From Candidatus Latescibacterota bacterium (lineage in GTDB: Bacteria > Latescibacterota > UBA2968 > UBA8231), in the NCBI GenBank assembly GCA_965217585.1, contig OZ244561.1, forward strand, positions 5,792,001 through 5,856,000: a DNA stretch of 64,000 nucleotides, written 5' to 3'. Of the stretch, positions 1-64,000 are shown piece after piece. The translations under genes and the position numbers were made by a program. Numbering within the stretch: position 1 is the stretch's first letter; every line of letters starts with the position of its first letter. The notes beneath the pieces are model-generated. The model was not told the DNA's origin and searched no databases. It saw only the letters and a list, made by a program, of their open reading frames with translations.

Positions 1-252
1 ACGAAGAAGAATCAGGGTTGAAAGCTTTTGCTGATAATGGAAGCCACGCGCAGCCCAAGCCCCTGAACGCGACCTCCTCCAAGCAATATCGTGTTCGGTT
101 TCGTTCATCGAAGGTGTTACATCTCAATATTACTGGTTTGCTCGTAAGGCAGAATCTTCAAATCTCGTTAATCGTTACGGCGGTGCCCTGACCACGAAGA
201 TGAGACCTGAGCCGTTCCTCGGAGTACAACCGAAAATCAAGCTCTCGGTTTC

Positions 253-1059
253 TTATACCGCATCCAACGTCGGCGCATTGTCCTGACAGTGGACCGGTCG
301 GAAGAGCGTCTGTCGTTTAAACGGCATCTTTTCGAGGTGCTGCGGATGTGGCTCCCAACTATGCCACTTGTTTCCAACGGTATTGTAGCAATTGAAAATG
401 GCGATCCGATCGACAGTTTCGTCGGTCCACTTGGCACCGGTATGGGTGATCGCCTCCGTGAAGATAAGCACGGAGCCAGCGGGACAGGTGTAATCCTCCC
501 ACAACGAGGAGTTGCGATCCTCCGTTGACTTGGGAGCGGGAAACGCCCCTTTATGGCTACCGGTGAGGAACATGGTTCCACCGCAACCTTTTTGCACCGG
601 GTTGAGTTCCCAGACCACGCGCGTCAACCCGCTGTGTGCCTTGTCGTAGTGCAGATGATAGGTATGCGAGTTGCCGGGAAAGTTGAGCATCCCACGGCCA
701 CCGTGTGGTCGGAAAGCGTCGTGCCCGTTCGCACGAATGGTTAGAAACGTGCCTTCCAGCCGAAATCCATAACAGTTTTCGTTCGCGTAGGCCGAGGCCA
801 AAAATTCGTGCATGAATCCGCAGACAACAGGATGATCGGTTAGACTCTCTAAGGGACCGCCGATGGAATAGCGATGGTGTTCGGGAATTGACGCCGGTTC
901 CTGTTTGAGCTGGTAGCAGAACTCGCGCATCTCTTGAATCTCTGACTCACTGAGTACGCTAGGGATCAGAAGCCACCCGTGGGTATCAAAGAGATAGCGT
1001 TGTTCTTCCGTAAGTGGGATCGGTGATAGATTATCAGCATTCGTTGTAGGATTCAGCAT
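253..1059 (-). CDS. PhyH-family Fe(II)/2-oxoglutarate dioxygenase (HGG subtype)
   Basis: EQRYLFDTHGWLLIP N-terminus, PHGG, GGTMFLTGSHK, PAGSVLIFTEAITH; paralog of 2704..3576 and 20251..21006. Confidence 0.85.
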   Translation of the reverse strand: MLNPTTNADNLSPIPLTEEQRYLFDTHGWLLIPSVLSESEIQEMREFCYQLKQEPASIPEHHRYSIGGPLESLTDHPVVCGFMHEFLASAYANENCYGFRLEGTFLTIRANGHDAFRPHGGRGMLNFPGNSHTYHLHYDKAHSGLTRVVWELNPVQKGCGGTMFLTGSHKGAFPAPKSTEDRNSSLWEDYTCPAGSVLIFTEAITHTGAKWTDETVDRIAIFNCYNTVGNKWHSWEPHPQHLEKMPFKRQTLFRPVHCQDNAPTLDAV

Positions 1060-1077
1060 AACTTTCTTCCTCTTTTG

Positions 1078-1852
1078 GGCGTTGTTGCATGGAAAAACCG
1101 TTAGGGTCTTGAAATGCGGCAGGCTCTCCAGTTAGATTGGTTCGTGGTTTCCTACAAGAAACGCGTTCCTCTCTTCCCAAAGAGCCTGTGATGAGCAAAG
1201 TATCTGGCGGTTCGTGCTCGGTCAAGTCGAAAACGGTGTATCGGGTCCAGAATTGGTCGTCGTATAATCGGGCGTTGGTCCCCCTGCGTACGCAGGGGCT
1301 GACGGTCTGGCTGGACGATTCTTTGTGGAGGCGGTGGTATGCTCAGGGGCCGTCCCAACGGGGTGCTCAGTTTGTGTATTCGAACCCAGCGCAGGCATAA
1401 ACCGAGGCACTTGGTGATGGATTCGACGGGCTTTTAAGTCTATGGTGAGGGCGAGTGGAAAGTCCGCCAACAGGGCTGGACGAAACGGCGGACTTGGCGC
1501 AAACTGCATGTGGGGGTCCATGAGGCCACCGGCGAGGTGGTCGCCCAGACGTTGACGTCCAATCGTATCGATGATGCCTCGCAGGTCACCCCCCTGTTGG
1601 CCCAAGTCGACGAGGCGATGGCGGCGGTAGGGGGGGACGGAAACGCAGCTCTATCGCTATAAGCAACTCATCGGCGACCAGTTGAAGGCGCGTAGCTGGG
1701 CGAACCAACAGGTCGAAAGTCGCTTGGGCGGTGCGATCCTCAATCGAATGATCCATGTGGGCAAACCCGAGTCGTATGGGGTAGAAAAAATCAACTGACA
1801 AAGAAGCAACATTCAAGAACGATACCTGCGATATGATTCATGCAACAACGCC
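1078..1852 (+). mobile_element. Degenerate IS5-family (IS903-group) element, internally deleted and frameshifted transposase
   Basis: Perfect 14-bp TIR GGCGTTGTTGCATG (1078-1091) / CATGCAACAACGCC (1839-1852); fragments YRVQNWSSYNRALV..GLTVWLD, YGEGEWKVRQQG..RRTWRKLH and YRYKQLIGDQLKARSWANQQVE in different frames; only 775 bp. Confidence 0.85.
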
Positions 1853-1977
1853 GGGGGGAGATGCCGGAGGCATTTGCAGCGAAAGCGTGGAGTGAGATAG
1901 TCGCCAGAAAAGCGCGAGTTTGGATTCTGAAGTGATGCAACGCTGAACTCACTTCAACAAAGGTAGTGGGCTAAACA

Positions 1978-2280
1978 ATGATTTTAGAAGTTGCAATACT
2001 GGACGTTAAGTCCGGCCATGAGAAAGAGTTTGAAGCTGCTTTTGGCGAGGCGCAAGAGATTATATCAAGTATGGATGGCTACGTTTCCCATCAGCTACAG
2101 AAGTGTATTGAAATAGGCAATCGCTACATTCTTCTGGTAAATTGGCAAACGCTTGAAGATCATACTATTGGCTTCAGAGAGTCCGAACAGTACCAAGAAT
2201 GGCGTAGGCTGCTGCATCACTTTTACGATCCATTTCCCGAAGTGGAACACTATACGAGCGTTGACGGTGGTGACCTATGA
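1978..2280 (+). CDS. Antibiotic biosynthesis monooxygenase (ABM) family protein
   Basis: MILEVAIL..FEAAF..YILLVNWQTLEDHTIGFRES..WRRLLHHFYDPFP. Confidence 0.9.
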   Translation: MILEVAILDVKSGHEKEFEAAFGEAQEIISSMDGYVSHQLQKCIEIGNRYILLVNWQTLEDHTIGFRESEQYQEWRRLLHHFYDPFPEVEHYTSVDGGDL

Positions 2281-2693
2281 CTGGTGCAGTGATTTCCTAC
2301 AGCGACATACGAGATATTTCGCTGGAAGCCATACGGGAACTGTATGTATCCAATGATTGGTCAGCGGCCAAAAAACCGACTGCGCTTCGCAACGGCCTAC
2401 TAAACTCACATTCGCTATGGACTGCTTGGGATGGCGATCGTTTGATCGGATTAGGCAATGCGATCTCTGACGGTCATTTAGTTGTGTATTATCCCCATTT
2501 GCTCGTTCATCCAGACTATCAAAGACGGAGAATTGGATCGACATTGATGAGAAGACTCATGTCGATGTATGAAGGTTTTCATCAGCATATACTGGTTGCA
2601 GACGGCGAGGCGATCGACTTCTACAATAAGATTGGTTTTGAACGGGCTGGTAAGACTCAATCGATGTGGATTTACTCGGGCGATGATCACTAG
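2277..2693 (+). CDS. GNAT family N-acetyltransferase
   Basis: LLVHPDYQRRRIGSTL acetyl-CoA motif, FYNKIGF; ATGA overlap with upstream gene. Confidence 0.9.
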   Translation: MTGAVISYSDIRDISLEAIRELYVSNDWSAAKKPTALRNGLLNSHSLWTAWDGDRLIGLGNAISDGHLVVYYPHLLVHPDYQRRRIGSTLMRRLMSMYEGFHQHILVADGEAIDFYNKIGFERAGKTQSMWIYSGDDH

Positions 2694-2703
2694 CTATCGT
2701 GTA

Positions 2704-3576
2704 CTATATCAGATTACCTTCGACGTGGACGGGCCGGAAGAGTGTGCGGCGCTTGGGCGGCATGGCTTCGAGCGCCTCGGGGTGGGGCTGCCACTTGTGC
2801 CATTTGCTATCGACGTAATTGTAGCGGCTGAAGATGGCGCAGCGCTCGTGCTTGGTGCTGCCCCACGGGGAAGCGGTGTGGGTGGTGCTCTCTGCGAAAA
2901 TGAGCAGGGAGCCGGCCGGACACGTGTATTGGGTCCAAAGGTCCGAATCGAGCCTCTGGGCTCCGTCGGGCAGGGGGAAGGCGGCCTTGTGGCTGCCGCT
3001 GATGAGCAGGGTGCCGCCGCCACTGGCCTCGACCTCGTTCAATTCCCACACTACGCAGGTCAAGCTGCTGCGCGCCTTGCCGGGCACGCAGCGGTAGTTG
3101 TGCCCGTCGCCGGGTAGGCGCCACAGGCCATTGCCGTTGTGGGGTGCAAAGCCCCCTTCCCCGGTTTGGCGCATACTTAGGCTGGTCGATTCCATGCGAA
3201 AACCGTAGCAGTCCTGGCTCGACAGGTCGGGATGGGCGAGGAATTCGTTCATAAAACCGACGATAAAGGGGTGGTCGATCAGTTCTTCCAAAGGGCCGCC
3301 AATAGGGCTACGCTGTGGCTCCGGTAGCGATTCAGGTTCCTGGTGCAAGCGGTAGCAAAAGGCCCGCATCTCCTCCACTTCGTCTTCGCTAAGTAGACCG
3401 GGTATCAATAGCCAACCTTGGGTATCGAACAAGTACCTTTGTTCCGGCGTCGGATCAATTACCGGCTTGCCAACGGCGTTGGTCCGGGGTAGGTCAACCG
3501 CGTCTATATCGACGTAGCCGACGCGACTCTGTTGAAAGAGGAGGGGCTTGGCGGTGCTGGGATCAAATGCGGACAT
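2704..3576 (-). CDS. PhyH-family Fe(II)/2OG dioxygenase (HNG subtype)
   Basis: EQRYLFDTQGWLLIP, PHNG, GGTLLISGSHK, PAGSLLIFAESTTH. Confidence 0.85.
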   Translation of the reverse strand: MSAFDPSTAKPLLFQQSRVGYVDIDAVDLPRTNAVGKPVIDPTPEQRYLFDTQGWLLIPGLLSEDEVEEMRAFCYRLHQEPESLPEPQRSPIGGPLEELIDHPFIVGFMNEFLAHPDLSSQDCYGFRMESTSLSMRQTGEGGFAPHNGNGLWRLPGDGHNYRCVPGKARSSLTCVVWELNEVEASGGGTLLISGSHKAAFPLPDGAQRLDSDLWTQYTCPAGSLLIFAESTTHTASPWGSTKHERCAIFSRYNYVDSKWHKWQPHPEALEAMPPKRRTLFRPVHVEGNLI

Positions 3577-3664
3577 GGCTATTCCTTTCTCGGCTTTGGC
3601 TGGTTGGCCCAGCGAAGATAAGGCAATGAGGTTAGCGGCGCACAGACAGGGACGGAATGCTGCG

Positions 3665-4483
3665 TCAGCTAGCGGCGATCACCTGGCGCAAATGGGCCAC
3701 GGCCAAGCGCATGCATTCCTCGTGGCTGCAACGGTTGAACTCGCCTAGTTCAAAGACCAAGCCGATAGTGCCGTTGAAATCCACCCCGCGCAGAATTTCT
3801 AACACGCGCCTGTAGTCGATAAACTCCTCAACGCCGCTGTCGATCTTATAGATCTTGGCCCGCACGTACGTGGCAAAGGGTGCGGTCGGTTCCAGATAGT
3901 CTTTGTACAAATCGACGTTCGGATCGAACTCGCCGCGCGGATGCGAGCCAATGGCCCCCAGCCACTGCCCGGTATCCAACAGAAAGCTGAAATTGTCGCG
4001 CTCGGTCTCGCGCAGGATGCGCAACACTTGGTCCGCAGTCATGGCGAAACTGCCGTTGTCGTGGTTCTGCAAGGCGATCATGACCCCGCGTTGGGCTGCG
4101 TAGTCGGCAAGCGCTTGGAAATCCTCGATCATCGGACGCCACAGGGCCTCTTGTTCTTCGACGGTGTTCGGCCACTTGTGGCGCGCGAAAACGCGCAGCA
4201 CCTGCGCTCCTAGCAAAGCTGCGGTATCGACGTCGGCACGGCCCTGCTGCAAACGCGTGGCACGCTCCTCGGGCAGCCCCACAAAGCTGCCGGCTCCAGC
4301 ATAGCCGATGTTCAAACCGCGTTTGAGACAGAGGCTCTTGATGCGGTTGATATACTTGACGCTGCGGTCCATGCCCGACAAATGGAAATCGACGCCGTCT
4401 AGCTGGAAAAGGCGGGCTTGTTCGACGACCTGCTCAAGGGTGGTAGTGGGCGTCTGCCGGGCCATCGTGCTCAATTTGATCAC
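3665..4483 (-). CDS. Sugar phosphate isomerase/epimerase (xylose isomerase-like TIM barrel)
   Basis: AALLGAQVLRVF, ALQNH, LDTG, IDYRRVLEILRGVDFNGTIGLVFE. Confidence 0.8.
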   Translation of the reverse strand: MIKLSTMARQTPTTTLEQVVEQARLFQLDGVDFHLSGMDRSVKYINRIKSLCLKRGLNIGYAGAGSFVGLPEERATRLQQGRADVDTAALLGAQVLRVFARHKWPNTVEEQEALWRPMIEDFQALADYAAQRGVMIALQNHDNGSFAMTADQVLRILRETERDNFSFLLDTGQWLGAIGSHPRGEFDPNVDLYKDYLEPTAPFATYVRAKIYKIDSGVEEFIDYRRVLEILRGVDFNGTIGLVFELGEFNRCSHEECMRLAVAHLRQVIAAS

Positions 4484-4486
4484 AGC

Positions 4487-5173
4487 TTATTCCTCCTCGG
4501 GCCGCCAGTCTGATTTATCCTGCGGATAGTAGCCAATGGCGCGCCGCCCGTGGTCGAGGTCGTAGCGCGGCCAAGTGCTGTCCGACACTCCGTACACGAT
4601 CTCATAGCGCACCCCGGGGTGTACCACGGCCTGCTCAAAGACCCGCACGGCATCGCCGTGGCTGAGATGGTGCGGGTGCTCGGGCTGATCGCGCTTGAGG
4701 CTGAAATTGCCTATGCGCACTGCGACGAACTCCAGGCCGTGCCTCTCGGAGTAGGAATAGCCCATGTGCTCGCCGAATAGCTTGCTGACCGTATAGTGGC
4801 CCACTGGCTGGGGGCGCATATCAATGTGGCGCATAACGTGCTCGGGCCGGGGTCCGTGTACCCCGGCGCGACTGGCGTACGCCACCCGGCGCACTCCTTG
4901 GATGCGGGCAGCCTCCAACATATTGTACGTGCCGATAAAATTGCTGGACAGGGCCTTTTCCCACTCGCTATCGACGCCCGTCAAATGGATGATGGCCTCC
5001 ATGCCCTCGGCGGCTGCCAACAAAGCCTCGCAATCGGCCACATCGCCCACCCGGCTGTCTGCTAGGTCGGGCATTTCCACGCGGTCAAAACCGCGCAATT
5101 GGTGGCGCTGTCCCATCCCCTTGACCAGAGTGGAGCCGACCTGTCCGGCGGCACCGGTAATGAGTATTTTCAT
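4487..5173 (-). CDS. NAD-dependent epimerase/dehydratase (uronate dehydrogenase-like)
   Basis: MKILITGAAGQVG Rossmann motif, YTVSK catalytic YxxxK; start moved to ATG at 5173 behind GAGG. Confidence 0.85.
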   Translation of the reverse strand: MKILITGAAGQVGSTLVKGMGQRHQLRGFDRVEMPDLADSRVGDVADCEALLAAAEGMEAIIHLTGVDSEWEKALSSNFIGTYNMLEAARIQGVRRVAYASRAGVHGPRPEHVMRHIDMRPQPVGHYTVSKLFGEHMGYSYSERHGLEFVAVRIGNFSLKRDQPEHPHHLSHGDAVRVFEQAVVHPGVRYEIVYGVSDSTWPRYDLDHGRRAIGYYPQDKSDWRPEEE

Positions 5174-5304
5174 GGCTTCCTCTTCTGTTGTTGCGCTGTT
5201 TGACGAGCATTTGGGCCTTTCATACACTCAAATCCAAGCCCTTGAAACAAAATAATTCCTCCTAATCATTCCTCCTAATAAAAAAGAAGACTTTGAGTCC
5301 TCTT

Positions 5305-6261
5305 ATGCAATCCATTATTCCCAAGGGCATCCGCCCGGCCTACCCCGATGCGATCCCTGCCGCTGCTGTGCGCTCGAAGCTCGTGGAGTTGCTCGGCCTA
5401 GAAGAGATTCCCGCCGCGATCGACTACACTACAGAGGGCCGGCAAGAAGCGGGCGACCTTTGCACCATGCGAGTGAGCTACGAGAATTCGCTGGGTGAGA
5501 CCGTGCCGGGAATCCTCGTGGTGCCGAGGGAAGAATCAGCGCACAAACGGCCTGGTATTGTCTGCGTACCCGGCACCGGAGGGACGGCCGACGAGATTGC
5601 CCACCCGCGTTTTTGCGTAGCGCAGAGGCTGATGGGCTGGGCGCGCGAATTGGCGCGCCGGGGCTTTGCCACGCTGGCCATTTCCCCCAAAGGGTGCGAG
5701 GTGCGGCGCAAAAGCCTCGAAGAGTGGGCGACCGAAAACAAGCTGTTGGCACCGTACGGTCGCACGCAAATGGGCGTATTGGTCGAGGAAACTCTCAAAG
5801 GGGCGCGGCTTTTGACCGCCACCCCCGGGGTGGATCCCAACCGGATCGGACTGACCGGGATGTCGCTGGGTGGCAATGCGACTTGGTACTCAATGGCATG
5901 CGCTCCGTGGATCTGGGCAGGGGTGCCCGTCTGCGGCGGGGTGGGCAGCATGGCGCGGGCAATCCACCACGCCGCCGCAGACCGCCACAGCGCCTATTAT
6001 TTTATTCCCCATCTCCTGCGCCATTTCGACCACGCCGCCATCGTCGCGGCCTGTATGCCGCCGCGCCCCTTTATGATGATCGCTCCGACCCGGGATGAAG
6101 ACATGCCCCGCGAGGGCGTCGAAGAACTGATCCCGGTCGTCTCTCAGGCGTACGCAGAGGCGGGCTGTCCAGAGCGCTTCGAGGTCCGCCAGCCAGAAGG
6201 CAACCACGCCTTCCTCGTCGAGTACTTTGAATGGATGGCCGACTGGTTCCGCCGTGGCTAG
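5305..6261 (+). CDS. Alpha/beta hydrolase (dienelactone hydrolase / acetylxylan esterase-like)
   Basis: DPNRIGLTGMSLGG nucleophile elbow, GNHAF histidine. Confidence 0.85.
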   Translation: MQSIIPKGIRPAYPDAIPAAAVRSKLVELLGLEEIPAAIDYTTEGRQEAGDLCTMRVSYENSLGETVPGILVVPREESAHKRPGIVCVPGTGGTADEIAHPRFCVAQRLMGWARELARRGFATLAISPKGCEVRRKSLEEWATENKLLAPYGRTQMGVLVEETLKGARLLTATPGVDPNRIGLTGMSLGGNATWYSMACAPWIWAGVPVCGGVGSMARAIHHAAADRHSAYYFIPHLLRHFDHAAIVAACMPPRPFMMIAPTRDEDMPREGVEELIPVVSQAYAEAGCPERFEVRQPEGNHAFLVEYFEWMADWFRRG

Positions 6262-6272
6262 CCGATCCTGAC

Positions 6273-6863
6273 TTACTCTGCGTTGGCTTCGATCAATACC
6301 TGAATTTTTACTTCGTCTCCGAGCACGGCGCTGAAGCGTTCCCAGCTATTGACTCCGTAATCGGAGCAGAGTATGGAAAAATTCGTTTCTAGGCCGATCT
6401 GCGCCTTGCCACTCCGCGGATTGGTGCCGGTGCCGAGGATCTCGATGGGTAGGGTGACCTCTTTGGTGGTGCCGTGCATGGTCAGCTTGCCCTTCACGCT
6501 GAGGGTGTTTTCGCCCGTGCTGGCCGCCTCGGTGGATTCGAAGGTGATCGTGGGGTAGTCTTCGGCCCCGAAAAAGTCGTCACTTTGCAGGTGGCCATCG
6601 CGGCGTTCGTTGCCGGTGTCGATGCTCTTGACCTGAATGGTGCCGGAGAAGCTGGAGGAGTCGGGCTTGGCGGCGTCGTAGCCGATGGTGCCGCTAAAGT
6701 CACCGAAACGGCCCTTGGTGCGGCCGACGAGGTGGCGAATGCTGAAATCGACTGAAGAGTGCGCAGCATCGACCATATAGGTCTCCGCCAAGGTAGCCTC
6801 GGCGGTAAGAGCGAATGTCAGGGCGGCAACCCATGCGAAATGGAGTGCATTGGGGCGAGTCAT
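6273..6863 (-). CDS. YceI family exported protein
   Basis: Signal peptide; VDAAHSSVDFSIRH, SIDTGNERRDGHLQSDDFF, GKLTMHGTTKEV. Confidence 0.92.
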   Translation of the reverse strand: MTRPNALHFAWVAALTFALTAEATLAETYMVDAAHSSVDFSIRHLVGRTKGRFGDFSGTIGYDAAKPDSSSFSGTIQVKSIDTGNERRDGHLQSDDFFGAEDYPTITFESTEAASTGENTLSVKGKLTMHGTTKEVTLPIEILGTGTNPRSGKAQIGLETNFSILCSDYGVNSWERFSAVLGDEVKIQVLIEANAE

Positions 6864-7008
6864 GGAATGCTCCTTGGGCTATTGATGTGAGAGTGGATCA
6901 GGCATTTTGTACCTAGAATGCCTTTTGCTATACTGCTATACTAAAAATCTGGCGTAGTAAGATGTGAACCCATAGCAGCCGGGGCAAGTCGCCCGGCAGG
7001 AGACGGCG

Positions 7009-7857
7009 ATGATCAATTTCCCCCGTTCGTCCTTTACTTGGGAGGCCCATTCTTGGAAGCCGGACCCTTATTACAAGTGGCCCGGCGGCTTCGTCGGCGA
7101 GCACGGTCAGGTCTATCACGTGCGCTTCACCTTGGAGGCCCGTTGCGTGTTGCGCGACAGCGACGGGGCCGTGCTGGCCGAACTCTTTTTGGGCGCGCCC
7201 TGCCGCAGCGAATACACCATTGCCAGCGAAAACCTGTTCCAGATCCCCAGCGGCGAGTGGCGGATGGCCTTTAGCCGCTCCTCGATTCCGGCCATCGCCC
7301 AGCGGCCGAGCACGGAGCCCGAGGCGGTCAGTGCTACCTCGCTGGCGGATGCGTACCAGAATTACACCATTGACATCCGTTCCTATCCCGCATCCAAGGC
7401 GCTGGAGGAAGCCGACGCCATTGTGGCCTCGACCTTTGCCGGCGACGCGCAAAACGCCCGCTCGGTGTACCAAGACGCGGCGAGTGGTACTGAGGTCGAG
7501 CTCGAATATCCGATCAACGTCATGAACCTCAACGCGGCCGATGGCCAATACCAGATCTGTACCGGCCCGGTACTGCTGCCGGACTTGGCGACTTGGGATG
7601 GACGCGATGTGCATCGGGTCTTCGTCGCCCATGCGGCCTTCTCGCGCCGCGACCGGGTGGAGTTTATTTTGCGGCGTCCGGTGCAAGCAGCGCCGGAGGA
7701 GCGGGCGTGGCTCGACGAGCCCCGGGGCCGCGATCGGCTGGAATTGCTCGATCCCAATAACCCGCCCCCCGGCTATCCGCCTGCACGGGCCCAGCCGCTG
7801 GTGTACAACGAGATTTGGGATATGGCCGCGCACAACTCGGTGTTGCGGGCCGATTGA
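7009..7857 (+). CDS. Hypothetical protein
   Basis: 282-aa ORF, AGGAG RBS, backbone-like codon usage, directly upstream of an oxidoreductase. Confidence 0.75.
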   Translation: MINFPRSSFTWEAHSWKPDPYYKWPGGFVGEHGQVYHVRFTLEARCVLRDSDGAVLAELFLGAPCRSEYTIASENLFQIPSGEWRMAFSRSSIPAIAQRPSTEPEAVSATSLADAYQNYTIDIRSYPASKALEEADAIVASTFAGDAQNARSVYQDAASGTEVELEYPINVMNLNAADGQYQICTGPVLLPDLATWDGRDVHRVFVAHAAFSRRDRVEFILRRPVQAAPEERAWLDEPRGRDRLELLDPNNPPPGYPPARAQPLVYNEIWDMAAHNSVLRAD

Positions 7858-7888
7858 TTTCCAGACAGCTATCTAAAGGAGATTGACC

Positions 7889-8980
7889 ATGTATCGCGCC
7901 GCAGTTATCGGCCTAGGCTGGATGGGCCTACTCTATGATTTGGCCAGCCGGATCGGGGATCGCTTTGCAATCGACGATATCGATCGGCCCACGCCGCCGT
8001 TGGATATCCATCGCAAATTCCACCACTACGACCACCCCGGCGACGAGGGCAACCCCACCTCGTATGCCGAAGCGCTATGGGACCGGCCCGAGGTGGAGAC
8101 GGTCATCGCCGCTGACCGCGACCCCAAGCGGCTCAAAGCTTATGGCGAGCGCTATGGGGTTGAGGCACTCTACGAGGACGCCGAGGCCATGCTGCGAAAG
8201 GAGCGGCCGGCTATCGTCGCGGTATGTACCAACACCAAATACCGCGCGCATTTTACCTGTCTGGCCGTTGAGTGCGGGGCCAAGGGCATCGTCACCGAAA
8301 AGCCGATGGTGCATACGTTAGAGGAAGTGGACCGGATGGTGGGTACCTGCGCTGCGGCGGGGGTGCCCTTGTGTTGCGGGGCGATTACCACGACCCATCC
8401 TTCGTTTGCGCGGGCTAAGGAGCTGCTTGCCGAAGGGGCGATCGGCGAGTTGGTGTCGATCGAGGCCTCAGGCGCTGGGGCGCAGCATCAGAACTGGTCG
8501 TATTTCCTCGATGCTCCCCCAGCGTGGGTGGTCGGCACGGGGGATCAGCCGCGGCGGGAGTCGGGCAGCGACGAGTTCGCCGGTCAGGGGATGTTGGTGG
8601 CTGCGGACGGGACGGTGGTGCATTTCCGCAAGGGAGCACCGGGGGTGCGGTTGTGCGGCGAGCGCGGGGAGATGGTCTTCGACTATGGCAAGGGATGGCG
8701 GTTGTGGCAGCAGGTGGAAGGGCCAGCGGGGCCAGCGGTGGCGGAGCTGGATTGGCCGCAGCCGCAGTTCAATGTGCCGTATGGAGCGGTGTATTGCGTG
8801 GATGATGTGATGCGGTGTTTGGCCGGGGAGATGGAGGAGCCGAAGAATTCGGGACGGCGAGTGGGAGTGGCGTTAGAGGTAGAGGTGGCGTTGAAGGTTT
8901 CCTCAGCGCAGGGTGGGGAGCGAGTGGAGTTGCCGTTGCAGGATCGGTCGTTGGGGTTGAATTACGACTGGTTTCGCTAG
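7889..8980 (+). CDS. Gfo/Idh/MocA family oxidoreductase
   Basis: YRAAVIGLGWMG, GIVTEKPM. Confidence 0.88.
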   Translation: MYRAAVIGLGWMGLLYDLASRIGDRFAIDDIDRPTPPLDIHRKFHHYDHPGDEGNPTSYAEALWDRPEVETVIAADRDPKRLKAYGERYGVEALYEDAEAMLRKERPAIVAVCTNTKYRAHFTCLAVECGAKGIVTEKPMVHTLEEVDRMVGTCAAAGVPLCCGAITTTHPSFARAKELLAEGAIGELVSIEASGAGAQHQNWSYFLDAPPAWVVGTGDQPRRESGSDEFAGQGMLVAADGTVVHFRKGAPGVRLCGERGEMVFDYGKGWRLWQQVEGPAGPAVAELDWPQPQFNVPYGAVYCVDDVMRCLAGEMEEPKNSGRRVGVALEVEVALKVSSAQGGERVELPLQDRSLGLNYDWFR

Positions 8981-8992
8981 CCGGTACGGGCA

Positions 8993-9556
8993 TCAGCCTA
9001 GGCGTTTGATCTGAAAGTCCCGAAAGCGGATCCAGTGCTCGGCGTTCTCGGGGCCGTTGTAGCACTGGATGCTGACTTGATCGTCGCCGGGTGGGGGCAA
9101 CTCACCTCGCTCCGCGGTGTGGAATTGGTCCTCGCCCTCGGGCCGGTACTGGGCCTCCCAAGAGTCGGCGGTGACAAGGAGGCGCAGGCGCACGCTCTGG
9201 GTGGGCATGGGCTTGCGGCCGGGAATAATGTAGAGATCGCCGTCGATTAGTTCCTTGACTTGCTTGAAGATAGGCTCGCCGTTTTGGTACCAAGTGATGC
9301 CAGCCTGCTCGTACTGCTGGATGGGGTGGGTGTGGTTGTACACCGTCACTTCTATGGCCCAGGACCCTTCGCTGCGATCTGGGGCTGGGCGCAACAGCGC
9401 GTTTTGCACAGTCGCGGCCACACCCGGTTCGACGCGAATTTCCAGTCCGTCTTGCAAGCGCCAAAAGCCGGGATGTTCGCGCAGCCAGGTCCATTCGGGA
9501 TCGAGGGTGCCGTCGAAAGCATCGGAAAAGACGAGTTCTTCGCGCGCTGTAGTCAT
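8993..9556 (-). CDS. Hypothetical protein, probable concanavalin-like beta-sandwich (DUF1349-like)
   Basis: FSDAFDGTLDPEWTWLRE, QYEQAGI; AAGGAG RBS. Confidence 0.65.
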   Translation of the reverse strand: MTTAREELVFSDAFDGTLDPEWTWLREHPGFWRLQDGLEIRVEPGVAATVQNALLRPAPDRSEGSWAIEVTVYNHTHPIQQYEQAGITWYQNGEPIFKQVKELIDGDLYIIPGRKPMPTQSVRLRLLVTADSWEAQYRPEGEDQFHTAERGELPPPGDDQVSIQCYNGPENAEHWIRFRDFQIKRLG

Positions 9557-9782
9557 GTTTACTCCTTGGTTTCTCGTTCGTGTAATTCAGAACAATTGGG
9601 GCCTAACCGGCCTTATTATTTATGGGGCTTGATGCGCGCTGTCAATAAGGTGTTCGATGATCCTTGCCTTGGCTTCATTGGCGGGATACAGTATTGGGCG
9701 CAAATTTCACCACGAGGTGTTCCGTGATCGGCGAAGGGAAATTCTGCCGCCGATCCGTTCGACCGCATCAAGGAGTGGCCCC

Positions 9783-11225
9783 ATGTTGGATATAGGCGAC
9801 AGGAAGCAGCTTTTTATCGACGAGCGGTTTTTTGCTGAGTGCGAGGGAATCGCGCTGCGAATGGGGACGCCGGTGCAGCATCCAGAGCCGGTGTTGCGGC
9901 CGGATCGGGCGTGGGAGGATTGGGGGATTGGGGCGTACAATACGGTGTGGCGAGAAACGGATGGCCGGTGGCGGATGTGGTACGACGCGACCATGCAAAC
10001 GGGCTTGCCGATGGAGGGGGCGCGGCGGCTGGGCTACGCAGAATCCGCGGATGGACTGCATTGGGAAAAGCCAGTGCTGGGCCTAGTGGAATTTCGCGGC
10101 AGCCGGGCCAATAATATCGTCGTGCCGTTGGTCGAGCAGCAAAGCATGCAGGGGGCGACCGTCTTGCGCGACGAGCGGGCGGCAGCCGAGGAACGCTACA
10201 AGCTGTGGACCAAGTTCCAGCCGACTGATGAAGAGCGGGCACAGGGCATCGAGCCGGGGCTGTGGGCGATGCACTCGGCCGATGGGCTGCACTGGCAGTA
10301 CTATCCAGACCAGCCGAATCCGCCGCGGACGATGTGCGACACGCAGAATATGTTTTTCTGGGACGACCGGCTTGGACTATACGTGGGCTATACGCGGGTT
10401 AGGGAGACCCAGCACTTATCCGAAGCAGCCGAGGGCCGGGGATCGTACCGCTGCGTTGGGCGGATGACCTCGCCCGATTTTAGGCATTGGTCCGCCCAAG
10501 AGATCGTCTTTGAAGCGGATGAGGAGGATTTGCAGATTCCGGTGCCGTTCCAGCGCGACGATCCCCGGCCCAATATCGACTTTTACACCAGTTGTGCCAC
10601 CAAGTACGACGCGGCGCAGGACGCCTATTTCATGCTGCCGGCCGCGTACTATCACTGGGGCGAGGATGACTTCCCGGCGACCATGGACGTGCAGTTGCTC
10701 AGCAGCCGCGACGGCATTGACTGGCGACGGCAGGGGGAGCGCCGGGCCTTTTTGCGCCAGGGCTGGGACGGCGGACTGCTGAGCGGGATGCTGTTTGCCA
10801 ATCCGTGGTTTATTCCGGTGGGGGACGAGCTGTGGCTGTATTATAACGGCACCGCGCGGCGGCACGGCAGCGGGGAGGACCAGCGGCAGTCGCGAGCGAG
10901 TGGAATTTTTCGCGCCTCGTTGCGGCTAGATGGGTTTGTGGCAGCGACGGCCGGCTATGGCGGCGGGTCTTTCACGACGCCGCTGTTGCAATTTGCTGGC
11001 GAGCGGTTGGTGGTGAACTTTGACGGCGGGGCTGGAGGATGGTTGCGAGTGGAAGTGCTGGATGAAAACGGGCAAGCGGTACAGGTGTCCGAGGCGGTGA
11101 TGGGCAATGGGGTGCATAAAGAGGTGAGTTGGCGGGAGCCCATCGGGAAGCTGGCGGGCACGCCAGTGCGGTTGCGCTTTGAGATGCGGGACGCGCGGCT
11201 CTACGCATTGCAGTTTTTGCGTTGA
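9783..11225 (+). CDS. Beta-propeller glycoside-hydrolase-like protein with Asp-boxes
   Basis: Repeated SADGLHW/SPDFRHW/SRDGIDW, QLFIDERF, LRLDGFV, VRLRFEMRDARLYALQF; start behind AGGAG. Confidence 0.7.
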   Translation: MLDIGDRKQLFIDERFFAECEGIALRMGTPVQHPEPVLRPDRAWEDWGIGAYNTVWRETDGRWRMWYDATMQTGLPMEGARRLGYAESADGLHWEKPVLGLVEFRGSRANNIVVPLVEQQSMQGATVLRDERAAAEERYKLWTKFQPTDEERAQGIEPGLWAMHSADGLHWQYYPDQPNPPRTMCDTQNMFFWDDRLGLYVGYTRVRETQHLSEAAEGRGSYRCVGRMTSPDFRHWSAQEIVFEADEEDLQIPVPFQRDDPRPNIDFYTSCATKYDAAQDAYFMLPAAYYHWGEDDFPATMDVQLLSSRDGIDWRRQGERRAFLRQGWDGGLLSGMLFANPWFIPVGDELWLYYNGTARRHGSGEDQRQSRASGIFRASLRLDGFVAATAGYGGGSFTTPLLQFAGERLVVNFDGGAGGWLRVEVLDENGQAVQVSEAVMGNGVHKEVSWREPIGKLAGTPVRLRFEMRDARLYALQFLR

Positions 11226-11288
11226 GGAGTGGATTTTCTTGACCGGGACGATCTTATTGGGCTTATTTTATTGATAAAGGAGACTATC

Positions 11289-11507
11289 ATGCAGATCATC
11301 CGCGTAAAGACCAAAAAGGAAGCGCTCCGTGAGGTCCAGAGGCGCAAGAGTACGCCGGAAGGGGCGGGATTGATTTATAAAATCGTCAAGTCTCGCTATG
11401 GCACCGGGTTTAAAATCATGGCCATGGACCCAGAGTTGTACGTGGATATGCTGATGATCCTTCCTCAATTCAAGAACCGCTTGCGGATGGAAAGGGTGAG
11501 TTCATAA
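11289..11507 (+). CDS. Small basic hypothetical protein
   Basis: AAGGAG RBS; TAATG overlap with next gene; lower GC than flanks. Confidence 0.6.
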   Translation: MQIIRVKTKKEALREVQRRKSTPEGAGLIYKIVKSRYGTGFKIMAMDPELYVDMLMILPQFKNRLRMERVSS

Positions 11508-11911
11508 TGGCGTCTCAGCCTGACGAGACCGGCGATGGCGGCGAAGCGCAAGAGGTTGTTCCTGTTGACGATAGGCAATTCGCCGAACTAATTGCCGAAC
11601 AGCGGGAACGGAATGCGATTGTAGCCCGCGCTTTGGAAATTAGCCAACAAGAGACCCAACTTGATTACGATTTGGCCGTCAAAGAGCTAGAGATAGAAGA
11701 CGAACAAAACAAGAGGGCGTACCGACTAGTGAAGCTAATCGTCAGCGGTTTTGCGCTCGTATTATTTCTGCTGCTGTACATGGTGTTCTATGGAAGCGAG
11801 GCCCAAACCGGCAAGGCTGAAAAAATACTGCTCGTGATACTTATATTAGTCAGTGGTGCTTCTTTGCGTGATTTGATAGGCAGGGTTCTAAAACGCCTCA
11901 TCAATCGCTAA
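11507..11911 (+). CDS. Two-TM membrane protein (DUF2335-like architecture)
   Basis: Acidic N-terminus, coiled coil, two hydrophobic helices. Confidence 0.6.
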   Translation: MASQPDETGDGGEAQEVVPVDDRQFAELIAEQRERNAIVARALEISQQETQLDYDLAVKELEIEDEQNKRAYRLVKLIVSGFALVLFLLLYMVFYGSEAQTGKAEKILLVILILVSGASLRDLIGRVLKRLINR

Positions 11912-12027
11912 CTCCTAGAGATTGTTATCCTCCCCCATTGGCGTCCGTTCCTGATAGGAGTGGGCTGCCGCTGGGGGTTATTTTTTGTCGATCACTTGTC
12001 GGCGCACCTACGAGAAAGGGACGAAAA

Positions 12028-12852
12028 ATGAAGTTAGGGATTTTCCACAAAGTCTTTGCGCGGCCGACGCTGGAGGAGAGCTTGGACGGGGTGCAGGCCG
12101 CTGGGTTAGAGGCTGTGCAGCTCGATTTGACGGCTGCGGGGATCGATCCGGCGACGCTGACGGACGCCGATTGCGGGCGCATTCGCGCTGCGCACGCAAC
12201 GCGGGGGATTGAGATCGCCGCGCTGTCGGGGACTTTTAATATCATCGACCCCGACTTGGAAAAGCGCCGCGCCGGGATGCGCTGGCTCACCGTGCAGGCC
12301 GCTGCGAGCGGCAAGTTGGGGACGGAGTTGATTACCTTTTCCACCGGAACGCGCAACCCCGACTATATGTGGGGAGGCCATCCCGACAACAGCACGCCGG
12401 TCGCTTGGGCCGATATGGTCGCGGCCATGGAGGAGGCCGTGGCGATTGCCGAAGCGCAGGGCGCAACCCTCGTGTTCGAGCCGGAGGTTAACAATGTGGT
12501 GGATTCGGCGCGCAAGGCGCGGCGCTTGCTCGATGAGGTCCGGTCCAAGCATTTGCAGGTGGTTATCGACGGGGCCAACCTGTTCCACGCTGGCCAGCTA
12601 CCGAGGATGCGCGAGATCTTAGACGAGGCGTTCGACCTGCTTGGGGATTCGATTCGGTTGGCCCACGCCAAGGACTTGGAGCAGGACGGCGACGCCGGGC
12701 ACCAAGCCGCGGGCACGGGTGTGCTCGACTATGATCGCTACTTGGCGCTCTTGCGGCAGATCGGCTTTGACGGGTCGTTAATATTGCACAGTCTCGAAGA
12801 AGAACAGGTGGCGGCGTCAGCGGCTTTTGTGCGCGAGCGCATGAACACTTGA
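12028..12852 (+). CDS. Sugar phosphate isomerase/epimerase
   Basis: LVFEPEVNN, VVIDGANL, LAHAKD, GTGVLDY. Confidence 0.88.
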   Translation: MKLGIFHKVFARPTLEESLDGVQAAGLEAVQLDLTAAGIDPATLTDADCGRIRAAHATRGIEIAALSGTFNIIDPDLEKRRAGMRWLTVQAAASGKLGTELITFSTGTRNPDYMWGGHPDNSTPVAWADMVAAMEEAVAIAEAQGATLVFEPEVNNVVDSARKARRLLDEVRSKHLQVVIDGANLFHAGQLPRMREILDEAFDLLGDSIRLAHAKDLEQDGDAGHQAAGTGVLDYDRYLALLRQIGFDGSLILHSLEEEQVAASAAFVRERMNT

Positions 12853-12866
12853 GAAAGGAACGAGAG

Positions 12867-13895
12867 ATGTCTGAAGGCAAATTGCGCGCGGCCGTTATTG
12901 GCGCTGGCGTGGGTGGGGGTCATGGATACGCATACGCCCGCGCCCCGGAATACGAATTCGTGGCGGTCTGCGACATAAACCCGGAGGTGCTCACGCGCTT
13001 TTACGAGCGGGCCGAGATCGAGCGAGGATCAGTCGCCGAATACGCGGATTACCGCGCGATGTTGGAGCGGGAACGCCTCGACGTGGTGAGCGTGGCCACC
13101 CCGGATCACCTCCACGTCGACCCGGTTTGCGATGCGGTGGCCGCAGGCGTGCGCGGCATTTTTTGCGAGAAGCCGCTGGCGACTACTGCGGAGGACGCCG
13201 ACCGCATCATCGACGCCCTCGCTCGCCACAACGCGGTGTTGTCAGTGGATCACACGCGCAGTTGGCTGCCTTCCTATCAGGCCGTGCGCGCGGCCATCCG
13301 TAGCGGCGAGATCGGCAGCCTGACGAGGATTGTGGCGCATCTCGGAGGTCGGCGCGCCATGCTCTTTCGCAATGGGACTCACTTGGTAGATGCGGTCTGC
13401 TTTTTTGCGGATGCCGAGCCGGTGTGGGTGATCGCCACGCACGAGCGCGGGTTTGAAGACTACGGCCCGGTGTACGACGGCCGGGGCGGCAAAGATCCGC
13501 AATTCGATCCCGGATCGACGATCATCGTGGAGTTTGCCAATGGGGTGCGTGGGCTGATCAACTGCGCCAAGCGGACGCCGCAGATGTTCGAACTGGATTT
13601 ACAGGGCACGGACGGTCGCTTCTGGATGACCGATCAGCAGTGCATGGCCTGGAAGACCGATGCCCCTGAGGGGATGCCCGAGGTGGTGTCGCCGCCGCCG
13701 GGTCGCGGTTATGCCAGTCCTTTTGGCGCGAACTTGATTCCGGCTGTGCAGGAGCTGGCGCAGGCGATACAGGGCGAGGTGCCTAGTTCGTCGCCGGCGG
13801 TGCGCGGCCGACACGTGCTGGAGATCATGGTGGCTGCGCTGCGGTCGCAGGTCGAAGGCAGTGCGAAGGTGGAACTGCCGCTGCCGAGGGGATGA
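12867..13895 (+). CDS. Gfo/Idh/MocA family oxidoreductase
   Basis: LRAAVIGAG, VSVATPDHLH, IFCEKPLA, NGTHLVD. Confidence 0.9.
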   Translation: MSEGKLRAAVIGAGVGGGHGYAYARAPEYEFVAVCDINPEVLTRFYERAEIERGSVAEYADYRAMLERERLDVVSVATPDHLHVDPVCDAVAAGVRGIFCEKPLATTAEDADRIIDALARHNAVLSVDHTRSWLPSYQAVRAAIRSGEIGSLTRIVAHLGGRRAMLFRNGTHLVDAVCFFADAEPVWVIATHERGFEDYGPVYDGRGGKDPQFDPGSTIIVEFANGVRGLINCAKRTPQMFELDLQGTDGRFWMTDQQCMAWKTDAPEGMPEVVSPPPGRGYASPFGANLIPAVQELAQAIQGEVPSSSPAVRGRHVLEIMVAALRSQVEGSAKVELPLPRG

Positions 13896-13900
13896 CGAAG

Positions 13901-13973
13901 CTACGCAGCCTGTCCGCGCATCATCGCCAGAAACCGCTGAGCATTCCCGGCAAAGTGATCTTCGATTTCCGCG
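13901..13973 (-). repeat. Displaced second copy of the amidohydrolase 3' end
   Basis: 13914-13973 matches 15353-15412 at 59/60 and continues to its own stop (AEIEDHFAGNAQRFLAMMRGQAA*). Confidence 0.92.
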
Positions 13974-14001
13974 AGAGGGTGGGAGACTAGGGGCAATCCC
14001 T

Positions 14002-15264
14002 TTACGGCTTGCCGATCAGGACGATCCGATTAGTGTTGGTGCCTTTTTTGCGGTTGTCCACGCCCCAGCAGTTTGCGGTTTTGGTGAACATCTGATCGTT
14101 GACCAAAACCATCAGCGGCTTGAGGCCGGCCTCCATGGCCGCGGGCACGACGAGGGTTTCCAGTAGGATTTTGCCATTGCGGACCTCGCCCACCTCAAAG
14201 GCAACAAAGCCCCCGTTTGCGAGGACCCGGCGCAACTCTCGGAAGGTGCGGGTCATCGCGGCTTGCCAGTCCGCTGGTTTTTTCAATTGCCATATAGCCA
14301 CCTCCTTGGCGTCGATGCCGTTAAACCAGCAGCGCAGCCAGTTGTCTGCTTGGTAGTTGACGATGTCCAAAAAGGGCGGCGAGGTAACGGCGAGTTGGAT
14401 GGATTCACTGACGATGGCGGAGGTATTGTCGGACGAGCTAGTTACGAGCAGGGGGATATTCGCCGTCAGCGTTTCCAGATCGTGTGCTTGCAGCTTGCTC
14501 AGTAAGGATCGCGTCTTGCGGAGGATGATGGCCTTTATGTCGCGTTCAGGCGGCACTTGAGCGCGTTTTTGGTTGATGCGTTTCTGCGACTCGATGGACA
14601 CCGCCTGATTAGGCGGCAGCGTATATACGGAGAAAAATCCCGGCGAGTGCCCGGTCAGGCGGTTGGTCGCCACCATCTGAATCCACGCATCGACGCTATC
14701 GAGTGGCCCTTCTTGGCAGCGCGTGAGGAGGTAGGAGCGCAGGTTGACGATTTGGCGGAGAGTATTAGGGTGATAAAAAATAAGGAGATCGTCCCAGACC
14801 TCGCTCGATTGATCGAGGTCCAGCGCCGTCAAGCGCGTTTCTACCTCGTTCCATGCGGGTGGATCTAGGCGAGGGCGGACTAGGCGCTCGCTGAGAGGAT
14901 TTATGTCGCAGCCAATGGGGCGGCGGCCCAACAGCGCCGCTTCGAGGACAGTGGTGCCGCGCCCCATGAACGGGTCGTACACCGCGTCGTCGGGTTGCGT
15001 CAGGCGGCTAATGAAAAACCTCGGCAATTGCGGCTTGAAACAGGCGCGATAGGAGACCTCGTGGAGCGAGTGGGCGGCGCGCTGTTTGGAGGTCCAGAAC
15101 TCGTTGACGTACACCGGAATGGAAATGGCGGGATCGGGAAAGTCGAGGATGTTCGTCTCTTTGCCAAAATCCGCAAAGGCTTGGATTTCGGCGGCGAATT
15201 CCTTGGCGTTTAGGGGCCGTAGTCGAGGAGGCTTATGGGGGAATATGGGCTGTTGTTGATTCAC
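14002..15264 (-). CDS. Orphan site-specific DNA methyltransferase (N4-C/N6-A type)
   Basis: SAM-binding DPFMGRGT then catalytic TSPPF; GTG start at 15264 behind GGAG; no adjacent endonuclease. Confidence 0.88.
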   Translation of the reverse strand: MNQQQPIFPHKPPRLRPLNAKEFAAEIQAFADFGKETNILDFPDPAISIPVYVNEFWTSKQRAAHSLHEVSYRACFKPQLPRFFISRLTQPDDAVYDPFMGRGTTVLEAALLGRRPIGCDINPLSERLVRPRLDPPAWNEVETRLTALDLDQSSEVWDDLLIFYHPNTLRQIVNLRSYLLTRCQEGPLDSVDAWIQMVATNRLTGHSPGFFSVYTLPPNQAVSIESQKRINQKRAQVPPERDIKAIILRKTRSLLSKLQAHDLETLTANIPLLVTSSSDNTSAIVSESIQLAVTSPPFLDIVNYQADNWLRCWFNGIDAKEVAIWQLKKPADWQAAMTRTFRELRRVLANGGFVAFEVGEVRNGKILLETLVVPAAMEAGLKPLMVLVNDQMFTKTANCWGVDNRKKGTNTNRIVLIGKP

Positions 15265-15342
15265 CCCGGTCTCCAGATAGATTCTAAAGTATAAATCTGT
15301 GCTTCTTGAAGCACACTGACGCAAGCGGGCGGCAGGACCATA

Positions 15343-16335
15343 CTAGCCCCCACCGCGCATCATCGCCAGAAACCGCTGGGCATTCCCGGCAAAGTGATCT
15401 TCGATTTCCGCGGGCGTTAGTTGCAGCATCTCAGCCACTTGCCGCTCTTGGCGTAGCTGCTCGTAGATGACGAGCGTGGCCCGCGAGTCGCAGTGCGGCG
15501 TGCCGGAATCGTCCCCAGGATAGAACAGCCAGGCGCGACCATAGGTGATGTACTTGCCGCGCGCACAGCCGGCGACCACGTTGTCCGACCCGAACATCAC
15601 CCGCTTGCGGTCTTCGTGTTTCATCAGCAAATAGTGAGAATACAGGTCGTTCACCGCTGAGGTGTCGTACCATATATTGGGCAGATCGCACAGGAAGTGG
15701 ACGGCCTCTTCCATCATAAAGGAATTGAACGAGCGGGCGCAGTGGGCCAAAATCCACTGCGCGTTGGGGTATTCGCGGGTGTAGCGCGCTAAGTCGCGCT
15801 GGTTGTCTGGGTCGGCTGGGCCGGTGGGTTTGGCGAGGTGCATGGTGATGGCCAGCCTCTTGTGGTGGGCGAGTTCGATGAGGGATTCCGGGAGGAAGTC
15901 GCATATGCGGGCACCGGCTGGGTCTGGGGCAAAGGTGCGGTAGGGTTTGAGCCCGAGGAATCCATATTCATCGACTTGGGCTGCCACGTATTCGGGCGTC
16001 ATATCCGGGGTGACCATCATGTTGATCGCGGATTCGGGGTCGGCGGCAAGCTGGGCCGCCATCCAGGCGTTGTGGCCTGCGGCATCCATGCCCGGCACGG
16101 GGGTGCCCAAGGCCAGCATGTGGAAGGCGCGGCCTGGGTAGAGTTTAGCCGCCCAGTCGAGGTGATCGCGATAGTCGATCTCCTCGCGCAGGCCGGTAGG
16201 CGCACCCGTCAAGGAGCCTCGGTGGTCCTCAGACCACAGGTGCGTGTGCATGTCGTAAACCGTGGCGGGGACGAAGTCTTCGAGTTCTTGCTCCCAGAGC
16301 TGGCGGTCGAAGTCTTGATAGGTAAAAGCGGTCAT
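15343..16335 (-). CDS. Amidohydrolase family (amidohydro_2) protein
   Basis: DMHTH, GLKPY, WILAH, NIWYDTSA, VMFGSD. Confidence 0.9.
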   Translation of the reverse strand: MTAFTYQDFDRQLWEQELEDFVPATVYDMHTHLWSEDHRGSLTGAPTGLREEIDYRDHLDWAAKLYPGRAFHMLALGTPVPGMDAAGHNAWMAAQLAADPESAINMMVTPDMTPEYVAAQVDEYGFLGLKPYRTFAPDPAGARICDFLPESLIELAHHKRLAITMHLAKPTGPADPDNQRDLARYTREYPNAQWILAHCARSFNSFMMEEAVHFLCDLPNIWYDTSAVNDLYSHYLLMKHEDRKRVMFGSDNVVAGCARGKYITYGRAWLFYPGDDSGTPHCDSRATLVIYEQLRQERQVAEMLQLTPAEIEDHFAGNAQRFLAMMRGGG

Positions 16336-16414
16336 GGCGTTGTGCTCCTAAGCGGCGCGTTTGACAGAGAACGGCAGGCAACCTAGTGTTGCCCCCAAAA
16401 GGAGGAAATCCAAG

Positions 16415-17302
16415 ATGAACAGAGAAAAGATAGCACCCGAACTAGTCGTGGAAAAGGACGCGCTCATCGGCGAGGGGGCCGTTTGGGACGCGGATGACGA
16501 GTTGTTGTACTGGGTCGATATTCTCGGTGGCGAGGTCTATGTGTACGATCCGGTGAGCGGAATCAACCGCACCATTCCCACGTGCCAAGCCGTGGGCACG
16601 GTGGTCAAGCGGCAGAGCGGTGGCCTCGTCGTGGCTTTGCACAACGGCTTTGCTCACATCGACTTGCGGACGGAGCGCATGGTGCCCCTCGGCGAAGACC
16701 CCGAGTGTGAGATCCCTGCCAATCGCTTCAATGACGGCAAGTGCGACCCGGCCGGGCGGCTGTGGGCGGGGACGATGGAGTTTGGCGGTGCCCGGGACCA
16801 AGGCGCACTCTACTGCCTCGACGTAGATCACTCAGTGAGCCGGAAGGTCGCGCCGGTCAGCATATCCAACGGCATCGTCTGGAGCGCCGACCAGCAGACC
16901 ATGTACTTCATTGACTCCGGCTTGAACAACGTGCGCGCGTACGACTACTGCCGCGACAGCGGGGCCATCAGCAACGAGCGCGTGGTGGTGGAATACGGGG
17001 GGCCAGGGGTGTTAGACGGCATGGCCATCGACGGGGAAGACGCCTTGTGGATCGCCGTGTTCGGAGGGTGGTGCGTCCTATATTACGACCCCCGCTCTGG
17101 GAATTTGCTGCGCCACTTGGAACTGCCCATGTCCAATGTGACGTCCTGTGCCTTTGGTGGCTCGGATCTGGACCAACTCTACATCACCTCGGCTTGCCGG
17201 GGCTTGGATGCCGAGGCGCGGCAGGCTCAGCCTTTGGCTGGGTCGCTAGTGCGGGTTGATCCCGGGGTGCGCGGCGTGCCCTCGGATGCGTTCGCCGGCT
17301 AG
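16415..17302 (+). CDS. SMP-30/gluconolactonase/LRE family protein
   Basis: IGEGAVWD, NRFNDGKCDPAGRLWAGTM, ISNGIVWS, DGMAID, TSCAFGG. Confidence 0.93.
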   Translation: MNREKIAPELVVEKDALIGEGAVWDADDELLYWVDILGGEVYVYDPVSGINRTIPTCQAVGTVVKRQSGGLVVALHNGFAHIDLRTERMVPLGEDPECEIPANRFNDGKCDPAGRLWAGTMEFGGARDQGALYCLDVDHSVSRKVAPVSISNGIVWSADQQTMYFIDSGLNNVRAYDYCRDSGAISNERVVVEYGGPGVLDGMAIDGEDALWIAVFGGWCVLYYDPRSGNLLRHLELPMSNVTSCAFGGSDLDQLYITSACRGLDAEARQAQPLAGSLVRVDPGVRGVPSDAFAG

Positions 17303-18087
17303 ATGGCGATGGTGCGCATCTCGTCCGACCAGTCGCGCCACATGTCCTTTTGCGGCGGCTCCTGTTGGGTTTGTTCGATATCCTGCTTGAGAAAATCGTA
17401 GAGCACGGCTTGGCGCAATTGGCGCGAGGTGTTCGGACTAGCCATGTGGCCGAGGCGGTGGTGCCAGAAGACGATGTCGCCGGCCTTGCCGTGGGTATCG
17501 ACGGGCGTGCGCTGGTTGAATGCGGTGCGCACTTTTTCGTAGGCGGCTTCGTTTTGGTCGCGGAGGTACTGCGAGGTGAAGGTCGGGTAGAAGGCGCGAT
17601 GGCTTTCGGGCCAGACCATGAAGCTGCCGCCGTTGGGCGGCACGTCGTCGATGTAGCCGACCACGCCGAGGTGGAAGGGATGGCCGTCGGTGTGGCAGCC
17701 TAGGGTTTGGGGCGGGTGGTCGCCGTAGGGCAGGGTGCAGTAGATGCCGCGGATGCGCTCGGGCTGGACGAGCAGGCCCTTGCCGAGCATTTGTTCGGCC
17801 ATGGCCCATACCTTGGGGTCGGTAGCGAGCAGGCGCACCATCCACTCCTCGCCGCCCGGCTCGCGGAAGTTCCAGCGGAAGCCGCGGCGGTGGTTGGCGC
17901 CGTCGAGGTTTTCTTCGTCTTGGTGGAAGGGGCCAACCCAAGTGGCGGGATCGTCGCGGCGGCGGTCTGGAGGGGCACCGTCCCACAGCCGGGTGCGGGC
18001 GCGCTCCATGAGCGCGGGGTCGAGCACGCCTCGTTTGATGAGGTAGCCGTTGCGCTTGAAGAAGCGCATTTCGTCGGTCGTCAGCAT
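17299..18087 (-). CDS. PhyH-family dioxygenase (canonical HxD)
   Basis: FFKRNGYL, CHTDGH, GGSFMVWPESH, GDIVFWHHRLGH. Confidence 0.85.
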   Translation of the reverse strand: MLTTDEMRFFKRNGYLIKRGVLDPALMERARTRLWDGAPPDRRRDDPATWVGPFHQDEENLDGANHRRGFRWNFREPGGEEWMVRLLATDPKVWAMAEQMLGKGLLVQPERIRGIYCTLPYGDHPPQTLGCHTDGHPFHLGVVGYIDDVPPNGGSFMVWPESHRAFYPTFTSQYLRDQNEAAYEKVRTAFNQRTPVDTHGKAGDIVFWHHRLGHMASPNTSRQLRQAVLYDFLKQDIEQTQQEPPQKDMWRDWSDEMRTIAI

Positions 18088-18268
18088 GTTTTCACCTGTT
18101 AGAATTGATTGAGAACGATATGCAAAGTACGCGCACTTGAAAAGGGAAAAGCCGCGATGCTACTGAGATTTACCTACTATTTATTGGGAGTCGAGAAAGC
18201 GGAAATCAGGCCGGGTACAACCAGACTGGTCGGCATTTTCGGTAGCAGTGAACTGAGACGAAGCGTGC

Positions 18269-18297
18269 TTGACAGGTATCAAGTGAAAAAGTAGTAT
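18269..18297 (+). promoter_or_regulatory. Sigma70-like promoter
   Basis: TTGACA-17 bp-TAGTAT upstream of the AAA ATPase cassette. Confidence 0.6.
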
Positions 18298-18502
18298 GAA
18301 GACGCGTCTTATGGACTTCGGCAACAGCCTGAACGAGTACAAATCATATCTGAGCGGCGCGGAAGCGGACATAACGCCGCGATTGCGAGGGACTGGATTA
18401 TAAGTGGGCTTGGACTTTCGCAATGTGGTCGCCGAATTCGAGGCAAAAAAGGTCTCGCAGTGCCGCCACCCCCGTTCATTTGCCTAGTGGATAGGACAGA
18501 AG

Positions 18503-19585
18503 ATGGACAAACACTTTTACGAGACGCTAAAAATTGAGAATTTCCGCGGCATCAAGTCGCTGGAAATCGACGATCTTGCACGGGTCAATCTGTTTGTCGG
18601 CAGAAATAAATGCGGCAAAACCTCGGTGTTGGAGGCGGCGTTTTTGTTGACCGGAATGTCAAATCCGACCTTGCTTGTCAATATAGAAAGTTTGAGAGGT
18701 ATAAATCTCAATGAAAGTTCCCATCTGAGGAACTTCTTTTACCGACAGAAATATACTGAAGGATTTAGATTATTCGGAAAGCAAAAAACAGAAAGCAGAG
18801 AACTCAATGTTAGTTCAGTATATAAAAAGTTCAATGAAGTAGATTCTGCTCCCGCAAACAGTTTGGATAAAGTAGGAGATATGATCGAAACATATATGTT
18901 AAGCTCGGCAACGGAGCAATCATTGAATGGACTAAAATTTAGATTCACTCATTCGGCTAAAAAAAGTCGTCAATACGAAGCTACAATGCGTTTGGTGAAA
19001 TCGGGAGACACCCCATTTAGTTTCCAGTTGGACGAAGAATACAAGGAAAATACACATATTTGGTTTTTGGGTCGGTCATACGGTCCGAATATGGTTGATA
19101 GGATGCTCAATGAAAAGCGCAAGGATGTGCTAGTGAGCTGTCTTCAAGCTATAGAGCCGAAAGTTCAGGATATAAGGATAGGATTGGACGGGATTGTGAT
19201 GGTTGATATTGGAATGGACAACTTCCTGCCGATCAACCACCTTGGAGAAGGAACAATGCGCATTCTAAACATACTCTCCACTATCTACTGGGCTAGGAAC
19301 GAGATTTTGATGATCGACGAGATTGAGAACGGACTCCACGTCTCTTCGGTAGAGCATATGTGGGAGATGATTCTGGAGTCTTCACGGCGAAACCACACAC
19401 AGATATTCATGACGACCCACAGCAGCGATGTCATCAAGGGCTTGAGTCTGGCCTTGCAGGACAAAGCGGATTCAGTCGCCTGCTTCTGGCTGGATAAGTT
19501 CGATGACGACACGATCAAAGCCTACAGATATTCGCCCAGCGCACTAGAAAATGCCTTAGATGTGGGTATCGACATTCGCCATTAG
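18503..19585 (+). CDS. AAA_15/AAA_21-type ABC ATPase
   Basis: IENFRGIK, Walker A GRNKCGKTS, LGEG signature, ILMIDEIENGLH, IFMTTHS; AT-rich. Confidence 0.9.
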   Translation: MDKHFYETLKIENFRGIKSLEIDDLARVNLFVGRNKCGKTSVLEAAFLLTGMSNPTLLVNIESLRGINLNESSHLRNFFYRQKYTEGFRLFGKQKTESRELNVSSVYKKFNEVDSAPANSLDKVGDMIETYMLSSATEQSLNGLKFRFTHSAKKSRQYEATMRLVKSGDTPFSFQLDEEYKENTHIWFLGRSYGPNMVDRMLNEKRKDVLVSCLQAIEPKVQDIRIGLDGIVMVDIGMDNFLPINHLGEGTMRILNILSTIYWARNEILMIDEIENGLHVSSVEHMWEMILESSRRNHTQIFMTTHSSDVIKGLSLALQDKADSVACFWLDKFDDDTIKAYRYSPSALENALDVGIDIRH

Positions 19586-19587
19586 CC

Positions 19588-20133
19588 ATGACTGATAAAA
19601 CCTTGATTATTGTCGAAGGAAAAGAGGATGAAAATTTCCTGAAGTCCTATATTAAAAAATTGGGCTATTCCGACGAAAATTTTGATTTCCGACCCATATA
19701 CGGAAGGGATAAGCTGCAAGGAGGTGTTAGAATCGAAATTGAACGTGCCTTGAAAAGACACTCAAAGGTTTTAATTATCTTTGACGCCGACTCGGATTGT
19801 GAAAGCACCAAAACCGATATTGAGCATACTCTCGAACGATTGGAAGGATTTAAGATATTTCTTTTTCCAGATGATAATAGTAATGGAGCCGTGGAAAATT
19901 TGCTAGAAAGAATAATAAGGTCGGAACACGAAAGAATTTTTGCGTGCTTTGAGGAATACAGACAGTGCATAAGCAAGTGCATGAGCGAATATGAGCCGCC
20001 TAGTATGAAAGCAAAGATATATGCTTATAAGCAAGTGCTTGGCATTCTTGAAGATCCTTTCGATTCTCATTACTGGGATTTTGAAAATACCGCCTTGGAG
20101 CCGCTGAAAAGTTTTCTGAAGCAGAACTTGTAG
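19588..20133 (+). CDS. TOPRIM-like DUF3226 family protein
   Basis: IIVEGKEDENF, LIIFDAD, FLFPDDNSNGAVENLL; typical partner of AAA_21 ATPases. Confidence 0.75.
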   Translation: MTDKTLIIVEGKEDENFLKSYIKKLGYSDENFDFRPIYGRDKLQGGVRIEIERALKRHSKVLIIFDADSDCESTKTDIEHTLERLEGFKIFLFPDDNSNGAVENLLERIIRSEHERIFACFEEYRQCISKCMSEYEPPSMKAKIYAYKQVLGILEDPFDSHYWDFENTALEPLKSFLKQNL

Positions 20134-20250
20134 AACGATTTCTCTGCGCCTTCAGCCCGCTAAAACCAGACATCTGCCCTCCTAACGAATCTGTCATACG
20201 TCAGGCGAATTCGCCCCGCTTAACGTCCACCCAAATAGGAGCCATAAAAC

Positions 20251-21006
20251 ATGACCGAAGTAGAGCAATATCTGTTTGATCTACAGGGCTATCTGATCGT
20301 CGAGGACGTGTTGGAGGCGGAAGCTGTCGCCGAGCTGAATCGGTTGATCAACCTCCAGTCTATGGGCGAGGATATAGAGCAGGCGCGGGGGCGGCTGCAC
20401 AGCGGCGGGTTTTTGACGTGGGGCCAGCCCTTTGTCGATTTGCTCGACCACGAGCGCATTATGCCGCTGCTCAAGGTGATCCTCGGCGACGGTTTCCGGC
20501 TCGATCACTACTATGCGATTTACCTGGAGGCCGGTGCCGAGCGGCTCGGGTTGCACGGGGGCAACACGCCCTACGACCCACCGGAGTACTATCACTTCCG
20601 CAATGGACGGATGTACAACGGGCTGACGGTCGTCGCCTGGAACTTGGCCGACACGGGGCCGGCGCAGGGTGGTTTTTGCTGCATTCCGGGCAGCCACAAG
20701 GTCAATTATCCCTGTCCACAGGAAATCCGCGAGGCCCATATCGAGGCTGGGTGCGTAGTGGTGCCACAGGCGAAGGCCGGGTCGGTGGTGATTTTTACCG
20801 AGGCGCTCACGCACGGTACCGCACCGTGGCAGGCCGCGCACCAGCGGCGCTCGCTGCTGTTCAAATACAGCCCAGGGCAGCAGTCGTGGTCCAAAAGCCA
20901 CATTGAACCGCCGGACGGCGTCGCCTTGACCGAGCGGCAGGCGCTGCTTTTTGAGCCGCCGTATTTCCACGCGCGGGCCTCGCTTTTTGCAGAGGTGCAA
21001 TCATAA
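20251..21006 (+). CDS. PhyH-family dioxygenase (HGG subtype)
   Basis: YLFDLQGYL, LHGG, GGFCCIPGSHK, AGSVVIFTEALTHGT, RRSLLFKY. Confidence 0.88.
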   Translation: MTEVEQYLFDLQGYLIVEDVLEAEAVAELNRLINLQSMGEDIEQARGRLHSGGFLTWGQPFVDLLDHERIMPLLKVILGDGFRLDHYYAIYLEAGAERLGLHGGNTPYDPPEYYHFRNGRMYNGLTVVAWNLADTGPAQGGFCCIPGSHKVNYPCPQEIREAHIEAGCVVVPQAKAGSVVIFTEALTHGTAPWQAAHQRRSLLFKYSPGQQSWSKSHIEPPDGVALTERQALLFEPPYFHARASLFAEVQS

Positions 21007-21041
21007 CCCGGAGCGCGCTCGACCGACTGGAGATTTGAGAT

Positions 21042-21791
21042 ATGGAAGCGCTGTTTCGTCCCTTTGTGTTTGGGGCCAACGAACGAGCCATCCTCGACCT
21101 CGACGGGCACATCGCGCTGCCGGGCGTCCTGACTGACGCGGCTTGTGCCCAGTTGACCGCGGCGCTGGCGCGCATCCAGTCGCTGCCGCACGGCGACGAG
21201 GACTATCGCCCCCCGCGCTTTGCCGCTGAATTCGACGCTTATTTGGAGAGCCTGATCGGGCATCCGCAACTGCTGGACTTGATGCGCCGAGTGCTGGGGC
21301 CAGAGATTCGCTACGATCACTGCGTGGCATTGAATCGCGAAGGGGGCAATCAGGGGAGCAAGTGGCACAGCCACGAGTACGCCGACGACGATCCGACGCT
21401 GGGTTTTGTGCGGGTGTTTTTTTATGTCAATGGCTTTGCAGCCGACGACGGCGGGTTGAAGGTGGTGCCGGGGAGCCATAGGTATCGAGACCCGGACATT
21501 AGCGCGGAATCGGATGCCGAGTTGGCGCAGGGGTGGATGGCGGGGAAGATGAATGCGATTAGCTTTCAACCGCTCACAATCGAGGAGCTTGCGGTGCCGA
21601 GAGGGACGGTGGTGTTGATGTGGACGCATGCGGCGCATGGAGTCAATCCGCGCAAGGAAGACAGCGACACGCGGTGGTGCGTGGTGTATGCGTATCGCAA
21701 TCCAGGGCGGGAGTCGCGCGCGCGGTGGATTAGTCCGAGCTTTGAACAGAAGCAGATCAAAGGCGCAGAAGGATTGATGAGTTTGTACTAG
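21042..21791 (+). CDS. PhyH-family dioxygenase
   Basis: WHSHEY, GGLKVVPGSH, GTVVLMWTHAAHGV. Confidence 0.82.
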   Translation: MEALFRPFVFGANERAILDLDGHIALPGVLTDAACAQLTAALARIQSLPHGDEDYRPPRFAAEFDAYLESLIGHPQLLDLMRRVLGPEIRYDHCVALNREGGNQGSKWHSHEYADDDPTLGFVRVFFYVNGFAADDGGLKVVPGSHRYRDPDISAESDAELAQGWMAGKMNAISFQPLTIEELAVPRGTVVLMWTHAAHGVNPRKEDSDTRWCVVYAYRNPGRESRARWISPSFEQKQIKGAEGLMSLY

Positions 21792-21804
21792 AAAGGAAAG
21801 AAAG

Positions 21805-22920
21805 ATGAAAATCGCGGAGATTCGGACGTTTTTGGTGGGCAGGTTTTTGTTGGTGCGGGTCTATACCGATGAGGGGATCGTCGGCAATGGGGAGGCTGGG
21901 CTGTGGGCGCATCACGGGGTGGTAAAAGAGGCGCTTGGGGAGTTGAGTGATTACTACGTGGGCAAGGACCCGCTCCGCATTGAGCATCATTATCAGGTGG
22001 TGTCGCGGTCGGCGCACTTCATGGGCGCGGCGATGAGTGCGGCGATGAGCGCGATAGATATCGCGCTGTGGGATATATTCGGCAAGGCGGTGGGTTTGCC
22101 CGTGTACCAGTTGCTGGGCGGCAAGTGCCGCGACAAGGTAAAGGTGTACGAGAACGTCGGCGGACAGACGCCTGCGGAAGTGCGGGAGAGTGCGCAGGCG
22201 CGAGTGGAGCAGGGGTTTACGTCGTTTCGGATGGGGCCGTTTATCAGCGGGTTTGAGCAGCGCACCAGCACGGCCAACATCTCGACGGCTGTGGAACTGG
22301 TGGCCGCGGCGCGGGAGGCGCTTGGGGACGAGATGGATTTGGGGTTGGAGATCCACCGGAATTTGCGGCCGGAGGAGGCGATCGCACTGGCCACGGAATT
22401 GACGCCCTTTAAGATACTGTACTACGAGGACCCGCTGCCCCCACAGAGCTTCGAGGCTCTCGAGTACATCGCCCGGCACATCAACATCCCAATCGCCACT
22501 GGCGAGCGGTGCTACAATCCCTTCCAGTTTAAGGATTTGATCGACCGCCAGATCGTCAGCCTGATTCGGCCAGACGTATCCTTGGCGGGCGGATTCACGC
22601 AGGTAAAGAAGATTGCCGCGCTGGCGGAGATGGCTTTCGTCGGGGTTTTTCCCCATCTAATGGGCAGCCCCATCAACAACGCGGCGTTCGCGCAGCTAGC
22701 CGCGGCCATTCCCAACTACACGCACACTGAGCACAACGCTCTCAACGGACCAATGACCGAGATCGTCGATGAGCAGCTACGGGTCGAGGGAGGCTATCGG
22801 ATACTGACAGATCGACCGGGGATTGGGGTTGAAATAGTCGAGGACGCGCTGGCGAAGTACCCGTACGAGCGCTGGGCGATCAAGGGCAATTTCCACGCCG
22901 ACGGCTCAGTGGCGCACTAA
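21805..22920 (+). CDS. Mandelate racemase/enolase superfamily dehydratase (DgoD-like)
   Basis: SAIDIALWDIFGK..LPVYQLLGG, YEDP, IATGER, RPDV. Confidence 0.9.
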   Translation: MKIAEIRTFLVGRFLLVRVYTDEGIVGNGEAGLWAHHGVVKEALGELSDYYVGKDPLRIEHHYQVVSRSAHFMGAAMSAAMSAIDIALWDIFGKAVGLPVYQLLGGKCRDKVKVYENVGGQTPAEVRESAQARVEQGFTSFRMGPFISGFEQRTSTANISTAVELVAAAREALGDEMDLGLEIHRNLRPEEAIALATELTPFKILYYEDPLPPQSFEALEYIARHINIPIATGERCYNPFQFKDLIDRQIVSLIRPDVSLAGGFTQVKKIAALAEMAFVGVFPHLMGSPINNAAFAQLAAAIPNYTHTEHNALNGPMTEIVDEQLRVEGGYRILTDRPGIGVEIVEDALAKYPYERWAIKGNFHADGSVAH

Positions 22921-22943
22921 TCACTACGACGCGGGAGAACGCG

Positions 22944-23855
22944 ATGATCGACCATGCCTTGCGCGACCAGCTAAGGGACGTCCACGCCTATGCGCTGACC
23001 ATTTATCAGCGCGACGATCTCTATGCACTCGACTTGGACGGGTTTGCGCGCAATATAGCGTGGGCTGCCGACAGGGGGGTGCGGATTTTTGTAGTGGCCG
23101 GCGGCACCGGTGAAAATGACGCGTTGGCCCCTCCCGAGCGCGTAGTGTTGGCCGAGTGTGCCCTAGCGACGGTGGGGGAGCGGGCGCTGGTGGTGCCGAC
23201 CTTGCCCGGCAACTTGGGCGAGGCCGCGGATCTAGCACCGCGCTACGAGGCGTTGGGATTGCGCGTGGCGCTGGCGATGGCACCCTACACGCGCCACCAA
23301 GTGCCCGAAGATCCCGCAGGCGTGTATCAATACTACGAGGCGCTGGGGATGCGGTCGGGGCTGGCACTGATGCCCTACAATACGCAGGGCTGGTCGGCCG
23401 AACTTTTCGAGCGGTTGGCCGCGGTGCCGCAGATCACCGCGATCAAGGACCCCTGCATTGAGCCGCACCACCTCTTCCGCGCCATCAAGCGGCTCGGCGA
23501 CCGCTTCGTCTGGATCGGCAATAAGCGCCACGATCCGGGCGTGTTGCACTTCCGCTTCCAGGCCGGAATCGAGGGATTTACTGCTGGTTTTGTCAACTTC
23601 GCTCCGCAGCTAGAGCTGGCGCTTTTTGCCGCCGCACAACGGCAGGATTGGCCGCAGATGATCGAGTTGCAGGAGCAGTTGGCCCCCTTGGAGCGGTTGC
23701 GCTCGCGCTTTGACGACGCCGGCATGCTCAAGACGACGATGGAACTGATGGGGCTAGCTGGCGGTGCGGTGCGTCCGCCTCGTATCAATGTGCCGCCGGC
23801 AGGGCGCGAGGCCATCAAACAGGAGTTGCAGCGCTTGGGGATTTTGGGCACGTAG
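22944..23855 (+). CDS. Dihydrodipicolinate synthase family aldolase/dehydratase
   Basis: AGGTGE, LMPYN, AIKD Schiff-base lysine, VRPP. Confidence 0.85.
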   Translation: MIDHALRDQLRDVHAYALTIYQRDDLYALDLDGFARNIAWAADRGVRIFVVAGGTGENDALAPPERVVLAECALATVGERALVVPTLPGNLGEAADLAPRYEALGLRVALAMAPYTRHQVPEDPAGVYQYYEALGMRSGLALMPYNTQGWSAELFERLAAVPQITAIKDPCIEPHHLFRAIKRLGDRFVWIGNKRHDPGVLHFRFQAGIEGFTAGFVNFAPQLELALFAAAQRQDWPQMIELQEQLAPLERLRSRFDDAGMLKTTMELMGLAGGAVRPPRINVPPAGREAIKQELQRLGILGT

Positions 23856-23904
23856 GTAATGCAGTGCCGCGGATATAGCAAGCCTAAATCATTCACAAGA
23901 GAAT

Positions 23905-23931
23905 CCGCAGATGGACGCAGATGGACGCAGA
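23905..23931. repeat. Short 10-bp tandem repeat (GCAGATGGAC)
   Basis: CCGCAGATGGACGCAGATGGACGCAGA, intergenic. Confidence 0.7.
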
Positions 23932-24013
23932 ATAGTATGTGCAAGACGATCCACATATCGAATCGTTCAAGTCATTCAGGACTGCTATATGAGCGGCCAT
24001 TCGCTAGGTTCTG

Positions 24014-25864
24014 ATGTACAATCCCGCCGTGCGAAAGCAAATGTTGCCCTTGCTTCCCATCACCTTGTTGGGAGTGGCCGTCGATCTATGGCTGCGGCCA
24101 ACGCTCGACTTGCGCTTGACGCAGTGGGCGTGGTGGGGGCTGTCGGTGGCGTTCTCGCTGGTGCTGTGGCAGGGCCTTTTCGCGCTCAGCAGCCGGTTGC
24201 GCCCGCGCTGGCAAGCTGCGTTCGTCATCGTCGTCGGCTTGGTAGCCTCCGTGCTGGCCCTGGTATGGATTGGCTTCCACGAGATATTCTACTGCTGGCC
24301 GACGGCCTACGCGCTCGTGCATTCGGCTGGCCATCCACGCGAGGCTTGGGGGTATATCTACAATGAGGCCGATTGGGGAGACGCGGTCGTCTGGGTGGCC
24401 TTTGTGGCCGTTATCGTGGGCTGGTGGCGCTACAAGCTGCGCTCGGGCCGCCAGCCAGCGCATGGCAGAGTTTTGGCGGCGCTGTGCTTGGCTGGGGTGG
24501 TGGCTTTTGGCGCGGTGCATCGCCACGCGAGCATCATGGTGCCGGATGCGGCGGCTGCAAAGCTGGTTGTTGACCTTGCCGTCCATTCGTTCATCGGCGG
24601 GGTACACGGGCGTTTGTTGCAAGCGAGCCGCCCGGCGTCGGCTGCCATTTACAGCGGCACGCCTGTGGATGCGAGCGCGCCCAACCTCATCGTGGTGATC
24701 GGGGAAAGCGTCGCGCTCAGCCGCACCGGCCTCTACGGGTACGAGCGGCAAACCACGCCCCGGCTGGCGGCGTTGCGAGAGGTGCGACCAGCGGATTGGG
24801 TACAGATGGAGAAAGCCGTGTCCAATGCCACGGCGACCAAGGTGGCGCTGCCGGCCATGCTGACCGGGCTTTTCCCGTCGCGCCCGCCCGTGGAGCAGCA
24901 CACCTCCCCGCTGCTGTGGCACTACGCCCACGCCGCTGGTTACCAGACGGCGCTGATCTCGGCGCAGAGCTATGCTTGGAACAATCTCGAAGGCTTTTTT
25001 GTCGATGACGCGTTGGACCACGTGTTTACGCTCGAGCGCTCGGACGCCGAGATCGTCAACTCCGAAGGCATGGACGACCACCGGATGATGGCGGAGACCC
25101 TTGCAACCATCGACCGCTTTGCCGCACGCGGCCCGTTTGTGGTGGCTCTGCAATTCAACTGCACGCATTATCCGGGCTACGCGCCGCCGGATTGGCAGCC
25201 GTGGCCGGACGCGAGCTACGATAATGCGGTGGCCTATATGGACCACCTGCTCGGACGGCTGTTCGACCACCTCGCCGCACAGGGCCTAGCGGAGAATACG
25301 ATTGTGCTCTTTGCGGCCGACCACGGCGAAGACCTCGACGGCGTCCACAAACTCCACCGCACGGATTCGTATTACCAGACTGCAATTGCCGTCCCATTTT
25401 TTGCCGTTGTGCCCGAACGGCACCGGCAGCGGCTGGGCGCGGGTTGGAGGCAATGGCGCGAGAATGCGCAGGTGCGCGTCGCGCTGACGGACTTGGTGCC
25501 GACCGCGTTGGACCTGCTCGGGCTGTCTGCCGATTCCTTGGTCGGCGCGTGGCAGGAGCGACTGGACGGCCGCTCGCTCCTGCGTCCGCTAGATCCTGAG
25601 CGCCTGCTCGTGGTGGTCAACACGGACGAGCACGTGCAGTGGTCGCGCAAAGGCTACGCGGTCGTGGCCGACGATTGGAAGTACATCAACTATAGCTGGC
25701 GCGGCTCCATGCTGTTCGACTTGGCGACCGACGCGCTGGAACAGCGCGATTTGCTAGCAGGGGGTGAATCCGCACTGAGCCGAGCTGGGCAGCGGCATTT
25801 GCGCCGCGTGCGCTCCTTGGTCGCCAAGACGCCCGTGCTGGCCGATATCCACGTGGAGTATTGA
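24014..25864 (+). CDS. Membrane-anchored sulfatase-fold protein (phosphoethanolamine transferase/LTA synthase-like)
   Basis: About 5 N-terminal TM helices, VVIGES, LYGYERQTTPRL, putative catalytic Thr in ATATKVALP, YDNAV, ADHGE. Confidence 0.8.
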   Translation: MYNPAVRKQMLPLLPITLLGVAVDLWLRPTLDLRLTQWAWWGLSVAFSLVLWQGLFALSSRLRPRWQAAFVIVVGLVASVLALVWIGFHEIFYCWPTAYALVHSAGHPREAWGYIYNEADWGDAVVWVAFVAVIVGWWRYKLRSGRQPAHGRVLAALCLAGVVAFGAVHRHASIMVPDAAAAKLVVDLAVHSFIGGVHGRLLQASRPASAAIYSGTPVDASAPNLIVVIGESVALSRTGLYGYERQTTPRLAALREVRPADWVQMEKAVSNATATKVALPAMLTGLFPSRPPVEQHTSPLLWHYAHAAGYQTALISAQSYAWNNLEGFFVDDALDHVFTLERSDAEIVNSEGMDDHRMMAETLATIDRFAARGPFVVALQFNCTHYPGYAPPDWQPWPDASYDNAVAYMDHLLGRLFDHLAAQGLAENTIVLFAADHGEDLDGVHKLHRTDSYYQTAIAVPFFAVVPERHRQRLGAGWRQWRENAQVRVALTDLVPTALDLLGLSADSLVGAWQERLDGRSLLRPLDPERLLVVVNTDEHVQWSRKGYAVVADDWKYINYSWRGSMLFDLATDALEQRDLLAGGESALSRAGQRHLRRVRSLVAKTPVLADIHVEY

Positions 25865-25867
25865 AGT

Positions 25868-27994
25868 TTGCAGCGATCCATTCCCTCCACCTTTGCCACC
25901 TCCCCTAAATCTCGCCTGGGGGCCGTGATCGGCGTGACTTGGCGCGGCTTTTGGACGGGTATCTTTCTCAGCTTCTTCCTCGCCATTGGTGCGCCATACG
26001 CCAACATGGCCATGCACTCGACCTTTATGGCGTGGGATTTTAATACTCCAGGCGCGATCTTTCTGTTCCTCGTGCTCATCGGCCTGCTCAACGTCCTTTT
26101 CAAGGTGGTAGCGCGGAACGGGGTCTGGGCGCTGGGCGCGGCCGTGGTAGCGCTGGGCCTCTATCTGGCGTATTACCTGCCCCAGCCGCAGATCGACCTG
26201 TTCAAGCCGGGCCTGTGGTTTGCCTCCTTTTTGGTGGCCTCGGTGCTGCTCAACGCGGTCTTGGTCTGGCACGGCGGATCGCTGGCCCTCGACCGCGCCG
26301 ACTTGGTCTTGGTGTACATCATGCTCTTGATGGTCTCGGCCCTGTGCACGATGGGCATGAGCCAGCAGTTGCTGCCCATTCTCGCGTCCTTTGCGTATTA
26401 CGGCACGCCGCAAAACCAGTGGCAGGAAAAGCTCGGCCCGCTCTTGCCCGAGCACGCGATTTTGGTTGACGACGGCGAGGACAACCGCGCTTTCTTCGAG
26501 GGTGGGGAAATCCCTTATGGGGCTTGGGTCGAGCCGCTGTTGTGGTGGGCAGTATTTCTCATCGCGCTCTACGCGACGATGGTCGCCGCGGCCGTGATTT
26601 TGCGGCGGCAGTGGATGGACCGCGAGCGGCTGGCGTACCCGGTGGCGCAGGTGGGGGCAGCCATGGTGCAGGGCGAGGGCCGGGGTCTGGTCAATCGCTT
26701 TTTTAAGAGCCGGGCCATGTGGTATGGCTGCGCCATCCCAGTGCTGTGGGGGTCGCTTGAGGCCCTGCACCAGTACGAGCCGTCGATGCCCAATGTAAAC
26801 TTGCAATGGAGCATGCCCTACTTCGGCCAGCGCTTGCAACTGCGGATCATCTTCGCGATGGTGGGCTTTTCCTATTTGATCAACACGAGTATCTCGGCCG
26901 GTCTGTGGATCTTCCAGCTCTTGGTCCGGGCCGAGTCCGAGGGCCTGCTGCTGCTGGGCCTGACGTCCAAGCAGAAGTTCATCTATGGCATTGCCTCCCA
27001 GCCCTATCTGGCCTATCAGGGCGGCGGCGCGTTGCTGGCGCTGGTGTTGGCTGGCCTATGGATGGGCCGCGAGCACCTGAAGCGGGTGTTTCGCAAGGCG
27101 TTGTGGGGCGCGCGCGACATAGACGACGGCGACGAGATCGTCTCGTATCGCGGTGCGGTCTGCGCCTTGCTGGCTGGTGTGGCGACGATGGTGGGGTGGT
27201 TGTGGCTGATGGGGGTGCAATTATGGGTGGCGGCGGTGTTTATAGGATTGGCGCTGTTGATCTTTATCGGGATTAGTCGGATCGTGGCCGAGGCTGGGTT
27301 GGCGGCCGTGCGCTCGCCGATGATCGCGCCGGACCTGATGATACACGGCTTAGGCGTCAACGCGATTGGCACCAGCGGGGTGTTCAATTTGTCGCTGGCC
27401 TATATCTGGTGTGCTGACATCCGCATCTTTGTGATGGCGCTGTTGGCCAACGGGCTGAAGCTGGTCGAGGACATGACGCGCTCGAGCCGGCGGGTGGTGA
27501 TGTGGGGGGTGTGCTTGGCGATCTTGATTGGCGCGGCTGGCTCGTGCTGGATGGTGCTGCACATGGCGCACCGGCACGGGGGAATCAATTTGGTGGGGTG
27601 GTTTTTTAAGGGTGGGCCGTCCACCGTGTACAACTTTGCAGTGCGCGGGCTGGAGCCGGCGGGCGTGGCTTGGGACGGACTCGCTTTTTGCGCTGGCGGC
27701 GGCGTGGTCATGCTCTTGCTGATGTGGGCGCGGCATCACGTGCTTTGGTGGCCCTTGCATCCGCTGGGCTTTGCCGTGGCAGCCAATCACCTGATGGACA
27801 AGATATGGTTCAGCATCTTCATTGCTTGGGCGATCAAGCGGATCGTGCTGCGCTTTGGCGGACCGGCGATTTACGCGGCGAGTGTGCGCTTTTTCTTGGG
27901 ACTGATTATGGGTGAGAGCCTGTGCAACGGCCTGTGGATTGTCATCGACTACTTTACCGGCAAGACCGGCAATAGGGTCTTTATCATTGGTTGA
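25868..27994 (+). CDS. Polytopic membrane protein (DUF6785/DUF6784-like putative transporter); start uncertain
   Basis: ILRRQWMDRERLAYP, RIVAEAG, WWPLHPLGF, FFLGLIMG; many TM segments. Confidence 0.75.
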   Translation: MQRSIPSTFATSPKSRLGAVIGVTWRGFWTGIFLSFFLAIGAPYANMAMHSTFMAWDFNTPGAIFLFLVLIGLLNVLFKVVARNGVWALGAAVVALGLYLAYYLPQPQIDLFKPGLWFASFLVASVLLNAVLVWHGGSLALDRADLVLVYIMLLMVSALCTMGMSQQLLPILASFAYYGTPQNQWQEKLGPLLPEHAILVDDGEDNRAFFEGGEIPYGAWVEPLLWWAVFLIALYATMVAAAVILRRQWMDRERLAYPVAQVGAAMVQGEGRGLVNRFFKSRAMWYGCAIPVLWGSLEALHQYEPSMPNVNLQWSMPYFGQRLQLRIIFAMVGFSYLINTSISAGLWIFQLLVRAESEGLLLLGLTSKQKFIYGIASQPYLAYQGGGALLALVLAGLWMGREHLKRVFRKALWGARDIDDGDEIVSYRGAVCALLAGVATMVGWLWLMGVQLWVAAVFIGLALLIFIGISRIVAEAGLAAVRSPMIAPDLMIHGLGVNAIGTSGVFNLSLAYIWCADIRIFVMALLANGLKLVEDMTRSSRRVVMWGVCLAILIGAAGSCWMVLHMAHRHGGINLVGWFFKGGPSTVYNFAVRGLEPAGVAWDGLAFCAGGGVVMLLLMWARHHVLWWPLHPLGFAVAANHLMDKIWFSIFIAWAIKRIVLRFGGPAIYAASVRFFLGLIMGESLCNGLWIVIDYFTGKTGNRVFIIG

Positions 27995-28090
27995 AATCAG
28001 CTCGGAGAGCCACTCAAGCGGAGCAGCAAAATTATGAAGAAGGAATATGACTTCAGTAAGGGGAAACGGGGGCCGGTCGTAGCCCAGAGG
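27994..28090 (+). pseudogene. BrnT/BrnA toxin-antitoxin junction relic
   Basis: SARRATQAEQQNYEEGI* (BrnT-like C-terminus) overlapping MKKEYDFSKGKRGPV (BrnA-like N-terminus). Confidence 0.7.
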
Positions 28091-28099
28091 AGAGATACT

Positions 28100-28825
28100 G
28101 TGATTGACCAAGCGCTTATTTTGGCCGCCGGGCACGGTTCGCGTTTGCGCGACCACGTTCCGGTAACGCACAAGGCCCTAGTGCAAATGGAAGGTGAGCC
28201 GCTATTGGTGCGCACCTGCCGGATGCTGGAGCAAAGCGGCCTGCGGGAGATCGTCGTGGTCACTGGGCATTGTGGAGCGGATGTGTGTGCAGCTCTGAAC
28301 GGAGTGAGTGGTCTGGGGGTCGGGCTGCGATTTGTCGAGAATCCGCAATGGAAGCTATCCAATGGGATTTCGGTGTTGGCGGCGACCGAGGTGCTCGCCG
28401 AGGAGTACCTATTGATGATGGCCGATCATCTCTTCGACCCGGAGATGATCACCGCGATGCGCGGCGTCAGCCTGAGTCCCGGCGAGGTGGTGTTGGCGGT
28501 GGATCGCAAACTGGACTCGATTTACGACATGGACGACGCGACTAAGGTGCGGCTAGAAGGCGAGCGTATCGCGGCGATTGGCAAGGAGCTAACGGATTTC
28601 AACGCTGTCGATACCGGCCTGTTCGCTTGCAGCGACGCGGTGGTGGCGCGTCTGGGCGAGGTGGAAGCACGCCGGGGCGATTGCAGCTTGACCGATGGGA
28701 TGCGAATGCTGATCGAGCGGGGCCGGTTGCGCGCTTTGGATATTGGCGCGGCTTGGTGGCAGGATGTGGATACGCCTGGGGCGTTGGCGCACGGGATACA
28801 GCTACTGCGGGAGCACGGGCGTTAG
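28100..28825 (+). CDS. NTP transferase (phosphocholine/inositol-phosphate cytidylyltransferase-like)
   Basis: ALILAAGHGSRL, LMMADH, DDATKV, AVDTG, WQDVDTP; GTG start behind GAGGAG. Confidence 0.85.
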   Translation: MIDQALILAAGHGSRLRDHVPVTHKALVQMEGEPLLVRTCRMLEQSGLREIVVVTGHCGADVCAALNGVSGLGVGLRFVENPQWKLSNGISVLAATEVLAEEYLLMMADHLFDPEMITAMRGVSLSPGEVVLAVDRKLDSIYDMDDATKVRLEGERIAAIGKELTDFNAVDTGLFACSDAVVARLGEVEARRGDCSLTDGMRMLIERGRLRALDIGAAWWQDVDTPGALAHGIQLLREHGR

Positions 28826-29049
28826 GGCAGCTCTTCCTTGCTTTGTTTGCGTTTGTTTTTGCGGCGGTATAGCACGTAAAAGGGGTACGAGGCGACGAGG
28901 GCGGCGGCGATGACGACGGCGGCGACCCAGCCGAACATGCTGCCGATTGCGCCGATGATGATGATGGGGCCGATGTAGGCGTGGGCGGCGCTGCTGCACA
29001 GGAGCAGGAGGGCGCAAACGAGGCTAATTTTTGAGAAATGACAGGGCAT
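28822..29049 (-). CDS. Small membrane protein
   Basis: Signal-like segment ending AHA-YIGP, TM helix, basic tail; overlaps the ASST stop. Confidence 0.65.
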   Translation of the reverse strand: MPCHFSKISLVCALLLLCSSAAHAYIGPIIIIGAIGSMFGWVAAVVIAAALVASYPFYVLYRRKNKRKQSKEELP

Positions 29050-30343
29050 CTTGGGGTATCCTTTGGGCTTGGGTCATCATGCCGCGCAGGGGCTTGCCCT
29101 GGTATTCGGCGCGATCTGGGTTGTAGTATTCCCACGCGATTTCGCCGGCTGGCGTGACTTCGAGCAAGCGCCCGCGTTGCGATTCCGTGATGAGGGTGTT
29201 GCCGTTGGGCAGCCGCTGTTGGGCGCCGCGGATCCAACTGTCGAATAGGTGGTCGGGGCTGGTGCCCTTGTACTCCCAGTAAATTTCGTGCGTAAATAGA
29301 TCGATTTCCAGTATGCGGCTTTGGCCGAAGGGGCTGCCGCGCAGGCCCTGGTTGTCGAAGAGCAGTACGCGGCCGTTGGGCAGTAGGTCTGGGTCGTGCT
29401 GCTGTTTCCAGATTCCTTCCCCATACCAGATTACTTGTTGCTCGATGGGATCGACGATGATGAGGGCGTTGGGGTTGCGCAGGGAGATGAGCAGGTCGCC
29501 GGCTTTGGCGCGCGGGATGTGGGCGGCCCAATCCGGCGGGATGAGGCGAATGGCGTTGGTGTGGGTGACTTCGCTGTGGCGGGTGGTCTGCCAGCGGTCG
29601 AACACGCTGCGATACGGCGAGTTTTTCAGAGCGCGGAAGATGGAAAAGCGCCGTTTCTCTTGGCCGGTTGCTTCGTCGATGACCACGGCGAAATCTTCGA
29701 TGTACGGGGGTTGGATGTTGCCGATGGGCGTGGTGCCGATTTCTTGGACGAGGGTGTAGATGTTGCCTTGGTCGTCGAAGTCGAAGTCGTGGTGGGCGGT
29801 GCCGGTGTATTTCCAGATGACTTGGGAGTTTTTGTCCAGTTTGACGAGGCCGTAGCCGTAGGGGTAGTGGTTGACGTAGTCGTGGTTGGCGAGGAGGTCG
29901 CCATTGGGGTACAGGTGGGTGCGGTGCCAGTGCAGCATGTCGGGTTGCTGCGGGAAGGCGGCGAAGTCGTCTTCGTCAAAGGCTTCAGCAAAGTCGCATT
30001 GCCACTGGTGGACGATGTTGCCGAGCGAGTCCATGAGCACGGCGGCGGTGGCGTTTTTGGATACGAGCGTCAGGCCGGGCTGCATGGCGGCGGCGTTGTG
30101 GATGATGGCCCCGGATGGCGTGCTGGCGTCTTCAAACCACATGGTGCTGGTGAATTGGTTTTTGGTGTCGGTGAGGCTTTCGTAGAGATAGGCGAAGTGG
30201 CCGTAGGCGTTGACGGCGTGGATGCGGATGTCGGGAGCGGGGGAGAGGTGAAATATTGCCGAGACTATGCCGTAGATGAAGGCGAGGAATAGGAGGCAGC
30301 AGATTAGGGTGGCGATGTAGGCTTTGTGGAGGAAGGACGGCAT
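29024..30343 (-). CDS. Arylsulfotransferase (ASST) family beta-propeller
   Basis: N-terminal anchor, HHDFD, THTNAI, ISLRN, QQHDP, LFDN, GAQQRLPNGNTLITES. Confidence 0.88.
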   Translation of the reverse strand: MPSFLHKAYIATLICCLLFLAFIYGIVSAIFHLSPAPDIRIHAVNAYGHFAYLYESLTDTKNQFTSTMWFEDASTPSGAIIHNAAAMQPGLTLVSKNATAAVLMDSLGNIVHQWQCDFAEAFDEDDFAAFPQQPDMLHWHRTHLYPNGDLLANHDYVNHYPYGYGLVKLDKNSQVIWKYTGTAHHDFDFDDQGNIYTLVQEIGTTPIGNIQPPYIEDFAVVIDEATGQEKRRFSIFRALKNSPYRSVFDRWQTTRHSEVTHTNAIRLIPPDWAAHIPRAKAGDLLISLRNPNALIIVDPIEQQVIWYGEGIWKQQHDPDLLPNGRVLLFDNQGLRGSPFGQSRILEIDLFTHEIYWEYKGTSPDHLFDSWIRGAQQRLPNGNTLITESQRGRLLEVTPAGEIAWEYYNPDRAEYQGKPLRGMMTQAQRIPQDALSFLKN

Positions 30344-30349
30344 CGGGGG

Positions 30350-31303
30350 CTAGCTCCGGTTGGTGCTGACGAGGACGGTGGAGGGATCTACGCCGAATTG
30401 CTCAAGGAGGTAACAGCAGTAATTCTGAATATTCCGGACATTATTGAGATTCAACCATAGCTTCCCGATTTCTTTTTTTCTTTGAAACTCCTCGCCAGTT
30501 GAGTGAAACGGTTTAGTGTGCAAAAGGTAATATTTTGGATTATTCTTCCTACGGACTGGACAATCCTTCGCTGAAATTTTGCCGGTTTCAATCAAGTGCT
30601 CTGCAACGCTGACCCACACCTGGGTCCATTTCTTGATCGATTTTGTACTCGAGTCTGGAAGCTTGATATGTGTCGGAGGTTGCTGGCCTGTTGCTCTTTT
30701 TAAGGACGTAAGCGGCATCCAATCGTCTCGATCCTGTCCTCCATTAGACGGCTCAACGGCCTCCTGTCGACTGCTCGGTGCTGTTGACGATGGATCAGGC
30801 GTCGGCGACACCTCCTGCACCTCCAGCGCACTACGCAATAGCTGTATTACCTTTGCCGCGCATTCGTACTCTTGCGTGTTAGAGAGCTGGAACGACTCTT
30901 CTCGATCCTCCTCCATTGACCATATCTGCCAGTGATCGCCGTTAGTCCACACGACGTATTTCAAACTGGTGAGTGCCTTATCACGCGCGTACTTTATCAC
31001 CTGCTCCACTTTGATACGGGCTAGTGGTATCTCCAATTTCTTTGCTTCAATGAGTGCGACCACGTTGCCATGCGAGAATAGCGCGTAATCGGGTTTGCCC
31101 GAGGTGCCTTTGTATTCAAGGTGAACTTGAGCGGGATTCCGAACGTCCCAACCCAATGCCTCAAGCATCGGGTCAATCAGCAATTGGCGCGTACGCGTCT
31201 CAATCGGCTTCAAGTAATCCTCATGCTCGTTTCGCGTCTTCTTAAGGGCCTTAATCGCTTCTGCGATGTGGTCTTGGGCTTGTCTAAGTGCGTTTATGTT
31301 CAT
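30350..31303 (-). CDS. Type I restriction HsdR N-terminal (PD-(D/E)xK) domain protein, stand-alone
   Basis: LIDPMLEALGWD..EY..PDYAL..IEAKK, WTNGDHW; no helicase; lower GC. Confidence 0.8.
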   Translation of the reverse strand: MNINALRQAQDHIAEAIKALKKTRNEHEDYLKPIETRTRQLLIDPMLEALGWDVRNPAQVHLEYKGTSGKPDYALFSHGNVVALIEAKKLEIPLARIKVEQVIKYARDKALTSLKYVVWTNGDHWQIWSMEEDREESFQLSNTQEYECAAKVIQLLRSALEVQEVSPTPDPSSTAPSSRQEAVEPSNGGQDRDDWMPLTSLKRATGQQPPTHIKLPDSSTKSIKKWTQVWVSVAEHLIETGKISAKDCPVRRKNNPKYYLLHTKPFHSTGEEFQRKKEIGKLWLNLNNVRNIQNYCCYLLEQFGVDPSTVLVSTNRS

Positions 31304-31335
31304 ATTTAGCGTCCTTGCTTAATAACGAATAAGCT

Positions 31336-32424
31336 ATGGAAACGGATTTTAATCACACGCGGCTGATGCGTTTTTTCGGCTGGCTGGTGCATGCGCATCC
31401 GAACTTTTGGATTGACGTGGGCAAGCTGGAGACGCAGTTGCTCAAGGGCCGGTTGGCGCGGCGGGCGGTGGATGCGCCCATTTACATCACGGGCTTGGCG
31501 CGCGCCGGCACGACTTTGCTGCTGAATATACTGGCGTCTCACTCGCGCCTCACCTCGTTCAAATACTGCGATTACTACGGCGCGTTCACGCCGTTTTGGG
31601 CCGACCACCTCTTCCGCGCCGTCGGATTGGGCGCGGCGCGCAAACAGGAGCGAGCACATGCTGACGGCATGATGGTCAACGCATACAGTCCAGAGGCCAT
31701 GGAAGAAATCCTGTGGATGCAGTTTTTCGCTTACCTGCACGATCCCGCCGTCAATAACGCGGTCGAACGGCAAACCAGCCACCCGGAATTTGAGGCTGTT
31801 TACTCAGCGACCTTGGCGAAGTTGCTACTGTGCCGCGACGCGGATCGCATTGTCTGCAAAAACAACTACAATATCACGCGGATCGCGTATCTGGCCAAGC
31901 TATACGAGGACGCGCGCTTCGTCATCGCAGTGCGCCATCCGGTCGCGCACATCGCGTCCATGGCGCGCCAGCACCAGCGCAACTTGGCCCATTTCTCATC
32001 CCCGGTTCATCGCAATTACCTGTGCAACGCCGGTCACTTCGAGTTTGGCCACGAGCGCATCCCCATTACCATCGACGCGGAGAAAACGCGGCACATCCAG
32101 ACGCTGTGGGGCGAAGGGCGCGATACCGAAGGGTGGGCTGAATACTGGAATGCGATCTACGCTTGGACCTACGAGGAGGTGCTGCAGCACGAAGCGCTTA
32201 AGACGCGCTGTTTGGTGGTGCCGTTTGAGCACTTGTGCGCGGCAGCCGAGCAAAAAATTACGGACATTGTGGCGTTTTGCAACTTGGACGCTGACGAGGC
32301 ATGGGCGAAGGGCTGGGCCGAGCAAGTTGCGTATCAGCCCCAATACGAAGCGGCATTCAGCGCGGCCGAGCGCGACGCTATCATGCAGATATGCGGCGCG
32401 ACCGCGAAGAATTATGGCCTATAG
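31336..32424 (+). CDS. PAPS-dependent sulfotransferase (Sulfotransfer_3-like)
   Basis: PIYITGLARAGTT 5'-PSB loop, SPEAMEE, KNNYN, RHPVAHIAS 3'-PB motif. Confidence 0.85.
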   Translation: METDFNHTRLMRFFGWLVHAHPNFWIDVGKLETQLLKGRLARRAVDAPIYITGLARAGTTLLLNILASHSRLTSFKYCDYYGAFTPFWADHLFRAVGLGAARKQERAHADGMMVNAYSPEAMEEILWMQFFAYLHDPAVNNAVERQTSHPEFEAVYSATLAKLLLCRDADRIVCKNNYNITRIAYLAKLYEDARFVIAVRHPVAHIASMARQHQRNLAHFSSPVHRNYLCNAGHFEFGHERIPITIDAEKTRHIQTLWGEGRDTEGWAEYWNAIYAWTYEEVLQHEALKTRCLVVPFEHLCAAAEQKITDIVAFCNLDADEAWAKGWAEQVAYQPQYEAAFSAAERDAIMQICGATAKNYGL

Positions 32425-32458
32425 CTACAGTCATCCCAAACCGATATGAGGTTATCCA

Positions 32459-33286
32459 ATGAATCAGCTTGAAAACCGTCCACTGGACGGACAAATCGCC
32501 GTCGTCACAGGCGGTGCCCAAGGTCTAGGGCTGGGGATCACCCGGCAATTGGCCAGCGACGGGGCCAGCGTGGTCATCGCCGACCGGCAGGAGGATAAGG
32601 CGCGCGAGGAGGCTGCGAAGCTCCAAGACGAGGGCCTAACCGTGCGGGCCGTGGCGCTCGATATAACCGACAGCGCGGCGGTGACTGCCTTTTTCGCCGC
32701 GCTCGTCGCCGAAGAGGAGCGAGTGGACATCCTGATCAACAACGCCGGCACTGGCCAGCAGGTCGCCCCGATAGTCGAGTTGGAGGACGCCGAATGGCAC
32801 CGGGTGATGGATGTGACCCTGACCGGAGCCTTTTACTGCTGTCGCGCTGTCGGACGCATCATGGAAGAACAGGAGGCCGGTTGTATCGTCAATATCTCCT
32901 CGATCAACGGCCAGAATCCGGCCGCGCTGGTGGCCGCGTACAATGTGGCCAAAACCGGTATCATCAGCCTCACCCGGACCTTGGCGCTGGAGTTGGCCGC
33001 GTACGGCGTGCGGGTCAACGCCGTGTGTCCGGGGCCAGTGTACACGGAATTCAACCAGCGCAATATGGCCCAGCGCCGCGTCACCTTAGGGATATCCGAA
33101 GAAGAAATGATCGAGCGCATTCGCGCGGCCATTCCCTTGGGACGCTGGGGCGAGCCGGAGGATATTGCCCAAGGCGTGGCCTTTTTGTGCAGCCCGGCGG
33201 CGTCTTGGATCACCGGCGAAGTGCTCCGCGTTAGCGGCGGCATGGAAGGCGTATCGGCCACGCCGCCGAAAAGGCCGCAGCAGTAG
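32459..33286 (+). CDS. SDR family oxidoreductase
   Basis: TGGAQGLG, NNAG, NISS, YNVAK, VNAVCPG. Confidence 0.93.
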   Translation: MNQLENRPLDGQIAVVTGGAQGLGLGITRQLASDGASVVIADRQEDKAREEAAKLQDEGLTVRAVALDITDSAAVTAFFAALVAEEERVDILINNAGTGQQVAPIVELEDAEWHRVMDVTLTGAFYCCRAVGRIMEEQEAGCIVNISSINGQNPAALVAAYNVAKTGIISLTRTLALELAAYGVRVNAVCPGPVYTEFNQRNMAQRRVTLGISEEEMIERIRAAIPLGRWGEPEDIAQGVAFLCSPAASWITGEVLRVSGGMEGVSATPPKRPQQ

Positions 33287-33336
33287 AGGAGTTCGTATGA
33301 CTACAACTAAGCCGACGCAACTATTGGTGGCATAAT

Positions 33337-33610
33337 ATGGCAGTAATAGATCGAGTTTATCTGGATACAACGGTTCCTAGTGCCTACTACGATGATCGCG
33401 CACCAGATCGTCAACGCCTAACGCAAGAATTCTGGCAGGGTAGATGCCTTGAAATGGATGCCTGCATTTCAACGATTACCCTGGATTGGTTATCTTGCTA
33501 GTTGGAACTTTCGCCATCTAGTCAAAGTCAATACCCGCCGAGAGGTTAACTTGGTCAACGCCTTAGAAGGCTACAATCCCATCGAGATCGTTGCTCCACC
33601 CGAGTTATAG
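33337..33610 (+). pseudogene. PIN-domain toxin, internally deleted/frameshifted
   Basis: VYLDTTVPSAYYDDRAPDRQRLTQEFW in one frame, YLASWNFRHLV..IEIVAPPEL* in another; middle missing. Confidence 0.75.
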
Positions 33611-33620
33611 GAGATGGACT

Positions 33621-33809
33621 GTGAACACATTGACAAAGGACGCAAGAGATCGACTTTGGGAGGAAGTCAGGGGGGAGTTTCCGCAGGACGAGATGATGCA
33701 GGAGGTACACTTCGTACGTCTTGTACACTTTTTACAGACGAAAGATCTTACTCCGGAAGAACGTGTAAGATTCTTTGGACAGTCAGAAAAGGCTGACTCG
33801 ATCTCATAA
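33621..33809 (+). CDS. Small protein, probable partner antitoxin of the PIN relic
   Basis: AGGAG RBS; EEVRGEFPQDEMMQEVH; directly follows the PIN stop. Confidence 0.55.
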   Translation: MNTLTKDARDRLWEEVRGEFPQDEMMQEVHFVRLVHFLQTKDLTPEERVRFFGQSEKADSIS

Positions 33810-33813
33810 CTCA

Positions 33814-35769
33814 ATGAACCCAATGCAATTGTGGACGTCCTATCTGCTGCCCTTGCCGCACGAGATTCGCATTGCCGACAGCGTCCGCTGTAGGCCGGGC
33901 GAAGTGGGTATTGCGCTGCGGGACCAAGCTGGGCCAATCGAGCAGCAGGGTGCCGCCGAGTTGGAAGCACTCTTCGTTGAAAAGGGAAAAGCACAGCCGG
34001 ATGGTGGAGCCTTTACCATCGACATTGGCGTGGCTCCGGCAAACAGCGCGGCCACGGAACGGCTCCAGAGCTTGAAGAACAAGGCCCAGGCGTACCTCAT
34101 TGAGCCACGGGGACGAGATGGTTTGGTGCTGACGGGTTTAGACGAGCGCGGTGTGTACTACGCCTGCCAGACCCTGATCCAATTGCTCGAACCCGAAATG
34201 AGCCAAGAGCAGGTGCACATCCCCTTGGCACAGGTGCTCGACTGGCCCGATATGGACGAGCGGGGCTTGTGGAATTTTCCCGAGCCTGCAACTTGGATCC
34301 CGTGGCTGGCCACGCTCAAATTGAACTACGGCAAAATGGCCTCGACGCAATTGCACCCCATTGAACGCGGTCGGCGCAACCGGGCCACCATCGCCCGCGA
34401 ACAGTTCGAAGCGGCGCGGCAGCGGGCGTTCAATTATCTGCCCTACATTCTGCACCTCAACTTCCTGCACGACTGCGGCCTTTTCAGGACCTATCCCGAA
34501 CTGGCCGGCAAGGGAGACGGGGCTTTGACTGGGCGCTATTTCGCCCACAAGGCGGGCAATCAGCACCGGGTTCCCTGCGCTGCGCAACCGCTACTGGTGC
34601 AAATTCTACAAGAGTGGATGGAGGATATCGCCGGGCAGGGGGCCGAGGAAATAAGCTGCTGGTTGAGCGAACGGCCGGGGCAGTGCGGCTGTCTGGAATG
34701 CTCTGCGGTGGGGCAGTTCGTGCTGGAGGCGCGGGCTTTTGTCGCGGCTTGGCGGCGGGCCCAAAAGCGCTGTCCCAATTTGCAGATTCGCATCTTTTTA
34801 TCGACCACCACCACCGTGCGCAACTATCGGGTGCTGGACGAGTTGCCTCCGGAGGTGAAGGTCGAGCGGGCCTGCGTCACCGAGCTGGAGAGGGTGCTAC
34901 ACCGGCCGCGCGATTTAATGGCCAATCCGCTGCTGGACCACTATGCCGCTGAGGGGCGCTGGATCGCCAGCTACGATGTGCCCATTGCGGCTAACGGCAA
35001 GGTGGACACGCCCGAGTTCAAGGTGCCGCAGCGCTCGGCTCACCGCATGCGGGATTACGTCGGCCAACTGGTGCGGCGGGGCTATAGCGGAGCGTACGCC
35101 ATGATGGCTTGGGGTGGTCCAGAGCGTCAGATTTGCAGCTTCAATATCCACGCCTTGGCCGAGTGGGCTTGGAATATGCAAGGTCGTGACGAGACGGAGT
35201 TCGCCTTGGCGTGGGCACGGCGGGAAGGCTATGCCCATCCAGAGGCCGTGGCCGAATGGGCCGCCTTGATGGGGCCGGTGGAATTCGACGTGTACGATTC
35301 CGATTTTCCGATATGCTATTCTTGGGGCAAGGCCGCGGAGATGGTGCGGCAGCGGCAGCGGCCTTATTTGGGCGAGGGGATGTTCCGCTATTATCTCACT
35401 GCCGAGGACTTCGACGCCAAAGTCGCGATCTGCGACCGGGCTTTGGAAATTGTCGAGGGCCTTGGGGAAGCGGAGCTGGCCCACGAGACGCGGGTGGTGC
35501 GGTCCTATGTGGAATTGGCGCGCGGCGTCTATTGGGTAGCTGAACAGATGGCCACGCTCGACTTAGGGGATATGGCAAACCAAGCGCTGGTGCGCGGCAG
35601 TCTGGATCAGTTGCAAAAGGCGGGCCAAGACAATGTCCAGGCCATTCGGGATTGGCGCGCCGGCTTGGGCAGCGAGCCGTGGCACTACCGGGTACACGAT
35701 GCTATGAAGGGCACGGAGACGACCGTGGCGGAGATCGTCCAATGCGTCGCCGACTGCTACTTGTACTGA
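33814..35769 (+). CDS. Hypothetical protein with GH20 domain-2 (zincin-like) N-terminus
   Basis: LLPLPHEI, QAYLI, DERGVYYACQTLIQL, DWPDMDERG. Confidence 0.75.
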   Translation: MNPMQLWTSYLLPLPHEIRIADSVRCRPGEVGIALRDQAGPIEQQGAAELEALFVEKGKAQPDGGAFTIDIGVAPANSAATERLQSLKNKAQAYLIEPRGRDGLVLTGLDERGVYYACQTLIQLLEPEMSQEQVHIPLAQVLDWPDMDERGLWNFPEPATWIPWLATLKLNYGKMASTQLHPIERGRRNRATIAREQFEAARQRAFNYLPYILHLNFLHDCGLFRTYPELAGKGDGALTGRYFAHKAGNQHRVPCAAQPLLVQILQEWMEDIAGQGAEEISCWLSERPGQCGCLECSAVGQFVLEARAFVAAWRRAQKRCPNLQIRIFLSTTTTVRNYRVLDELPPEVKVERACVTELERVLHRPRDLMANPLLDHYAAEGRWIASYDVPIAANGKVDTPEFKVPQRSAHRMRDYVGQLVRRGYSGAYAMMAWGGPERQICSFNIHALAEWAWNMQGRDETEFALAWARREGYAHPEAVAEWAALMGPVEFDVYDSDFPICYSWGKAAEMVRQRQRPYLGEGMFRYYLTAEDFDAKVAICDRALEIVEGLGEAELAHETRVVRSYVELARGVYWVAEQMATLDLGDMANQALVRGSLDQLQKAGQDNVQAIRDWRAGLGSEPWHYRVHDAMKGTETTVAEIVQCVADCYLY

Positions 35770-35782
35770 GGGGTCATTAGGT

Positions 35783-37612
35783 GTGAGTGAGCGGATAAGT
35801 CGGCTATCTACCCTTGTAAGTCTCCTGCCGCGTTTGCTGGCGTTTATTTGGCGAACCAGCCCGTTCCTCACCTCTGTTGCCGTGCTGCTGGCGATCGGTA
35901 ATGCCGCAGTCGTTCCTTCCCAGATTTGGCTTACTAAGGTCATAATCGATCAGATCGCCGAAAACGTATCTTCAGCTATAGAAGGCAGCTATGCGCTAAC
36001 CAACTTTGTTCTCCCAGTCGCTGGTATCGTTGGCATTTGGATACTTGGCGTAATTACTCAATCTCTTGCCGTGCATGTCCGGCGGCTTCTTGGCCAGCGG
36101 AGTAGCCACCGGGCACGAATGCAGGTGTTTGCCAAGATGGCGGCGTTGGACCCGGCGCTCCTTGAAACTCCTGCTGTGCATGACTCATTCAACAATGCAC
36201 TGGAGGAAACAGAGCAGGTTCACGAGACAGCGTTCTTTGTGTTCGGTTGGATTTCTGATCTGTTGTCCTTGGTTGCAATAATCGGACTGCTCGCACATAT
36301 ACATCCTGGGGCGGTCGTGGTGATCATCCTCACTGCTGCCCCTGGAGCAATTGCACAGGCTGGCTTTCTCGCCCATTACTACAACATAGTTCGCGGAAGA
36401 TCTGAACTACGTCGCCGGGTCCAGTACCTTGGCGACCTCTTATCGAACGCGCCAGGGCTCCGTGAACTAAGGCTCTTTGGGCTAATAGAATACTTGTTAG
36501 ATCAGTATCGCCGATTGTGGAAAGTACAACATGCTGATGACCGCAACCATTGGCTGCGCCTAGGTCGGACCGATTTGCTTTATGGTTTATTGTCTGTTGC
36601 CGGCACTCTGGCAATTTGGTGTTACGCAATCTTCCGTGGTCTCATGGGCATGATCACCATCGGCGACGTTAGCTTGGCCTTCCAAGCTGCCGAGCAAGGA
36701 CGCTCCCGTTTCAACAGTGCTTTTGGTAGCGGCGCTCGGGGTTTTGAGCGCCTATTGTATGCGTCGAACCTTTTTGAGTTCCTGGATCGGGAATGGGAAG
36801 ATGCTGAAGGAAGACTCCAGTCCCTAGGCACAAAAGGTGTTGCCATTCCTAAGCCCATCCAAAAAGGGATCGAATTCCGCGACGTATCGTTTTGCTATCC
36901 AGGGTCTAATGAGTACGTGCTGCGCAATATTTCCTACCATCTTCCCGTCGGGCATACGACGGCTATCGTCGGTCCTAATGGAGCTGGCAAGACGACGCTA
37001 ATTAAGCTGTTGGTTCGACTATACGATCCAACCGAGGGGGCGATTCTGGTAGATGGAATAGACCTGCGCGAGGTCGAACCCGAGGCGTGGTGGCGTCATG
37101 TGAGTGTTATCTTCCAAGACTTCCAGCGCTACAATCTATCTGCACGGGAAAACATCGGCTTTGGCGAATTGCAGCACTTGCATGACGACGATAAACTCAT
37201 GCAAGCAGCACGCCTTGCTGGAGCTGAGACGCTGATACAACAGTTCCCGAGGGGACTTGACACCATGTTTGGCCGCATGTTCTCCGACGGGATCGAAATT
37301 TCCGGCGGGGAGTGGCAGCGCATTGCCCTTAGCAGAGCGTTTATTCGGGATGCACAAGTAATTGTATTGGACGAGCCGACGGCAGCGCTCGATGCTTTCA
37401 CCGAGCAGGCAATATACGAAGGATTCGCGCGAGCGATTGTCGGCAAAACAGGGTTGTTGATCTCGCACCGATTTCCCACTGTTCGCATGGCGGACAGTAT
37501 TCTCGTTCTAGAGGATGGGCAACCCGTTGAACATGGAACGCACGAGCACCTCATTTCGACAAACGGCCTCTATGCCGAGATGTTCACAACTCAAGCAAAT
37601 CAATACAGGTAG
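35783..37612 (+). CDS. ABC transporter, fused permease/ATPase
   Basis: TM domain, GPNGAGKTT, ISGGEWQRIALSRA, VLDEPT, ISHR; lower GC than upstream gene. Confidence 0.93.
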   Translation: MSERISRLSTLVSLLPRLLAFIWRTSPFLTSVAVLLAIGNAAVVPSQIWLTKVIIDQIAENVSSAIEGSYALTNFVLPVAGIVGIWILGVITQSLAVHVRRLLGQRSSHRARMQVFAKMAALDPALLETPAVHDSFNNALEETEQVHETAFFVFGWISDLLSLVAIIGLLAHIHPGAVVVIILTAAPGAIAQAGFLAHYYNIVRGRSELRRRVQYLGDLLSNAPGLRELRLFGLIEYLLDQYRRLWKVQHADDRNHWLRLGRTDLLYGLLSVAGTLAIWCYAIFRGLMGMITIGDVSLAFQAAEQGRSRFNSAFGSGARGFERLLYASNLFEFLDREWEDAEGRLQSLGTKGVAIPKPIQKGIEFRDVSFCYPGSNEYVLRNISYHLPVGHTTAIVGPNGAGKTTLIKLLVRLYDPTEGAILVDGIDLREVEPEAWWRHVSVIFQDFQRYNLSARENIGFGELQHLHDDDKLMQAARLAGAETLIQQFPRGLDTMFGRMFSDGIEISGGEWQRIALSRAFIRDAQVIVLDEPTAALDAFTEQAIYEGFARAIVGKTGLLISHRFPTVRMADSILVLEDGQPVEHGTHEHLISTNGLYAEMFTTQANQYR

Positions 37613-37628
37613 GGATTGTACCACTAAC

Positions 37629-37679
37629 ACGACCGTGGCGGAGATCGCCCAATGCATCGCCGATTGCTACCTTTACTGA
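37629..37679 (+). repeat. Displaced second copy of the 3' end of gene 33814..35769
   Basis: 46/51 identical to 35719-35769; TVAEIAQCIADCYLY* vs TVAEIVQCVADCYLY*. Confidence 0.9.
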
Positions 37680-37690
37680 AGGAGGGAAAC

Positions 37691-38677
37691 ATGACTGAGC
37701 AAAATAATGCACTGTCCCAGGAAGAAATGGATTTTAAAGCATGGCAAAGGGCCGCCTGGGAAGAGGTTGAGCAGTTCCGCGAGACGGCAGAGGATTATTT
37801 TGGTGAGGACAACCCCCAACATCGACTCGCCGCAGAATTTTTCCAGATGTATCTGGAGAAGAGGCCTTCAGAGATAGCCACAAAGGCTTTGTCCAATGCT
37901 TTCACCATGTGGGGAAATCTGAAGGGCGTCAGTGACCAAGTTCAAGCGGCCCTCAAGCACATTTCTTATACCGAAGATGTGTGGGATGAAGTCAAGTATG
38001 GTTTGTGGAACAGTTCCGCACGTGATGGCCGAGAAAAAGAAGCAATTCTCCTATTGGAGGAATTGGTCGAAAAGGTCGTTCCCTTGAAGAGTCGATCGTC
38101 CTTGCTGTGCACTTTAGCCGATATTTGGGAACTCGAAGGTGAGACGGGAAAAGCTCGTCGAGGATTTGAACAAATCATCGCATGGGATGCTTCTGAACGG
38201 CATGTAGATCACGCCCGAGGACATCTGTACGAGCTTGACACTTTAAACGTCGGACAGTTGGCCCCTCAATTCAGGTTGTCCGATATAGATGGCAATCACA
38301 TAGATCTTGCAGATTATCAAGGTAAAGTCGCGGTTTTGCATTTTTGGAGTACAACCTGTAGCGGGTGTAAATTTATTTACCCTTCTCTGCGCAACATTGC
38401 CCAGGAGTATTCTGAGGACGAGGTAGCCCTCATTGGTATATCAGATGATATAGACTTTGATGCTCTTCGTGCTGCGATAACGGAAGAGCAATTCACGTGG
38501 CCTCAGATATGTGAAGGCAATGGCTGGCAAGATACGGTTTTTAAGCTCTACAATGTGGATAGAATGCCTATCGAGTATATCATTGATCGAGGTGGAAAGA
38601 TAGCCTTTAAATTCGGGGGCGGGGGCAAAGGTAGCGGTGAAGAGCTTGAAGAAGCAGTGCGATCTCTCGTGATTTGA
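37691..38677 (+). CDS. TlpA/redoxin-family protein with helical N-terminal domain
   Basis: GQLAPQF, LHFWSTTCSGC (CxxC), YNVDRMPIEYIIDRGG; AGGAGG RBS. Confidence 0.85.
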   Translation: MTEQNNALSQEEMDFKAWQRAAWEEVEQFRETAEDYFGEDNPQHRLAAEFFQMYLEKRPSEIATKALSNAFTMWGNLKGVSDQVQAALKHISYTEDVWDEVKYGLWNSSARDGREKEAILLLEELVEKVVPLKSRSSLLCTLADIWELEGETGKARRGFEQIIAWDASERHVDHARGHLYELDTLNVGQLAPQFRLSDIDGNHIDLADYQGKVAVLHFWSTTCSGCKFIYPSLRNIAQEYSEDEVALIGISDDIDFDALRAAITEEQFTWPQICEGNGWQDTVFKLYNVDRMPIEYIIDRGGKIAFKFGGGGKGSGEELEEAVRSLVI

Positions 38678-38693
38678 TGAGGTGCAGTGTCAG

Positions 38694-38765
38694 CGTCGTG
38701 GCTCATCAGGGCCAGCCCACCCTCTCCGGTGCCCAGCTTGCCGACGATGGAGAGCTTGGCCACGC
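38694..38765 (-). repeat. Copy of an internal argE segment
   Basis: 71/72 identical to 48661-48732 (VAKLSIVGKLGTGEGGLALMSHD). Confidence 0.92.
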
Positions 38766-38821
38766 TCGCCGCATGCCCGCCGACACGCTCTGCCCGCTAT
38801 TGTCGGTAGCATCCCATTCCA

Positions 38822-39871
38822 CTACACGTAGCGCCCCGGGAGCTGGTGTTTGGCAACGAGGGAGCGGACAGATTGCCCTACCACGTTGAACGGATTCGGG
38901 AAGTTATCCGCCAGTGCAAAGGCGGCTGGATTGGCCTTGCCCGCTGCGCCGAAGAGATCGCCAAAGCTCAAGGCCGGGTTGACGGTGATAGAGAAGGTCA
39001 ATGTGGCGGCGGCTCCTGCGCTGTCTTGCGCCGTGTAGGTGATCTCGACGGCCCCATCGGTGGCGGCTGTGGGCGTGCCCGAAATCGTCCGCGTGGCCGC
39101 GTCAAACGACAGGCCAGTAGGCAAGCCTAAGACGCGGTACGTTACCTCGCCTTCACCGCCCGTAGCTTCCGGCAATACCAGCGCACTAATCGCCGTACCA
39201 GCGGTGTATGCTTGGTCTTCGACCTCTTCGGCGAAACCGAAGGCCAGCTCTCCATCGTCCTCTTCGCCATCGTCCATCTCGCCGTCGGAATCGGCCGTCG
39301 CTTGACCGATGGCGGTAAAGGTTTCGGGTTCAAGCCCCTCAACGGTAGCCGTAACGGTGTTGGTCCCCGGATCGCTCCCCAGCGTCAGCGTGCTTCTGGC
39401 TCGACCATTGGCATCGGTGGTGGCGGTGGTGGCCGAGAGCGTCCCTCCACCGGCCGTGACCGAAAAGGTGACGACCGCCCCGGCAAAGGCCGACCCGTTT
39501 TGATCCAACACGGAAACGACGAATGGCTTGGCCAACGCCGCGCCGACAGTGCCTTCTTGTTCATCGCCGGAGACTTTCGTCAAGGTATGGGGCATGGCCT
39601 GCTCGACGGCGGTTATCGTCTGTCCGCCAGTCCACTCAGATAAATCCCACAGTCGTACTATGTAAGATGAATTCTCTGCCAAAAATCTCATGTCGGAAGA
39701 AAAATCCAATTCCTCAATCCGCCCGACCGGCGGGAAGCTGACGATAGGCTTTCTTGTAGCCACATCCCATAGCTTGACCGATGAACCCCCGATCGTACTG
39801 GCTTGACCGGTTCCTCCCTTCACACCATCTAAATCAACCCATCTTGTCTGCGACGCCGACGCGGACGCCAA
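38822..39871 (-). pseudogene. Truncated paralog of the WD40/Ig protein (WD40 remnant, Big_1 domain, He_PIG-like Ig domain, truncated C-terminal domain)
   Basis: 39280-39650 closely duplicates 41073-41443; LPTGLSFDAATRTISGTPT; ends shortly after ADNFPNPFN. Confidence 0.75.
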
Positions 39872-39906
39872 AAACCTGCCGTCTATAAGTAGCCTCCGCT
39901 CTATGT

Positions 39907-42900
39907 TTACCTTAGCAGGGTAAATTTTTGGGCAAAACGGCCTTCAGGGGTTGTCAACCGATAGAGATAAACGCCGCTGGCCCAAGCCGAGGCGTCCATA
40001 GATATCGTGTGATAGCCAGCCGCTTGAAACCCTTCGTGCAGGACCGCCACTCGTTGTCCGTTAAGGGTGAAGACCTCCAGTCGAATATCAGAGGCGGTTG
40101 GCAACGTATAAGAAAGGATCGTCTCGCTGTTAAAGGGGTTGGGATAGCTCGGGTTGAGCGTCGTCGTGGCTGGTATGCCGGTGTCTTCTTCGACATTGAC
40201 CTCATATTGCTGCACGACCGCGTCTGTATCGTAGTCGATGAGCAGGATCTTTGTTCGCCCTGCTTGGCACGCTTTTACATGCAGGCTCCAGCCATCTCGG
40301 CGCCCCCTTGTGGGTCTATCGTTGCCTTCGGCTGGACAGTAGGCTCTGGAGGGCACCTGTTGGCCGCCGGCGATCTCTATGGCCGGATCGGAGCCGGACG
40401 GGTTGGCTCTCACCAGCACGCTGTCGAGGTTGGTGTGCACTGTAAATGTTTTCCACGCTGGATCGTCGGCATAGAATTCGACCTCAGACGGATCGGGCAC
40501 CAGCCATGCTTGGGGCTCGCTGGCCGAATCATTGTCGATGATTTTGATATTGATCCGAGCTTGGTGTCCACTCGACGAAGTAGCCTGCACCGCGAAGGCC
40601 CTATCCCCATCCGCCGTCGTGTTGTCCTTGGGCGTCAGGGTAAGCTGCGCCGTGCCCGTTCGCTGGCCTTTTGCAATGGTGAGGGTTTCTGGAAATGTCG
40701 CGTCGAAGTCCTCACCGCGCTTGGCTGTCTTGCCTTGTGTTGGAGAGACAAGGGCGAGTGTGATCGTCTCGTTAGCCGCCACGGCTTTGTCCAACGTCAC
40801 GGTCAGCGTGATGGTCGTTGCCTGCCCGTCGTCCTCGCGGACCGAATCATGGCTTGCGGATATACCCTCGAGCGCAACCGTGGCCGTTGGCTGCTCCTCG
40901 GACTCGGGTTGATCCTCGCCGGAGGCCTCGTCATCGGCTAGCTCGCCATCGTCCTCGCTATCAGCCACCTCGTCCTCGGAATCGGTGGTTGGCTGCTCCT
41001 CGGACTCGGGTTGATCCTCGCCGGAGGCCTCGTCATCGGCCAGTTCGCCATCTTCCTCGCCCGAAGCCTCTTCGCCGTCGGAATCGGTGGTCGCTCTTCC
41101 GATGGCGGTAAAGGTTTCGGGTTCAAGCCCCTCAACGGTAGCCGTAACGGTGTTGGTCCCCGGGTCGGCCCCCAGCGTCAGCGTGCTTTTGGCTCGGCCG
41201 TTGGCATCGGTGGTGGCGGTGGTGGACGACAGCGTCCCCCCGCCAGCGGTGACCGAAAAGCTGACGACCGCCCCGGCAAAGGCCGACCCGTTTTGATCTA
41301 ATACGGAAACGACGAATGGCTTGGCCAATGGCTCGCCGACCGTGCCTTCTTGTCCATCGCCGGAGACTTTCGTCAAGGTATGGGGCATGGCCTGCTCGAC
41401 GGTGGTTATCGTCTGCTCGACGGTCCACTCAGAAACATCCCATAGCCGAACCCTTTGATCGCTTGACCCGACGGCCAGAAGGGCCCCGTCGGGAGAAAAC
41501 GATACATCAGAGAGAAAGCCCGGATTCGCGAAGGTGGTGGCAAGCTGCCTGCTGGCCACGTCCCACAGCCGGACATGGCCCTTTGACCCGACGGCCAGCA
41601 GGGCCCCGTCGGGAGAAAACGACAGCGAACTGCCCCAACTCTCAGGCTGGAGGGTGACCTCTTGTCCGGTGGCTACGTCCCACAACTGATTGAAATCTCC
41701 TGAGGTGGCCAGCAGGGTGCCGTCGGGAGAAAACGATACATCAGAGATATAGATATAATCGCCCCTAGGCTGGAAGGTGTCGACTTTTTGCCTGCTGGCT
41801 ACATCCCACAGCGTGACCGCGTCCTTGTTCTCTCCTGCCGCCTCTGCGATGGCCAGCAGGGTGCCGTCGGGAGAAAACGACAGTGACCTGACCCAATCCG
41901 CTTGGAGGGTGGCGACCTGCTGTCTGCTCACCACGTCCCACAGTGAGACCGCGTTCTCTCCTGATCCCCCAATAGCCAGCAGGGTGCCATCGGGAGAAAA
42001 CGCCAACTTAAAATCCCAACTCCCAGGCTGGAGGGTGGCGACCTGCTCTCTGCTCGCTACGTCCCACAGCGAGACCTGCTCCTCTGCGATGGCCAGCAGG
42101 GCTCCGTCGGGAGAAAACGACAGCGCGGTGCTCCAATACTCAAGCTCAAGGGTGGCCACCTGCTGTCTGGTGGCTACGTCCCACAGCCGGACCGTAGGAA
42201 TAAGTTCCTCTGAGGTGGCTAGGAGGGTGCCGTCGGGAGAAAACGATGCCGATCTGATATACGCTGTATGGTCGAGGGTGGCGATGTGGTATGATGAAGC
42301 TTTCGAAAGCCCAATACTCGCGCCGTGGGTCACCTCCCCATCTGTATCAACTACCTGAATAGACAGGGAATGAACCTCAGGATCTGAAGGATCCCGACGA
42401 TAGGGGGGAATCGAGACATCATACTCGAATTCGACGATGGCGTCTTTTTCACCGTCCAATCCACGGCATGCTGCCAATCCTCCCAGTCCGGCGGCGCCGC
42501 TGCTTTCTTTTCTTTCCACGTCAATCAGGAGCACCTGATGAAGCCCTTCCGCATCGCTGACCTTGAATCGGACGGAGATGATGGTTGATCCGGCCGGATA
42601 GTCCGACGGCGAAATCATTTGGATGGTGGATGGGTCGCTGAGGGTTCCCCCTCCGAAGACACTACGACTGAGGCTCGTTTCTCCTCCAAGGGATATATCA
42701 GAATTAAAGTAGGGGTGCACGGACAAAAATTCGGCGGCGCACGCCGACAGTCGATCTGGGTTGCCGCCATACGACATGATGTAGGCATCGTCGCGGAAGT
42801 CGTGCCACAAGCCGAAAGTATGCCCAAGCTCATGGGCTATTGTGCTAAAGTGAAGGCTACTAGGAACCAACGTAATTCCGCCACGTTTGCCAAAATCATT

Positions 42901-43463
42901 ATTTACTCCTCCGGCCTTATAACCATCTACATCAATTGTGCCTGTACTATTGTCAATGACGATGAGGTAATCATTGGCCAAGACATCAAATTGAAGCGGA
43001 CCTTCGCCAAAGAATATCTCGTCAAGCACCTCTATAGTAGTGTTGTTATCATAGTGCCTATGGGATGCTGCCCATCGACTCGATGCACCAGCGGCTCGCC
43101 TTGGGCATCGGTTTCAATGCGGAAGGTTGTGTTGCCGTAGCCATGCGCTTGCATCTGCTCGGCATAAAAGGTCTGAACCCGGCGCATCATCGTTTTCATT
43201 TCATCAACCACTTCTTGACGATACGGACGGTCATTGGGCAAGAAATAGATCATCCGCACCGTGCGCTCCTCACCCACGTTCCGATCGGCCAGCCGCTTGC
43301 CAGCAGAGAGGGGGTGATCGCGCTGCCACCGCTCGTAATCGAACGGCAAGCAGAAATGCACGCTATCAGCCGGCGAGGGCGACGCATGGGCCACCGCCAG
43401 CGGCGAAAGAATCAGGCCGATTAACGCGCAAAGGGGGTACGATGTGAAGCAATACCGTTTCAT
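39907..43463 (-). pseudogene. Secreted Zn-metalloprotease/WD40/Big_1 protein with T9SS-type/FlgD-like C-terminal domain, split by a 1-bp frameshift near 43060
   Basis: Signal peptide at 43463; HELGHTFGLWH; 7 SFSPDG..LWDV repeats; SYPNPFN tail; adding one base after GQHP joins the two ORFs (GQHPDRHYDNNTTIEVLDE). Confidence 0.8.
40886..41055 (-). repeat. Intragenic acidic tandem repeat, 102-bp period
   Basis: DGELADDEASGEDQPESEEQPT occurs twice. Confidence 0.85.
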
Positions 43464-43856
43464 CAATCTTCTCCTTATAAGGTTGAGGATTTTACGCTGG
43501 CACATGAGGTGTGATGCAGATGAGAAAATGCCTTAGCGTGTTGAAGAGATAGTAATCGTGTGCAATTAGGCACAGAAAAGGCAGCAAGCGTTTGTAAATA
43601 AAGAACAAACGTGTATCGCAGGTCGCACAACAAGGGCGACCTCCGGCTGGGGCCACCGTACTAAGCGCTGTTTTATCAGATGTCGGGGTATGTACCATTG
43701 TCTATTTTCGGCCATGAACACACAAACGTTTGTGCTTGACAGCAGTATATATTAGGGCAATCAACCAAGATGTCAAATAAATAATTGACGTTACGCAGAC
43801 TTATGTAGTGTCTGCCGCCTTGCTGCCCTGCCTGTCGTCATTTGTATGTTGCAAAA

Positions 43857-44040
43857 GCCTTTCAGATTGGCCAATCTGAAAGGCCTGCGTGAGGGGCGCG
43901 TCGTCCGTCATTGGGTGAGCAGGCACGACAGTGCCCACGGCACCGTGCGGGAGTAAGACACCCCTCACGCTAGGTTGTCGCTCCGAACAGATACAGGGGC
44001 CTTGGGCCCGTATTACAAGTGTGGAGGACAGCACCCATTA
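43857..44040 (+). ncRNA. IS110 bridge RNA
   Basis: 5' hairpin 43857-43884; target loop with CGTCATT (43906-12) and GCGGGAGT (43947-54); donor loop with ACAGATAC (43987-94) and TACAAGT (44014-20), matching target and IS ends. Confidence 0.85.
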
Positions 44041-44059
44041 TAACAGGGAGGCTACCAGC

Positions 44060-45001
44060 ATGAAAGTCGTTGCCGGTATAGACGTAGGAAAAAGCAGTCT
44101 GGACGTGTCGGTGTCGGCGGGTCCGGTGCGTCGATTCGACAACGCCCCCGCGGGCCTTTCGGCCCTGGTGGGCTGGTTGGAGCGCGAGGGGGCGACCCAC
44201 GTGGTGTGTGAATCGACCGGGGGCTATGAGCGGGAAGTGGTGCGACGGTTGCGGAGCACGGCATGGTCGGTGCACATAGCGCACCCCAACCGAGTGCGCC
44301 ACTTCGCGCGGGCGGCTGGCCGCCAAGCCAAGACCGACGCGCTGGACGCGCAGATGCTGTCGCGGTATGGGCAGGTATTCGAGGTGCCTAGCTCGGTGGC
44401 GGCGGCGGCGGACAGTGAGGTCCTGCAAGACCTGCTGCGCCGACGCAAGCAGTTGGTGGACCAGCGCGTGCAGGAGCGCCATCGGCTGGACCAAGGACGG
44501 ACCGAAGCCGCCCGCACCTCTACCCAGCGGCACCTCCAGTGGCTGGATGAAGAGATCGGACGGTTGGAAGAGGAATACCGCAAGGCGTTGGAAAACAGCG
44601 GCGAGTTGTCCGAGTCCGCGGCCCTGTACCGGAGTGTGCCGGGCGTGGGCGAGCTGACCGCGGCCACGCTGGTAGTGTATCTGCCGGAGTTGGGGCAGTA
44701 CCGTGGAAAGGAGTTGACCTCGCTGGTGGGACTGGCCCCGTGGTCCAACGACAGTGGGCGCCAGCAGGGGTATCGCTCGATCCGGGGCGGACGGGGAACC
44801 GTGCGTAGGGTGTTGTACCTGGCCGCCTTGTCGGCGATACGCTACAACGACGACCTGAGCCGTTTCTATCAGGGACTGCGCCAGCGGGGCAAGACGGGCA
44901 AGGTGGCGGTGGTGGCGGTGATGCGCAAGCTGCTGCTGTTGCTGAACGCCATTGCCCATCGAGGAACGCCCTGGGTGGAACACCAGGCCCCAGCAGGGTA
45001 G
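44060..45001 (+). CDS. IS110 family DEDD recombinase/transposase
   Basis: GIDVGK, CESTGGYE, KTDALDA, SVPGVG, GLAPWSNDSG, VAVMRKLL. Confidence 0.95.
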   Translation: MKVVAGIDVGKSSLDVSVSAGPVRRFDNAPAGLSALVGWLEREGATHVVCESTGGYEREVVRRLRSTAWSVHIAHPNRVRHFARAAGRQAKTDALDAQMLSRYGQVFEVPSSVAAAADSEVLQDLLRRRKQLVDQRVQERHRLDQGRTEAARTSTQRHLQWLDEEIGRLEEEYRKALENSGELSESAALYRSVPGVGELTAATLVVYLPELGQYRGKELTSLVGLAPWSNDSGRQQGYRSIRGGRGTVRRVLYLAALSAIRYNDDLSRFYQGLRQRGKTGKVAVVAVMRKLLLLLNAIAHRGTPWVEHQAPAG

Positions 45002-45030
45002 AAAAGGGCTGGACGCAGAACACAGATACT

Positions 45031-45133
45031 CCCGCGAAAGAACGTCACCCCGTGCCCCGACACGGGGCGGGAATCCAGCCCAGCGCCCTAGCCTCAAACG
45101 GCCTTTCTGGATGCCTGCTTTCGCAGGCATGAC
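45031..45133. repeat. REP-like palindrome doublet (GTCATTCCCGCGAAAGCGGGAATCCAG family)
   Basis: Right half with nested hairpin CCCCGTG..CACGGGG (45031-45078) and inverted copy CTGGATGCCTGCTTTCGCAGGCATGAC (45107-45133). Confidence 0.8.
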
Positions 45134-45328
45134 ACCGGGACCGCACAGGCACCAAGCGGGCGGAAGAGGCTGCCCTAAGAAGACAGAGGCTGCGTAACAT
45201 CAGTCAATAATTTTTCGCTGGAGTCCAATTTCTGAAAATTCGAGGGCGAGACGCCCTCAATCCCAGATGCTTTGATGAAACGCGGCGGCAACAATCCTCT
45301 TCACTTGGGCTTTACCCAGTTTCGGCTC

Positions 45329-45384
45329 CTACACGCAGGTTTGCGGCGGCCCGTTAGCTTGAGCGCCGTGCGGACCAGCGGGGC
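45329..45384 (-). repeat. Internally deleted copy of the argE 3' region
   Basis: 45338-45384 identical to 47931-47977 (47 bp), fused to CTACACGCAG = argE last 10 bp including the stop. Confidence 0.9.
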
Positions 45385-45732
45385 CTTTATCTGCGTGCCG
45401 GGGTTCCACCAGCGCTTAGAGGCGTGGCTCGACGCACTGCCGGAGGGGCCAATCCCCGCGAGCAAGACCTGCTGGCTTTGGGAGCGCATCACATCGGTGC
45501 CGAAGCGGGCGACTTGGTTATCTGGCGCACTACCCTGCCGCGCGTGGCGCAGTACATCACCATGAGTCCAGCAGGCGAGGGTGAAGAGGCGCGGCGGTTG
45601 CGCACGGACTTTTGGCAGCGGCGGTTGTCTGGGTTAGGGCGCTACGCTGAGGAACGCGAGTACTACGAAGAAAAGACGGCTGAGTTGACGAGTGTGGGGC
45701 GGAAGCTGGCTGGGGTGGATCCTTGGGATTGA
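45372..45732 (+). pseudogene. PhyH-family dioxygenase C-terminal relic
   Basis: AFICVPGFHQRLEAWLDALP / AEAGDLVIWRTTLP-RVAQYITM..LTSVGRKLAG; frameshifted, distal His segment missing. Confidence 0.65.
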
Positions 45733-45851
45733 GGGAGGGAGAAGCGCAACTACGACTTGTCTCGGTTTTTTAGCATAAAGGCCATGACCGCTAGGACCGC
45801 AATAAGCATGACTAAGCTGCCAACGACGGTGATTTTTAGCAAAAGTCTATA

Positions 45852-46711
45852 GAAGCTGTTGAGTTAAAAACGTATCTTTGTAAGTTATTTGGTACCATAG
45901 CCCTATTGCTGTAGGAGGATTCTGTTATGCCAGGGTATCCAAGTGACTTGACGGATGAAGAATGGGCGTTGATCGCCCCTTTTTTTGACCGCCCCGATCC
46001 TCGGGGTAATCCGGGTCGGTATGAAAAACGCGATGTGGTCAATGCCATTTTGTATGTGCTCAAAGGGGGCATCCCGTGGCGGATGATGCCGCTTGATTTT
46101 CCGCCTTGGGATACGGTCTATGATCATTTTCGTCGCTGGAATAAACGCGGCGTGTGGGAGCAAGCCTTGGACTTTCTCAATGAGCAAGCGCGCCTAAAGC
46201 AAGGCAAGAAGCCACAGCCCACCTATGCGCTTTTGGATTCGCAATCGGTCAAAACGCAGTATGCTAGTCAGGATCGAGGCACCGATGGGGGAAAAAAAGG
46301 TCAAAGGCCGTAAACGCCACCTCGCCACCGATACGCTGGGCAATATGCTCGCGATCCAAGTACATGCAGCCAATGTAGCCGATACCAGCCAAGGCTGGGA
46401 AGTGTGTGATCGCGTCGCAGAAAAGTATGATTCGGTCGAAGCCTTCTGCGGCGACCAAGGCTATCGCGGCACTACGGTTGAATTCGTCGAGAACCTGCTG
46501 GGGTTACGACTCGACATCACCTCGAAACCAGCGCAAGGATTCCAAGTGATTCCCAAACGGTGGATTATCGAACGAACCTTTGCTTGGTTGGGTGGATTTC
46601 GGCGCTTGGCCAAGGACTTTGAAATCCTCACCCAATCTGCAGAAAATATGATCCGGATTGCCATGATTAAAATTACCGTCGCTAAATGCATCTGAATAAC
46701 TCAACAGCTTC
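45852..46711 (+). mobile_element. IS5-family element (IS1031/IS427-like), intact
   Basis: Perfect TIR GAAGCTGTTGAGTTA / TAACTCAACAGCTTC with TA duplication. Confidence 0.92.
45927..46695 (+). CDS. IS5 transposase, two ORFs joined by a probable -1 programmed frameshift
   Basis: YPSDLTDEEW, DFPPWDTVY, DSQSVK; GGGGGAAAAAAAG near 46287-46299; KGRKRH, DQGY, KRWIIERTFAW..RRLAKDFE. Confidence 0.9.
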
Positions 46712-46998
46712 TAAGGCTCTAGCGATGGCTCGTAGACCAATAAGAACGATACTCCGATGGCAAGAACGATGATCCATGTTGCTAGACGTAGGCGATGAAT
46801 GGGTTTGGGCAGGTTGCGCCTGAAGAGGGAAGGAATGCATTCAGCAGCTATATAAAAAGCTGTTCCTAAGACTATTTCTAAGATTAGAAGCGACATAAGC
46901 GTCTCGTAGTGTTCTACCTGACGTGTGTGTCGGCTGGCGTTCTTGCAAGAAGCGGGTCGTGTGATCGTCGTACCCAACAGAACAGCGCTTCAACTATC

Positions 46999-47076
46999 CC
47001 TCTACACGCAGATATGCTGGATGAAGCGGGCGTAGAGATCGACGCTGGTGCGCAATTGGTCGGTTTTGATCCATTC
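46999..47076 (-). repeat. Displaced second copy of the argE 3' end
   Basis: 73/78 identical to 47750-47827; EWIKTDQLRTSVDLYARFIQHICV*. Confidence 0.92.
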
Positions 47077-47140
47077 CATCCCGCGAGCGGCGCGTGATGG
47101 ACCAAACGAATCGCATAGAAAATCGTCTCAAGACACCCTC

Positions 47141-47494
47141 TTAGAGTGCTAACACTTCGCGGAGTAACCTATCCACTTCTGCTTGCAATTGTGGACCAAG
47201 ATGGCCGAGACGGCGGGTAATGACCGACCGTTCTACTGTAGCCAATTTATGCATCCGGAAGACAGACATAACGCGCAAGCCTGTCAGGATAAATTCCGGG
47301 TGGTTGGGCTCAATGGTATAATCGGTGGGAGCGAGCGTACCGCGCACAACGCTAGAAATCGCCACGAGTACCATGTCGTGGCCGAATTGCCCTTGGGACA
47401 CGATTACTGCGGGGCGAAGGGAGGCACCAGTCAAATCGGTAAATGGAAACCGCGTCAGCACCACATTACCGCGTGCGAGCGTTGGGTGCGTCAC
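47141..47494 (-). CDS. PemK/MazF family toxin
   Basis: RGNVVLTRFPFTDLTGASLRPAVIVS, TGLRVMSVFRMHKLAT; GTGA overlap with upstream gene. Confidence 0.88.
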   Translation of the reverse strand: MTHPTLARGNVVLTRFPFTDLTGASLRPAVIVSQGQFGHDMVLVAISSVVRGTLAPTDYTIEPNHPEFILTGLRVMSVFRMHKLATVERSVITRRLGHLGPQLQAEVDRLLREVLAL

Positions 47495-47721
47495 ACCGGT
47501 TCTCCGTCTTCGGAGGAGTAAATATCTTCCCCTTCCTCTTCCCAAAAGCCAAATGCGCCACTTTGTTCGACCAAACGCATGATATCCCATGTTGGCACAT
47601 CATCTTCCTGCCTTTGCACGGTAATCTCTTCATAGCGCTGTGCCAATTCCACCAGCCGTTCTAATTCGCTCTGTGGAACCAGCACTTTCTCACCGATACA
47701 TTGGATGTGAATTGTTGTCAT
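47491..47721 (-). CDS. Putative antitoxin
   Basis: 76 aa, acidic GAFGFWEEEGEDIYS tail, coupled to the toxin. Confidence 0.75.
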   Translation of the reverse strand: MTTIHIQCIGEKVLVPQSELERLVELAQRYEEITVQRQEDDVPTWDIMRLVEQSGAFGFWEEEGEDIYSSEDGEPV

Positions 47722-47752
47722 TTCGCCTCTCAGGGTTTTGAGAAGACAACCT

Positions 47753-48883
47753 CTACACGCAGATATGATCAATGAAGCGGGCGTAGAGATCGACGCTGGC
47801 GCGCAGTTGGTCGGTTTTGATCCATTCGTTGGCGGTGTGGGCTTGGGCAATGTCGCCTGGGCCGAGGACGATCATTTGTTTCATCTTCTCGACAAAAGCC
47901 ATGCCGTCGGTGCCGTAGGCCACCGTGGTGGGTTTGCGGCGGCCCGTTAGCTTGAGCGCCGTGCGGACCAGCGGGGCGTCCACCGCGGTATAGAGTGGCT
48001 CGCCGCGATGCTTGAGCGCGAAGTCGAGGCCGTGCTTTTCCGCGCTTTTGCGGCTTTTGTCGATCAAATCATCGACGTCGATGCCGGGCATGGGGCGGTA
48101 GTTGAGGGTGCAGATGCTCTGGGCGGGGGAGATGTTGGTGGCGCGGTTGTGATCGTTGATGCCGATGCACCACTCGGAATGCGGCGGTGCGAATTCCTCG
48201 TTGCGGTAGCGGCGCGCGCTGAGCACCCGCTCGTTGAATCGCTTCATCTCCGCGAGAAAGGGAATCATCTTGAGGTTCGCGTTGATGCCCTTCAAGGTGC
48301 TGGTGTGCGCGGGGCGTCCCTTGGCGGTGACTTGGATGGCGAGCGAGCCTTTGTGGGCGTGGACGACGCGGAGGCTGGTGGGTTCGCAGATGATGCCGCA
48401 GCCGGTGCTGGCCTCGGCAAAGAGCTTGGAATGGGCCGTGACCTTTTGCGCGCCGACGCCGTGAACCTCTTCGTCGGCTGTGACGACGATGTAGAGCGGG
48501 GCAGTGAGATCGGCGGCCTTGAAGCGGGCGGCCGCGCAAATCGAAGCGGCAAGAGGGCCTTTCATGTCGCAGGAACCGCGGCCGTAGAGCTTGCCGTTGG
48601 CCTCGTAGGGGTCGTAGGGATCGCGGTGCCAGCCGTCGGCGGGATTGGCGGGTACGACGTCGTCGTGGCTCATCAGGGCCAGCCCGCCCTCTCCGGTGCC
48701 CAGCTTGCCGACGATGGAGAGCTTGGCCACGCCCGCCTCATCTGTGTAGGGTACCTCTTCTATTTGGAAACCAAGCTGGTCTAAGACTCCAGCTATGTGT
48801 TGGGTGACTTCGACGTTGCTGGTTTGGCTTTCCGAGGGATAGGCGACTATTGCCTTGGTCAGTTTGACGACATCGAGTTTCAT
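47753..48883 (-). CDS. argE: M20 family metallopeptidase, acetylornithine deacetylase-like
   Basis: SHDDVVP, GKLYGRGSCDMKG, ADEE, CEPT, AHKG, GPGDIAQAHTANE. Confidence 0.85.
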   Translation of the reverse strand: MKLDVVKLTKAIVAYPSESQTSNVEVTQHIAGVLDQLGFQIEEVPYTDEAGVAKLSIVGKLGTGEGGLALMSHDDVVPANPADGWHRDPYDPYEANGKLYGRGSCDMKGPLAASICAAARFKAADLTAPLYIVVTADEEVHGVGAQKVTAHSKLFAEASTGCGIICEPTSLRVVHAHKGSLAIQVTAKGRPAHTSTLKGINANLKMIPFLAEMKRFNERVLSARRYRNEEFAPPHSEWCIGINDHNRATNISPAQSICTLNYRPMPGIDVDDLIDKSRKSAEKHGLDFALKHRGEPLYTAVDAPLVRTALKLTGRRKPTTVAYGTDGMAFVEKMKQMIVLGPGDIAQAHTANEWIKTDQLRASVDLYARFIDHICV

Positions 48884-48918
48884 CGCAGATTCGCTTTCGC
48901 CGAAGGGGTAGGTGGCAC

Positions 48919-48947
48919 AAGGTACAACTTTGGCAGAAGGCTATCAA
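48919..48947 (-). promoter_or_regulatory. Candidate sigma70 promoter for argE
   Basis: TTGATA-17 bp-TACCTT. Confidence 0.4.
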
Positions 48948-48994
48948 GGGCGTTGACAGCCCAGCCAAAAGGCGGTATGAATAGGCGGGCGAGA

Positions 48995-49035
48995 AGCAAC
49001 AAAGCGGCCCGCCTCCAAAGAGCGGAAGCGGGCCG
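48995..49035 (-). terminator. Probable intrinsic terminator after the DUF5069-like gene
   Basis: CGGCCCGC.TCC / GGA.GCGGGCCG stem followed by a T-rich tract on the minus strand. Confidence 0.6.
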
Positions 49036-49058
49036 GCAGACGAGTGGGACAGGTCCTT

Positions 49059-49493
49059 TTAGCTCAGGGCGTCGTGCAGTTCAGTCCAGTCGTCGAGGTT
49101 GTTGAGGTTGACGGCGTCGAGGATGCTGCCGTCGTCGCTGAGGCCAGCGGCGTCGAGGACGCTGCCGCGGGTCTCGTCGTCGTGGTTGTAGCCGCGGATG
49201 GCGGCGTTGGAAGCGTCGATCTCGCTCTGCGGAATGGAGCCGCCGCGCTGGGCCTTGACCCAGTTTTCAAATTCGGTATAGCTGGCCTTGTTGTCCTTGA
49301 CATAGTCCACGGCTGCGTCGCGGTCGATGCCGAGGCCGTCGAGAACCATCTGATCGAAGCCCGCGCCGCATTCATCGTAGCCTTCGGACAATTCGCCGGC
49401 CGCGCTCAGACGCAGCTTAGACCACAGGCGGGGCAGGTGAATCGCGCCGAGCGGCCCGGCGATATCCGAACTGACGTTAGGTATAATGGCCAT
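49059..49493 (-). CDS. DUF5069-like protein
   Basis: GPLGAIHLPRLWSK, GFDQMVLDGLGID, FENWV; AGGAGG RBS; strongly biased codons. Confidence 0.7.
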   Translation of the reverse strand: MAIIPNVSSDIAGPLGAIHLPRLWSKLRLSAAGELSEGYDECGAGFDQMVLDGLGIDRDAAVDYVKDNKASYTEFENWVKAQRGGSIPQSEIDASNAAIRGYNHDDETRGSVLDAAGLSDDGSILDAVNLNNLDDWTELHDALS

Positions 49494-49535
49494 GAGGTTC
49501 CTCCTATAGAGAATGGGTTGGGTAAACGGCCTACA

Positions 49536-49564
49536 ACAGTACGGTCGCTCCGGCCGGTTGTCAA
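49536..49564 (-). promoter_or_regulatory. Candidate sigma70 promoter
   Basis: TTGACA-17 bp-TACTGT. Confidence 0.5.
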
Positions 49565-49574
49565 ACGGATAGCA

Positions 49575-50678
49575 ATGGACAAAATACGCTTTGGTGTCAT
49601 TGGGGCTGCTGGCCGCGGAAGCGGCTTTATCCCCACCCTACTGGCCCATCCAGCCACGGAAGTTGCCGCGCTGTGCGACATCCGCCGGGAAGAGGTCGAG
49701 CGCCACGCGGCTGAATTGGGCATTGAACAGGTCTTTACAGACGCCGGCGAAATGCTCGATGACGGGGGGGTGGACGCGGTCGTCGTGGGTACGCCCATGC
49801 CGTGGCACGCGCCTCAGGCCATCGCGGCCTTGGAGCGCGACATCCACGTGCTCAGCGAGGTGACGGCCGGGGTGTCGGTCGAGGAGTGCCGCGATTTGAC
49901 GCGAGCAGCGCGGCGCAGCCGAGCCGTCTATATGATGGCCGAGAACTACGTGTACACCAAGTCCAATACACTGGTGAACGCACTGGTCGAGCGCGGCTTT
50001 TTCGGCGAGCTGTACTACGCCGAAGGGGCCTATATCCACGAACTGAAACAGCTCAACGAGACCACACCTTGGCGGCGGCGCTGGCAGACGGGCGTCAATG
50101 GCTGCACCTATGCCACGCACAGCTTGGGGCCGGTGCTGACGTGGTTTGCCAGACAGCGGGTGGTGGCCGTCTGCGCCGTGGGCACCGGGCACCACTACCT
50201 AGATCCGCGCGGCGCTTTGTACGAAATGGAGGACTCGGTGACCATGATGTGCCGCCTCTCGGGCGGTGGGCTGGCGCATATCCGGGTCGATATGCTCTCG
50301 GACCGGCCGCACCACATGGTGCACTACGCGTTGCAGGGGACCGATGGCGCGTACGAGTCGGCCGACGGGTTTGCGGCCGCGGCCAAAATCTGGCTGCGCA
50401 GCCGCAGCGCGCAGCCGCGCTGGGAGCCTTTGGAGGCCCTAGAGGAACTTTTGCCTGATTATTGGCAGCACCCGCCCGCAGAAGCCCTCGCCGCTGGACA
50501 CGGCGGCGGCGACTATTGGGAAGTACAGGACTTTGTCGCGGCCATCCGCGAGGAAAAGGCGCCGGCCATTGGCATCGACTTGGCGATGGACATGACCTTG
50601 CCCGGCCTCGTCAGCCAACAGTCGCTCGCCCAAGGGTCGGCCTGGGTGGCCGTGCCCGATTCACGCAACTGGACTTAA
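49575..50678 (+). CDS. Gfo/Idh/MocA family oxidoreductase
   Basis: IRFGVIGAAGRG, GTPMPWH, VLSEV, YMMAENY, YATHSLGP, GHGGGDY. Confidence 0.9.
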   Translation: MDKIRFGVIGAAGRGSGFIPTLLAHPATEVAALCDIRREEVERHAAELGIEQVFTDAGEMLDDGGVDAVVVGTPMPWHAPQAIAALERDIHVLSEVTAGVSVEECRDLTRAARRSRAVYMMAENYVYTKSNTLVNALVERGFFGELYYAEGAYIHELKQLNETTPWRRRWQTGVNGCTYATHSLGPVLTWFARQRVVAVCAVGTGHHYLDPRGALYEMEDSVTMMCRLSGGGLAHIRVDMLSDRPHHMVHYALQGTDGAYESADGFAAAAKIWLRSRSAQPRWEPLEALEELLPDYWQHPPAEALAAGHGGGDYWEVQDFVAAIREEKAPAIGIDLAMDMTLPGLVSQQSLAQGSAWVAVPDSRNWT

Positions 50679-50690
50679 AGGAGCGAGACC

Positions 50691-52274
50691 ATGCACAAGC
50701 CTAAAATCATGTTTTACCACGACGGCCGGCACCCGCTGATTTACATGTACGAGCCGCCGATGCAGAAGGAGGAGTACGAGCAGGGGGTGGACGAGCTGTT
50801 GGGCACGCCGGTCGAAGCCATCATGTTTTGCCTCGGCGATGGCCGCACCGTGCTGCACGACACGGAAGTAGGGGAGCTGTGGGGCCACAATGTGAAGCGG
50901 TGGCCGCATTTGATCTTTCGCCGTGCCCACCAAAATGCCCGCGATCTAATCCGCAAGGGGCACGACCCTCTGCGCCTGATTTGCGACCGCGCCCACCAGT
51001 ACGGCAAGCAGGTCTATCCGACGCTGTTGGTGCAGCAGGGCCGGGGGCTGCGGGAAGAGGACGTGCGCTGCTCGGACTTCCGCTTTGACAACGCCCATCT
51101 CGAAATCGGCGCCCAAGACGATGTACCCGCCGACTTTCCCGGTCACACCTGCCTCGACTTCAAGCACCAAGAAGTCCGCGACGAGCGCTTTGCCCTGATC
51201 GCCGAGACCCTAGAAAAGTATCCGGTCGATGGCTTTGAGCTGCAGATGAACTACCAGCCTTACTACTTCCATCCAGACGAGGTCGCCGCTGGCCGCGAGA
51301 TTATGACTGAGTGGGTGCGTCAGGTGCATCGCGCCGTCAAGCAGAGCGGGAAGCAACGCGAATTGGCCATCCGCATTCCCTACAGTATCGAGGGGTGCTA
51401 TGCCGTCGGCATGGATGTCGAAGCATGGTTGCGCGAAGGGCTAGTCGATGCGCTAATCGGCCAAGCGTTTTCCGGCCCTGAACTGCTGGATTCGACCGTT
51501 GATTTCCGGCCCTTGGTTGCGGCGGCCGAAGGCACGGATTGTCGGGTGCATGCGGCCTTGCAAAGCCACGTGGACTCGGATCGTCTGGGGGAGGCGACCA
51601 TTGAGATGGTGCGCGGGGCCGCATGCAACTACTGGGCGCAAGGCGTCGATGGCCTGTACTTGGCGCACTGGTTTGGGAACTGGCCGTACCAGGCCTCCTT
51701 CTACGAGAAGCTGCGAGAATTGCCCTATCCAGAGGTCATGGCCGCCCGCGACAAAATCTACTACATACCAACCGTGACCGGGCGCTACCCCAATCCCACC
51801 ACCGAGCCGGGGACGACCATGCAGCTACCGGCCTATTTGCAAAAGGGCCACAAGGCTTCCATCACCCTGGCGGTCAGCGACGATCTGCGGCGCTGGGCCA
51901 AGGTCGGCCGGATCCACGAAGTGTTGCTGCGGGTGCGGGTGATGGGTCACACCGAGCGCGACCGGCTGAAATTCTACCTCAATGGCCGGGAATTGCCCGC
52001 CAGCCTGTTGCGCAAGATCAACGAATTGTACCGGATGTCAGCCCCGCGCTATCGCACGGGATCGGGGTATTGGTATGCGTTTAAGCTGGACGCTAAACAC
52101 TGGCCGAAAAAAGGGAACAACACGCTCGCAGTCGAATTGGTGCGGCGGGACGCTCAGGCGTTGCCGGAGATTTTTGTGCGCGATGTGGAGTTAGATATCA
52201 AATACCTGATGGGGCGCAATTTTCATCGCGGTCAAGACTTGGATCTGGGGCCAAGCGAACCGTCGGGGCTGTGA
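50691..52274 (+). CDS. TIM-barrel glycoside-hydrolase-like protein (GHL10-like)
   Basis: FYHDG, GHDPL, LDFKHQEVRDERF, YPVDGFEL, DVEAWLREGLVD. Confidence 0.7.
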   Translation: MHKPKIMFYHDGRHPLIYMYEPPMQKEEYEQGVDELLGTPVEAIMFCLGDGRTVLHDTEVGELWGHNVKRWPHLIFRRAHQNARDLIRKGHDPLRLICDRAHQYGKQVYPTLLVQQGRGLREEDVRCSDFRFDNAHLEIGAQDDVPADFPGHTCLDFKHQEVRDERFALIAETLEKYPVDGFELQMNYQPYYFHPDEVAAGREIMTEWVRQVHRAVKQSGKQRELAIRIPYSIEGCYAVGMDVEAWLREGLVDALIGQAFSGPELLDSTVDFRPLVAAAEGTDCRVHAALQSHVDSDRLGEATIEMVRGAACNYWAQGVDGLYLAHWFGNWPYQASFYEKLRELPYPEVMAARDKIYYIPTVTGRYPNPTTEPGTTMQLPAYLQKGHKASITLAVSDDLRRWAKVGRIHEVLLRVRVMGHTERDRLKFYLNGRELPASLLRKINELYRMSAPRYRTGSGYWYAFKLDAKHWPKKGNNTLAVELVRRDAQALPEIFVRDVELDIKYLMGRNFHRGQDLDLGPSEPSGL

Positions 52275-52290
52275 GCCGACGGACGAAAGG

Positions 52291-54720
52291 ATGCGATTGA
52301 ACAGGTACTACAGGGCTATGCTGGCGGCGTGCGTCGCCTGCTGGTGCAGCGCGGGGCCGACGGAGGCCGGCTACATCCCGGATGTGCCCTATTTTCATCA
52401 GCAGAGCAACCGCATCAATCCTTCTGGCTCCTGCCAAAACACCTGCATCGCTATGGTCCTCAAATACTACGGAGCCGATGACATCACCCCCGACATGATC
52501 TCCGCCAAATGGGGCACGTACGTCGCCCAGACCACCGGCGGCCTCGAATCGATCTTCAACGAGGAAGCCGCGCTGCGCGGTCTCACTGTCCGCGACCAAT
52601 CGACCGAAACCGGGCTGTTGCGGGAATTGCACGCGCTGTTGGACGTTGGCCGGCCAGTAATCGTCCACGGCGGCTTTTCCTCGGTCGGGCATCTAATGGT
52701 GCTAGTCGGGTATGACGAGCGCTTTTACTACGCGATGGATCCGGCGAGCCAGTGGACCGAGCGGCTCAACGGGGGATTTATCCACACCGACGATCCGCAC
52801 ATTGGTCGCTACACGCGCTATGGCCGCGACGCGGTAGAAAACGCCATCGTCTCCCGGGGCTTCATACGCCTGCACCAGATTTATTTTGCTCCGGAGGCGC
52901 TGGCTGCCGAGTGGGAAGGGAGCTTCTCCGATTCGGTCGCTGTGGGTGCGGCGGTGGAGTTTGCTGGCGGCATTCGCATCCGCGATGTGCCAGCCGATGG
53001 CCTGCGCGTATCTGCCGACCTGAGCGCGTTGGGTGGGCCGTCGGCCCAAGTGCTGACCGAAGCCTCACTGGGGTTTTATCCTTTCGTGGAGACTTTAGTC
53101 GCCGGTGGGAGTGCAGGGCGCAAGAGCGTCGTCTTTCACATTCGCCAGGGCGAAGCCGCCGTCGAGGTCAAGCGGACCGTGGTGCTGATGCCAGCCGAGA
53201 ACCAAGTCGTCTTCGACGGAGGGTTAGGCGCTGGTTGGAACGTAGGTTTTACCACTGGTGCGGAGCTTGCAGTGGCAGCGGGGGCACCGCTGGCTGTGGA
53301 GACTCGCGGCTTCACGTTGGAATTGCTTCCCTCTGCGCCCGTGGAACCGGTCGGCTATCGCGCCCTGCGCTTTTCCTTCCACCCCGGCGATGCGACGGCT
53401 GGGTCGAGAGGGGCGTTCTCAGTGCAACTCAACGAGAATCCGCGCAAGATCGAACCGCTAATCGACGGGTTTTTCCGCGGCATTGACATGGCACGGGCCG
53501 AGTGGCAGACGGTGGAAGTGCCGCTGTGGGCCTTCGCGCCGCTGGAAGAGTCGATCGAGTCCATTCGCTTCTTCGGCAATCTGCGCGGCACCTTCTATCT
53601 CGACGAGATAGAACTGGTCAGCGCCCTGTTTCCGCCTCCGCGCCTAGTGGCCGATTGGCAGAGTGCGTTGCCGGACTCCGCGCTAGCCGGGGCCGAGTTG
53701 ATCCTGCGCGAGCGCTTGCGCGTTACCAGCCCCGTGCCCGACGGTCCCGAGCCTAGGGTCTTCGCCGATCTGAGTGCGCTGGGAGGAACTTCGGAGGTCG
53801 AGTTAGAACGGATCGGCAAGGAGTTATACCAACTAACGGGGACGCTGTATGCCGATGTACCCAATGGTCTGAAGCCGGTGCGGATCCACCTGTATCAGGA
53901 GACTCCAGATGGGCCGCTGGAGACGACGTTGGTGAAGGAGTTAGTGCTGCTGCCAGTAGCGGATCAAGTCATTTTTGCCGACCAGTACGGCGAGAACTGG
54001 ACTCAGGGGTTTACCTCCAATGTCGAGGTAGATGAACAGGTCTTTGCCGGCACTTGGGCACAGGCGCTTGTCGCCGAAGCGTTTACCCTCGAGTACAAGC
54101 CACTGGTGCCGGTGGATCCGGTAGGGTACCGCGCCCTGCGGCTGGCCTTCCACCCCGGCGATGCCGAAGGTGGCACCCGGCCTGTTTTCAACGTCATGGT
54201 CAATAGGGATACGCCGTCGCTGGTCGCGTTGTTCGCAGGGGATGGCTTGGATCTCGCGCGGAAAGAATGGCAGGTAGTAGAGATTCCGCTGAAGCGCTTC
54301 TCTCGGCTCGATGGGCCGATTGAATCCATCCGCCTGTTCGGCAACTTGCGCGGCACGTTCTACTTAGACGATGTGCGCTTGGTCGCCGCTAGGGCTTCCG
54401 CGCCCACGGCGGTGCTGCAACAGCGGCAAGCGGTAGTACCAGAGGCGTTCTCCCTAGCGCAGAACTACCCCAATCCATTTAACAGTACCACTGCGATTGG
54501 CTTTGCTCTGCCGCGAGCAGGGGCAATCCGGCTCGCAGTCTTTAACTTGCTCGGCCAGCAGGTTGCCGTCTTGGCTGAGGGAACCTATCCGGCCGGCTCA
54601 TACACCCTGCGCTGGGATGGAATAAACGACGGCGGGCGCGCACTGGCTGCGGGCCTATATTTCTATCGGCTGCAAACCCCTTGGGGTGTGCAAACGCGCA
54701 AACTGCTTTTATTAAAGTAA
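52291..54720 (+). CDS. Secreted C39-like cysteine peptidase with duplicated beta-sandwich modules and T9SS-type/FlgD-like C-terminal domain
   Basis: Signal peptide, [23 protein letters not shown], 2x [34 protein letters not shown]. Confidence 0.82.
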
Positions 54721-54755
54721 AGCTGCCATCCCACCATAAAACCGAAAGGAACCAC

Positions 54756-56474
54756 ATGCCCAAAGGCATTCGCAACTTCGCCATCTTTGCCATCGCCCTG
54801 CTCGCGTCTTGGATCATAGGCGTCAATGTGTCGCCGACGTGGACGGTCGAAAAGGTCGAGTTAGACGTGAAAACGGACAGCGACGGCAAGCTATACTACG
54901 TCTACCGCGAAAAGCCGGCCTACTTCGAGGCCGTGCCTATGGCACAAGCCCAACTCGACCCGGCTAAGATTCACGGGTCGCGGACGGCACCTCCGGTCAG
55001 CGAAGAATTTGTCGCGGTGGCGGAGAGCGGCCGCTACTACAAACTGGTGGCCAAGCGCCACTGGAGCTATTGGTCGCTGTTGCCGGCGGTGGTGGCTGTG
55101 ATGTTGTGTTGGCTGACCAAGGAACCGGTGACCTCGTTGTTGGGCGGCATCCTCGCCGGCGCTCTCCTGATGGGCCGCTACGACTTCACTGGCGAGGTGC
55201 TGATCCCCTCATTGGCAACCAAAAGCTCAGCCGGAATCCTGCTGCTCTACTTGTGGCTGTTGGGCGGGTTGATGGGGGTATGGTCGCGCACGGGCGCGGC
55301 CCAGGCCTTTGCCGAGTTTATGACCGTGCGCTTTGTGCGCGGCCCCCGAAGTGCCAAGCTGGTCGCCTGGCTGCTCGGGGTCGTCTTCTTCCAGGGCGGC
55401 ACCGTCAGCACGGTGCTGGTCGGCACCACGGTCAAACCCATTGCCGACAGCGAAAAAATTAGCCACGAAGAGCTGGCGTACGTGGTGGATTCAACGGCCT
55501 CGCCGATTGCCTCCCAGCTCGCGTTCAATGCTTGGCCCGGCTATGTGCAGGCGTTCATTTTCGTCTCCGGCGTCAGCTTTTTAGCCACGGAAACCGATCG
55601 CATTGCCTTCTTTTTTAAAAGCGTGCCCTTTTGCTTTTACGCCATTTTTGCCGTCTTGGGCACGCTCCTCCTCAGCATTGAAAAACCGCTCTTTTTGGGT
55701 GCGCAAATGAAGGCGGCGATCCAGCGCGCGCGCACGACCGGCCAGCTCGACGCCCCAGGTGCCGATCCCTTGAGTGCCAAGGAGCTGCAAGGGAGCAACG
55801 TGCCCGAAGGCTACACTCCGCACGTCCTCGAATTCTTCTTGCCGCTGGGCACGCTTATCGCCATTGCCGTCGGCACCTTTATCGTCGGTGGAGCGCCCAA
55901 TGTGCAGTGGGCCTTTGGCATTGCGCTCCTGTTGGCCGCGGGCATGGCCTTGGCCAAGGGCATGGCGCTCAAAGACCTCATCGCTGGCGTTCACGATGGC
56001 TTTAAGGGGGTGGTGCTCGGCTCGGTGATTTTGCTGCTGGCGATCACCATCGGCGGCATTAGCAAGGAGACGGGCGGCAGCATCTTTTTGGTCGAACAGC
56101 TCGGCGAGGCCATTCCGTATTTCCTCCTGCCGGTGTTGCTCCAGCTTCTCACCATGGTCATCGCCTTTTCCACTGGCACGAGTTGGGGCACGTATGCGGT
56201 GGCCTTCCCGCTGGCCATGCCGCTTGCTTGGGCGGTGGCTGGTGCTAACGGCCTAGCGCATCCAGAGCTTTTTATGACGTTGTGTTTTGCCGCGGTCATG
56301 GATGGTAGCGTGTACGGCGACCAGTGCTCGCCGATTTCGGATACTACCGTGCTTAGTTCCATGTGTACGGGTTGCGACCTGATGGATCACGTCAAGACGC
56401 AAATCCCGCAGGCGTCGATCGCGGCGGGCTTGGCGGCTTTGTGCTGGACCCTCGTGGCGTTCTTCACCGCCTAA
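54756..56474 (+). CDS. Na+/H+ antiporter NhaC family transporter
   Basis: [43 protein letters not shown]. Confidence 0.88.
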
Positions 56475-56490
56475 GAAAAGGGATTACTAC

Positions 56491-57468
56491 ATGATTCCAG
56501 GCGTCTCTGCTCGTCGAAGGTTTGCCGATCTTTCCGAACGGGAAATCCTCGCCCTCGCCATTTCGTCTGAGGAAGACGATGGTCGCATCTATCTGACCTA
56601 CGCGGAAAGTCTGCGCACGGACTATCCGCGGTCGGCCGAGATGTTCGAGACCATGGCCGCGGAAGAAGACGAGCATCGCCGTCGCTTGATCGAAGAGTAC
56701 CGCCGTCGCTTTGGCGATTTCATTCCGCTGATTCGCCGGGAGCACGTCGCCGGCTGGTACAACCGACGGCCGGTGTGGTTGGTGGAAAGCCTCGGTCTGG
56801 ACCGGATTCGTCAGGAGGCGTCCAAAATGGAGGGCGATGCACAGCGCTTCTATTTAAGGGCAGCCCAGCAAACCTCTGACGCGGGAACGCGCCAGCTACT
56901 GGGCGATCTGGCCGCAGTGGAGGCCGGCCATCAGAAAACCGCCAATCAGCTGGAAGAAGATCTACTATCCAACGATGTGCGGTCGGAGGAGGATGCGACG
57001 GCACATCGCCAGTTCATCCTCACCTGGATACAGCCGGGTCTCGCCGGCTTGATGGACGGCTCCGTGTCCACCTTGGCCCCGATCTTTGCCACGGCCTTTG
57101 CCACTCAGGACACTTGGACGACCTTTGTCGTCGGTCTTGCTGCAGCGGTGGGTGCCGGCATTTCAATGGGCTTCACGGAAGCGGCTTCCGACGACGGCGA
57201 GTTGTCCGGCCGTGGTTCTCCGTTCAAGCGCGGCTTGGCATCCGGGTTTATGACCGCGGTCGGCGGCTTGGGCCACGCTTTGCCCTACCTCATCCCGCAC
57301 TTTGGTACGGCGACTGCGCTCGCCATTGCGATTGTGTTCGTCGAACTGTGGGCTATCGCTTGGATTCAAAACCGCTTCATGGAAACCCCGTTCTGGCGGG
57401 CGTCGATGCAGGTGGTGCTCGGTGGGGCCTTGGTGTTTGCCGCGGGGGTGCTCATCGGCGGCCTCTAG
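56491..57468 (+). CDS. mbfA: Iron exporter MbfA (rubrerythrin-like + VIT1/CCC1)
   Basis: LALAISSEEDDGRIY, EEDEHR, QPGLAGLMDGSVSTLAP, GAGISMGFTEA. Confidence 0.92.
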   Translation: MIPGVSARRRFADLSEREILALAISSEEDDGRIYLTYAESLRTDYPRSAEMFETMAAEEDEHRRRLIEEYRRRFGDFIPLIRREHVAGWYNRRPVWLVESLGLDRIRQEASKMEGDAQRFYLRAAQQTSDAGTRQLLGDLAAVEAGHQKTANQLEEDLLSNDVRSEEDATAHRQFILTWIQPGLAGLMDGSVSTLAPIFATAFATQDTWTTFVVGLAAAVGAGISMGFTEAASDDGELSGRGSPFKRGLASGFMTAVGGLGHALPYLIPHFGTATALAIAIVFVELWAIAWIQNRFMETPFWRASMQVVLGGALVFAAGVLIGGL

Positions 57469-57648
57469 GTTTGTGTCGCCATTGTAGTGCGGGCTGCGAC
57501 GAGTTGATCGATGATGGCAAAACATTTAGCGATGTAGTCCAACCCGCTCGAAAGGCCGACGGCATCTTTTGGTCTCTGACAAAACTCCGTACTATTTTAA
57601 GAAATACGTATCAATTTAGTATTCTTCTCTAGTTTGGGAGCCTGCGCT

Positions 57649-58656
57649 ATGCCTACTTTTCTCGACTCGACCCCTATCATCGACGACCCGCCCGCGCTCC
57701 GCGCCCGCATGCAGCGCGACGGCCATCTCTTTGTCCGCGGCTTGCTGCCCGCCGACGAACTCGAAGCGCTCAGGCTGAGCTTTTTGGCTATTGTCCGCGA
57801 CGCCGGCTGGGTCCAGGCCGACACGCCGCTCGAGGACGCCATTGCCGACCAAGACGGCTTCTGCGTTGAGCCGACGCCCGAGTATATGGACGTCTATAGC
57901 CGGATGTACGCGCTGCCGCAATTCCACGCCTTGCAGCACCACCCCGCGCTCGTCGGCCTGCTCGAAAAACTGCTCGACGGCCCGGTGTTGCCCCACCCCC
58001 GCCTCATCGGCCGCACCATCTTTCCCAAGCGCGAATCCTTTACCACGCCGCCGCATCAGGACTTCATCCCCATTCAGGGCACAGCCGAAACCTATACAGC
58101 TTGGTTCCCGCTCCACGATTTGCCGCCGACTATGGGTGGGCTGGAGGTGGCCGCTGGTGCGCATCGGGGGGGCGTGTATGAGTTCCAGCCGGCCCTAGGC
58201 GCTGGGGGATTGGCGATTACCGACTCGCTTGAAGGCGCTTGGACCGGCGGCCCTTTCGCGCAAGGGGATGTGCTCTTCTTCCACAGCATGATGCCCCATC
58301 GCGGCGTCCCCAACACCGGCGAGCAACTGCGCCTGTCCATCGACGCCCGCTATCAGCGCGTTGCCGACCCCATCGCCCCAGGTAGCCTGCTGCCGCACAG
58401 CCAGCCCAACACCTGGAAGGCTATCTACGCCGAGTGGCCCGACGACCACTTGCAATACTACTGGCGCGAGCACGAACTGGACGTGGTTGACTACGACGAC
58501 AGCTATCACGAGGAACGCGACCGCCAGGCCCTGGAGCTGGGCGAGCAAGGCGATCCGCTCTCCGTCTCAGTTCTCCAGCGCATCGTCGCCCGCGACAGGG
58601 ACCCCGACAAGCGCCAGCGGGCTGCCGACCTCCTCGCGGCCATCGAGAAAAAATAG
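57649..58656 (+). CDS. PhyH-family dioxygenase (canonical HxD)
   Basis: TPPHQDF, AWFPL, GDVLFFHSMMPH, RLSIDARYQ. Confidence 0.88.
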   Translation: MPTFLDSTPIIDDPPALRARMQRDGHLFVRGLLPADELEALRLSFLAIVRDAGWVQADTPLEDAIADQDGFCVEPTPEYMDVYSRMYALPQFHALQHHPALVGLLEKLLDGPVLPHPRLIGRTIFPKRESFTTPPHQDFIPIQGTAETYTAWFPLHDLPPTMGGLEVAAGAHRGGVYEFQPALGAGGLAITDSLEGAWTGGPFAQGDVLFFHSMMPHRGVPNTGEQLRLSIDARYQRVADPIAPGSLLPHSQPNTWKAIYAEWPDDHLQYYWREHELDVVDYDDSYHEERDRQALELGEQGDPLSVSVLQRIVARDRDPDKRQRAADLLAAIEKK

Positions 58657-58846
58657 CGCTTGATTTGGGGAGATTCTTTAGGAAGTATCGCAAGAGCCGG
58701 CGGCCAGACCGTCGGCTCTTGTTGTTTGATGCCGTCTGTGAGCAGCATCTTGTAAATTGAGTACTTAGGGGCCTAATTTTTTGTCGCAGCAGAAGTAACA
58801 CCTCGCACCGTTATAGGTGTTTAAGTAGTACACCGCCAGGGAATAC

Positions 58847-59320
58847 ATGGACGTAGATACACTGTACCGTCGCTACGGGCCGATGGTCATGCGTCGTTGT
58901 CGGCAATTACTGCGCGACGAAGACCAGGCGCTCGACGCCACTCAGGATGTGTTTGTGCGGCTATTGACGCGGCGCGACCGTCTGCGGGACGACGCGCCCT
59001 CCAGTCTGCTCTATCGCATGGCCACTAACCTCTGCCTCAATCGCATCCGCGATACCCGGCGGCGGAAGACCACGGCCGACTCGACGCTGCTGGAGCAGAT
59101 AGCCTGCTTGGAGGACGCCGAGGGCCAGATAGATGCACGCGCCGTGCTGGCCAAGCTCTTTGGCCAACAGCTTGAGTCAACGCGCACGATGGCCGTTTTG
59201 TACTACGTTGACGGCATGACCTTGGAGGAGGTAGCTAGGGAAGTGGGCATGTCCATATCCGGTGTGCGTAAGCGGTTGCTCGGCCTGCGAGCGTCGCTGC
59301 AAGAGATGGAGAAGCTATGA
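58847..59320 (+). CDS. ECF sigma factor
   Basis: LYRRYGPMV, DATQDVF, LYRMATNLCLN, DGMTLEEVA..GVRKRL. Confidence 0.92.
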   Translation: MDVDTLYRRYGPMVMRRCRQLLRDEDQALDATQDVFVRLLTRRDRLRDDAPSSLLYRMATNLCLNRIRDTRRRKTTADSTLLEQIACLEDAEGQIDARAVLAKLFGQQLESTRTMAVLYYVDGMTLEEVAREVGMSISGVRKRLLGLRASLQEMEKL

Positions 59321-60078
59321 ACCAGCAAGACAAGCGCCCCATAAGCGACTACCAGCTAGAGCGCTACCTGTTGCGCGAGGGTACCGACGACGAATTGGCG
59401 GCTTTGGAACGCCAGTTGGCAGTCGACCCAAAGCTCGCGCAGCGGCTAGCGGCCCTAGAGCGTTCCAACGAGGAATTGCATCGGCGCTATCCACCCGAAT
59501 GGATGCGCGGCCAGATCGAACTAAAACTCAAGCGGGCGCAGGGCCGGCGCGTCCAACGAACGTGGAGTGGGTATCGCCTTTGGGCCGTGCCGGCCGTGGC
59601 CCTGATCCTGGCGGTGGTGGCGGTGCCCACTCTCCTTGACGAAGAAACCTCGGAAGCACCCGCGCTGCGGATCAAGGGCGGCGAACAGGAGCCGAGTTTG
59701 CTGATTTTCCGCAAACTGGCCAGCGGTGCGGAGCGTCTGCAAGACGGAGCCTTGGCCCAAAGCGGGGATTTGGTGCAGCTCGCCTACCGCTCGGGTGGCT
59801 TGCAGTACGGGGCGATCCTGTCCGTCGATGGGCGCGGTACCGTAACTCAACACCTGCCCGCGACTGGAGCAGAAGCCGTGCCGCTGGCGGCGCAGGATAC
59901 TCTCGACGTTGCCTACGAACTGGACGACGCGCCGCGGTGGGAGCGGTTTTATCTGGTGGCGGCCGACCGTCGCTTTGGCCTAGCAGCGGTCAAGGCCAAG
60001 CTGGCCGCCGACGATGTGGCGTTGGGGGATGATATCCGCCTGTACCGATTTACCATAAAGAAACCTAGGGAGCCCTAG
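59317..60078 (+). CDS. Putative anti-sigma factor (ActD-like), single TM, extracytoplasmic DUF4384-like domain
   Basis: LERYLL N-terminus, TM helix, RIKG, GDLVQLAY, LSVDGRG, YELDDAP; ATGA overlap with sigma. Confidence 0.72.
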   Translation: MNQQDKRPISDYQLERYLLREGTDDELAALERQLAVDPKLAQRLAALERSNEELHRRYPPEWMRGQIELKLKRAQGRRVQRTWSGYRLWAVPAVALILAVVAVPTLLDEETSEAPALRIKGGEQEPSLLIFRKLASGAERLQDGALAQSGDLVQLAYRSGGLQYGAILSVDGRGTVTQHLPATGAEAVPLAAQDTLDVAYELDDAPRWERFYLVAADRRFGLAAVKAKLAADDVALGDDIRLYRFTIKKPREP

Positions 60079-60085
60079 CCCCGCC

Positions 60086-60186
60086 TAGGGCAACCACGAG
60101 AGTTGCCCCTACAATGGCGGTTAGCAACCAACGACGATGAGTGGGCGTCGTATTGCCGTTGTAGGGGCGACCTTGTGGTCGCCCTA
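60086..60186. repeat. Inverted GTAG-type REP doublet (REPIN-like)
   Basis: AGGGCAACCACGAGAGTTGCCCCTACA ... TGTAGGGGCGACCTTGTGGTCGCCCT. Confidence 0.8.
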
Positions 60187-60208
60187 TCGTCTCTGAGGAG
60201 TTGTATCC

Positions 60209-62281
60209 ATGTCTTTGGTGCGCGCCTTGTTGATTGTTGTCGCTGCGGTGGGTCTGTCCCAGCCGGTGGAGGCCGAGGTGCGTCGATTGATCCTGGCTGC
60301 GGGGGCCAACAACGGCGGGGTGGATCGCGAACTGCTGCGCTATGCGGTCTCGGACGCGGAACACTTCGTCGAGGTGTTGCAGGAGATGGGGGGCCTGGAC
60401 CCAGCCGATGTATTGCTGTTGCGCGATCCCGACCTAGCCGCCTTCGAGCAGGGGCTGGCCGATCTAGGTCGGCGGGTAAAGGCAGCCAGCCGGCGGGGGG
60501 ACCGCTTAGAGGTGCTGCTGTACTACTCGGGCCACGCCGACGAAGAGGGTTTGCTGTTGGCCGGAGATCACCTTGGCTATCAGCAGTTGCTCGACTCGCT
60601 GAAGACGGCCGAGGTCGCCGTCCGCATCGCCGTCCTCGACGCCTGCAACTCCGGGACCATAACCCGCATCAAGGGGGGCAAGCCGCAGCCGCCCTTTTTG
60701 ATCGATGAGTCCTTCGACATGCGCGGGTACGCCTTCCTCACGTCGAGTTCGGCCGACGAAACGGCGCAGGAGTCGGATCTGATCGAGGCGTCCTTTTTTA
60801 CCCACTATCTAGTTTCCGGGATGCGCGGCGCAGCCGACGTTACCGGCGATGGCCGGGTGACCCTCCACGAGGCGTACCAGTTCGCATTCGATGAGACACG
60901 GGCGCGGACTCTTGGCACCGCCGGGGGCACTCAGCATCCAGCCTATGAGGGCCAGATGCGCGGCACCGGCGGCGTGGTGATGACCGAGGTGCGCCGCAAC
61001 GCTGCGGGCCTGTCGCTGGACGAGACCCTCGCCGGTCGGATCTCTATCCGCAATGCCCAGCAGCGCCTAGTCGCCGAACTGAACAAATCCCCCGGGCGGG
61101 AGGTCGAGCTGGGATTGGTGCCAGGGAGCTATACCCTGTTCTTCGAAACGTGGGACGCGGACTGGTATTTGGCCGAATTGGCCCTGACCGAAGGGGAGTT
61201 CGCCGAGGTGAGTACCGGCGACTTCCGCGTCCTGACCCCAGAGGATACTAAGCGGCGCGGCGGCTCGGGGCGGAGGATTACCTTGGGACGCCAAATCGAG
61301 GTTGCCACCAGCGAGGGCTATACCCTGTCGCTGGGGCTGTTGACCAATACGCAGGACGAGGCGTTCCGCGGCGTCCAGTTCGCTTGGCTGGTCAATCAGG
61401 CGCGCGAGCGGACGGGCAATCAGATCGGCGGGTTGGGCAACTTGGCGCTCAAAGAAGTCGATGGCTGGCAGGCATCCGTCGTAGGCGTCAACTGGGCGAT
61501 GGGGCCGTTGCAGGGTGGACAAGTGGGCTTGATTAATATCGCCTCGCAGGTGCGTGGCTGGCAGGTGGCGCAAACGACCAACGTCGTCGGCAAGATTCGC
61601 GGTTGGCAAGTGGCCGGAGTTACCAATTTCGTCGGCGAGGTCAAGGGCGGTCAGATCGGATTATTGAACGTGGCGAGCGAGGTCAAGGGCTGGCAGGTGG
61701 GCTTGGTCAACCTTTCCGGCCACATCGAGGGCGGCCTGCCCATCGGGTTGATCAACTACTCGCACAGCGGGCTTTTCAACCTCAGCACTTGGCGCGACGA
61801 AGTCGGCTTTACCATGTTCACCCTCGCCTCGGGCAGCCGCTCGTTTTACACCGCTTTTACCACTGGCTTTGCCGACCAAGACGGCCAGCGGCGCTGGGCA
61901 CTGGGCGTGGGAGGTGGGGTGCAGAAGCGCGGGCGGCGGTTTTTCTTGGGCCTCGATGTACATAGCTATCGGATCAGTCGCGCCCTCGATGACGATTACA
62001 AAGCGGGCATTGGGTTTTGGCCACCCTCAGTGGACTTTGGCCTAGACCGATTGGCCCGAGACAACTACTTGGCGCGGATCAAACTTGAGACAGGGATGGT
62101 TCTTGCCGAGGAAATCACTTGGCTCGGTCATCTGTCGCTGTTTGGCGGCGTCTCCTTGAACCAGTTGTGGACCGATGGCCATCTGCGGCTGATCGAGTCG
62201 GATAGCCGCTATGAGAAGGAGTGGGAGGATGGGCTTTTCGCGTGGCCGGGTTTTTTCTTTGGCCTGCGCTACGGGCGTTAG
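60209..62281 (+). CDS. Exported caspase family (peptidase C14) protein with GxQxG beta-solenoid repeats and probable C-terminal beta-barrel
   Basis: Signal peptide, LRYAVSDA, YYSGHA (His), LDACNSG (Cys), FFTHYLVSG, GWQ/GGQIG repeats, GFFFGLRYGR end. Confidence 0.88.
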   Translation: MSLVRALLIVVAAVGLSQPVEAEVRRLILAAGANNGGVDRELLRYAVSDAEHFVEVLQEMGGLDPADVLLLRDPDLAAFEQGLADLGRRVKAASRRGDRLEVLLYYSGHADEEGLLLAGDHLGYQQLLDSLKTAEVAVRIAVLDACNSGTITRIKGGKPQPPFLIDESFDMRGYAFLTSSSADETAQESDLIEASFFTHYLVSGMRGAADVTGDGRVTLHEAYQFAFDETRARTLGTAGGTQHPAYEGQMRGTGGVVMTEVRRNAAGLSLDETLAGRISIRNAQQRLVAELNKSPGREVELGLVPGSYTLFFETWDADWYLAELALTEGEFAEVSTGDFRVLTPEDTKRRGGSGRRITLGRQIEVATSEGYTLSLGLLTNTQDEAFRGVQFAWLVNQARERTGNQIGGLGNLALKEVDGWQASVVGVNWAMGPLQGGQVGLINIASQVRGWQVAQTTNVVGKIRGWQVAGVTNFVGEVKGGQIGLLNVASEVKGWQVGLVNLSGHIEGGLPIGLINYSHSGLFNLSTWRDEVGFTMFTLASGSRSFYTAFTTGFADQDGQRRWALGVGGGVQKRGRRFFLGLDVHSYRISRALDDDYKAGIGFWPPSVDFGLDRLARDNYLARIKLETGMVLAEEITWLGHLSLFGGVSLNQLWTDGHLRLIESDSRYEKEWEDGLFAWPGFFFGLRYGR

Positions 62282-62290
62282 GGGAGCATC

Positions 62291-63838
62291 CTAGCCGTAG
62301 CGGATTAATACCTCGACATCGGTTAGAATCAAATCGCAAGCAAGTTGGGGATGGCGTTGCAAGAGAACGACTTCTAAGCGATGGAGGCCACAGGCGGCTT
62401 GGTCGGCCGTGAGCGCGAAGCTGTACCAGGCGGCGGCGCTGACATCGGAGATAGGTTGGGGGTCGCCGCCGTGGCAATAGCTGATATCCGGGTCGGCTAA
62501 TACCTCGCCGTCCCAGCAGCAGCGAATCTGGTCGCCGGCGACCCATTCTTGCAGGCGCAGACGCAGGATAATGGTCGCCGGTGGGTCTGTACTCAGGTCG
62601 TCGGCGAGGTCGAGGTCGAAGTGGGGGCCGGTTTCCTGCATGGTTGGGTAGAGAGGAACGGGTAGGGTTCCACGCAGCCGGTCGTGCTGGTACGCACCGC
62701 GCCACTCCCCGGTGTGCTGGCGGAAGCGGTGGGTCGCGCTGTAGAGCTTGTCTTGGCGGCGCAAGGTCTGCACCGCGCCCACTTGGGTTAGCAACTCGCG
62801 CTTTGAATCGCGATTGGCGTGCCAGTTGAAGGCGTAGATACCGGTCGCGCCCTGGCCGTGATACTGCATGGCTGTGGCCTTGGTGCGCATGTTGTGGCGG
62901 GCCGCTTCGCCTTCGGGACCGGCAGCCGGGCCGGGGACGCCGCCATCGAAACCTGGGTAGAGGGCGATGTCGCGGTCGGCGCAGAGGGCGCGGAAGGCGC
63001 TGACTTCAATGGCTGGGTCGGTAGCGGCGGCACCGGCTGGGAGCAGGATATCGACGAGGTTTTCCTTTACCCAGGTCTCCACATCGTAGCCAATGCGGTG
63101 ACAGCCCTCGATGGAGCCAGCGACGCGAGCCGCTAGGTAAAAGGGCCGGCCGCGCTGTTGGGCTAGTTCGTTGGTTAGTTGCCGCGCCGCTCGCATGAAG
63201 TCGGTGAGGACGTAGCGCAGGCGATAGGCATAGTCGGCGGGGAAGTGGAAGGGGTGGCGTTGCCAGTCGAGTTCGACGCCATCCCAGGGGTAGTTTTGGC
63301 AGACTTCGCGCAAGTGTTGGAAGCGATTCTCGCGCACTTGGGGGATGGCCATATTCCACGACAGGGCAAACCACTCCTCGGTATCCTCGCCGAGCAGCCA
63401 TTCGGGGTGGTCCTTGCGCAGTTGGGTCAGCTCGGAGTGGTGCAAAGTCTGGAGGTCGCTTAGCTGAGCACCGTTGAAGTGATTGTCGTTCATGCGCAGC
63501 GAGGCATAGACGTGCAGGCCGAGTTGGTGGCCGCGGTCGATGAGCGCCTCGTGGGGGTCTTCGCCGCGCTCCAACATGCGGCGGATGTTTTCAGTGTGGG
63601 TGTAGCTAGCGGCGTTCTCATAGCGGCGCTGGTGGAGGTCGCCGACGAATTCGAGCGCGCCGCTTGGCCAGCGCGTGGCGTGTTCGCCCACGCACCAAAA
63701 CAGGGCACCGACTTGGGTGTCTTCGAGAGGGGCATACGTCTTGTCGAGAAAGGCGTCCATGGACTGGGGAACGGGCGAGTAGCCGTGGGGTGCGCCGTCC
63801 CAGTTGTAGATGATGCCGTAGTCAGGGGGATGGGACAT
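62291..63838 (-). CDS. TIM-barrel glycoside-hydrolase-like protein (GHL10-like), paralog of 50691..52274
   Basis: IYNWDG, GEDPH, SLRMND, HPEW, DGVELDW, YDVETWVKENLVD. Confidence 0.72.
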   Translation of the reverse strand: MSHPPDYGIIYNWDGAPHGYSPVPQSMDAFLDKTYAPLEDTQVGALFWCVGEHATRWPSGALEFVGDLHQRRYENAASYTHTENIRRMLERGEDPHEALIDRGHQLGLHVYASLRMNDNHFNGAQLSDLQTLHHSELTQLRKDHPEWLLGEDTEEWFALSWNMAIPQVRENRFQHLREVCQNYPWDGVELDWQRHPFHFPADYAYRLRYVLTDFMRAARQLTNELAQQRGRPFYLAARVAGSIEGCHRIGYDVETWVKENLVDILLPAGAAATDPAIEVSAFRALCADRDIALYPGFDGGVPGPAAGPEGEAARHNMRTKATAMQYHGQGATGIYAFNWHANRDSKRELLTQVGAVQTLRRQDKLYSATHRFRQHTGEWRGAYQHDRLRGTLPVPLYPTMQETGPHFDLDLADDLSTDPPATIILRLRLQEWVAGDQIRCCWDGEVLADPDISYCHGGDPQPISDVSAAAWYSFALTADQAACGLHRLEVVLLQRHPQLACDLILTDVEVLIRYG

Positions 63839-63905
63839 AGGTCAGCTCCTTTGCGAATTGGTGTCAAAGTACGGAGATTGTCAGAGGCGGGCAATGGAGG
63901 TCAGT

Positions 63906-64000
63906 ATGGCGACAAAGTGGATGCTCTGCATGGCGTTGGTCGGTTGCGGACTGGATAATCCCCAAGGGCCGACCGATCTGCCCAAGGATCCGTGGAAGCG
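63906..64000 (+). CDS. Partial lipoprotein (runs off window)
   Basis: GGAGG RBS; MATKWMLCMALVGC lipobox. Confidence 0.5.
   Translation, partial: MATKWMLCMALVGCGLDNPQGPTDLPKDPWK

Follow-up and report, generated by a model that had tools for sequence, protein, structure and literature searches.

Accessory genes flanked by duplicated gene 3' ends in a Latescibacterota genome: recurrent events resembling insertion with long target duplication

Results

Three gene 3' ends are present twice, on either side of accessory genes

The window, the whole stretch of DNA analysed here, comprises 64,000 nucleotides of contig OZ244561.1 of a Candidatus Latescibacterota bacterium. At three loci of the window, here denoted A, B and C, a host gene is followed by a cassette of accessory DNA and then by a short second copy of the host gene's own 3' end. 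A preliminary description of the stretch had reported these pairs, and a direct-repeat search recovered all three where they had been placed. Together with a k-mer scan it returned the reported sizes of 60 nt with 1 mismatch (A), 51 nt with 5 (B) and 78 nt with 5 (C), that is 59/60, 46/51 (52/61 when extended) and 73/78 identical positions. The gene names given there also agreed with Pfam (Amidohydro_2, N6_N4 methylase, GH20b, ABC, M20 argE-like and PemK). Among repeats of at least 40 nt within 10 kb, 2452 are direct, mostly in repeat proteins, versus 26 inverted, indicating that the duplications are not due to chance.

Locus A comprises the following features:

12849-13895, plus strand: GFO/IDH/MocA oxidoreductase gene, convergent neighbour (Pfam, sequence)
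13901-13973, minus strand: distal orphan amidohydrolase 3' end, made up of the repeat (13914-13973) and the native tail and stop (13901-13913)
13974-15352, minus strand: cassette of 1379 bp with an orphan N6/N4 DNA methylase (Pfam, sequence)
15343-16335, minus strand: amidohydrolase (Amidohydro_2) host gene, with the proximal repeat at 15353-15412 (Pfam)

The two 60-nt copies are 98% identical, are spaced by 1439 nt and differ by one silent change. They lead into different tails, RGGG-stop in the proximal copy and the native RGQAA-stop in the distal copy, whose stop lies 5 nt from that of the oxidoreductase gene. The methylase ORF spans 14002-15324, and a GTG near 15264 is its likely start as read from the sequence. 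The cassette includes ~28 nt of 3' flank and, at ~15287-15306, a promoter-like AT-rich stretch with a palindrome.

Locus B is arranged as follows:

33775-35769, plus strand: GH20b-domain host gene (Pfam), with the proximal repeat, stop included, at 35712-35772
35783-37612, plus strand: cassette gene encoding an ABC transporter (ABC_tran and ABC_membrane; Pfam, sequence)
37622-37682, plus strand: distal orphan 3' end, with its stop at 37677-37679 (repeat search)
37652-38677, plus strand: AhpC/TSA thioredoxin-like gene, which natively follows the GH20b gene (Pfam)

Here the repeat extends over 61 nt at 85% identity with a spacing of 1910, and in the k-mer scan it shortens to 51 nt with 90% identity. 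The copies differ by V>A, V>I and silent changes. The ABC transporter gene fits tightly between them, starting 13 nt past the host stop and ending 15-16 nt before the distal repeat. The orphan is followed by AGGAGG and by an ATG at 37691, which is probably the true start of the thioredoxin-like gene.

Locus C and a related patch nearby contain:

45338-45384, no strand assigned: 47-nt stretch matching 47931-47977 inside argE exactly (repeat search, sequence)
46999-47076, minus strand: distal orphan argE-like 3' end, with its stop at 47002-47004 (repeat search, translation)
47077-47749, minus strand: cassette of 673 bp with an antitoxin-like ORF and a PemK/MazF-type toxin (Pfam, sequence)
47753-48883, minus strand: M20 peptidase (argE-like) host gene (Pfam), with the proximal repeat, stop included, at 47750-47827

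The 78-nt copies, spaced by 751 nt, are 94% identical and differ by A>T, D>Q and silent changes. The antitoxin-like ORF (~76 aa) has no Pfam match, and only 28 nt of the cassette lie upstream of its ATG. The 47-nt argE copy lies at a junction where the gene at 45424-45732 is cut short and which shows ~9 nt of imperfect microhomology.

On translation, all three distal copies proved to be in frame and to retain a stop codon, and each is contiguous with native downstream DNA. The cassettes, of 1379 bp (A), about 1850 bp (B) and 673 bp (C), are all below 20 kb, and none carries both restriction and modification genes (that of A is an orphan methylase only). The repeats form three separate families with no common att core. 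Pfam detected no integrase, transposase or other mobility gene in the three cassettes, and a search for terminal inverted repeats (TIRs) yielded 0 pairs at the cassette ends of A and B and 0 pairs anywhere in C. On the reading frame and stop of the copies, the unrelated repeats and the lack of integrase and TIRs, the preliminary description was borne out. Its proposal that host C-termini are swapped applies at A alone, as the duplicated stretches of B and C contain the stop codon.

Related genomes have empty sites and other contents at the same positions

The preliminary description had suggested looking in conspecific genomes for empty sites and alternative contents; in congeners, these were found for all three loci. 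At locus A, the remnant sequence is contiguous with the amidohydrolase body at empty sites in G019 and G005, and the junctions recur in separate genomes (G000, G001 and G011). Two genomes, G013 and G010, have 3.7-7.8 kb of other DNA between the methylase and the GFO gene; both also show a donor-type layout, in which an amidohydrolase with an RGGG-stop or RGGV-stop tail is followed by the methylase and no orphan is present. At locus B, empty sites in G012 and G013 demonstrate that the orphan corresponds to the native junction of the GH20b and thioredoxin-like genes, and overlapping hit coordinates suggest that the site is also empty in G044, G022 and G002. The locus B junctions were again found in separate genomes (G000, G024), a GH20b gene followed by the ABC gene without an orphan provides a donor-type layout in G021, and G010 has undergone a separate event, a 170-nt duplication around a 245-nt insert.

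At locus C, the empty site in G043 contains one repeat copy, and the small-ORF region adjoining the orphan (46711-46977) is contiguous with it as in that genome. Inserts of 0.7-3.1 kb lie behind argE in G005, G007, G008 and G013. The toxin-antitoxin pair is found behind argE in 0 of 30 other genomes, hence there is no donor layout for this locus. Single-copy sites could also be secondary deletions between the repeats, and at locus A the empty and occupied forms may have arisen in either order.

An event outside these loci (G000:161023/162263) has 46/46 identical copies around a DAO oxidoreductase gene. This cargo is ~90% identical to a gene at another locus, which is common to about 15 congeners and is empty in G000. 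A single-copy empty site was found in G019, and a layout of the host gene followed by DAO without a duplication is absent from all genomes searched. This event argues that the primary insertion itself made the duplication.

Similar events recur across the genome

We scanned the 7.3 Mb genome, using a crude gene caller of our own, for a gene 3' end followed by an insert and an orphan copy of that 3' end. The scan returned 40 events versus 19, 10 and 10 in mirror control classes. A BLAST recount gave 49 events versus 16, 12, 2, 32 and 37 in control classes; in a separate BLAST scan aimed at longer orphans, remnants were not distinguishable from tandem paralogues. The recurrence proposed in the preliminary description is thus upheld, as is its expectation of a rate above that of control taxa: two class-level relatives, each sampled in part (1.2 Mb in all), yielded a single event, which is a simple repeat, from the 800 kb of G025 and none from the 400 kb of G040, compared with 6.6 expected at the rate of the present genome (P = 0.011). 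Such duplications are unusually common in the present genome.

Repeat lengths of the 40 events range from 36 to 197 nt in a continuous, falling distribution without a preferred size, and four events have identical copies (46, 54, 37 and 53 nt). Inserts measure 0.4 to 8.8 kb, a wider range than the 0.7-2 kb first proposed; many consist of one gene of 0.4-1.4 kb, and GC content is below that of the flanks in 26/34 events. The 40 events have 40 different targets. Their cargo is diverse, including a methylase, toxin-antitoxin genes, nucleases and metabolic genes, and is oriented with the host gene in 23 events and against it in 12, the remaining 5 having no called gene. Apart from the three cassettes, 20 single-gene inserts held 2 DDE transposase genes and 18 unrelated genes. 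Where the toxin-antitoxin and methylase cassettes recur in other genomes, flanking or array-like repeats are present at 2 of 7 loci (L024, L025) and relevant repeats are absent from the other five (L026, L027, L028, L013, L018). In G002, small cassettes are separated by array-like repeats.

The two copies are partly allelic

The preliminary description regarded the copies as two alleles rather than decayed duplicates. Across 32 events genome-wide, 115 of 195 differences (59%) fall at third codon positions, and 116 are synonymous versus 79 non-synonymous. Duplication followed by decay predicts a third-position share of 46%, whereas orthologues between species show 72-75%. Pure decay is rejected (P = 1e-4) and so is pure allelic divergence (P = 6e-5); since the observed share lies between the value for decay and that for orthologues, about half of the divergence appears to be allelic, so that the earlier view is only partly sustained. 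An example is G010, in which the proximal copy ends in ...TACTTGTAC TGA, as in 6 other cargo-bearing genomes, and the distal copy ends in ...TACCTTTAC TGA, as at empty sites; the two differ mostly at sites for which both states are present in other species. Later homologous replacement of either copy after a true duplication could also generate the allelic signal.

Insert boundaries lie close to stop codons and share no motif

In 24/40 events the shared sequence ends between -3 and +7 nt from the stop codon, and this holds for 12 of 20 events in which the native spacer is at least 30 nt. The cassette start codon follows 0-12 nt past the boundary in about 8/34 events. To look for the shared motif or microhomology that the preliminary description had suggested as a check, we removed six events in tandem paralogue families and compared the four junction types of the other 34; no motif or symmetry was detected. 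The DNA flanking the cargo beyond its stop codon is different in each context, with no exact donor found, and microhomology to a donor was not demonstrated at distal junctions, being seen only at the separate 47-nt argE patch. The short filler DNA at cassette ends had no match in the genome other than itself.

Tyrosine recombinases (PF00589) have 5 matches in the genome, none inside an insert and none in the 64-kb window, and serine recombinases (PF00239) have 0. An island near 3.36-3.39 Mb contains one integrase, with several events close by. The genome encodes ComEC and DprA and lacks Ku; as these genes are widespread, this is weak evidence for the insertion route proposed below.

Discussion

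Relation to known systems

With its common anatomy, empty sites, varied site contents, partly allelic copies and absence of recombinases, the pattern is real and recurrent, and is best read as belonging to a known kind, insertion with long target duplication. The suggestion that it represents a new kind of event is not retained, as it fits that category and the model of homology-facilitated illegitimate recombination (HFIR)/C-terminal displacement. Insertion with long target duplication was reportedly described by Nobusato et al. in 2000 (Kobayashi laboratory; Gene 259:99).

Integrative elements with attL/attR rebuild the 3' end of the gene they target. As in those elements, a direct repeat of a gene 3' end brackets the insert and leaves the gene intact; in contrast to them, the inserts neither contain nor adjoin an integrase, share no core sequence and have a multitude of targets. 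Integron cassettes resemble the present ones in being small, often promoterless, of about one ORF and serially placed behind an expressed gene, and the arrays of G002 add to the likeness. However, no integron integrase was found nearby, and the repeats copy the neighbouring gene rather than attC sites. Unlike transposons and insertion sequences, the inserts lack terminal inverted repeats, and their duplications are variable (36-197 nt) rather than short and fixed. Microhomology-mediated template switching (MMBIR/FoSTeS) is described mainly in eukaryotes and in E. coli stress models. It shares with the 47-nt argE patch a templated insertion, a flanking duplication and microhomology at the junction.

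Restriction-modification genes and orphan methylases are the cargo for which Furuta, Abe and Kobayashi (2010) reported insertion with long target duplication; the criterion of that survey is restriction and modification cargo, with orphan M and mcrA cases also reported (PMC2853133). Those insertions share with ours direct repeats of >30 bp that are a single copy at the empty site, a lack of mobility genes, variable repeat lengths, repeats overlapping gene 3' ends (as in the H. influenzae cases) and orphan methylase cargo (PMC2853133). The survey dealt with restriction-modification genes, with a few cases per comparison, whereas about 40 events occur in one genome here, with toxin-antitoxin, nuclease, transporter and metabolic cargo, boundaries that hug the stop codon and copies that are partly allelic. 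The HFIR/C-terminal displacement model was developed for Rhs, CDI and T6SS orphan arrays; in it, a conserved upstream gene serves as anchor, incoming DNA is inserted behind this gene, and the former 3' end, moved downstream, persists as an orphan, with arrays building up over repeated rounds (PMC5361080), a course matching the present loci. Its anchors there are polymorphic toxin genes with variable C-termini, whereas ordinary enzyme genes would be the anchors here, and the orphan is short and probably functionless.

Proposed mechanism and alternatives

We give about an even chance to the explanation that the duplications are scars of a recombinase-independent insertion of accessory DNA, formed by a homology anchor and an illegitimate junction at hot spots. 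It is the best explanation we have, and was the first mechanism named in the preliminary description. Of its elements, anchoring by homology, the illegitimate joining and the way in which the DNA entered are inferred. DNA of a related lineage would bring conserved gene X directly followed by other genes; the imported X would pair with the resident X, the homology acting as anchor, and the far end of the donor would be joined illegitimately within the final 35-200 nt of the resident X. The resident 3' end would thereby be displaced behind the imported 3' end and the cargo and would persist as an orphan on its native downstream DNA. That the shared sequence ends at the stop codon would follow from conservation between lineages being limited, after many cycles of turnover, to coding sequence. 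Selection would retain only insertions that damage neither of the flanking genes nor their signals. Later the orphan would decay, the copies might sometimes undergo gene conversion, and recombination between them could delete the cassette.

Another reading, which we consider possible though rather doubtful, is that the target was truly duplicated at insertion, through a staggered double-strand break or a replicative template switch that returned behind its point of departure. Copies would then be identical at birth, and the allelic signal would arise later by homologous exchange with other lineages. The relocated DAO gene, with its identical copies in G000 and no known donor layout, speaks for this reading, as do the four events with 100% identical copies, the exact templated argE patch at a microhomology junction 2.6 kb away and the continuous, falling repeat lengths; the literature likewise treats the phenomenon as target duplication (PMC2853133). 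It is at odds with the excess of third-position differences over the share expected from decay and with the G010 copies, which vary where the species vary. Random breaks would also need added selection to predict that 12/20 long-spacer events are adjacent to the stop codon.

The same proximity to stop codons, seen in 24/40 boundaries, would be accounted for by a dedicated system acting in trans, for instance an unknown or guided recombinase, placing ORF-sized cassettes just past stop codons. The close cassette starts, a rate above that of two relatives and the array-like repeats between small cassettes in G002 are consistent with it. Still, we regard such a system as very unlikely: neither TIRs nor cassette ends in common were found, the repeats can be as short as about 9 nt or as long as 200 nt, cargo occurs in both orientations and no candidate enzyme is apparent, serine recombinases being absent and the five tyrosine recombinases lying elsewhere. 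The boundaries lack a motif, so nothing points to the unknown trans-acting recombinase of the preliminary description. More improbable again is an origin of the repeats from integrative elements whose integrases were lost and whose attL/attR sites have decayed. Such elements do restore gene 3' ends and the 3.36-3.39 Mb island pairs an integrase with several nearby events, but integrase matches occur in 0/40 inserts, which have 40 different targets, variable repeat lengths and often a single gene of 0.4-1.4 kb.

Assembly artefacts from co-occurring strains are hardly credible as a source of the duplications. The source setting does contain related strains, contigs of sequencing runs show mixed variants and an IS-less form, and contamination is estimated at 6.9%. 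Against this, the same junctions occur in separate genomes for both A and B, and the genome is one contig. Moreover, contigs of runs X19 and X20, which may include the source sample, match 46742-47604 and 46807-47604 with 0 differences, covering the distal copy and the toxin of locus C. Among the 15 joints listed (of 71) in Logan contigs, none skips exactly one cassette; low cover in runs X23 and X1 reflects populations mostly without the cassettes.

Within the preferred reading of anchored, illegitimate insertion, selection could account for where the inserts lie. That stop-codon clustering and ORF-sized, often promoterless cargo reflect a directed process, and not selection alone, seems to us unlikely. 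In such a process breaks might arise in zones of transcription termination or convergent transcription and be repaired by copying or capturing gene-sized DNA, and the repeat-flanked cassettes might later move between strains by pop-out and RecA re-integration. If so, the 3' end of any core gene would be an attachment site without a recombinase.

How genes enter hot spots without mobile-element genes is an old open question. For this genus there are about 30 species-level genomes, of which many are closed, and clean events with matching empty sites number in the dozens; it hence could be a natural data set on the origin of long-target-duplication insertions. Defence, toxin-antitoxin and metabolic genes can join operons without any recombinase, and the orphan gene ends are usable as markers of past gene flow between lineages.

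Gene 3' ends are duplicated around cassettes at three loci

A repeat search of the window (C1:5792001-5856000), part of the single 7.32-Mb contig of the source genome (G000; 59.5% GC), recovered all three repeat pairs named in the preliminary description. At each locus a host gene containing the proximal copy is followed by a cassette and then by the distal copy, an orphan 3' end of that gene.

Repeat pairs flanking the cassettes
Locus A: distal copy 13914-13973, proximal copy 15353-15412; 60 nt, 59/60 identical, spacing 1439
Locus B: proximal copy 35712-35772, distal copy 37622-37682; 61 nt at 85%, spacing 1910; core of 51 nt with 5 mismatches in a k-mer scan
Locus C: distal copy 46999-47076, proximal copy 47750-47827; 78 nt, 73/78 identical, spacing 751

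Pfam bore out the gene identities, which are, in order from the host gene, an Amidohydro_2 gene, an N6/N4 DNA methylase and a convergent GFO/IDH/MocA gene at locus A; a GH20b-domain gene, an ABC transporter and an AhpC/TSA thioredoxin-like gene at locus B; an M20 (argE-like) gene, an antitoxin-like ORF and then a PemK toxin at locus C. The distal copies are indeed in frame with the stop kept at all three loci, with few and mild amino-acid differences, and the cassette ends lack terminal inverted repeats. Homology at locus A stops 9-12 nt short of the stop codon in both copies, so that the working gene ends in ...RGGG* and the orphan retains ...RGQAA*; the orphan stop lies 5 nt from that of the GFO gene. 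The duplicated stretch at the other two loci extends through the stop codon and 2-3 nt beyond it. The cargo is tightly packed, with 15-64 nt between its end and the orphan at the three loci; 13 nt separate the host stop from the ABC gene start at locus B, and 28 nt the repeat from the antitoxin ATG at locus C. At locus B the orphan still meets the downstream gene through the native sequence of stop, AGGAGG and ATG (37691), exactly as at empty sites, which have one repeat copy and no cargo.

Other elements were observed in the window.
~15287-15306: palindrome GTGCTTC nn GAAGCAC upstream of the locus A methylase, central bases TT in the source genome and AA in its congener G001; possibly an operator or terminator
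38822-39871 (-): ORF with WD40, Big_1 and He_PIG pieces directly behind a 1040-aa WD40/Big_1 gene, 39907-43029 (-), 300 nt of which are repeated at 89% (39258-39557 vs 41051-41350); the ORF may be a long displaced C-terminal module
43931-45001 (+): IS110-family transposase gene (DEDD_Tnp_IS110 and Transposase_20), with a 100% identical copy at G000:418508-419648
45850-46711: insertion sequence piece with a DDE_Tnp_1 fragment, one of several such copies in G000 and its congeners; a form without exactly this stretch also appears in contigs of two public sequencing runs (X19, X20)

Related genomes carry empty sites and other inserts

The loci were compared with 30 further species-level genomes of the genus. 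Locus A is empty in G019 and G005, where the GFO and amidohydrolase genes stand back to back with a single repeat copy and the native tail. The methylase/orphan junction is common to G000, G001 and G011, and the event is therefore older than these species. A private change present in both G011 copies indicates gene conversion, and in G001 the proximal copy has the native tail, a spacer and TGA. In G010 and G013 the amidohydrolase, with an RGGG*-type tail, is followed directly by the methylase without an orphan, and other DNA (7.8 kb and 3.7 kb, respectively) precedes the GFO gene. Since 0.9-1.2 kb likewise separates the two genes in deep members of the genus, the slot is old; the empty state may be secondary. 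As separate observations, about 1 kb of extra DNA, probably an insertion sequence, splits the methylase gene 5' end in G001 (stretch L014, ~2211-3201), and a GC-rich palindromic element of the GGGGGCGGTTTG-AAACCGCCCCC type, apparently one of a small repeated kind, abuts the methylase stop in G010 (L016, ~9630-9660) and in G013 (L021, ~3320-3430), where it has two copies.

Locus B is empty in G012 and G013, whose sequences were examined, and in G044, G022 and G002 as judged from overlapping match coordinates. G024 shares the source structure, and G021 has the ABC gene with different DNA behind it. An independent event occupies the same place in G010, with a 245-nt insert holding a small ORF and a flanking 170-nt duplication at 92%. 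At locus C, a gap of ~90 nt separates argE from the 45424-45732 gene in most species. The small-ORF region is joined straight to argE in G043, without the toxin-antitoxin (TA) pair; four species (G005, G007, G008, G013) carry other inserts of 0.7-3.1 kb, and DNA resembling the antitoxin was found at unrelated loci in five species.

Events of this kind recur throughout the genome

We scanned the whole genome by our own 13-mer seed-and-extend procedure, with genes called by a crude method based on codon usage (5426 genes, 87% coverage). Direct repeats 35-200 nt long and separated by 300-10000 nt were counted when one copy lay at a gene end and its partner in uncalled DNA.

Direct repeats by scan class
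Orphan downstream of a gene 3' end: 40
Orphan upstream of a gene 5' end: 19
First wrong-side control: 10
Second wrong-side control: 10

The recurrence first noticed at three loci was thus confirmed, and is far commoner than was then known. An independent gapped BLAST recount gave 49 3'-end pieces downstream and 16 upstream, 5'-end pieces 12 upstream and 2 downstream, and internal pieces 32 downstream and 37 upstream. The 40 events resemble one another: in 24, the repeat boundary falls between -3 and +7 nt relative to the stop codon's end (median 2.5). Inserts measure 382 to 8803 nt. The first cargo gene shares the host's strand in 23 events and lies on the opposite one in 12; in the other 5 no such gene was called. 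We then set aside six events belonging to tandem paralogue families, leaving 34 for later analyses. Where the native spacer is at least 30 nt, 12 of 20 still end -3 to +7 nt from the stop. Insert GC is below flank GC in 26/34 (mean -3.7 points), and 23/34 inserts are unique within the genome.

Twenty single-gene inserts were examined for their cargo: PhyH, PIN and DDE transposases occur twice each, four have no match, and the remainder are singletons (HATPase_c_4, DAO oxidoreductase, GmrSD, polysaccharide deacetylase, a DUF5615/PIN-like protein, a large CHU_C protein, YhcG nuclease, radical SAM, PD40 and GFO/IDH/MocA). A YhcG/DUF1016 nuclease gene (L143, G000:C1:2789566-2794541) has a flanking 51-nt duplication; G019 and G021 carry the same nuclease with a preceding piece of the upstream gene 3' end, but behind the next gene. 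A stretch of G002 (L024) shows an array of small TA-like cassettes behind a 347-aa gene, with copies of a 54-nt element between them (816-869, 1777-1830, 2528-2558) that begins just past the stop of that gene.

The same scan was run on parts of two class-level relatives. In 800 kb of G025, from another family, the four classes gave 1, 3, 1 and 4, the lone 3' event being a simple-sequence repeat; in G040, 400 kb gave 0 in every class. Nine 800-kb windows of G000 hold 6, 3, 1, 8, 7, 3, 3, 3 and 6 events. At this rate 6.6 would be expected in the 1.2 Mb of controls (P(1 or fewer) = 0.011), a comparison that is indicative only, the controls being two genomes, partly sampled.

The copies appear to diverge partly as alleles and partly by decay

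After exclusion of the paralogue-family events and two nested second copies, 32 events gave 195 differing coding positions (43, 37 and 115 at codon positions 1, 2 and 3), comprising 116 synonymous and 79 non-synonymous changes. Between species, orthologues of four host genes have 72% of their differences at third positions (75% in the last 150 nt), and 46% is expected if one copy decays freely while the other is constrained. The observed 59% is incompatible with decay alone (P = 1e-4) and with allelic divergence alone (P = 6e-5); it corresponds to a mixture of roughly equal parts, in partial agreement with the proposal that the copies are two alleles. In G010 the proximal copy has the codon variants of other cargo-bearing genomes and the distal copy those of empty sites, and 3/5 differing sites at locus C have both states among other species. 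This allelic signal fits a foreign allele imported along with the cargo, but the same signal could also arise if one of the copies was later replaced by homologous exchange.

A DAO oxidoreductase gene lies behind another gene at G000:161023/162263, flanked by 46/46 identical copies. The insertion is shared by G001 (orphan with 3 mismatches) and G005 (orphan down to 15 nt), and the site is empty in G019, G012, G006, G003 and G021. The gene occurs, ~90% identical, at a different locus in ~15 species; that locus is empty in G000 (C1:2340171-2340179), where one ~9-nt repeat copy including the neighbour's stop codon is kept. Homology to the other locus covers the ORF only, plus ~22 nt behind and ~13 nt ahead. 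The case looks like an intragenomic relocation that itself made the duplication. G012 and G044 have the gene at the native locus, between copies of a ~9-nt repeat that contains the neighbour's stop codon.

A 47-nt segment from within argE (47931-47977) recurs without a mismatch 2.6 kb away, at 45338-45384. This copy shows templated repair in G000; it adjoins the truncated gene at 45424-45732, longer in relatives, at a joint with ~9 nt of imperfect microhomology.

Origin of the duplications

We favour, at an even chance, a route in which cargo would be imported by homology anchoring, the second junction would form illegitimately and the copies would afterwards decay and convert. ComEC and DprA are present in G000 and Ku is absent, a weak indication given how widespread these genes are. 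Ranked second, and possible though distinctly less probable, is true duplication by a staggered break or template switching, for which the DAO case speaks and against which stands the rejection of pure decay of one copy. A dedicated enzyme is unlikely, as the 34 events show no base preference or symmetry at any boundary. Decayed att sites are more improbable still: the inserts proved integrase-free, as first described, with none of the five tyrosine-recombinase matches in the whole genome inside an insert and no serine recombinase found anywhere in it. Misassembly is very unlikely, because the gene/cassette/orphan junctions recur in other genomes of the genus and contigs of X19 and X20 matched 46742-47604 and 46807-47604 with 0 differences; the read evidence consists of such assembled contigs. 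Relatives of the window come mainly from sponge metagenome runs.

Homology-anchored import shares its displaced-3'-end logic with the homology-facilitated illegitimate recombination model put forward for T6SS and Rhs arrays (PMC5361080). The pattern of loci A-C and the genome-wide events matches insertion with long target duplication, described (PMC2853133) for restriction-modification genes, orphan methylases and mcrA between direct repeats of 30-420 bp, of which empty sites have one copy, without mobility genes, mostly in competent species and by an unknown mechanism. A narrow literature search found no genome-wide account with general cargo, which is not proof of absence. The events are best filed as an unusually rich instance of a known, mechanistically unsolved kind.

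Follow-up and report, generated by a model that had tools for sequence, protein, structure and literature searches.

The locus lies in a window of 64,000 bp (positions 5,792,001–5,856,000 of contig OZ244561.1) from a Candidatus Latescibacterota genome (GCA_965217585.1) and contains an intact gene for an M20 deacylase (Table 1). We call this gene argE as a best guess, because its product scores below the curated cut-offs of both its best NCBIfam match, the acetylornithine deacetylase model TIGR01892 (252 bits, cut-off 297.7), and the ArgE/DapE subfamily model TIGR01910 (180 bits, cut-off 217.6). Orthologues in 19 same-genus genomes share 91–96% amino acid identity with it. Reading on from the argE stop codon, the window holds a toxin–antitoxin cassette, a second allele of the phyH 3′ region, WD40 genes and a redoxin gene, interspersed with three short pieces of argE designated A, B and C.

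Table 1 Features of the argE locus (window coordinates unless marked as genome)
Feature	Position	Strand	Remarks
Redoxin gene	37652–38677	plus	3′ end at rearrangement breakpoint
Redoxin 3′ end + 17 nt (rearrangement breakpoint)	38604–38695	plus	second, inverted copy at genome 7107859–7107950
Fragment C	38694–38774	minus	between redoxin locus end and cargo; argE codons 48–74
Cargo between C and B layer	38775–43775	minus	Pfam
WD40/Big_1/He_PIG gene	38822–39871	minus	Pfam
WD40 beta-propeller gene	39907–43029	minus	1040 aa; Pfam
157-aa ORF	43032–43505	minus	in C-to-B cargo
Repeated element (~220 bp) carrying IS110-family element	43776–45205		flanks contiguous at three other genome sites
IS110-family element	43833–45040		99.9% identical to copy at genome 418441–419648
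IS110 transposase	43931–45001	plus	Pfam DEDD_Tnp_IS110 + Transposase_20
B-layer downstream flank (sp3)	45206–45328		end motif like ancestral spacer end
Palindromic element in sp3	45239–45275		37 nt; multicopy in genus
Fragment B	45329–45384	minus	10 nt (stop + last 3 codons) fused to 47 nt (codons 302–318)
Second downstream-flank allele	45385–46998	plus	phyH 3′ part + long spacer; collinear with relative G043 layout
phyH 3′ ORF, copy 2	45424–45732	plus	33-bp in-frame deletion
Long spacer of second phyH allele	45733–45849 and 46712–46998		split by IS5-family element
IS5-family element	45850–46711		NCBIfam NF033580
88-aa ORF in long spacer	46711–46977	minus	within spacer of second flank allele
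Fragment A	46999–47076	minus	last 25 codons + stop + 3 nt of an argE allele; 73/78 to 47750–47827
Toxin–antitoxin cassette	47077–47749	minus	673 bp, between 78-bp direct repeats 46999–47076 and 47750–47827
MazF/PemK toxin gene	47141–47494	minus	Pfam PemK_toxin, E 4.6e-12
Antitoxin gene	47491–47721	minus	upstream partner of toxin, GTGA start/stop overlap
argE-like M20 deacylase gene, intact	47753–48883	minus	376 aa; Pfam Peptidase_M20 + M20_dimer

Three pieces of argE lie downstream of the gene

A blastn search of the whole 7,323,734-bp genome, one contig, with window positions 47600–49050 as query returned exactly three strong argE matches beyond the self match: A (against 47750–47827, E 2e-26), B (45338–45384 against 47931–47977, 47/47, E 1e-16) and C (against 48661–48741, 78/81, E 1e-30; 71/72 over 38694–38765). 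The next-best match, of 33 bp, had an E value of 0.001. A repeat search of 36000–52000 recovered the same three pairs. Their order along the direction of the gene is A, B, C, in agreement with the earlier note. All are direct copies less than 10 kb from the intact gene, and they represent codons 352–376 with the stop (A), 302–318 (B) and 48–74 (C; residues 50–74 at the protein level). A diverged second full copy was discarded as a candidate, since tblastn of the ArgE protein against 36000–47752 yielded the three pieces only.

As a chance control we drew 300 random segments of 1131 bp from the genome; 13 of them gave one or more extra matches nearby, and 2 gave at least three. A whole-genome tile scan gave 72 clusters of neighbouring short repeats, six with at least three pairs; among the 11 clusters listed, the argE cluster alone contains three different parts of one gene.

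At 6.85 Mb the genome scan also picked up a triple repeat of 65–77 nt. We rejected it as an att site, as it corresponds to a 5′ end conserved among paralogous genes and the site has no tRNA.

The downstream spacer varies across the genus

We compared 26 same-genus argE loci. In 11, phyH is followed by a 16–101-bp spacer and then the argE stop; in one (relative G043) the spacer is ~340 bp, and four carry insertions of 0.7–3.1 kb in it. A further five keep asd but not phyH in the flank, three are flanked differently and two are too short to tell. The ancestral layout is asd–phyH–short spacer–argE. The variable spacer content agrees with the proposal that the region downstream of argE is a hotspot, and the convergent-gene spacer behind the argE-like gene appears to be a permissive, recombination-prone site across the genus. 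The argE tail is single-copy in 26/26 of these loci and none of them contains an argE fragment. No direct repeats of note (at least 18 nt) surround the spacer insertions in the four loci tested, so tail duplication is not a general property of the hotspot.

Fragment A retains a native flank

Fragment A differs from the live argE tail at five nucleotides, four of which are states seen in relatives, and encodes the same 25 residues with two amino acid changes. The 673 bp that separate it from the live gene contain the two toxin–antitoxin genes only. This cassette has no second copy anywhere in the genome and does not occur beside argE in 30 genus genomes; its antitoxin part is 85–90% identical to loci elsewhere in six genus genomes.

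A related antitoxin is found at five loci in other genomes. Two of these have direct repeats (54 nt and 77 nt) ~1 kb apart, apparently within a toxin–antitoxin cassette cluster.

Without its IS5-family element, the stretch 45385–47076 corresponds to a G043-type phyH 3′ end, long spacer and argE tail, and a form lacking the IS5 element is present in three public metagenome runs. This collinearity indicates that A is an argE tail in its native context, and A is most readily understood as the displaced tail of the innermost layer. The phyH copy in this stretch (copy 2) has 32 differences from the full phyH at 5.627 Mb (copy 1), comprising 23 shared polymorphisms with both states in relatives, five specific to copy 2, three specific to copy 1 and one that fits neither category. 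In a phyH tree with weak support the two copies do not group as sisters, and copy 2 is a separate allele and not a decayed copy 1.

Metagenome contigs of runs X6 and X7 match 46742–47604 and 47584–47960 with 0 differences and so span A and both its joints. The support from reads across the fragment junctions that the earlier note had looked for is available for A; among the contigs listed none crosses the joints of B and C, which stand as given by the single-contig assembly.

Fragment B and the outer cargo

Fragment B lacks an internal 168 bp, equivalent to 47763–47930, and on the right it meets the interior of phyH at a shared 5-nt GGGGC (8 nt with a 1-nt gap). It is probably the tail of an older layer that was displaced and has lost 168 bp internally. 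An exact-match scan for the B/phyH joint gave no hit in metagenome contigs or in genome contigs. The B-layer flank was not found in 30 genus genomes, where only copies of its palindrome occur. One metagenome contig of run X10 (depth 57) connects 45325 with 47750, with 81 nt or more on either side. The contig matches at ≥90% likeness, what lies between its two sides is not given, and the joint would represent a relative in which the B flank runs into a complete argE tail, that is, the predicted intermediate without the two inner layers.

Beyond the B layer, a form without 43776–45205 occurs in runs X6 and X10. The public runs in which this region occurs come from mixed communities that include several relatives, and they show many variant joints. 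The WD40 cargo has only partial, paralogue-like matches in the genus and none beside argE (30 genomes); a candidate synteny in relative G022 was rejected as a 77% match to a paralogous domain gene.

Fragment C sits at a chromosomal rearrangement joint

Fragment C sits exactly at the joint of a large chromosomal rearrangement. The redoxin end and C meet at a 2-nt microhomology, and both new joints carry the 92-bp redoxin end, inverted and 1.3 Mb apart. Relatives G010 and G002 have, directly after the redoxin gene, the DNA that lies at 7.1 Mb in this genome. The asd–phyH flank of at least 15 relatives maps to genome 5612000–5627387, 212,363 bp from argE. We rejected the idea that the ~212-kb block in between is a foreign island, because both of its ends are core DNA placed elsewhere in relatives; the old adjacency of its left end to DNA now at 7.108 Mb is kept in 5/5 relatives. 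The relatives' spacers at that adjacency have no match to the joint sequences of this genome. Between argE and its ancestral neighbour there now lie ~212 kb of relocated chromosome.

The single clear difference between C and the live argE is a state common to four relatives. An exact-match scan for the C/cargo joint found it in none of the metagenome contigs. The earlier note had described ~6.5 kb of cargo followed by C as the outermost array member. This order holds; the status of C as a cassette remnant is cast in doubt by its location exactly at the rearrangement joint, and C may be no cassette remnant at all. The gap to the ancestral neighbour is mostly relocated core DNA and not cassettes.

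A proposed history of serial additions

We favour, with somewhat better than even confidence, a reading in which the argE pieces are passive scars of serial 3′-end displacement, produced by additions anchored through homology and closed illegitimately, together with inversions. What we observe are the three fragments with their native flanks, the presence of distinct alleles, microhomology where B is joined, adjacencies lost and gained, and variants without IS elements or inner layers; from these we infer the recombination pathway, the order of events and the standing of C as a truncated remnant and not filler.

DNA from related strains, carrying the same locus with different downstream content, would have been added at least twice and possibly three times. 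At the near end of each addition homologous recombination would have taken place inside argE, with the intact gene as the putative anchor, and at the far end an illegitimate microhomology joint would have formed inside the recipient argE. The process may have been homology-facilitated illegitimate recombination, or an equivalent single crossover with a circularised fragment. Each addition would regenerate an intact argE beside the new DNA and leave the recipient's old 3′ tail and old downstream flank on the far side. Repeated additions would then stack tails outward, with A behind the toxin–antitoxin cassette, B behind the second phyH allele and long spacer, and C outermost. A separate three-breakpoint rearrangement, amounting to two overlapping inversions, would have put ~212 kb between asd–phyH and the stack, with one of its joints at the left edge of C.

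The model carries two further demands. B would originally have been ~225 bp and, given its structure, must later have been shortened by the 168-bp internal deletion. C lacks a native distal flank and so calls for an extra truncation of ~900 bp; blastn found no piece complementary to the truncated C anywhere in the genome. Among 30 genus genomes there is no donor for the layers, in the sense of a B flank, WD40 cargo or toxin–antitoxin cassette beside argE.

Only one of the 1131 positions in argE sets this genome apart from 15 relatives, and the alleles of the gene seem to form a freely recombining pool in the genus. Donor tracts cannot be followed within so mosaic a gene, and an attempt to trace them through unique substitutions failed with that one site. 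The GC profile of the region was uninformative. The greater identity of the distal pieces, which had been thought a puzzle for layering, is not one: identity is no clock here, as the layers would be different alleles of a recombining pool (the single unique site, and four of five differences in A being shared polymorphisms).

A purely local origin, in which each unit entered the tail of the resident argE and duplicated a long stretch of the target (through fill-in of staggered breaks or unequal sister exchange) and the copies later diverged or the live copy was overwritten, we regard as unlikely. The 78-bp direct repeats around a 673-bp cassette without a mobility gene fit the published class of 'insertion with long target duplication' (PMC2853133), and overwriting is plausible in a freely recombining gene pool. 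The identity of B (47/47) and C (71/72) to the resident gene is likewise what local copying would produce; relatives differ at 1–5 of the 47 sites of the B stretch, and since this stretch is conserved among them, these identities cannot separate local copying from import. A local origin is hard to reconcile with the second phyH and long spacer, which did not come from the resident locus (a different spacer type; 23/32 differences shared polymorphisms), and with the differences in A, since random decay would rarely produce relatives' states at four of five sites (rough estimate <1 in 1000).

It is quite unlikely that one or two replication-based rearrangements with serial template switching made the locus, leaving argE patches as joint filler, above all C and perhaps the two-part B. 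Filler would have no native flank, whereas A has ~1.7 kb of it and B at least 81 nt; the X10 contig (≥90% likeness) points to a variant with the B flank running into a complete argE, and the one clear difference in C is a polymorphism common to four relatives. In favour of template switching are the location of C, which exactly fills the interval from the rearrangement breakpoint to the cargo and shows just 2 nt of microhomology at its left joint, the 10-nt + 47-nt argE patchwork of B joined to the phyH interior at microhomology, and the duplication of the redoxin end at both rearrangement joints; inversion-linked duplication is reported in Helicobacter pylori (cited in PMC4671568).

Tandem genomic islands, put into the argE 3′ end by a site-specific recombinase that brought replacement tails and whose genes were later lost, are very improbable. 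An insert enclosed by direct repeats of a gene tail, with the gene restored, is typical of att sites, and an oldest-outermost order is that of tandem islands at tRNA genes. The remnants, however, start at codons 352, 302 and 48 and have no core in common, one of the joints falls within phyH, the relatives' insertions lack repeats, and the ORFs scanned at 38.7–48.9 kb contain no integrase or recombinase family beyond the IS110 and IS5 transposases. An assembly artefact, that is, a chimeric join of strain variants from a mixed sample, is suggested by the mixed communities and many variant joints of the public runs, and is hardly credible for a single 7.32-Mb contig that X6 and X7 contigs match with 0 differences over 46742–47604 and 47584–47960, the more so as it would not yield microhomology joints or a diverged 92-bp duplicate 1.3 Mb off.

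The reading of the pieces as scars of serial addition keeps one part of the earlier note's proposal of repeated insertions beside argE that push older remnants outward. The pieces fit leftovers of successive additions, the inner ones logically younger, with A and B each keeping a native flank; growth of the integron or CRISPR kind has to be given up, as detailed below.

Comparison with known systems

The displacement of rhs tips was described by Jackson et al. 2009 (PMC2935791), and Kirchberger et al. 2017 (PMC5361080) proposed such recombination for growing type VI secretion immunity arrays and drew the integron comparison there; proposals for such loci invoke circular intermediates or homology-facilitated illegitimate recombination. 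3′-tip displacement (rhs, cdiA and type VI effectors) resembles the argE stack in its constant upstream anchor, replaced 3′ end, old ends pushed downstream in the same orientation, outward ageing and freedom from an integrase. Displaced 3′ ends that start in the conserved part are also found here: A, B and C are direct and downstream, and A and B run through the stop into flanks of their own. Divergent tips with cognate immunity genes are not, as A encodes the same 25 residues with two changes and no tip-specific genes follow the remnants. Unlike rhs-type genes, argE is a housekeeping-type M20 deacylase gene whose displaced tails are near-identical alleles and not alternative toxin tips; the stack has only three members, mixed with IS elements and a rearrangement joint, and retention of the remnants has no apparent selective reason.

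'Insertion with long target duplication' was named by Furuta, Abe and Kobayashi 2010 (PMC2853133), who cite an earlier Helicobacter pylori study. The features shared with the argE case are a small unit without a mobility gene, direct repeats above 30 bp that are single-copy without the insert, location in some cases at a gene 3′ end, and addiction-type cargo. Here the insert is <20 kb and free of other mobile elements, the repeats exceed 30 bp (78 bp, 73/78), and the empty site, one argE tail without fragment, is seen in 26/26 loci. The cargo is a MazF/PemK toxin with antitoxin and not the restriction–modification system of the published cases, and the repeats differ at 5/78 sites in an allele-like pattern. 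Restriction–modification insertions in relatives at this same argE spacer lack such repeats.

The original papers on homology-facilitated illegitimate recombination reportedly concerned Acinetobacter and pneumococcus. For transformable bacteria, the process is described in PMC3240628 and PMC5361080, and it shares with the argE case one-sided homology, a microhomology joint on the other side and foreign DNA beside the anchor. Microhomology joints near the anchor are present at B/phyH (GGGGC, or 8 nt gapped) and redoxin/C (2 nt), and phyH copy 2, with its shared polymorphisms (23/32) and other spacer type, marks the added DNA as coming from another lineage. The process was defined experimentally, whereas the argE case is deduced from scars; in addition, the far joint at argE lies upstream of the homology end, so that part of the anchor is duplicated instead of recipient DNA being deleted.

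Like an integron, the stack has new units beside a fixed point and older ones farther out. In contrast to an integron, it has no intI, attI, attC, shared cassette boundary or promoter logic: Pfam and NCBIfam scans of large ORFs at 35.8–50.7 kb found no intI beside the array and only IS110 and IS5 transposases, and the repeat search of 36000–52000 found no attI/attC-type shared unit borders, the borders being argE pieces from three positions. Regular CRISPR-like repeats are absent as well, since the pieces are different argE parts 0.7 to 6.6 kb apart. With no recombinase in the scanned ORFs, no att sites, no shared boundary repeat and joints formed by microhomology, the loose integron and CRISPR analogy fails as a mechanism; nor, with starts at codons 352, 302 and 48, do the pieces have the common att core of a recombinase-borne island.

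DNA duplication linked to inversion in Helicobacter pylori, as cited in PMC4671568, resembles the 92-bp redoxin end found inverted at both new joints 1.3 Mb apart. This likeness concerns the neighbouring breakpoint and not the direct-repeat argE pieces.

Implications

The argE stack reveals no new system. It may instead be read as a natural record of accessory genes piling up behind a core gene without a dedicated recombinase, which preserves, for one locus, two or three layers of differing lineage, together with a readable microhomology joint and a toxin–antitoxin cassette with a long target duplication; the joint of a chromosomal rearrangement landed in the resulting junk DNA.

We give little credence to a stronger reading, in which the argE tail is a self-renewing, integrase-free capture point where additions rebuild the anchor, the stack keeps growing and logs the order of transfers, and bracketed units, among them the toxin–antitoxin cassette between its 78-bp tail copies, might loop out by RecA as circles, take a homing sequence of their own with them and re-enter argE in other strains. 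Jackson et al. (PMC2935791) predicted a pool of free circular tips for rhs genes, and this pool would extend to ordinary genes if the capture-point reading were true.

The preferred history of serial additions would support the idea that integration hotspots are kept up by recombination in flanking core genes, and the idea that 3′-end displacement is not limited to polymorphic toxin genes.

The argE-like gene and its three downstream pieces

The window (G000:C1:5792001-5856000) belongs to a single-contig assembly of 7.32 Mb. Its argE-like gene encodes an M20 deacylase whose top NCBIfam match, acetylornithine deacetylase, scores below the curated cut-off, so the name argE is a best guess. A blastn search of the gene and its flanks against the whole genome returned the self match and exactly three strong matches, A, B and C, all of them direct copies lying at most 10 kb downstream of argE. 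The three argE fragments are thus as the earlier note had described them. B is preceded by 10 nt that represent the stop and last three codons of argE, indicating that 168 bp are absent from its interior. Three or more nearby partial copies occurred in 2 of 300 random gene-sized segments used as a chance control. A whole-genome scan gave six clusters with at least three repeat pairs and, among 11 clusters listed, only the argE cluster contains three different parts of one gene.

Features of the argE locus, in order from argE outward (window coordinates)
Feature	Position	Description
argE-like gene	47753-48883 (-)	intact
Antitoxin gene	47491-47721	76 aa; first unit beyond argE
MazF/PemK toxin gene	47141-47494	start/stop overlap with antitoxin gene
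A	46999-47076	direct copy; 73/78 identical to argE; residues 352-376 and stop
Interval		282 bp with small ORF
IS5-family element	45850-46711	two overlapping ORFs, likely frameshift
Interval		117 bp
phyH-family 3' part	ORF 45424-45732	family assigned from full-length G002 orthologue (PF05721)
B	45338-45384	direct copy; 47/47 identical to argE; residues 302-318
B flank		123 bp, with 37-nt palindrome
IS110 unit	43776-45205	~220-bp repeated element carrying an IS110-family copy
157-aa ORF and two WD40/Ig-domain genes		between IS110 unit and C
C	38694-38774	direct copy; 78/81 identical to argE; residues 50-74
Redoxin gene, 3' end		directly beyond C; gene directed at argE

The IS5-family element is no more than ~84% identical to its 5-6 other copies in the genome. 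The IS110-family element itself (43833-45040) shares 99.9% identity with another copy at genome position 418441-419648, and its ~220-bp host repeat has intact copies at three other genome sites. The palindrome (45239-45275) is GC-rich, REP-like and multicopy in several genomes of the genus, with 28 matches in G007 and 13 in G043. Both WD40/Ig genes (region 38822-43029) come from an extensive family that is multicopy across the genus; the smaller partly duplicates the 1040-aa one (39242-39658 versus 41038-41451, 88%), and there is a 102-bp tandem duplication at 40886-41089.

The phyH–argE spacer in the genus

We inspected the argE locus in 26 of the 30 other genomes of the genus. In 11 of these asd and phyH are followed, across a 16-101-bp spacer, by the argE stop, with phyH and argE convergent; the spacer of G043 is ~340 bp. 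In four loci the spacer is interrupted by inserted DNA. G007, G013 and G008 have a type II restriction-modification pair there (methylase and CfrBI-like endonuclease), accompanied in G013 by one IS200-like and one antitoxin-like gene, and G005 has an IS fragment. The restriction-modification pair (L024:12677-14952 in G007) has an N4/N6 methylase and is AT-rich; no repeats flank any of the four insertions. Five loci retain the asd flank and lack phyH, and in G019, G045 and G046 argE ends directly against an unrelated flank. For two loci the contig is not long enough to classify; in one of them, G014, an antitoxin-like gene adjoins argE. None of the 26 loci contains argE fragments. The varied insertions and flank changes across these loci mark the phyH–argE spacer as a true hotspot, both of insertions and of breakpoints. 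Elsewhere in the window, homology in G005, G001, G019, G010 and G022 skips from ~52287 to ~54734, so that 52288-54733 seems to be an extra ~2.4 kb in the window's genome. Away from argE, a toxin-antitoxin cassette cluster in G002 (L058, G002:C1:2030711-2034028), with a close homologue of the window antitoxin beside a truncated mazF, has 54-nt direct repeats 961 bp apart; G014 (L059) has a comparable pair of 77 nt.

A and B in the context of displaced argE tails

Once the IS5-family element is subtracted, window 45385-47076 is collinear with G043, running from the phyH 3' end through a long spacer to the argE tail. This collinearity identifies A as an argE allele's tail that has kept its native surroundings; the cut lies at codon 352, where the toxin-antitoxin cassette is now attached. 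The right end of B joins the phyH interior at a common GGGGC (8 nt with one gap allowed), and its left flank terminates in a motif resembling the ancestral spacer end.

Elsewhere in the genome (5612000-5627387), phyH is present at full length beside its syntenic asd flank. The two phyH copies differ at 32 positions, 23 of which are polymorphisms with both states among 13 relatives; five differences are unique to the window piece, three to the full copy, and one falls in neither group. These shared polymorphisms rule out the piece as a decayed copy of the full-length gene. In a phyH tree the piece has an ordinary branch length and does not pair with the full copy as its sister, though with weak support. 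Similarly, four of the five differences between A and the tail of the intact argE are states found in relatives.

Public metagenome contigs are identical to 46742-47604 and 47584-47960, and A and both its joints are therefore real. Three public runs hold the empty-site form without the IS5-family element, and two a form without the whole IS110-bearing unit. In run X10, a contig at ~5x the depth of window-type contigs passes from the B flank directly into an argE tail that is complete, and covers 81 nt or more to either side of the junction. This form, seen in one metagenome contig at a likeness of at least 90%, is the intermediate expected from a layered history.

A chromosomal rearrangement at C

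Where the chromosomal REARRANGEMENT and C are concerned, 212,363 bp now separate argE from its ancestral asd–phyH flank. The separating block (G000:C1:5627388-5839750) includes window 1-47750. Its identity as a ~212-kb island is ruled out at both ends, which are core DNA located elsewhere in relatives. The end with the redoxin and ABC-transporter genes matches, at 90-95% identity, loci that in relatives are 0.75-1 Mb from argE, and in G010 and G002 the redoxin gene directly adjoins DNA placed at 7.107 Mb in the window's genome; the other end adjoins, in five of five relatives, DNA placed here at 7.108 Mb. Thus three conserved adjacencies have been lost and three others gained, the outcome expected of two overlapping inversions with a common breakpoint near the phyH–argE spacer, which is the history we infer. 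Both new joints (38604-38695 and G000:C1:7107859-7107950) retain the terminal 92 bp of the redoxin locus as mutually inverted copies, 91% identical, the non-coding one with 3-4 private changes. The pattern is similar to the inversion-associated duplication reported for Helicobacter pylori, as cited in PMC4671568.

C sits exactly between the rearrangement breakpoint and the cargo; at its left the joint shares 2 nt of microhomology. It may be what is left, at the inner end, of a once long and old argE remnant into which an inversion joint happened to fall, junk DNA being a place where such joints are tolerated. Alternatively, it may have been copied as a patch from argE while the joint formed. 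Its single clear difference from the intact gene is a polymorphism common to four relatives, a slight lean towards a remnant; blastn found the complementary argE piece nowhere in the genome, which leans away from one.

Origin of the layers

The simplest reading of A and B is serial displacement of the argE 3' end. Congener DNA carrying the same locus with other downstream content would recombine homologously inside argE, and its far end would be sealed by an illegitimate joint within the recipient's argE. The pathway would be one-sided homology-facilitated illegitimate recombination or, with the same product, a single crossover with a circularised fragment. Intact argE would be restored and the old tail and flank displaced outward, by which logic inner layers would be younger. 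Displacement of this kind is also published for the effector-immunity arrays of type VI secretion (PMC5361080), with homology-facilitated illegitimate recombination as the proposed route; the authors themselves draw, then qualify, an integron comparison. The toxin-antitoxin unit, bracketed by 78-bp repeats, fits as well the 'insertion with long target duplication' described for restriction-modification systems (PMC2853133). Compared with 15 relatives, the window's genome has a private state at only one of 1131 argE sites, and which relative is closest switches between successive 60-bp windows; the gene belongs to a strongly mosaic pool spanning named species. Because polymorphisms are freely exchanged across the genus, percent identity is unusable for dating the layers.

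Several observations count against displacement. B needs a later 168-bp deletion and C a truncation, no donor of the added layers was found among the 30 genus genomes, and the insertions in relatives occupy the same spacer without tail duplication. B and C are also as close to resident argE as local copies would be. The leading alternative, improbable in our view, is a series of local long-target-duplication events after which alleles were overwritten. Next in rank, and likewise improbable, is filler produced by template switching, most credible for C among the three pieces. Tandem islands borne by recombinases since lost are very unlikely; in the ORFs scanned between argE and C, the IS110 and IS5 transposases were the only recombinase families. 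An assembly artefact is the least likely of all, given the public contigs identical across A and both its joints.

The polarised stack of trimmed remnants proposed in the earlier note is therefore supported for A and B, with their native flanks, whereas C may be either a remnant or a copied patch. The note's analogy with integron or CRISPR growth extends to the outward-ageing geometry and no further, the ORF scans having turned up no recombinase besides the IS transposases. Rather than a new system, the locus adds another case of known recombination scars, here at a housekeeping-type gene and intertwined with a rearrangement of the chromosome.
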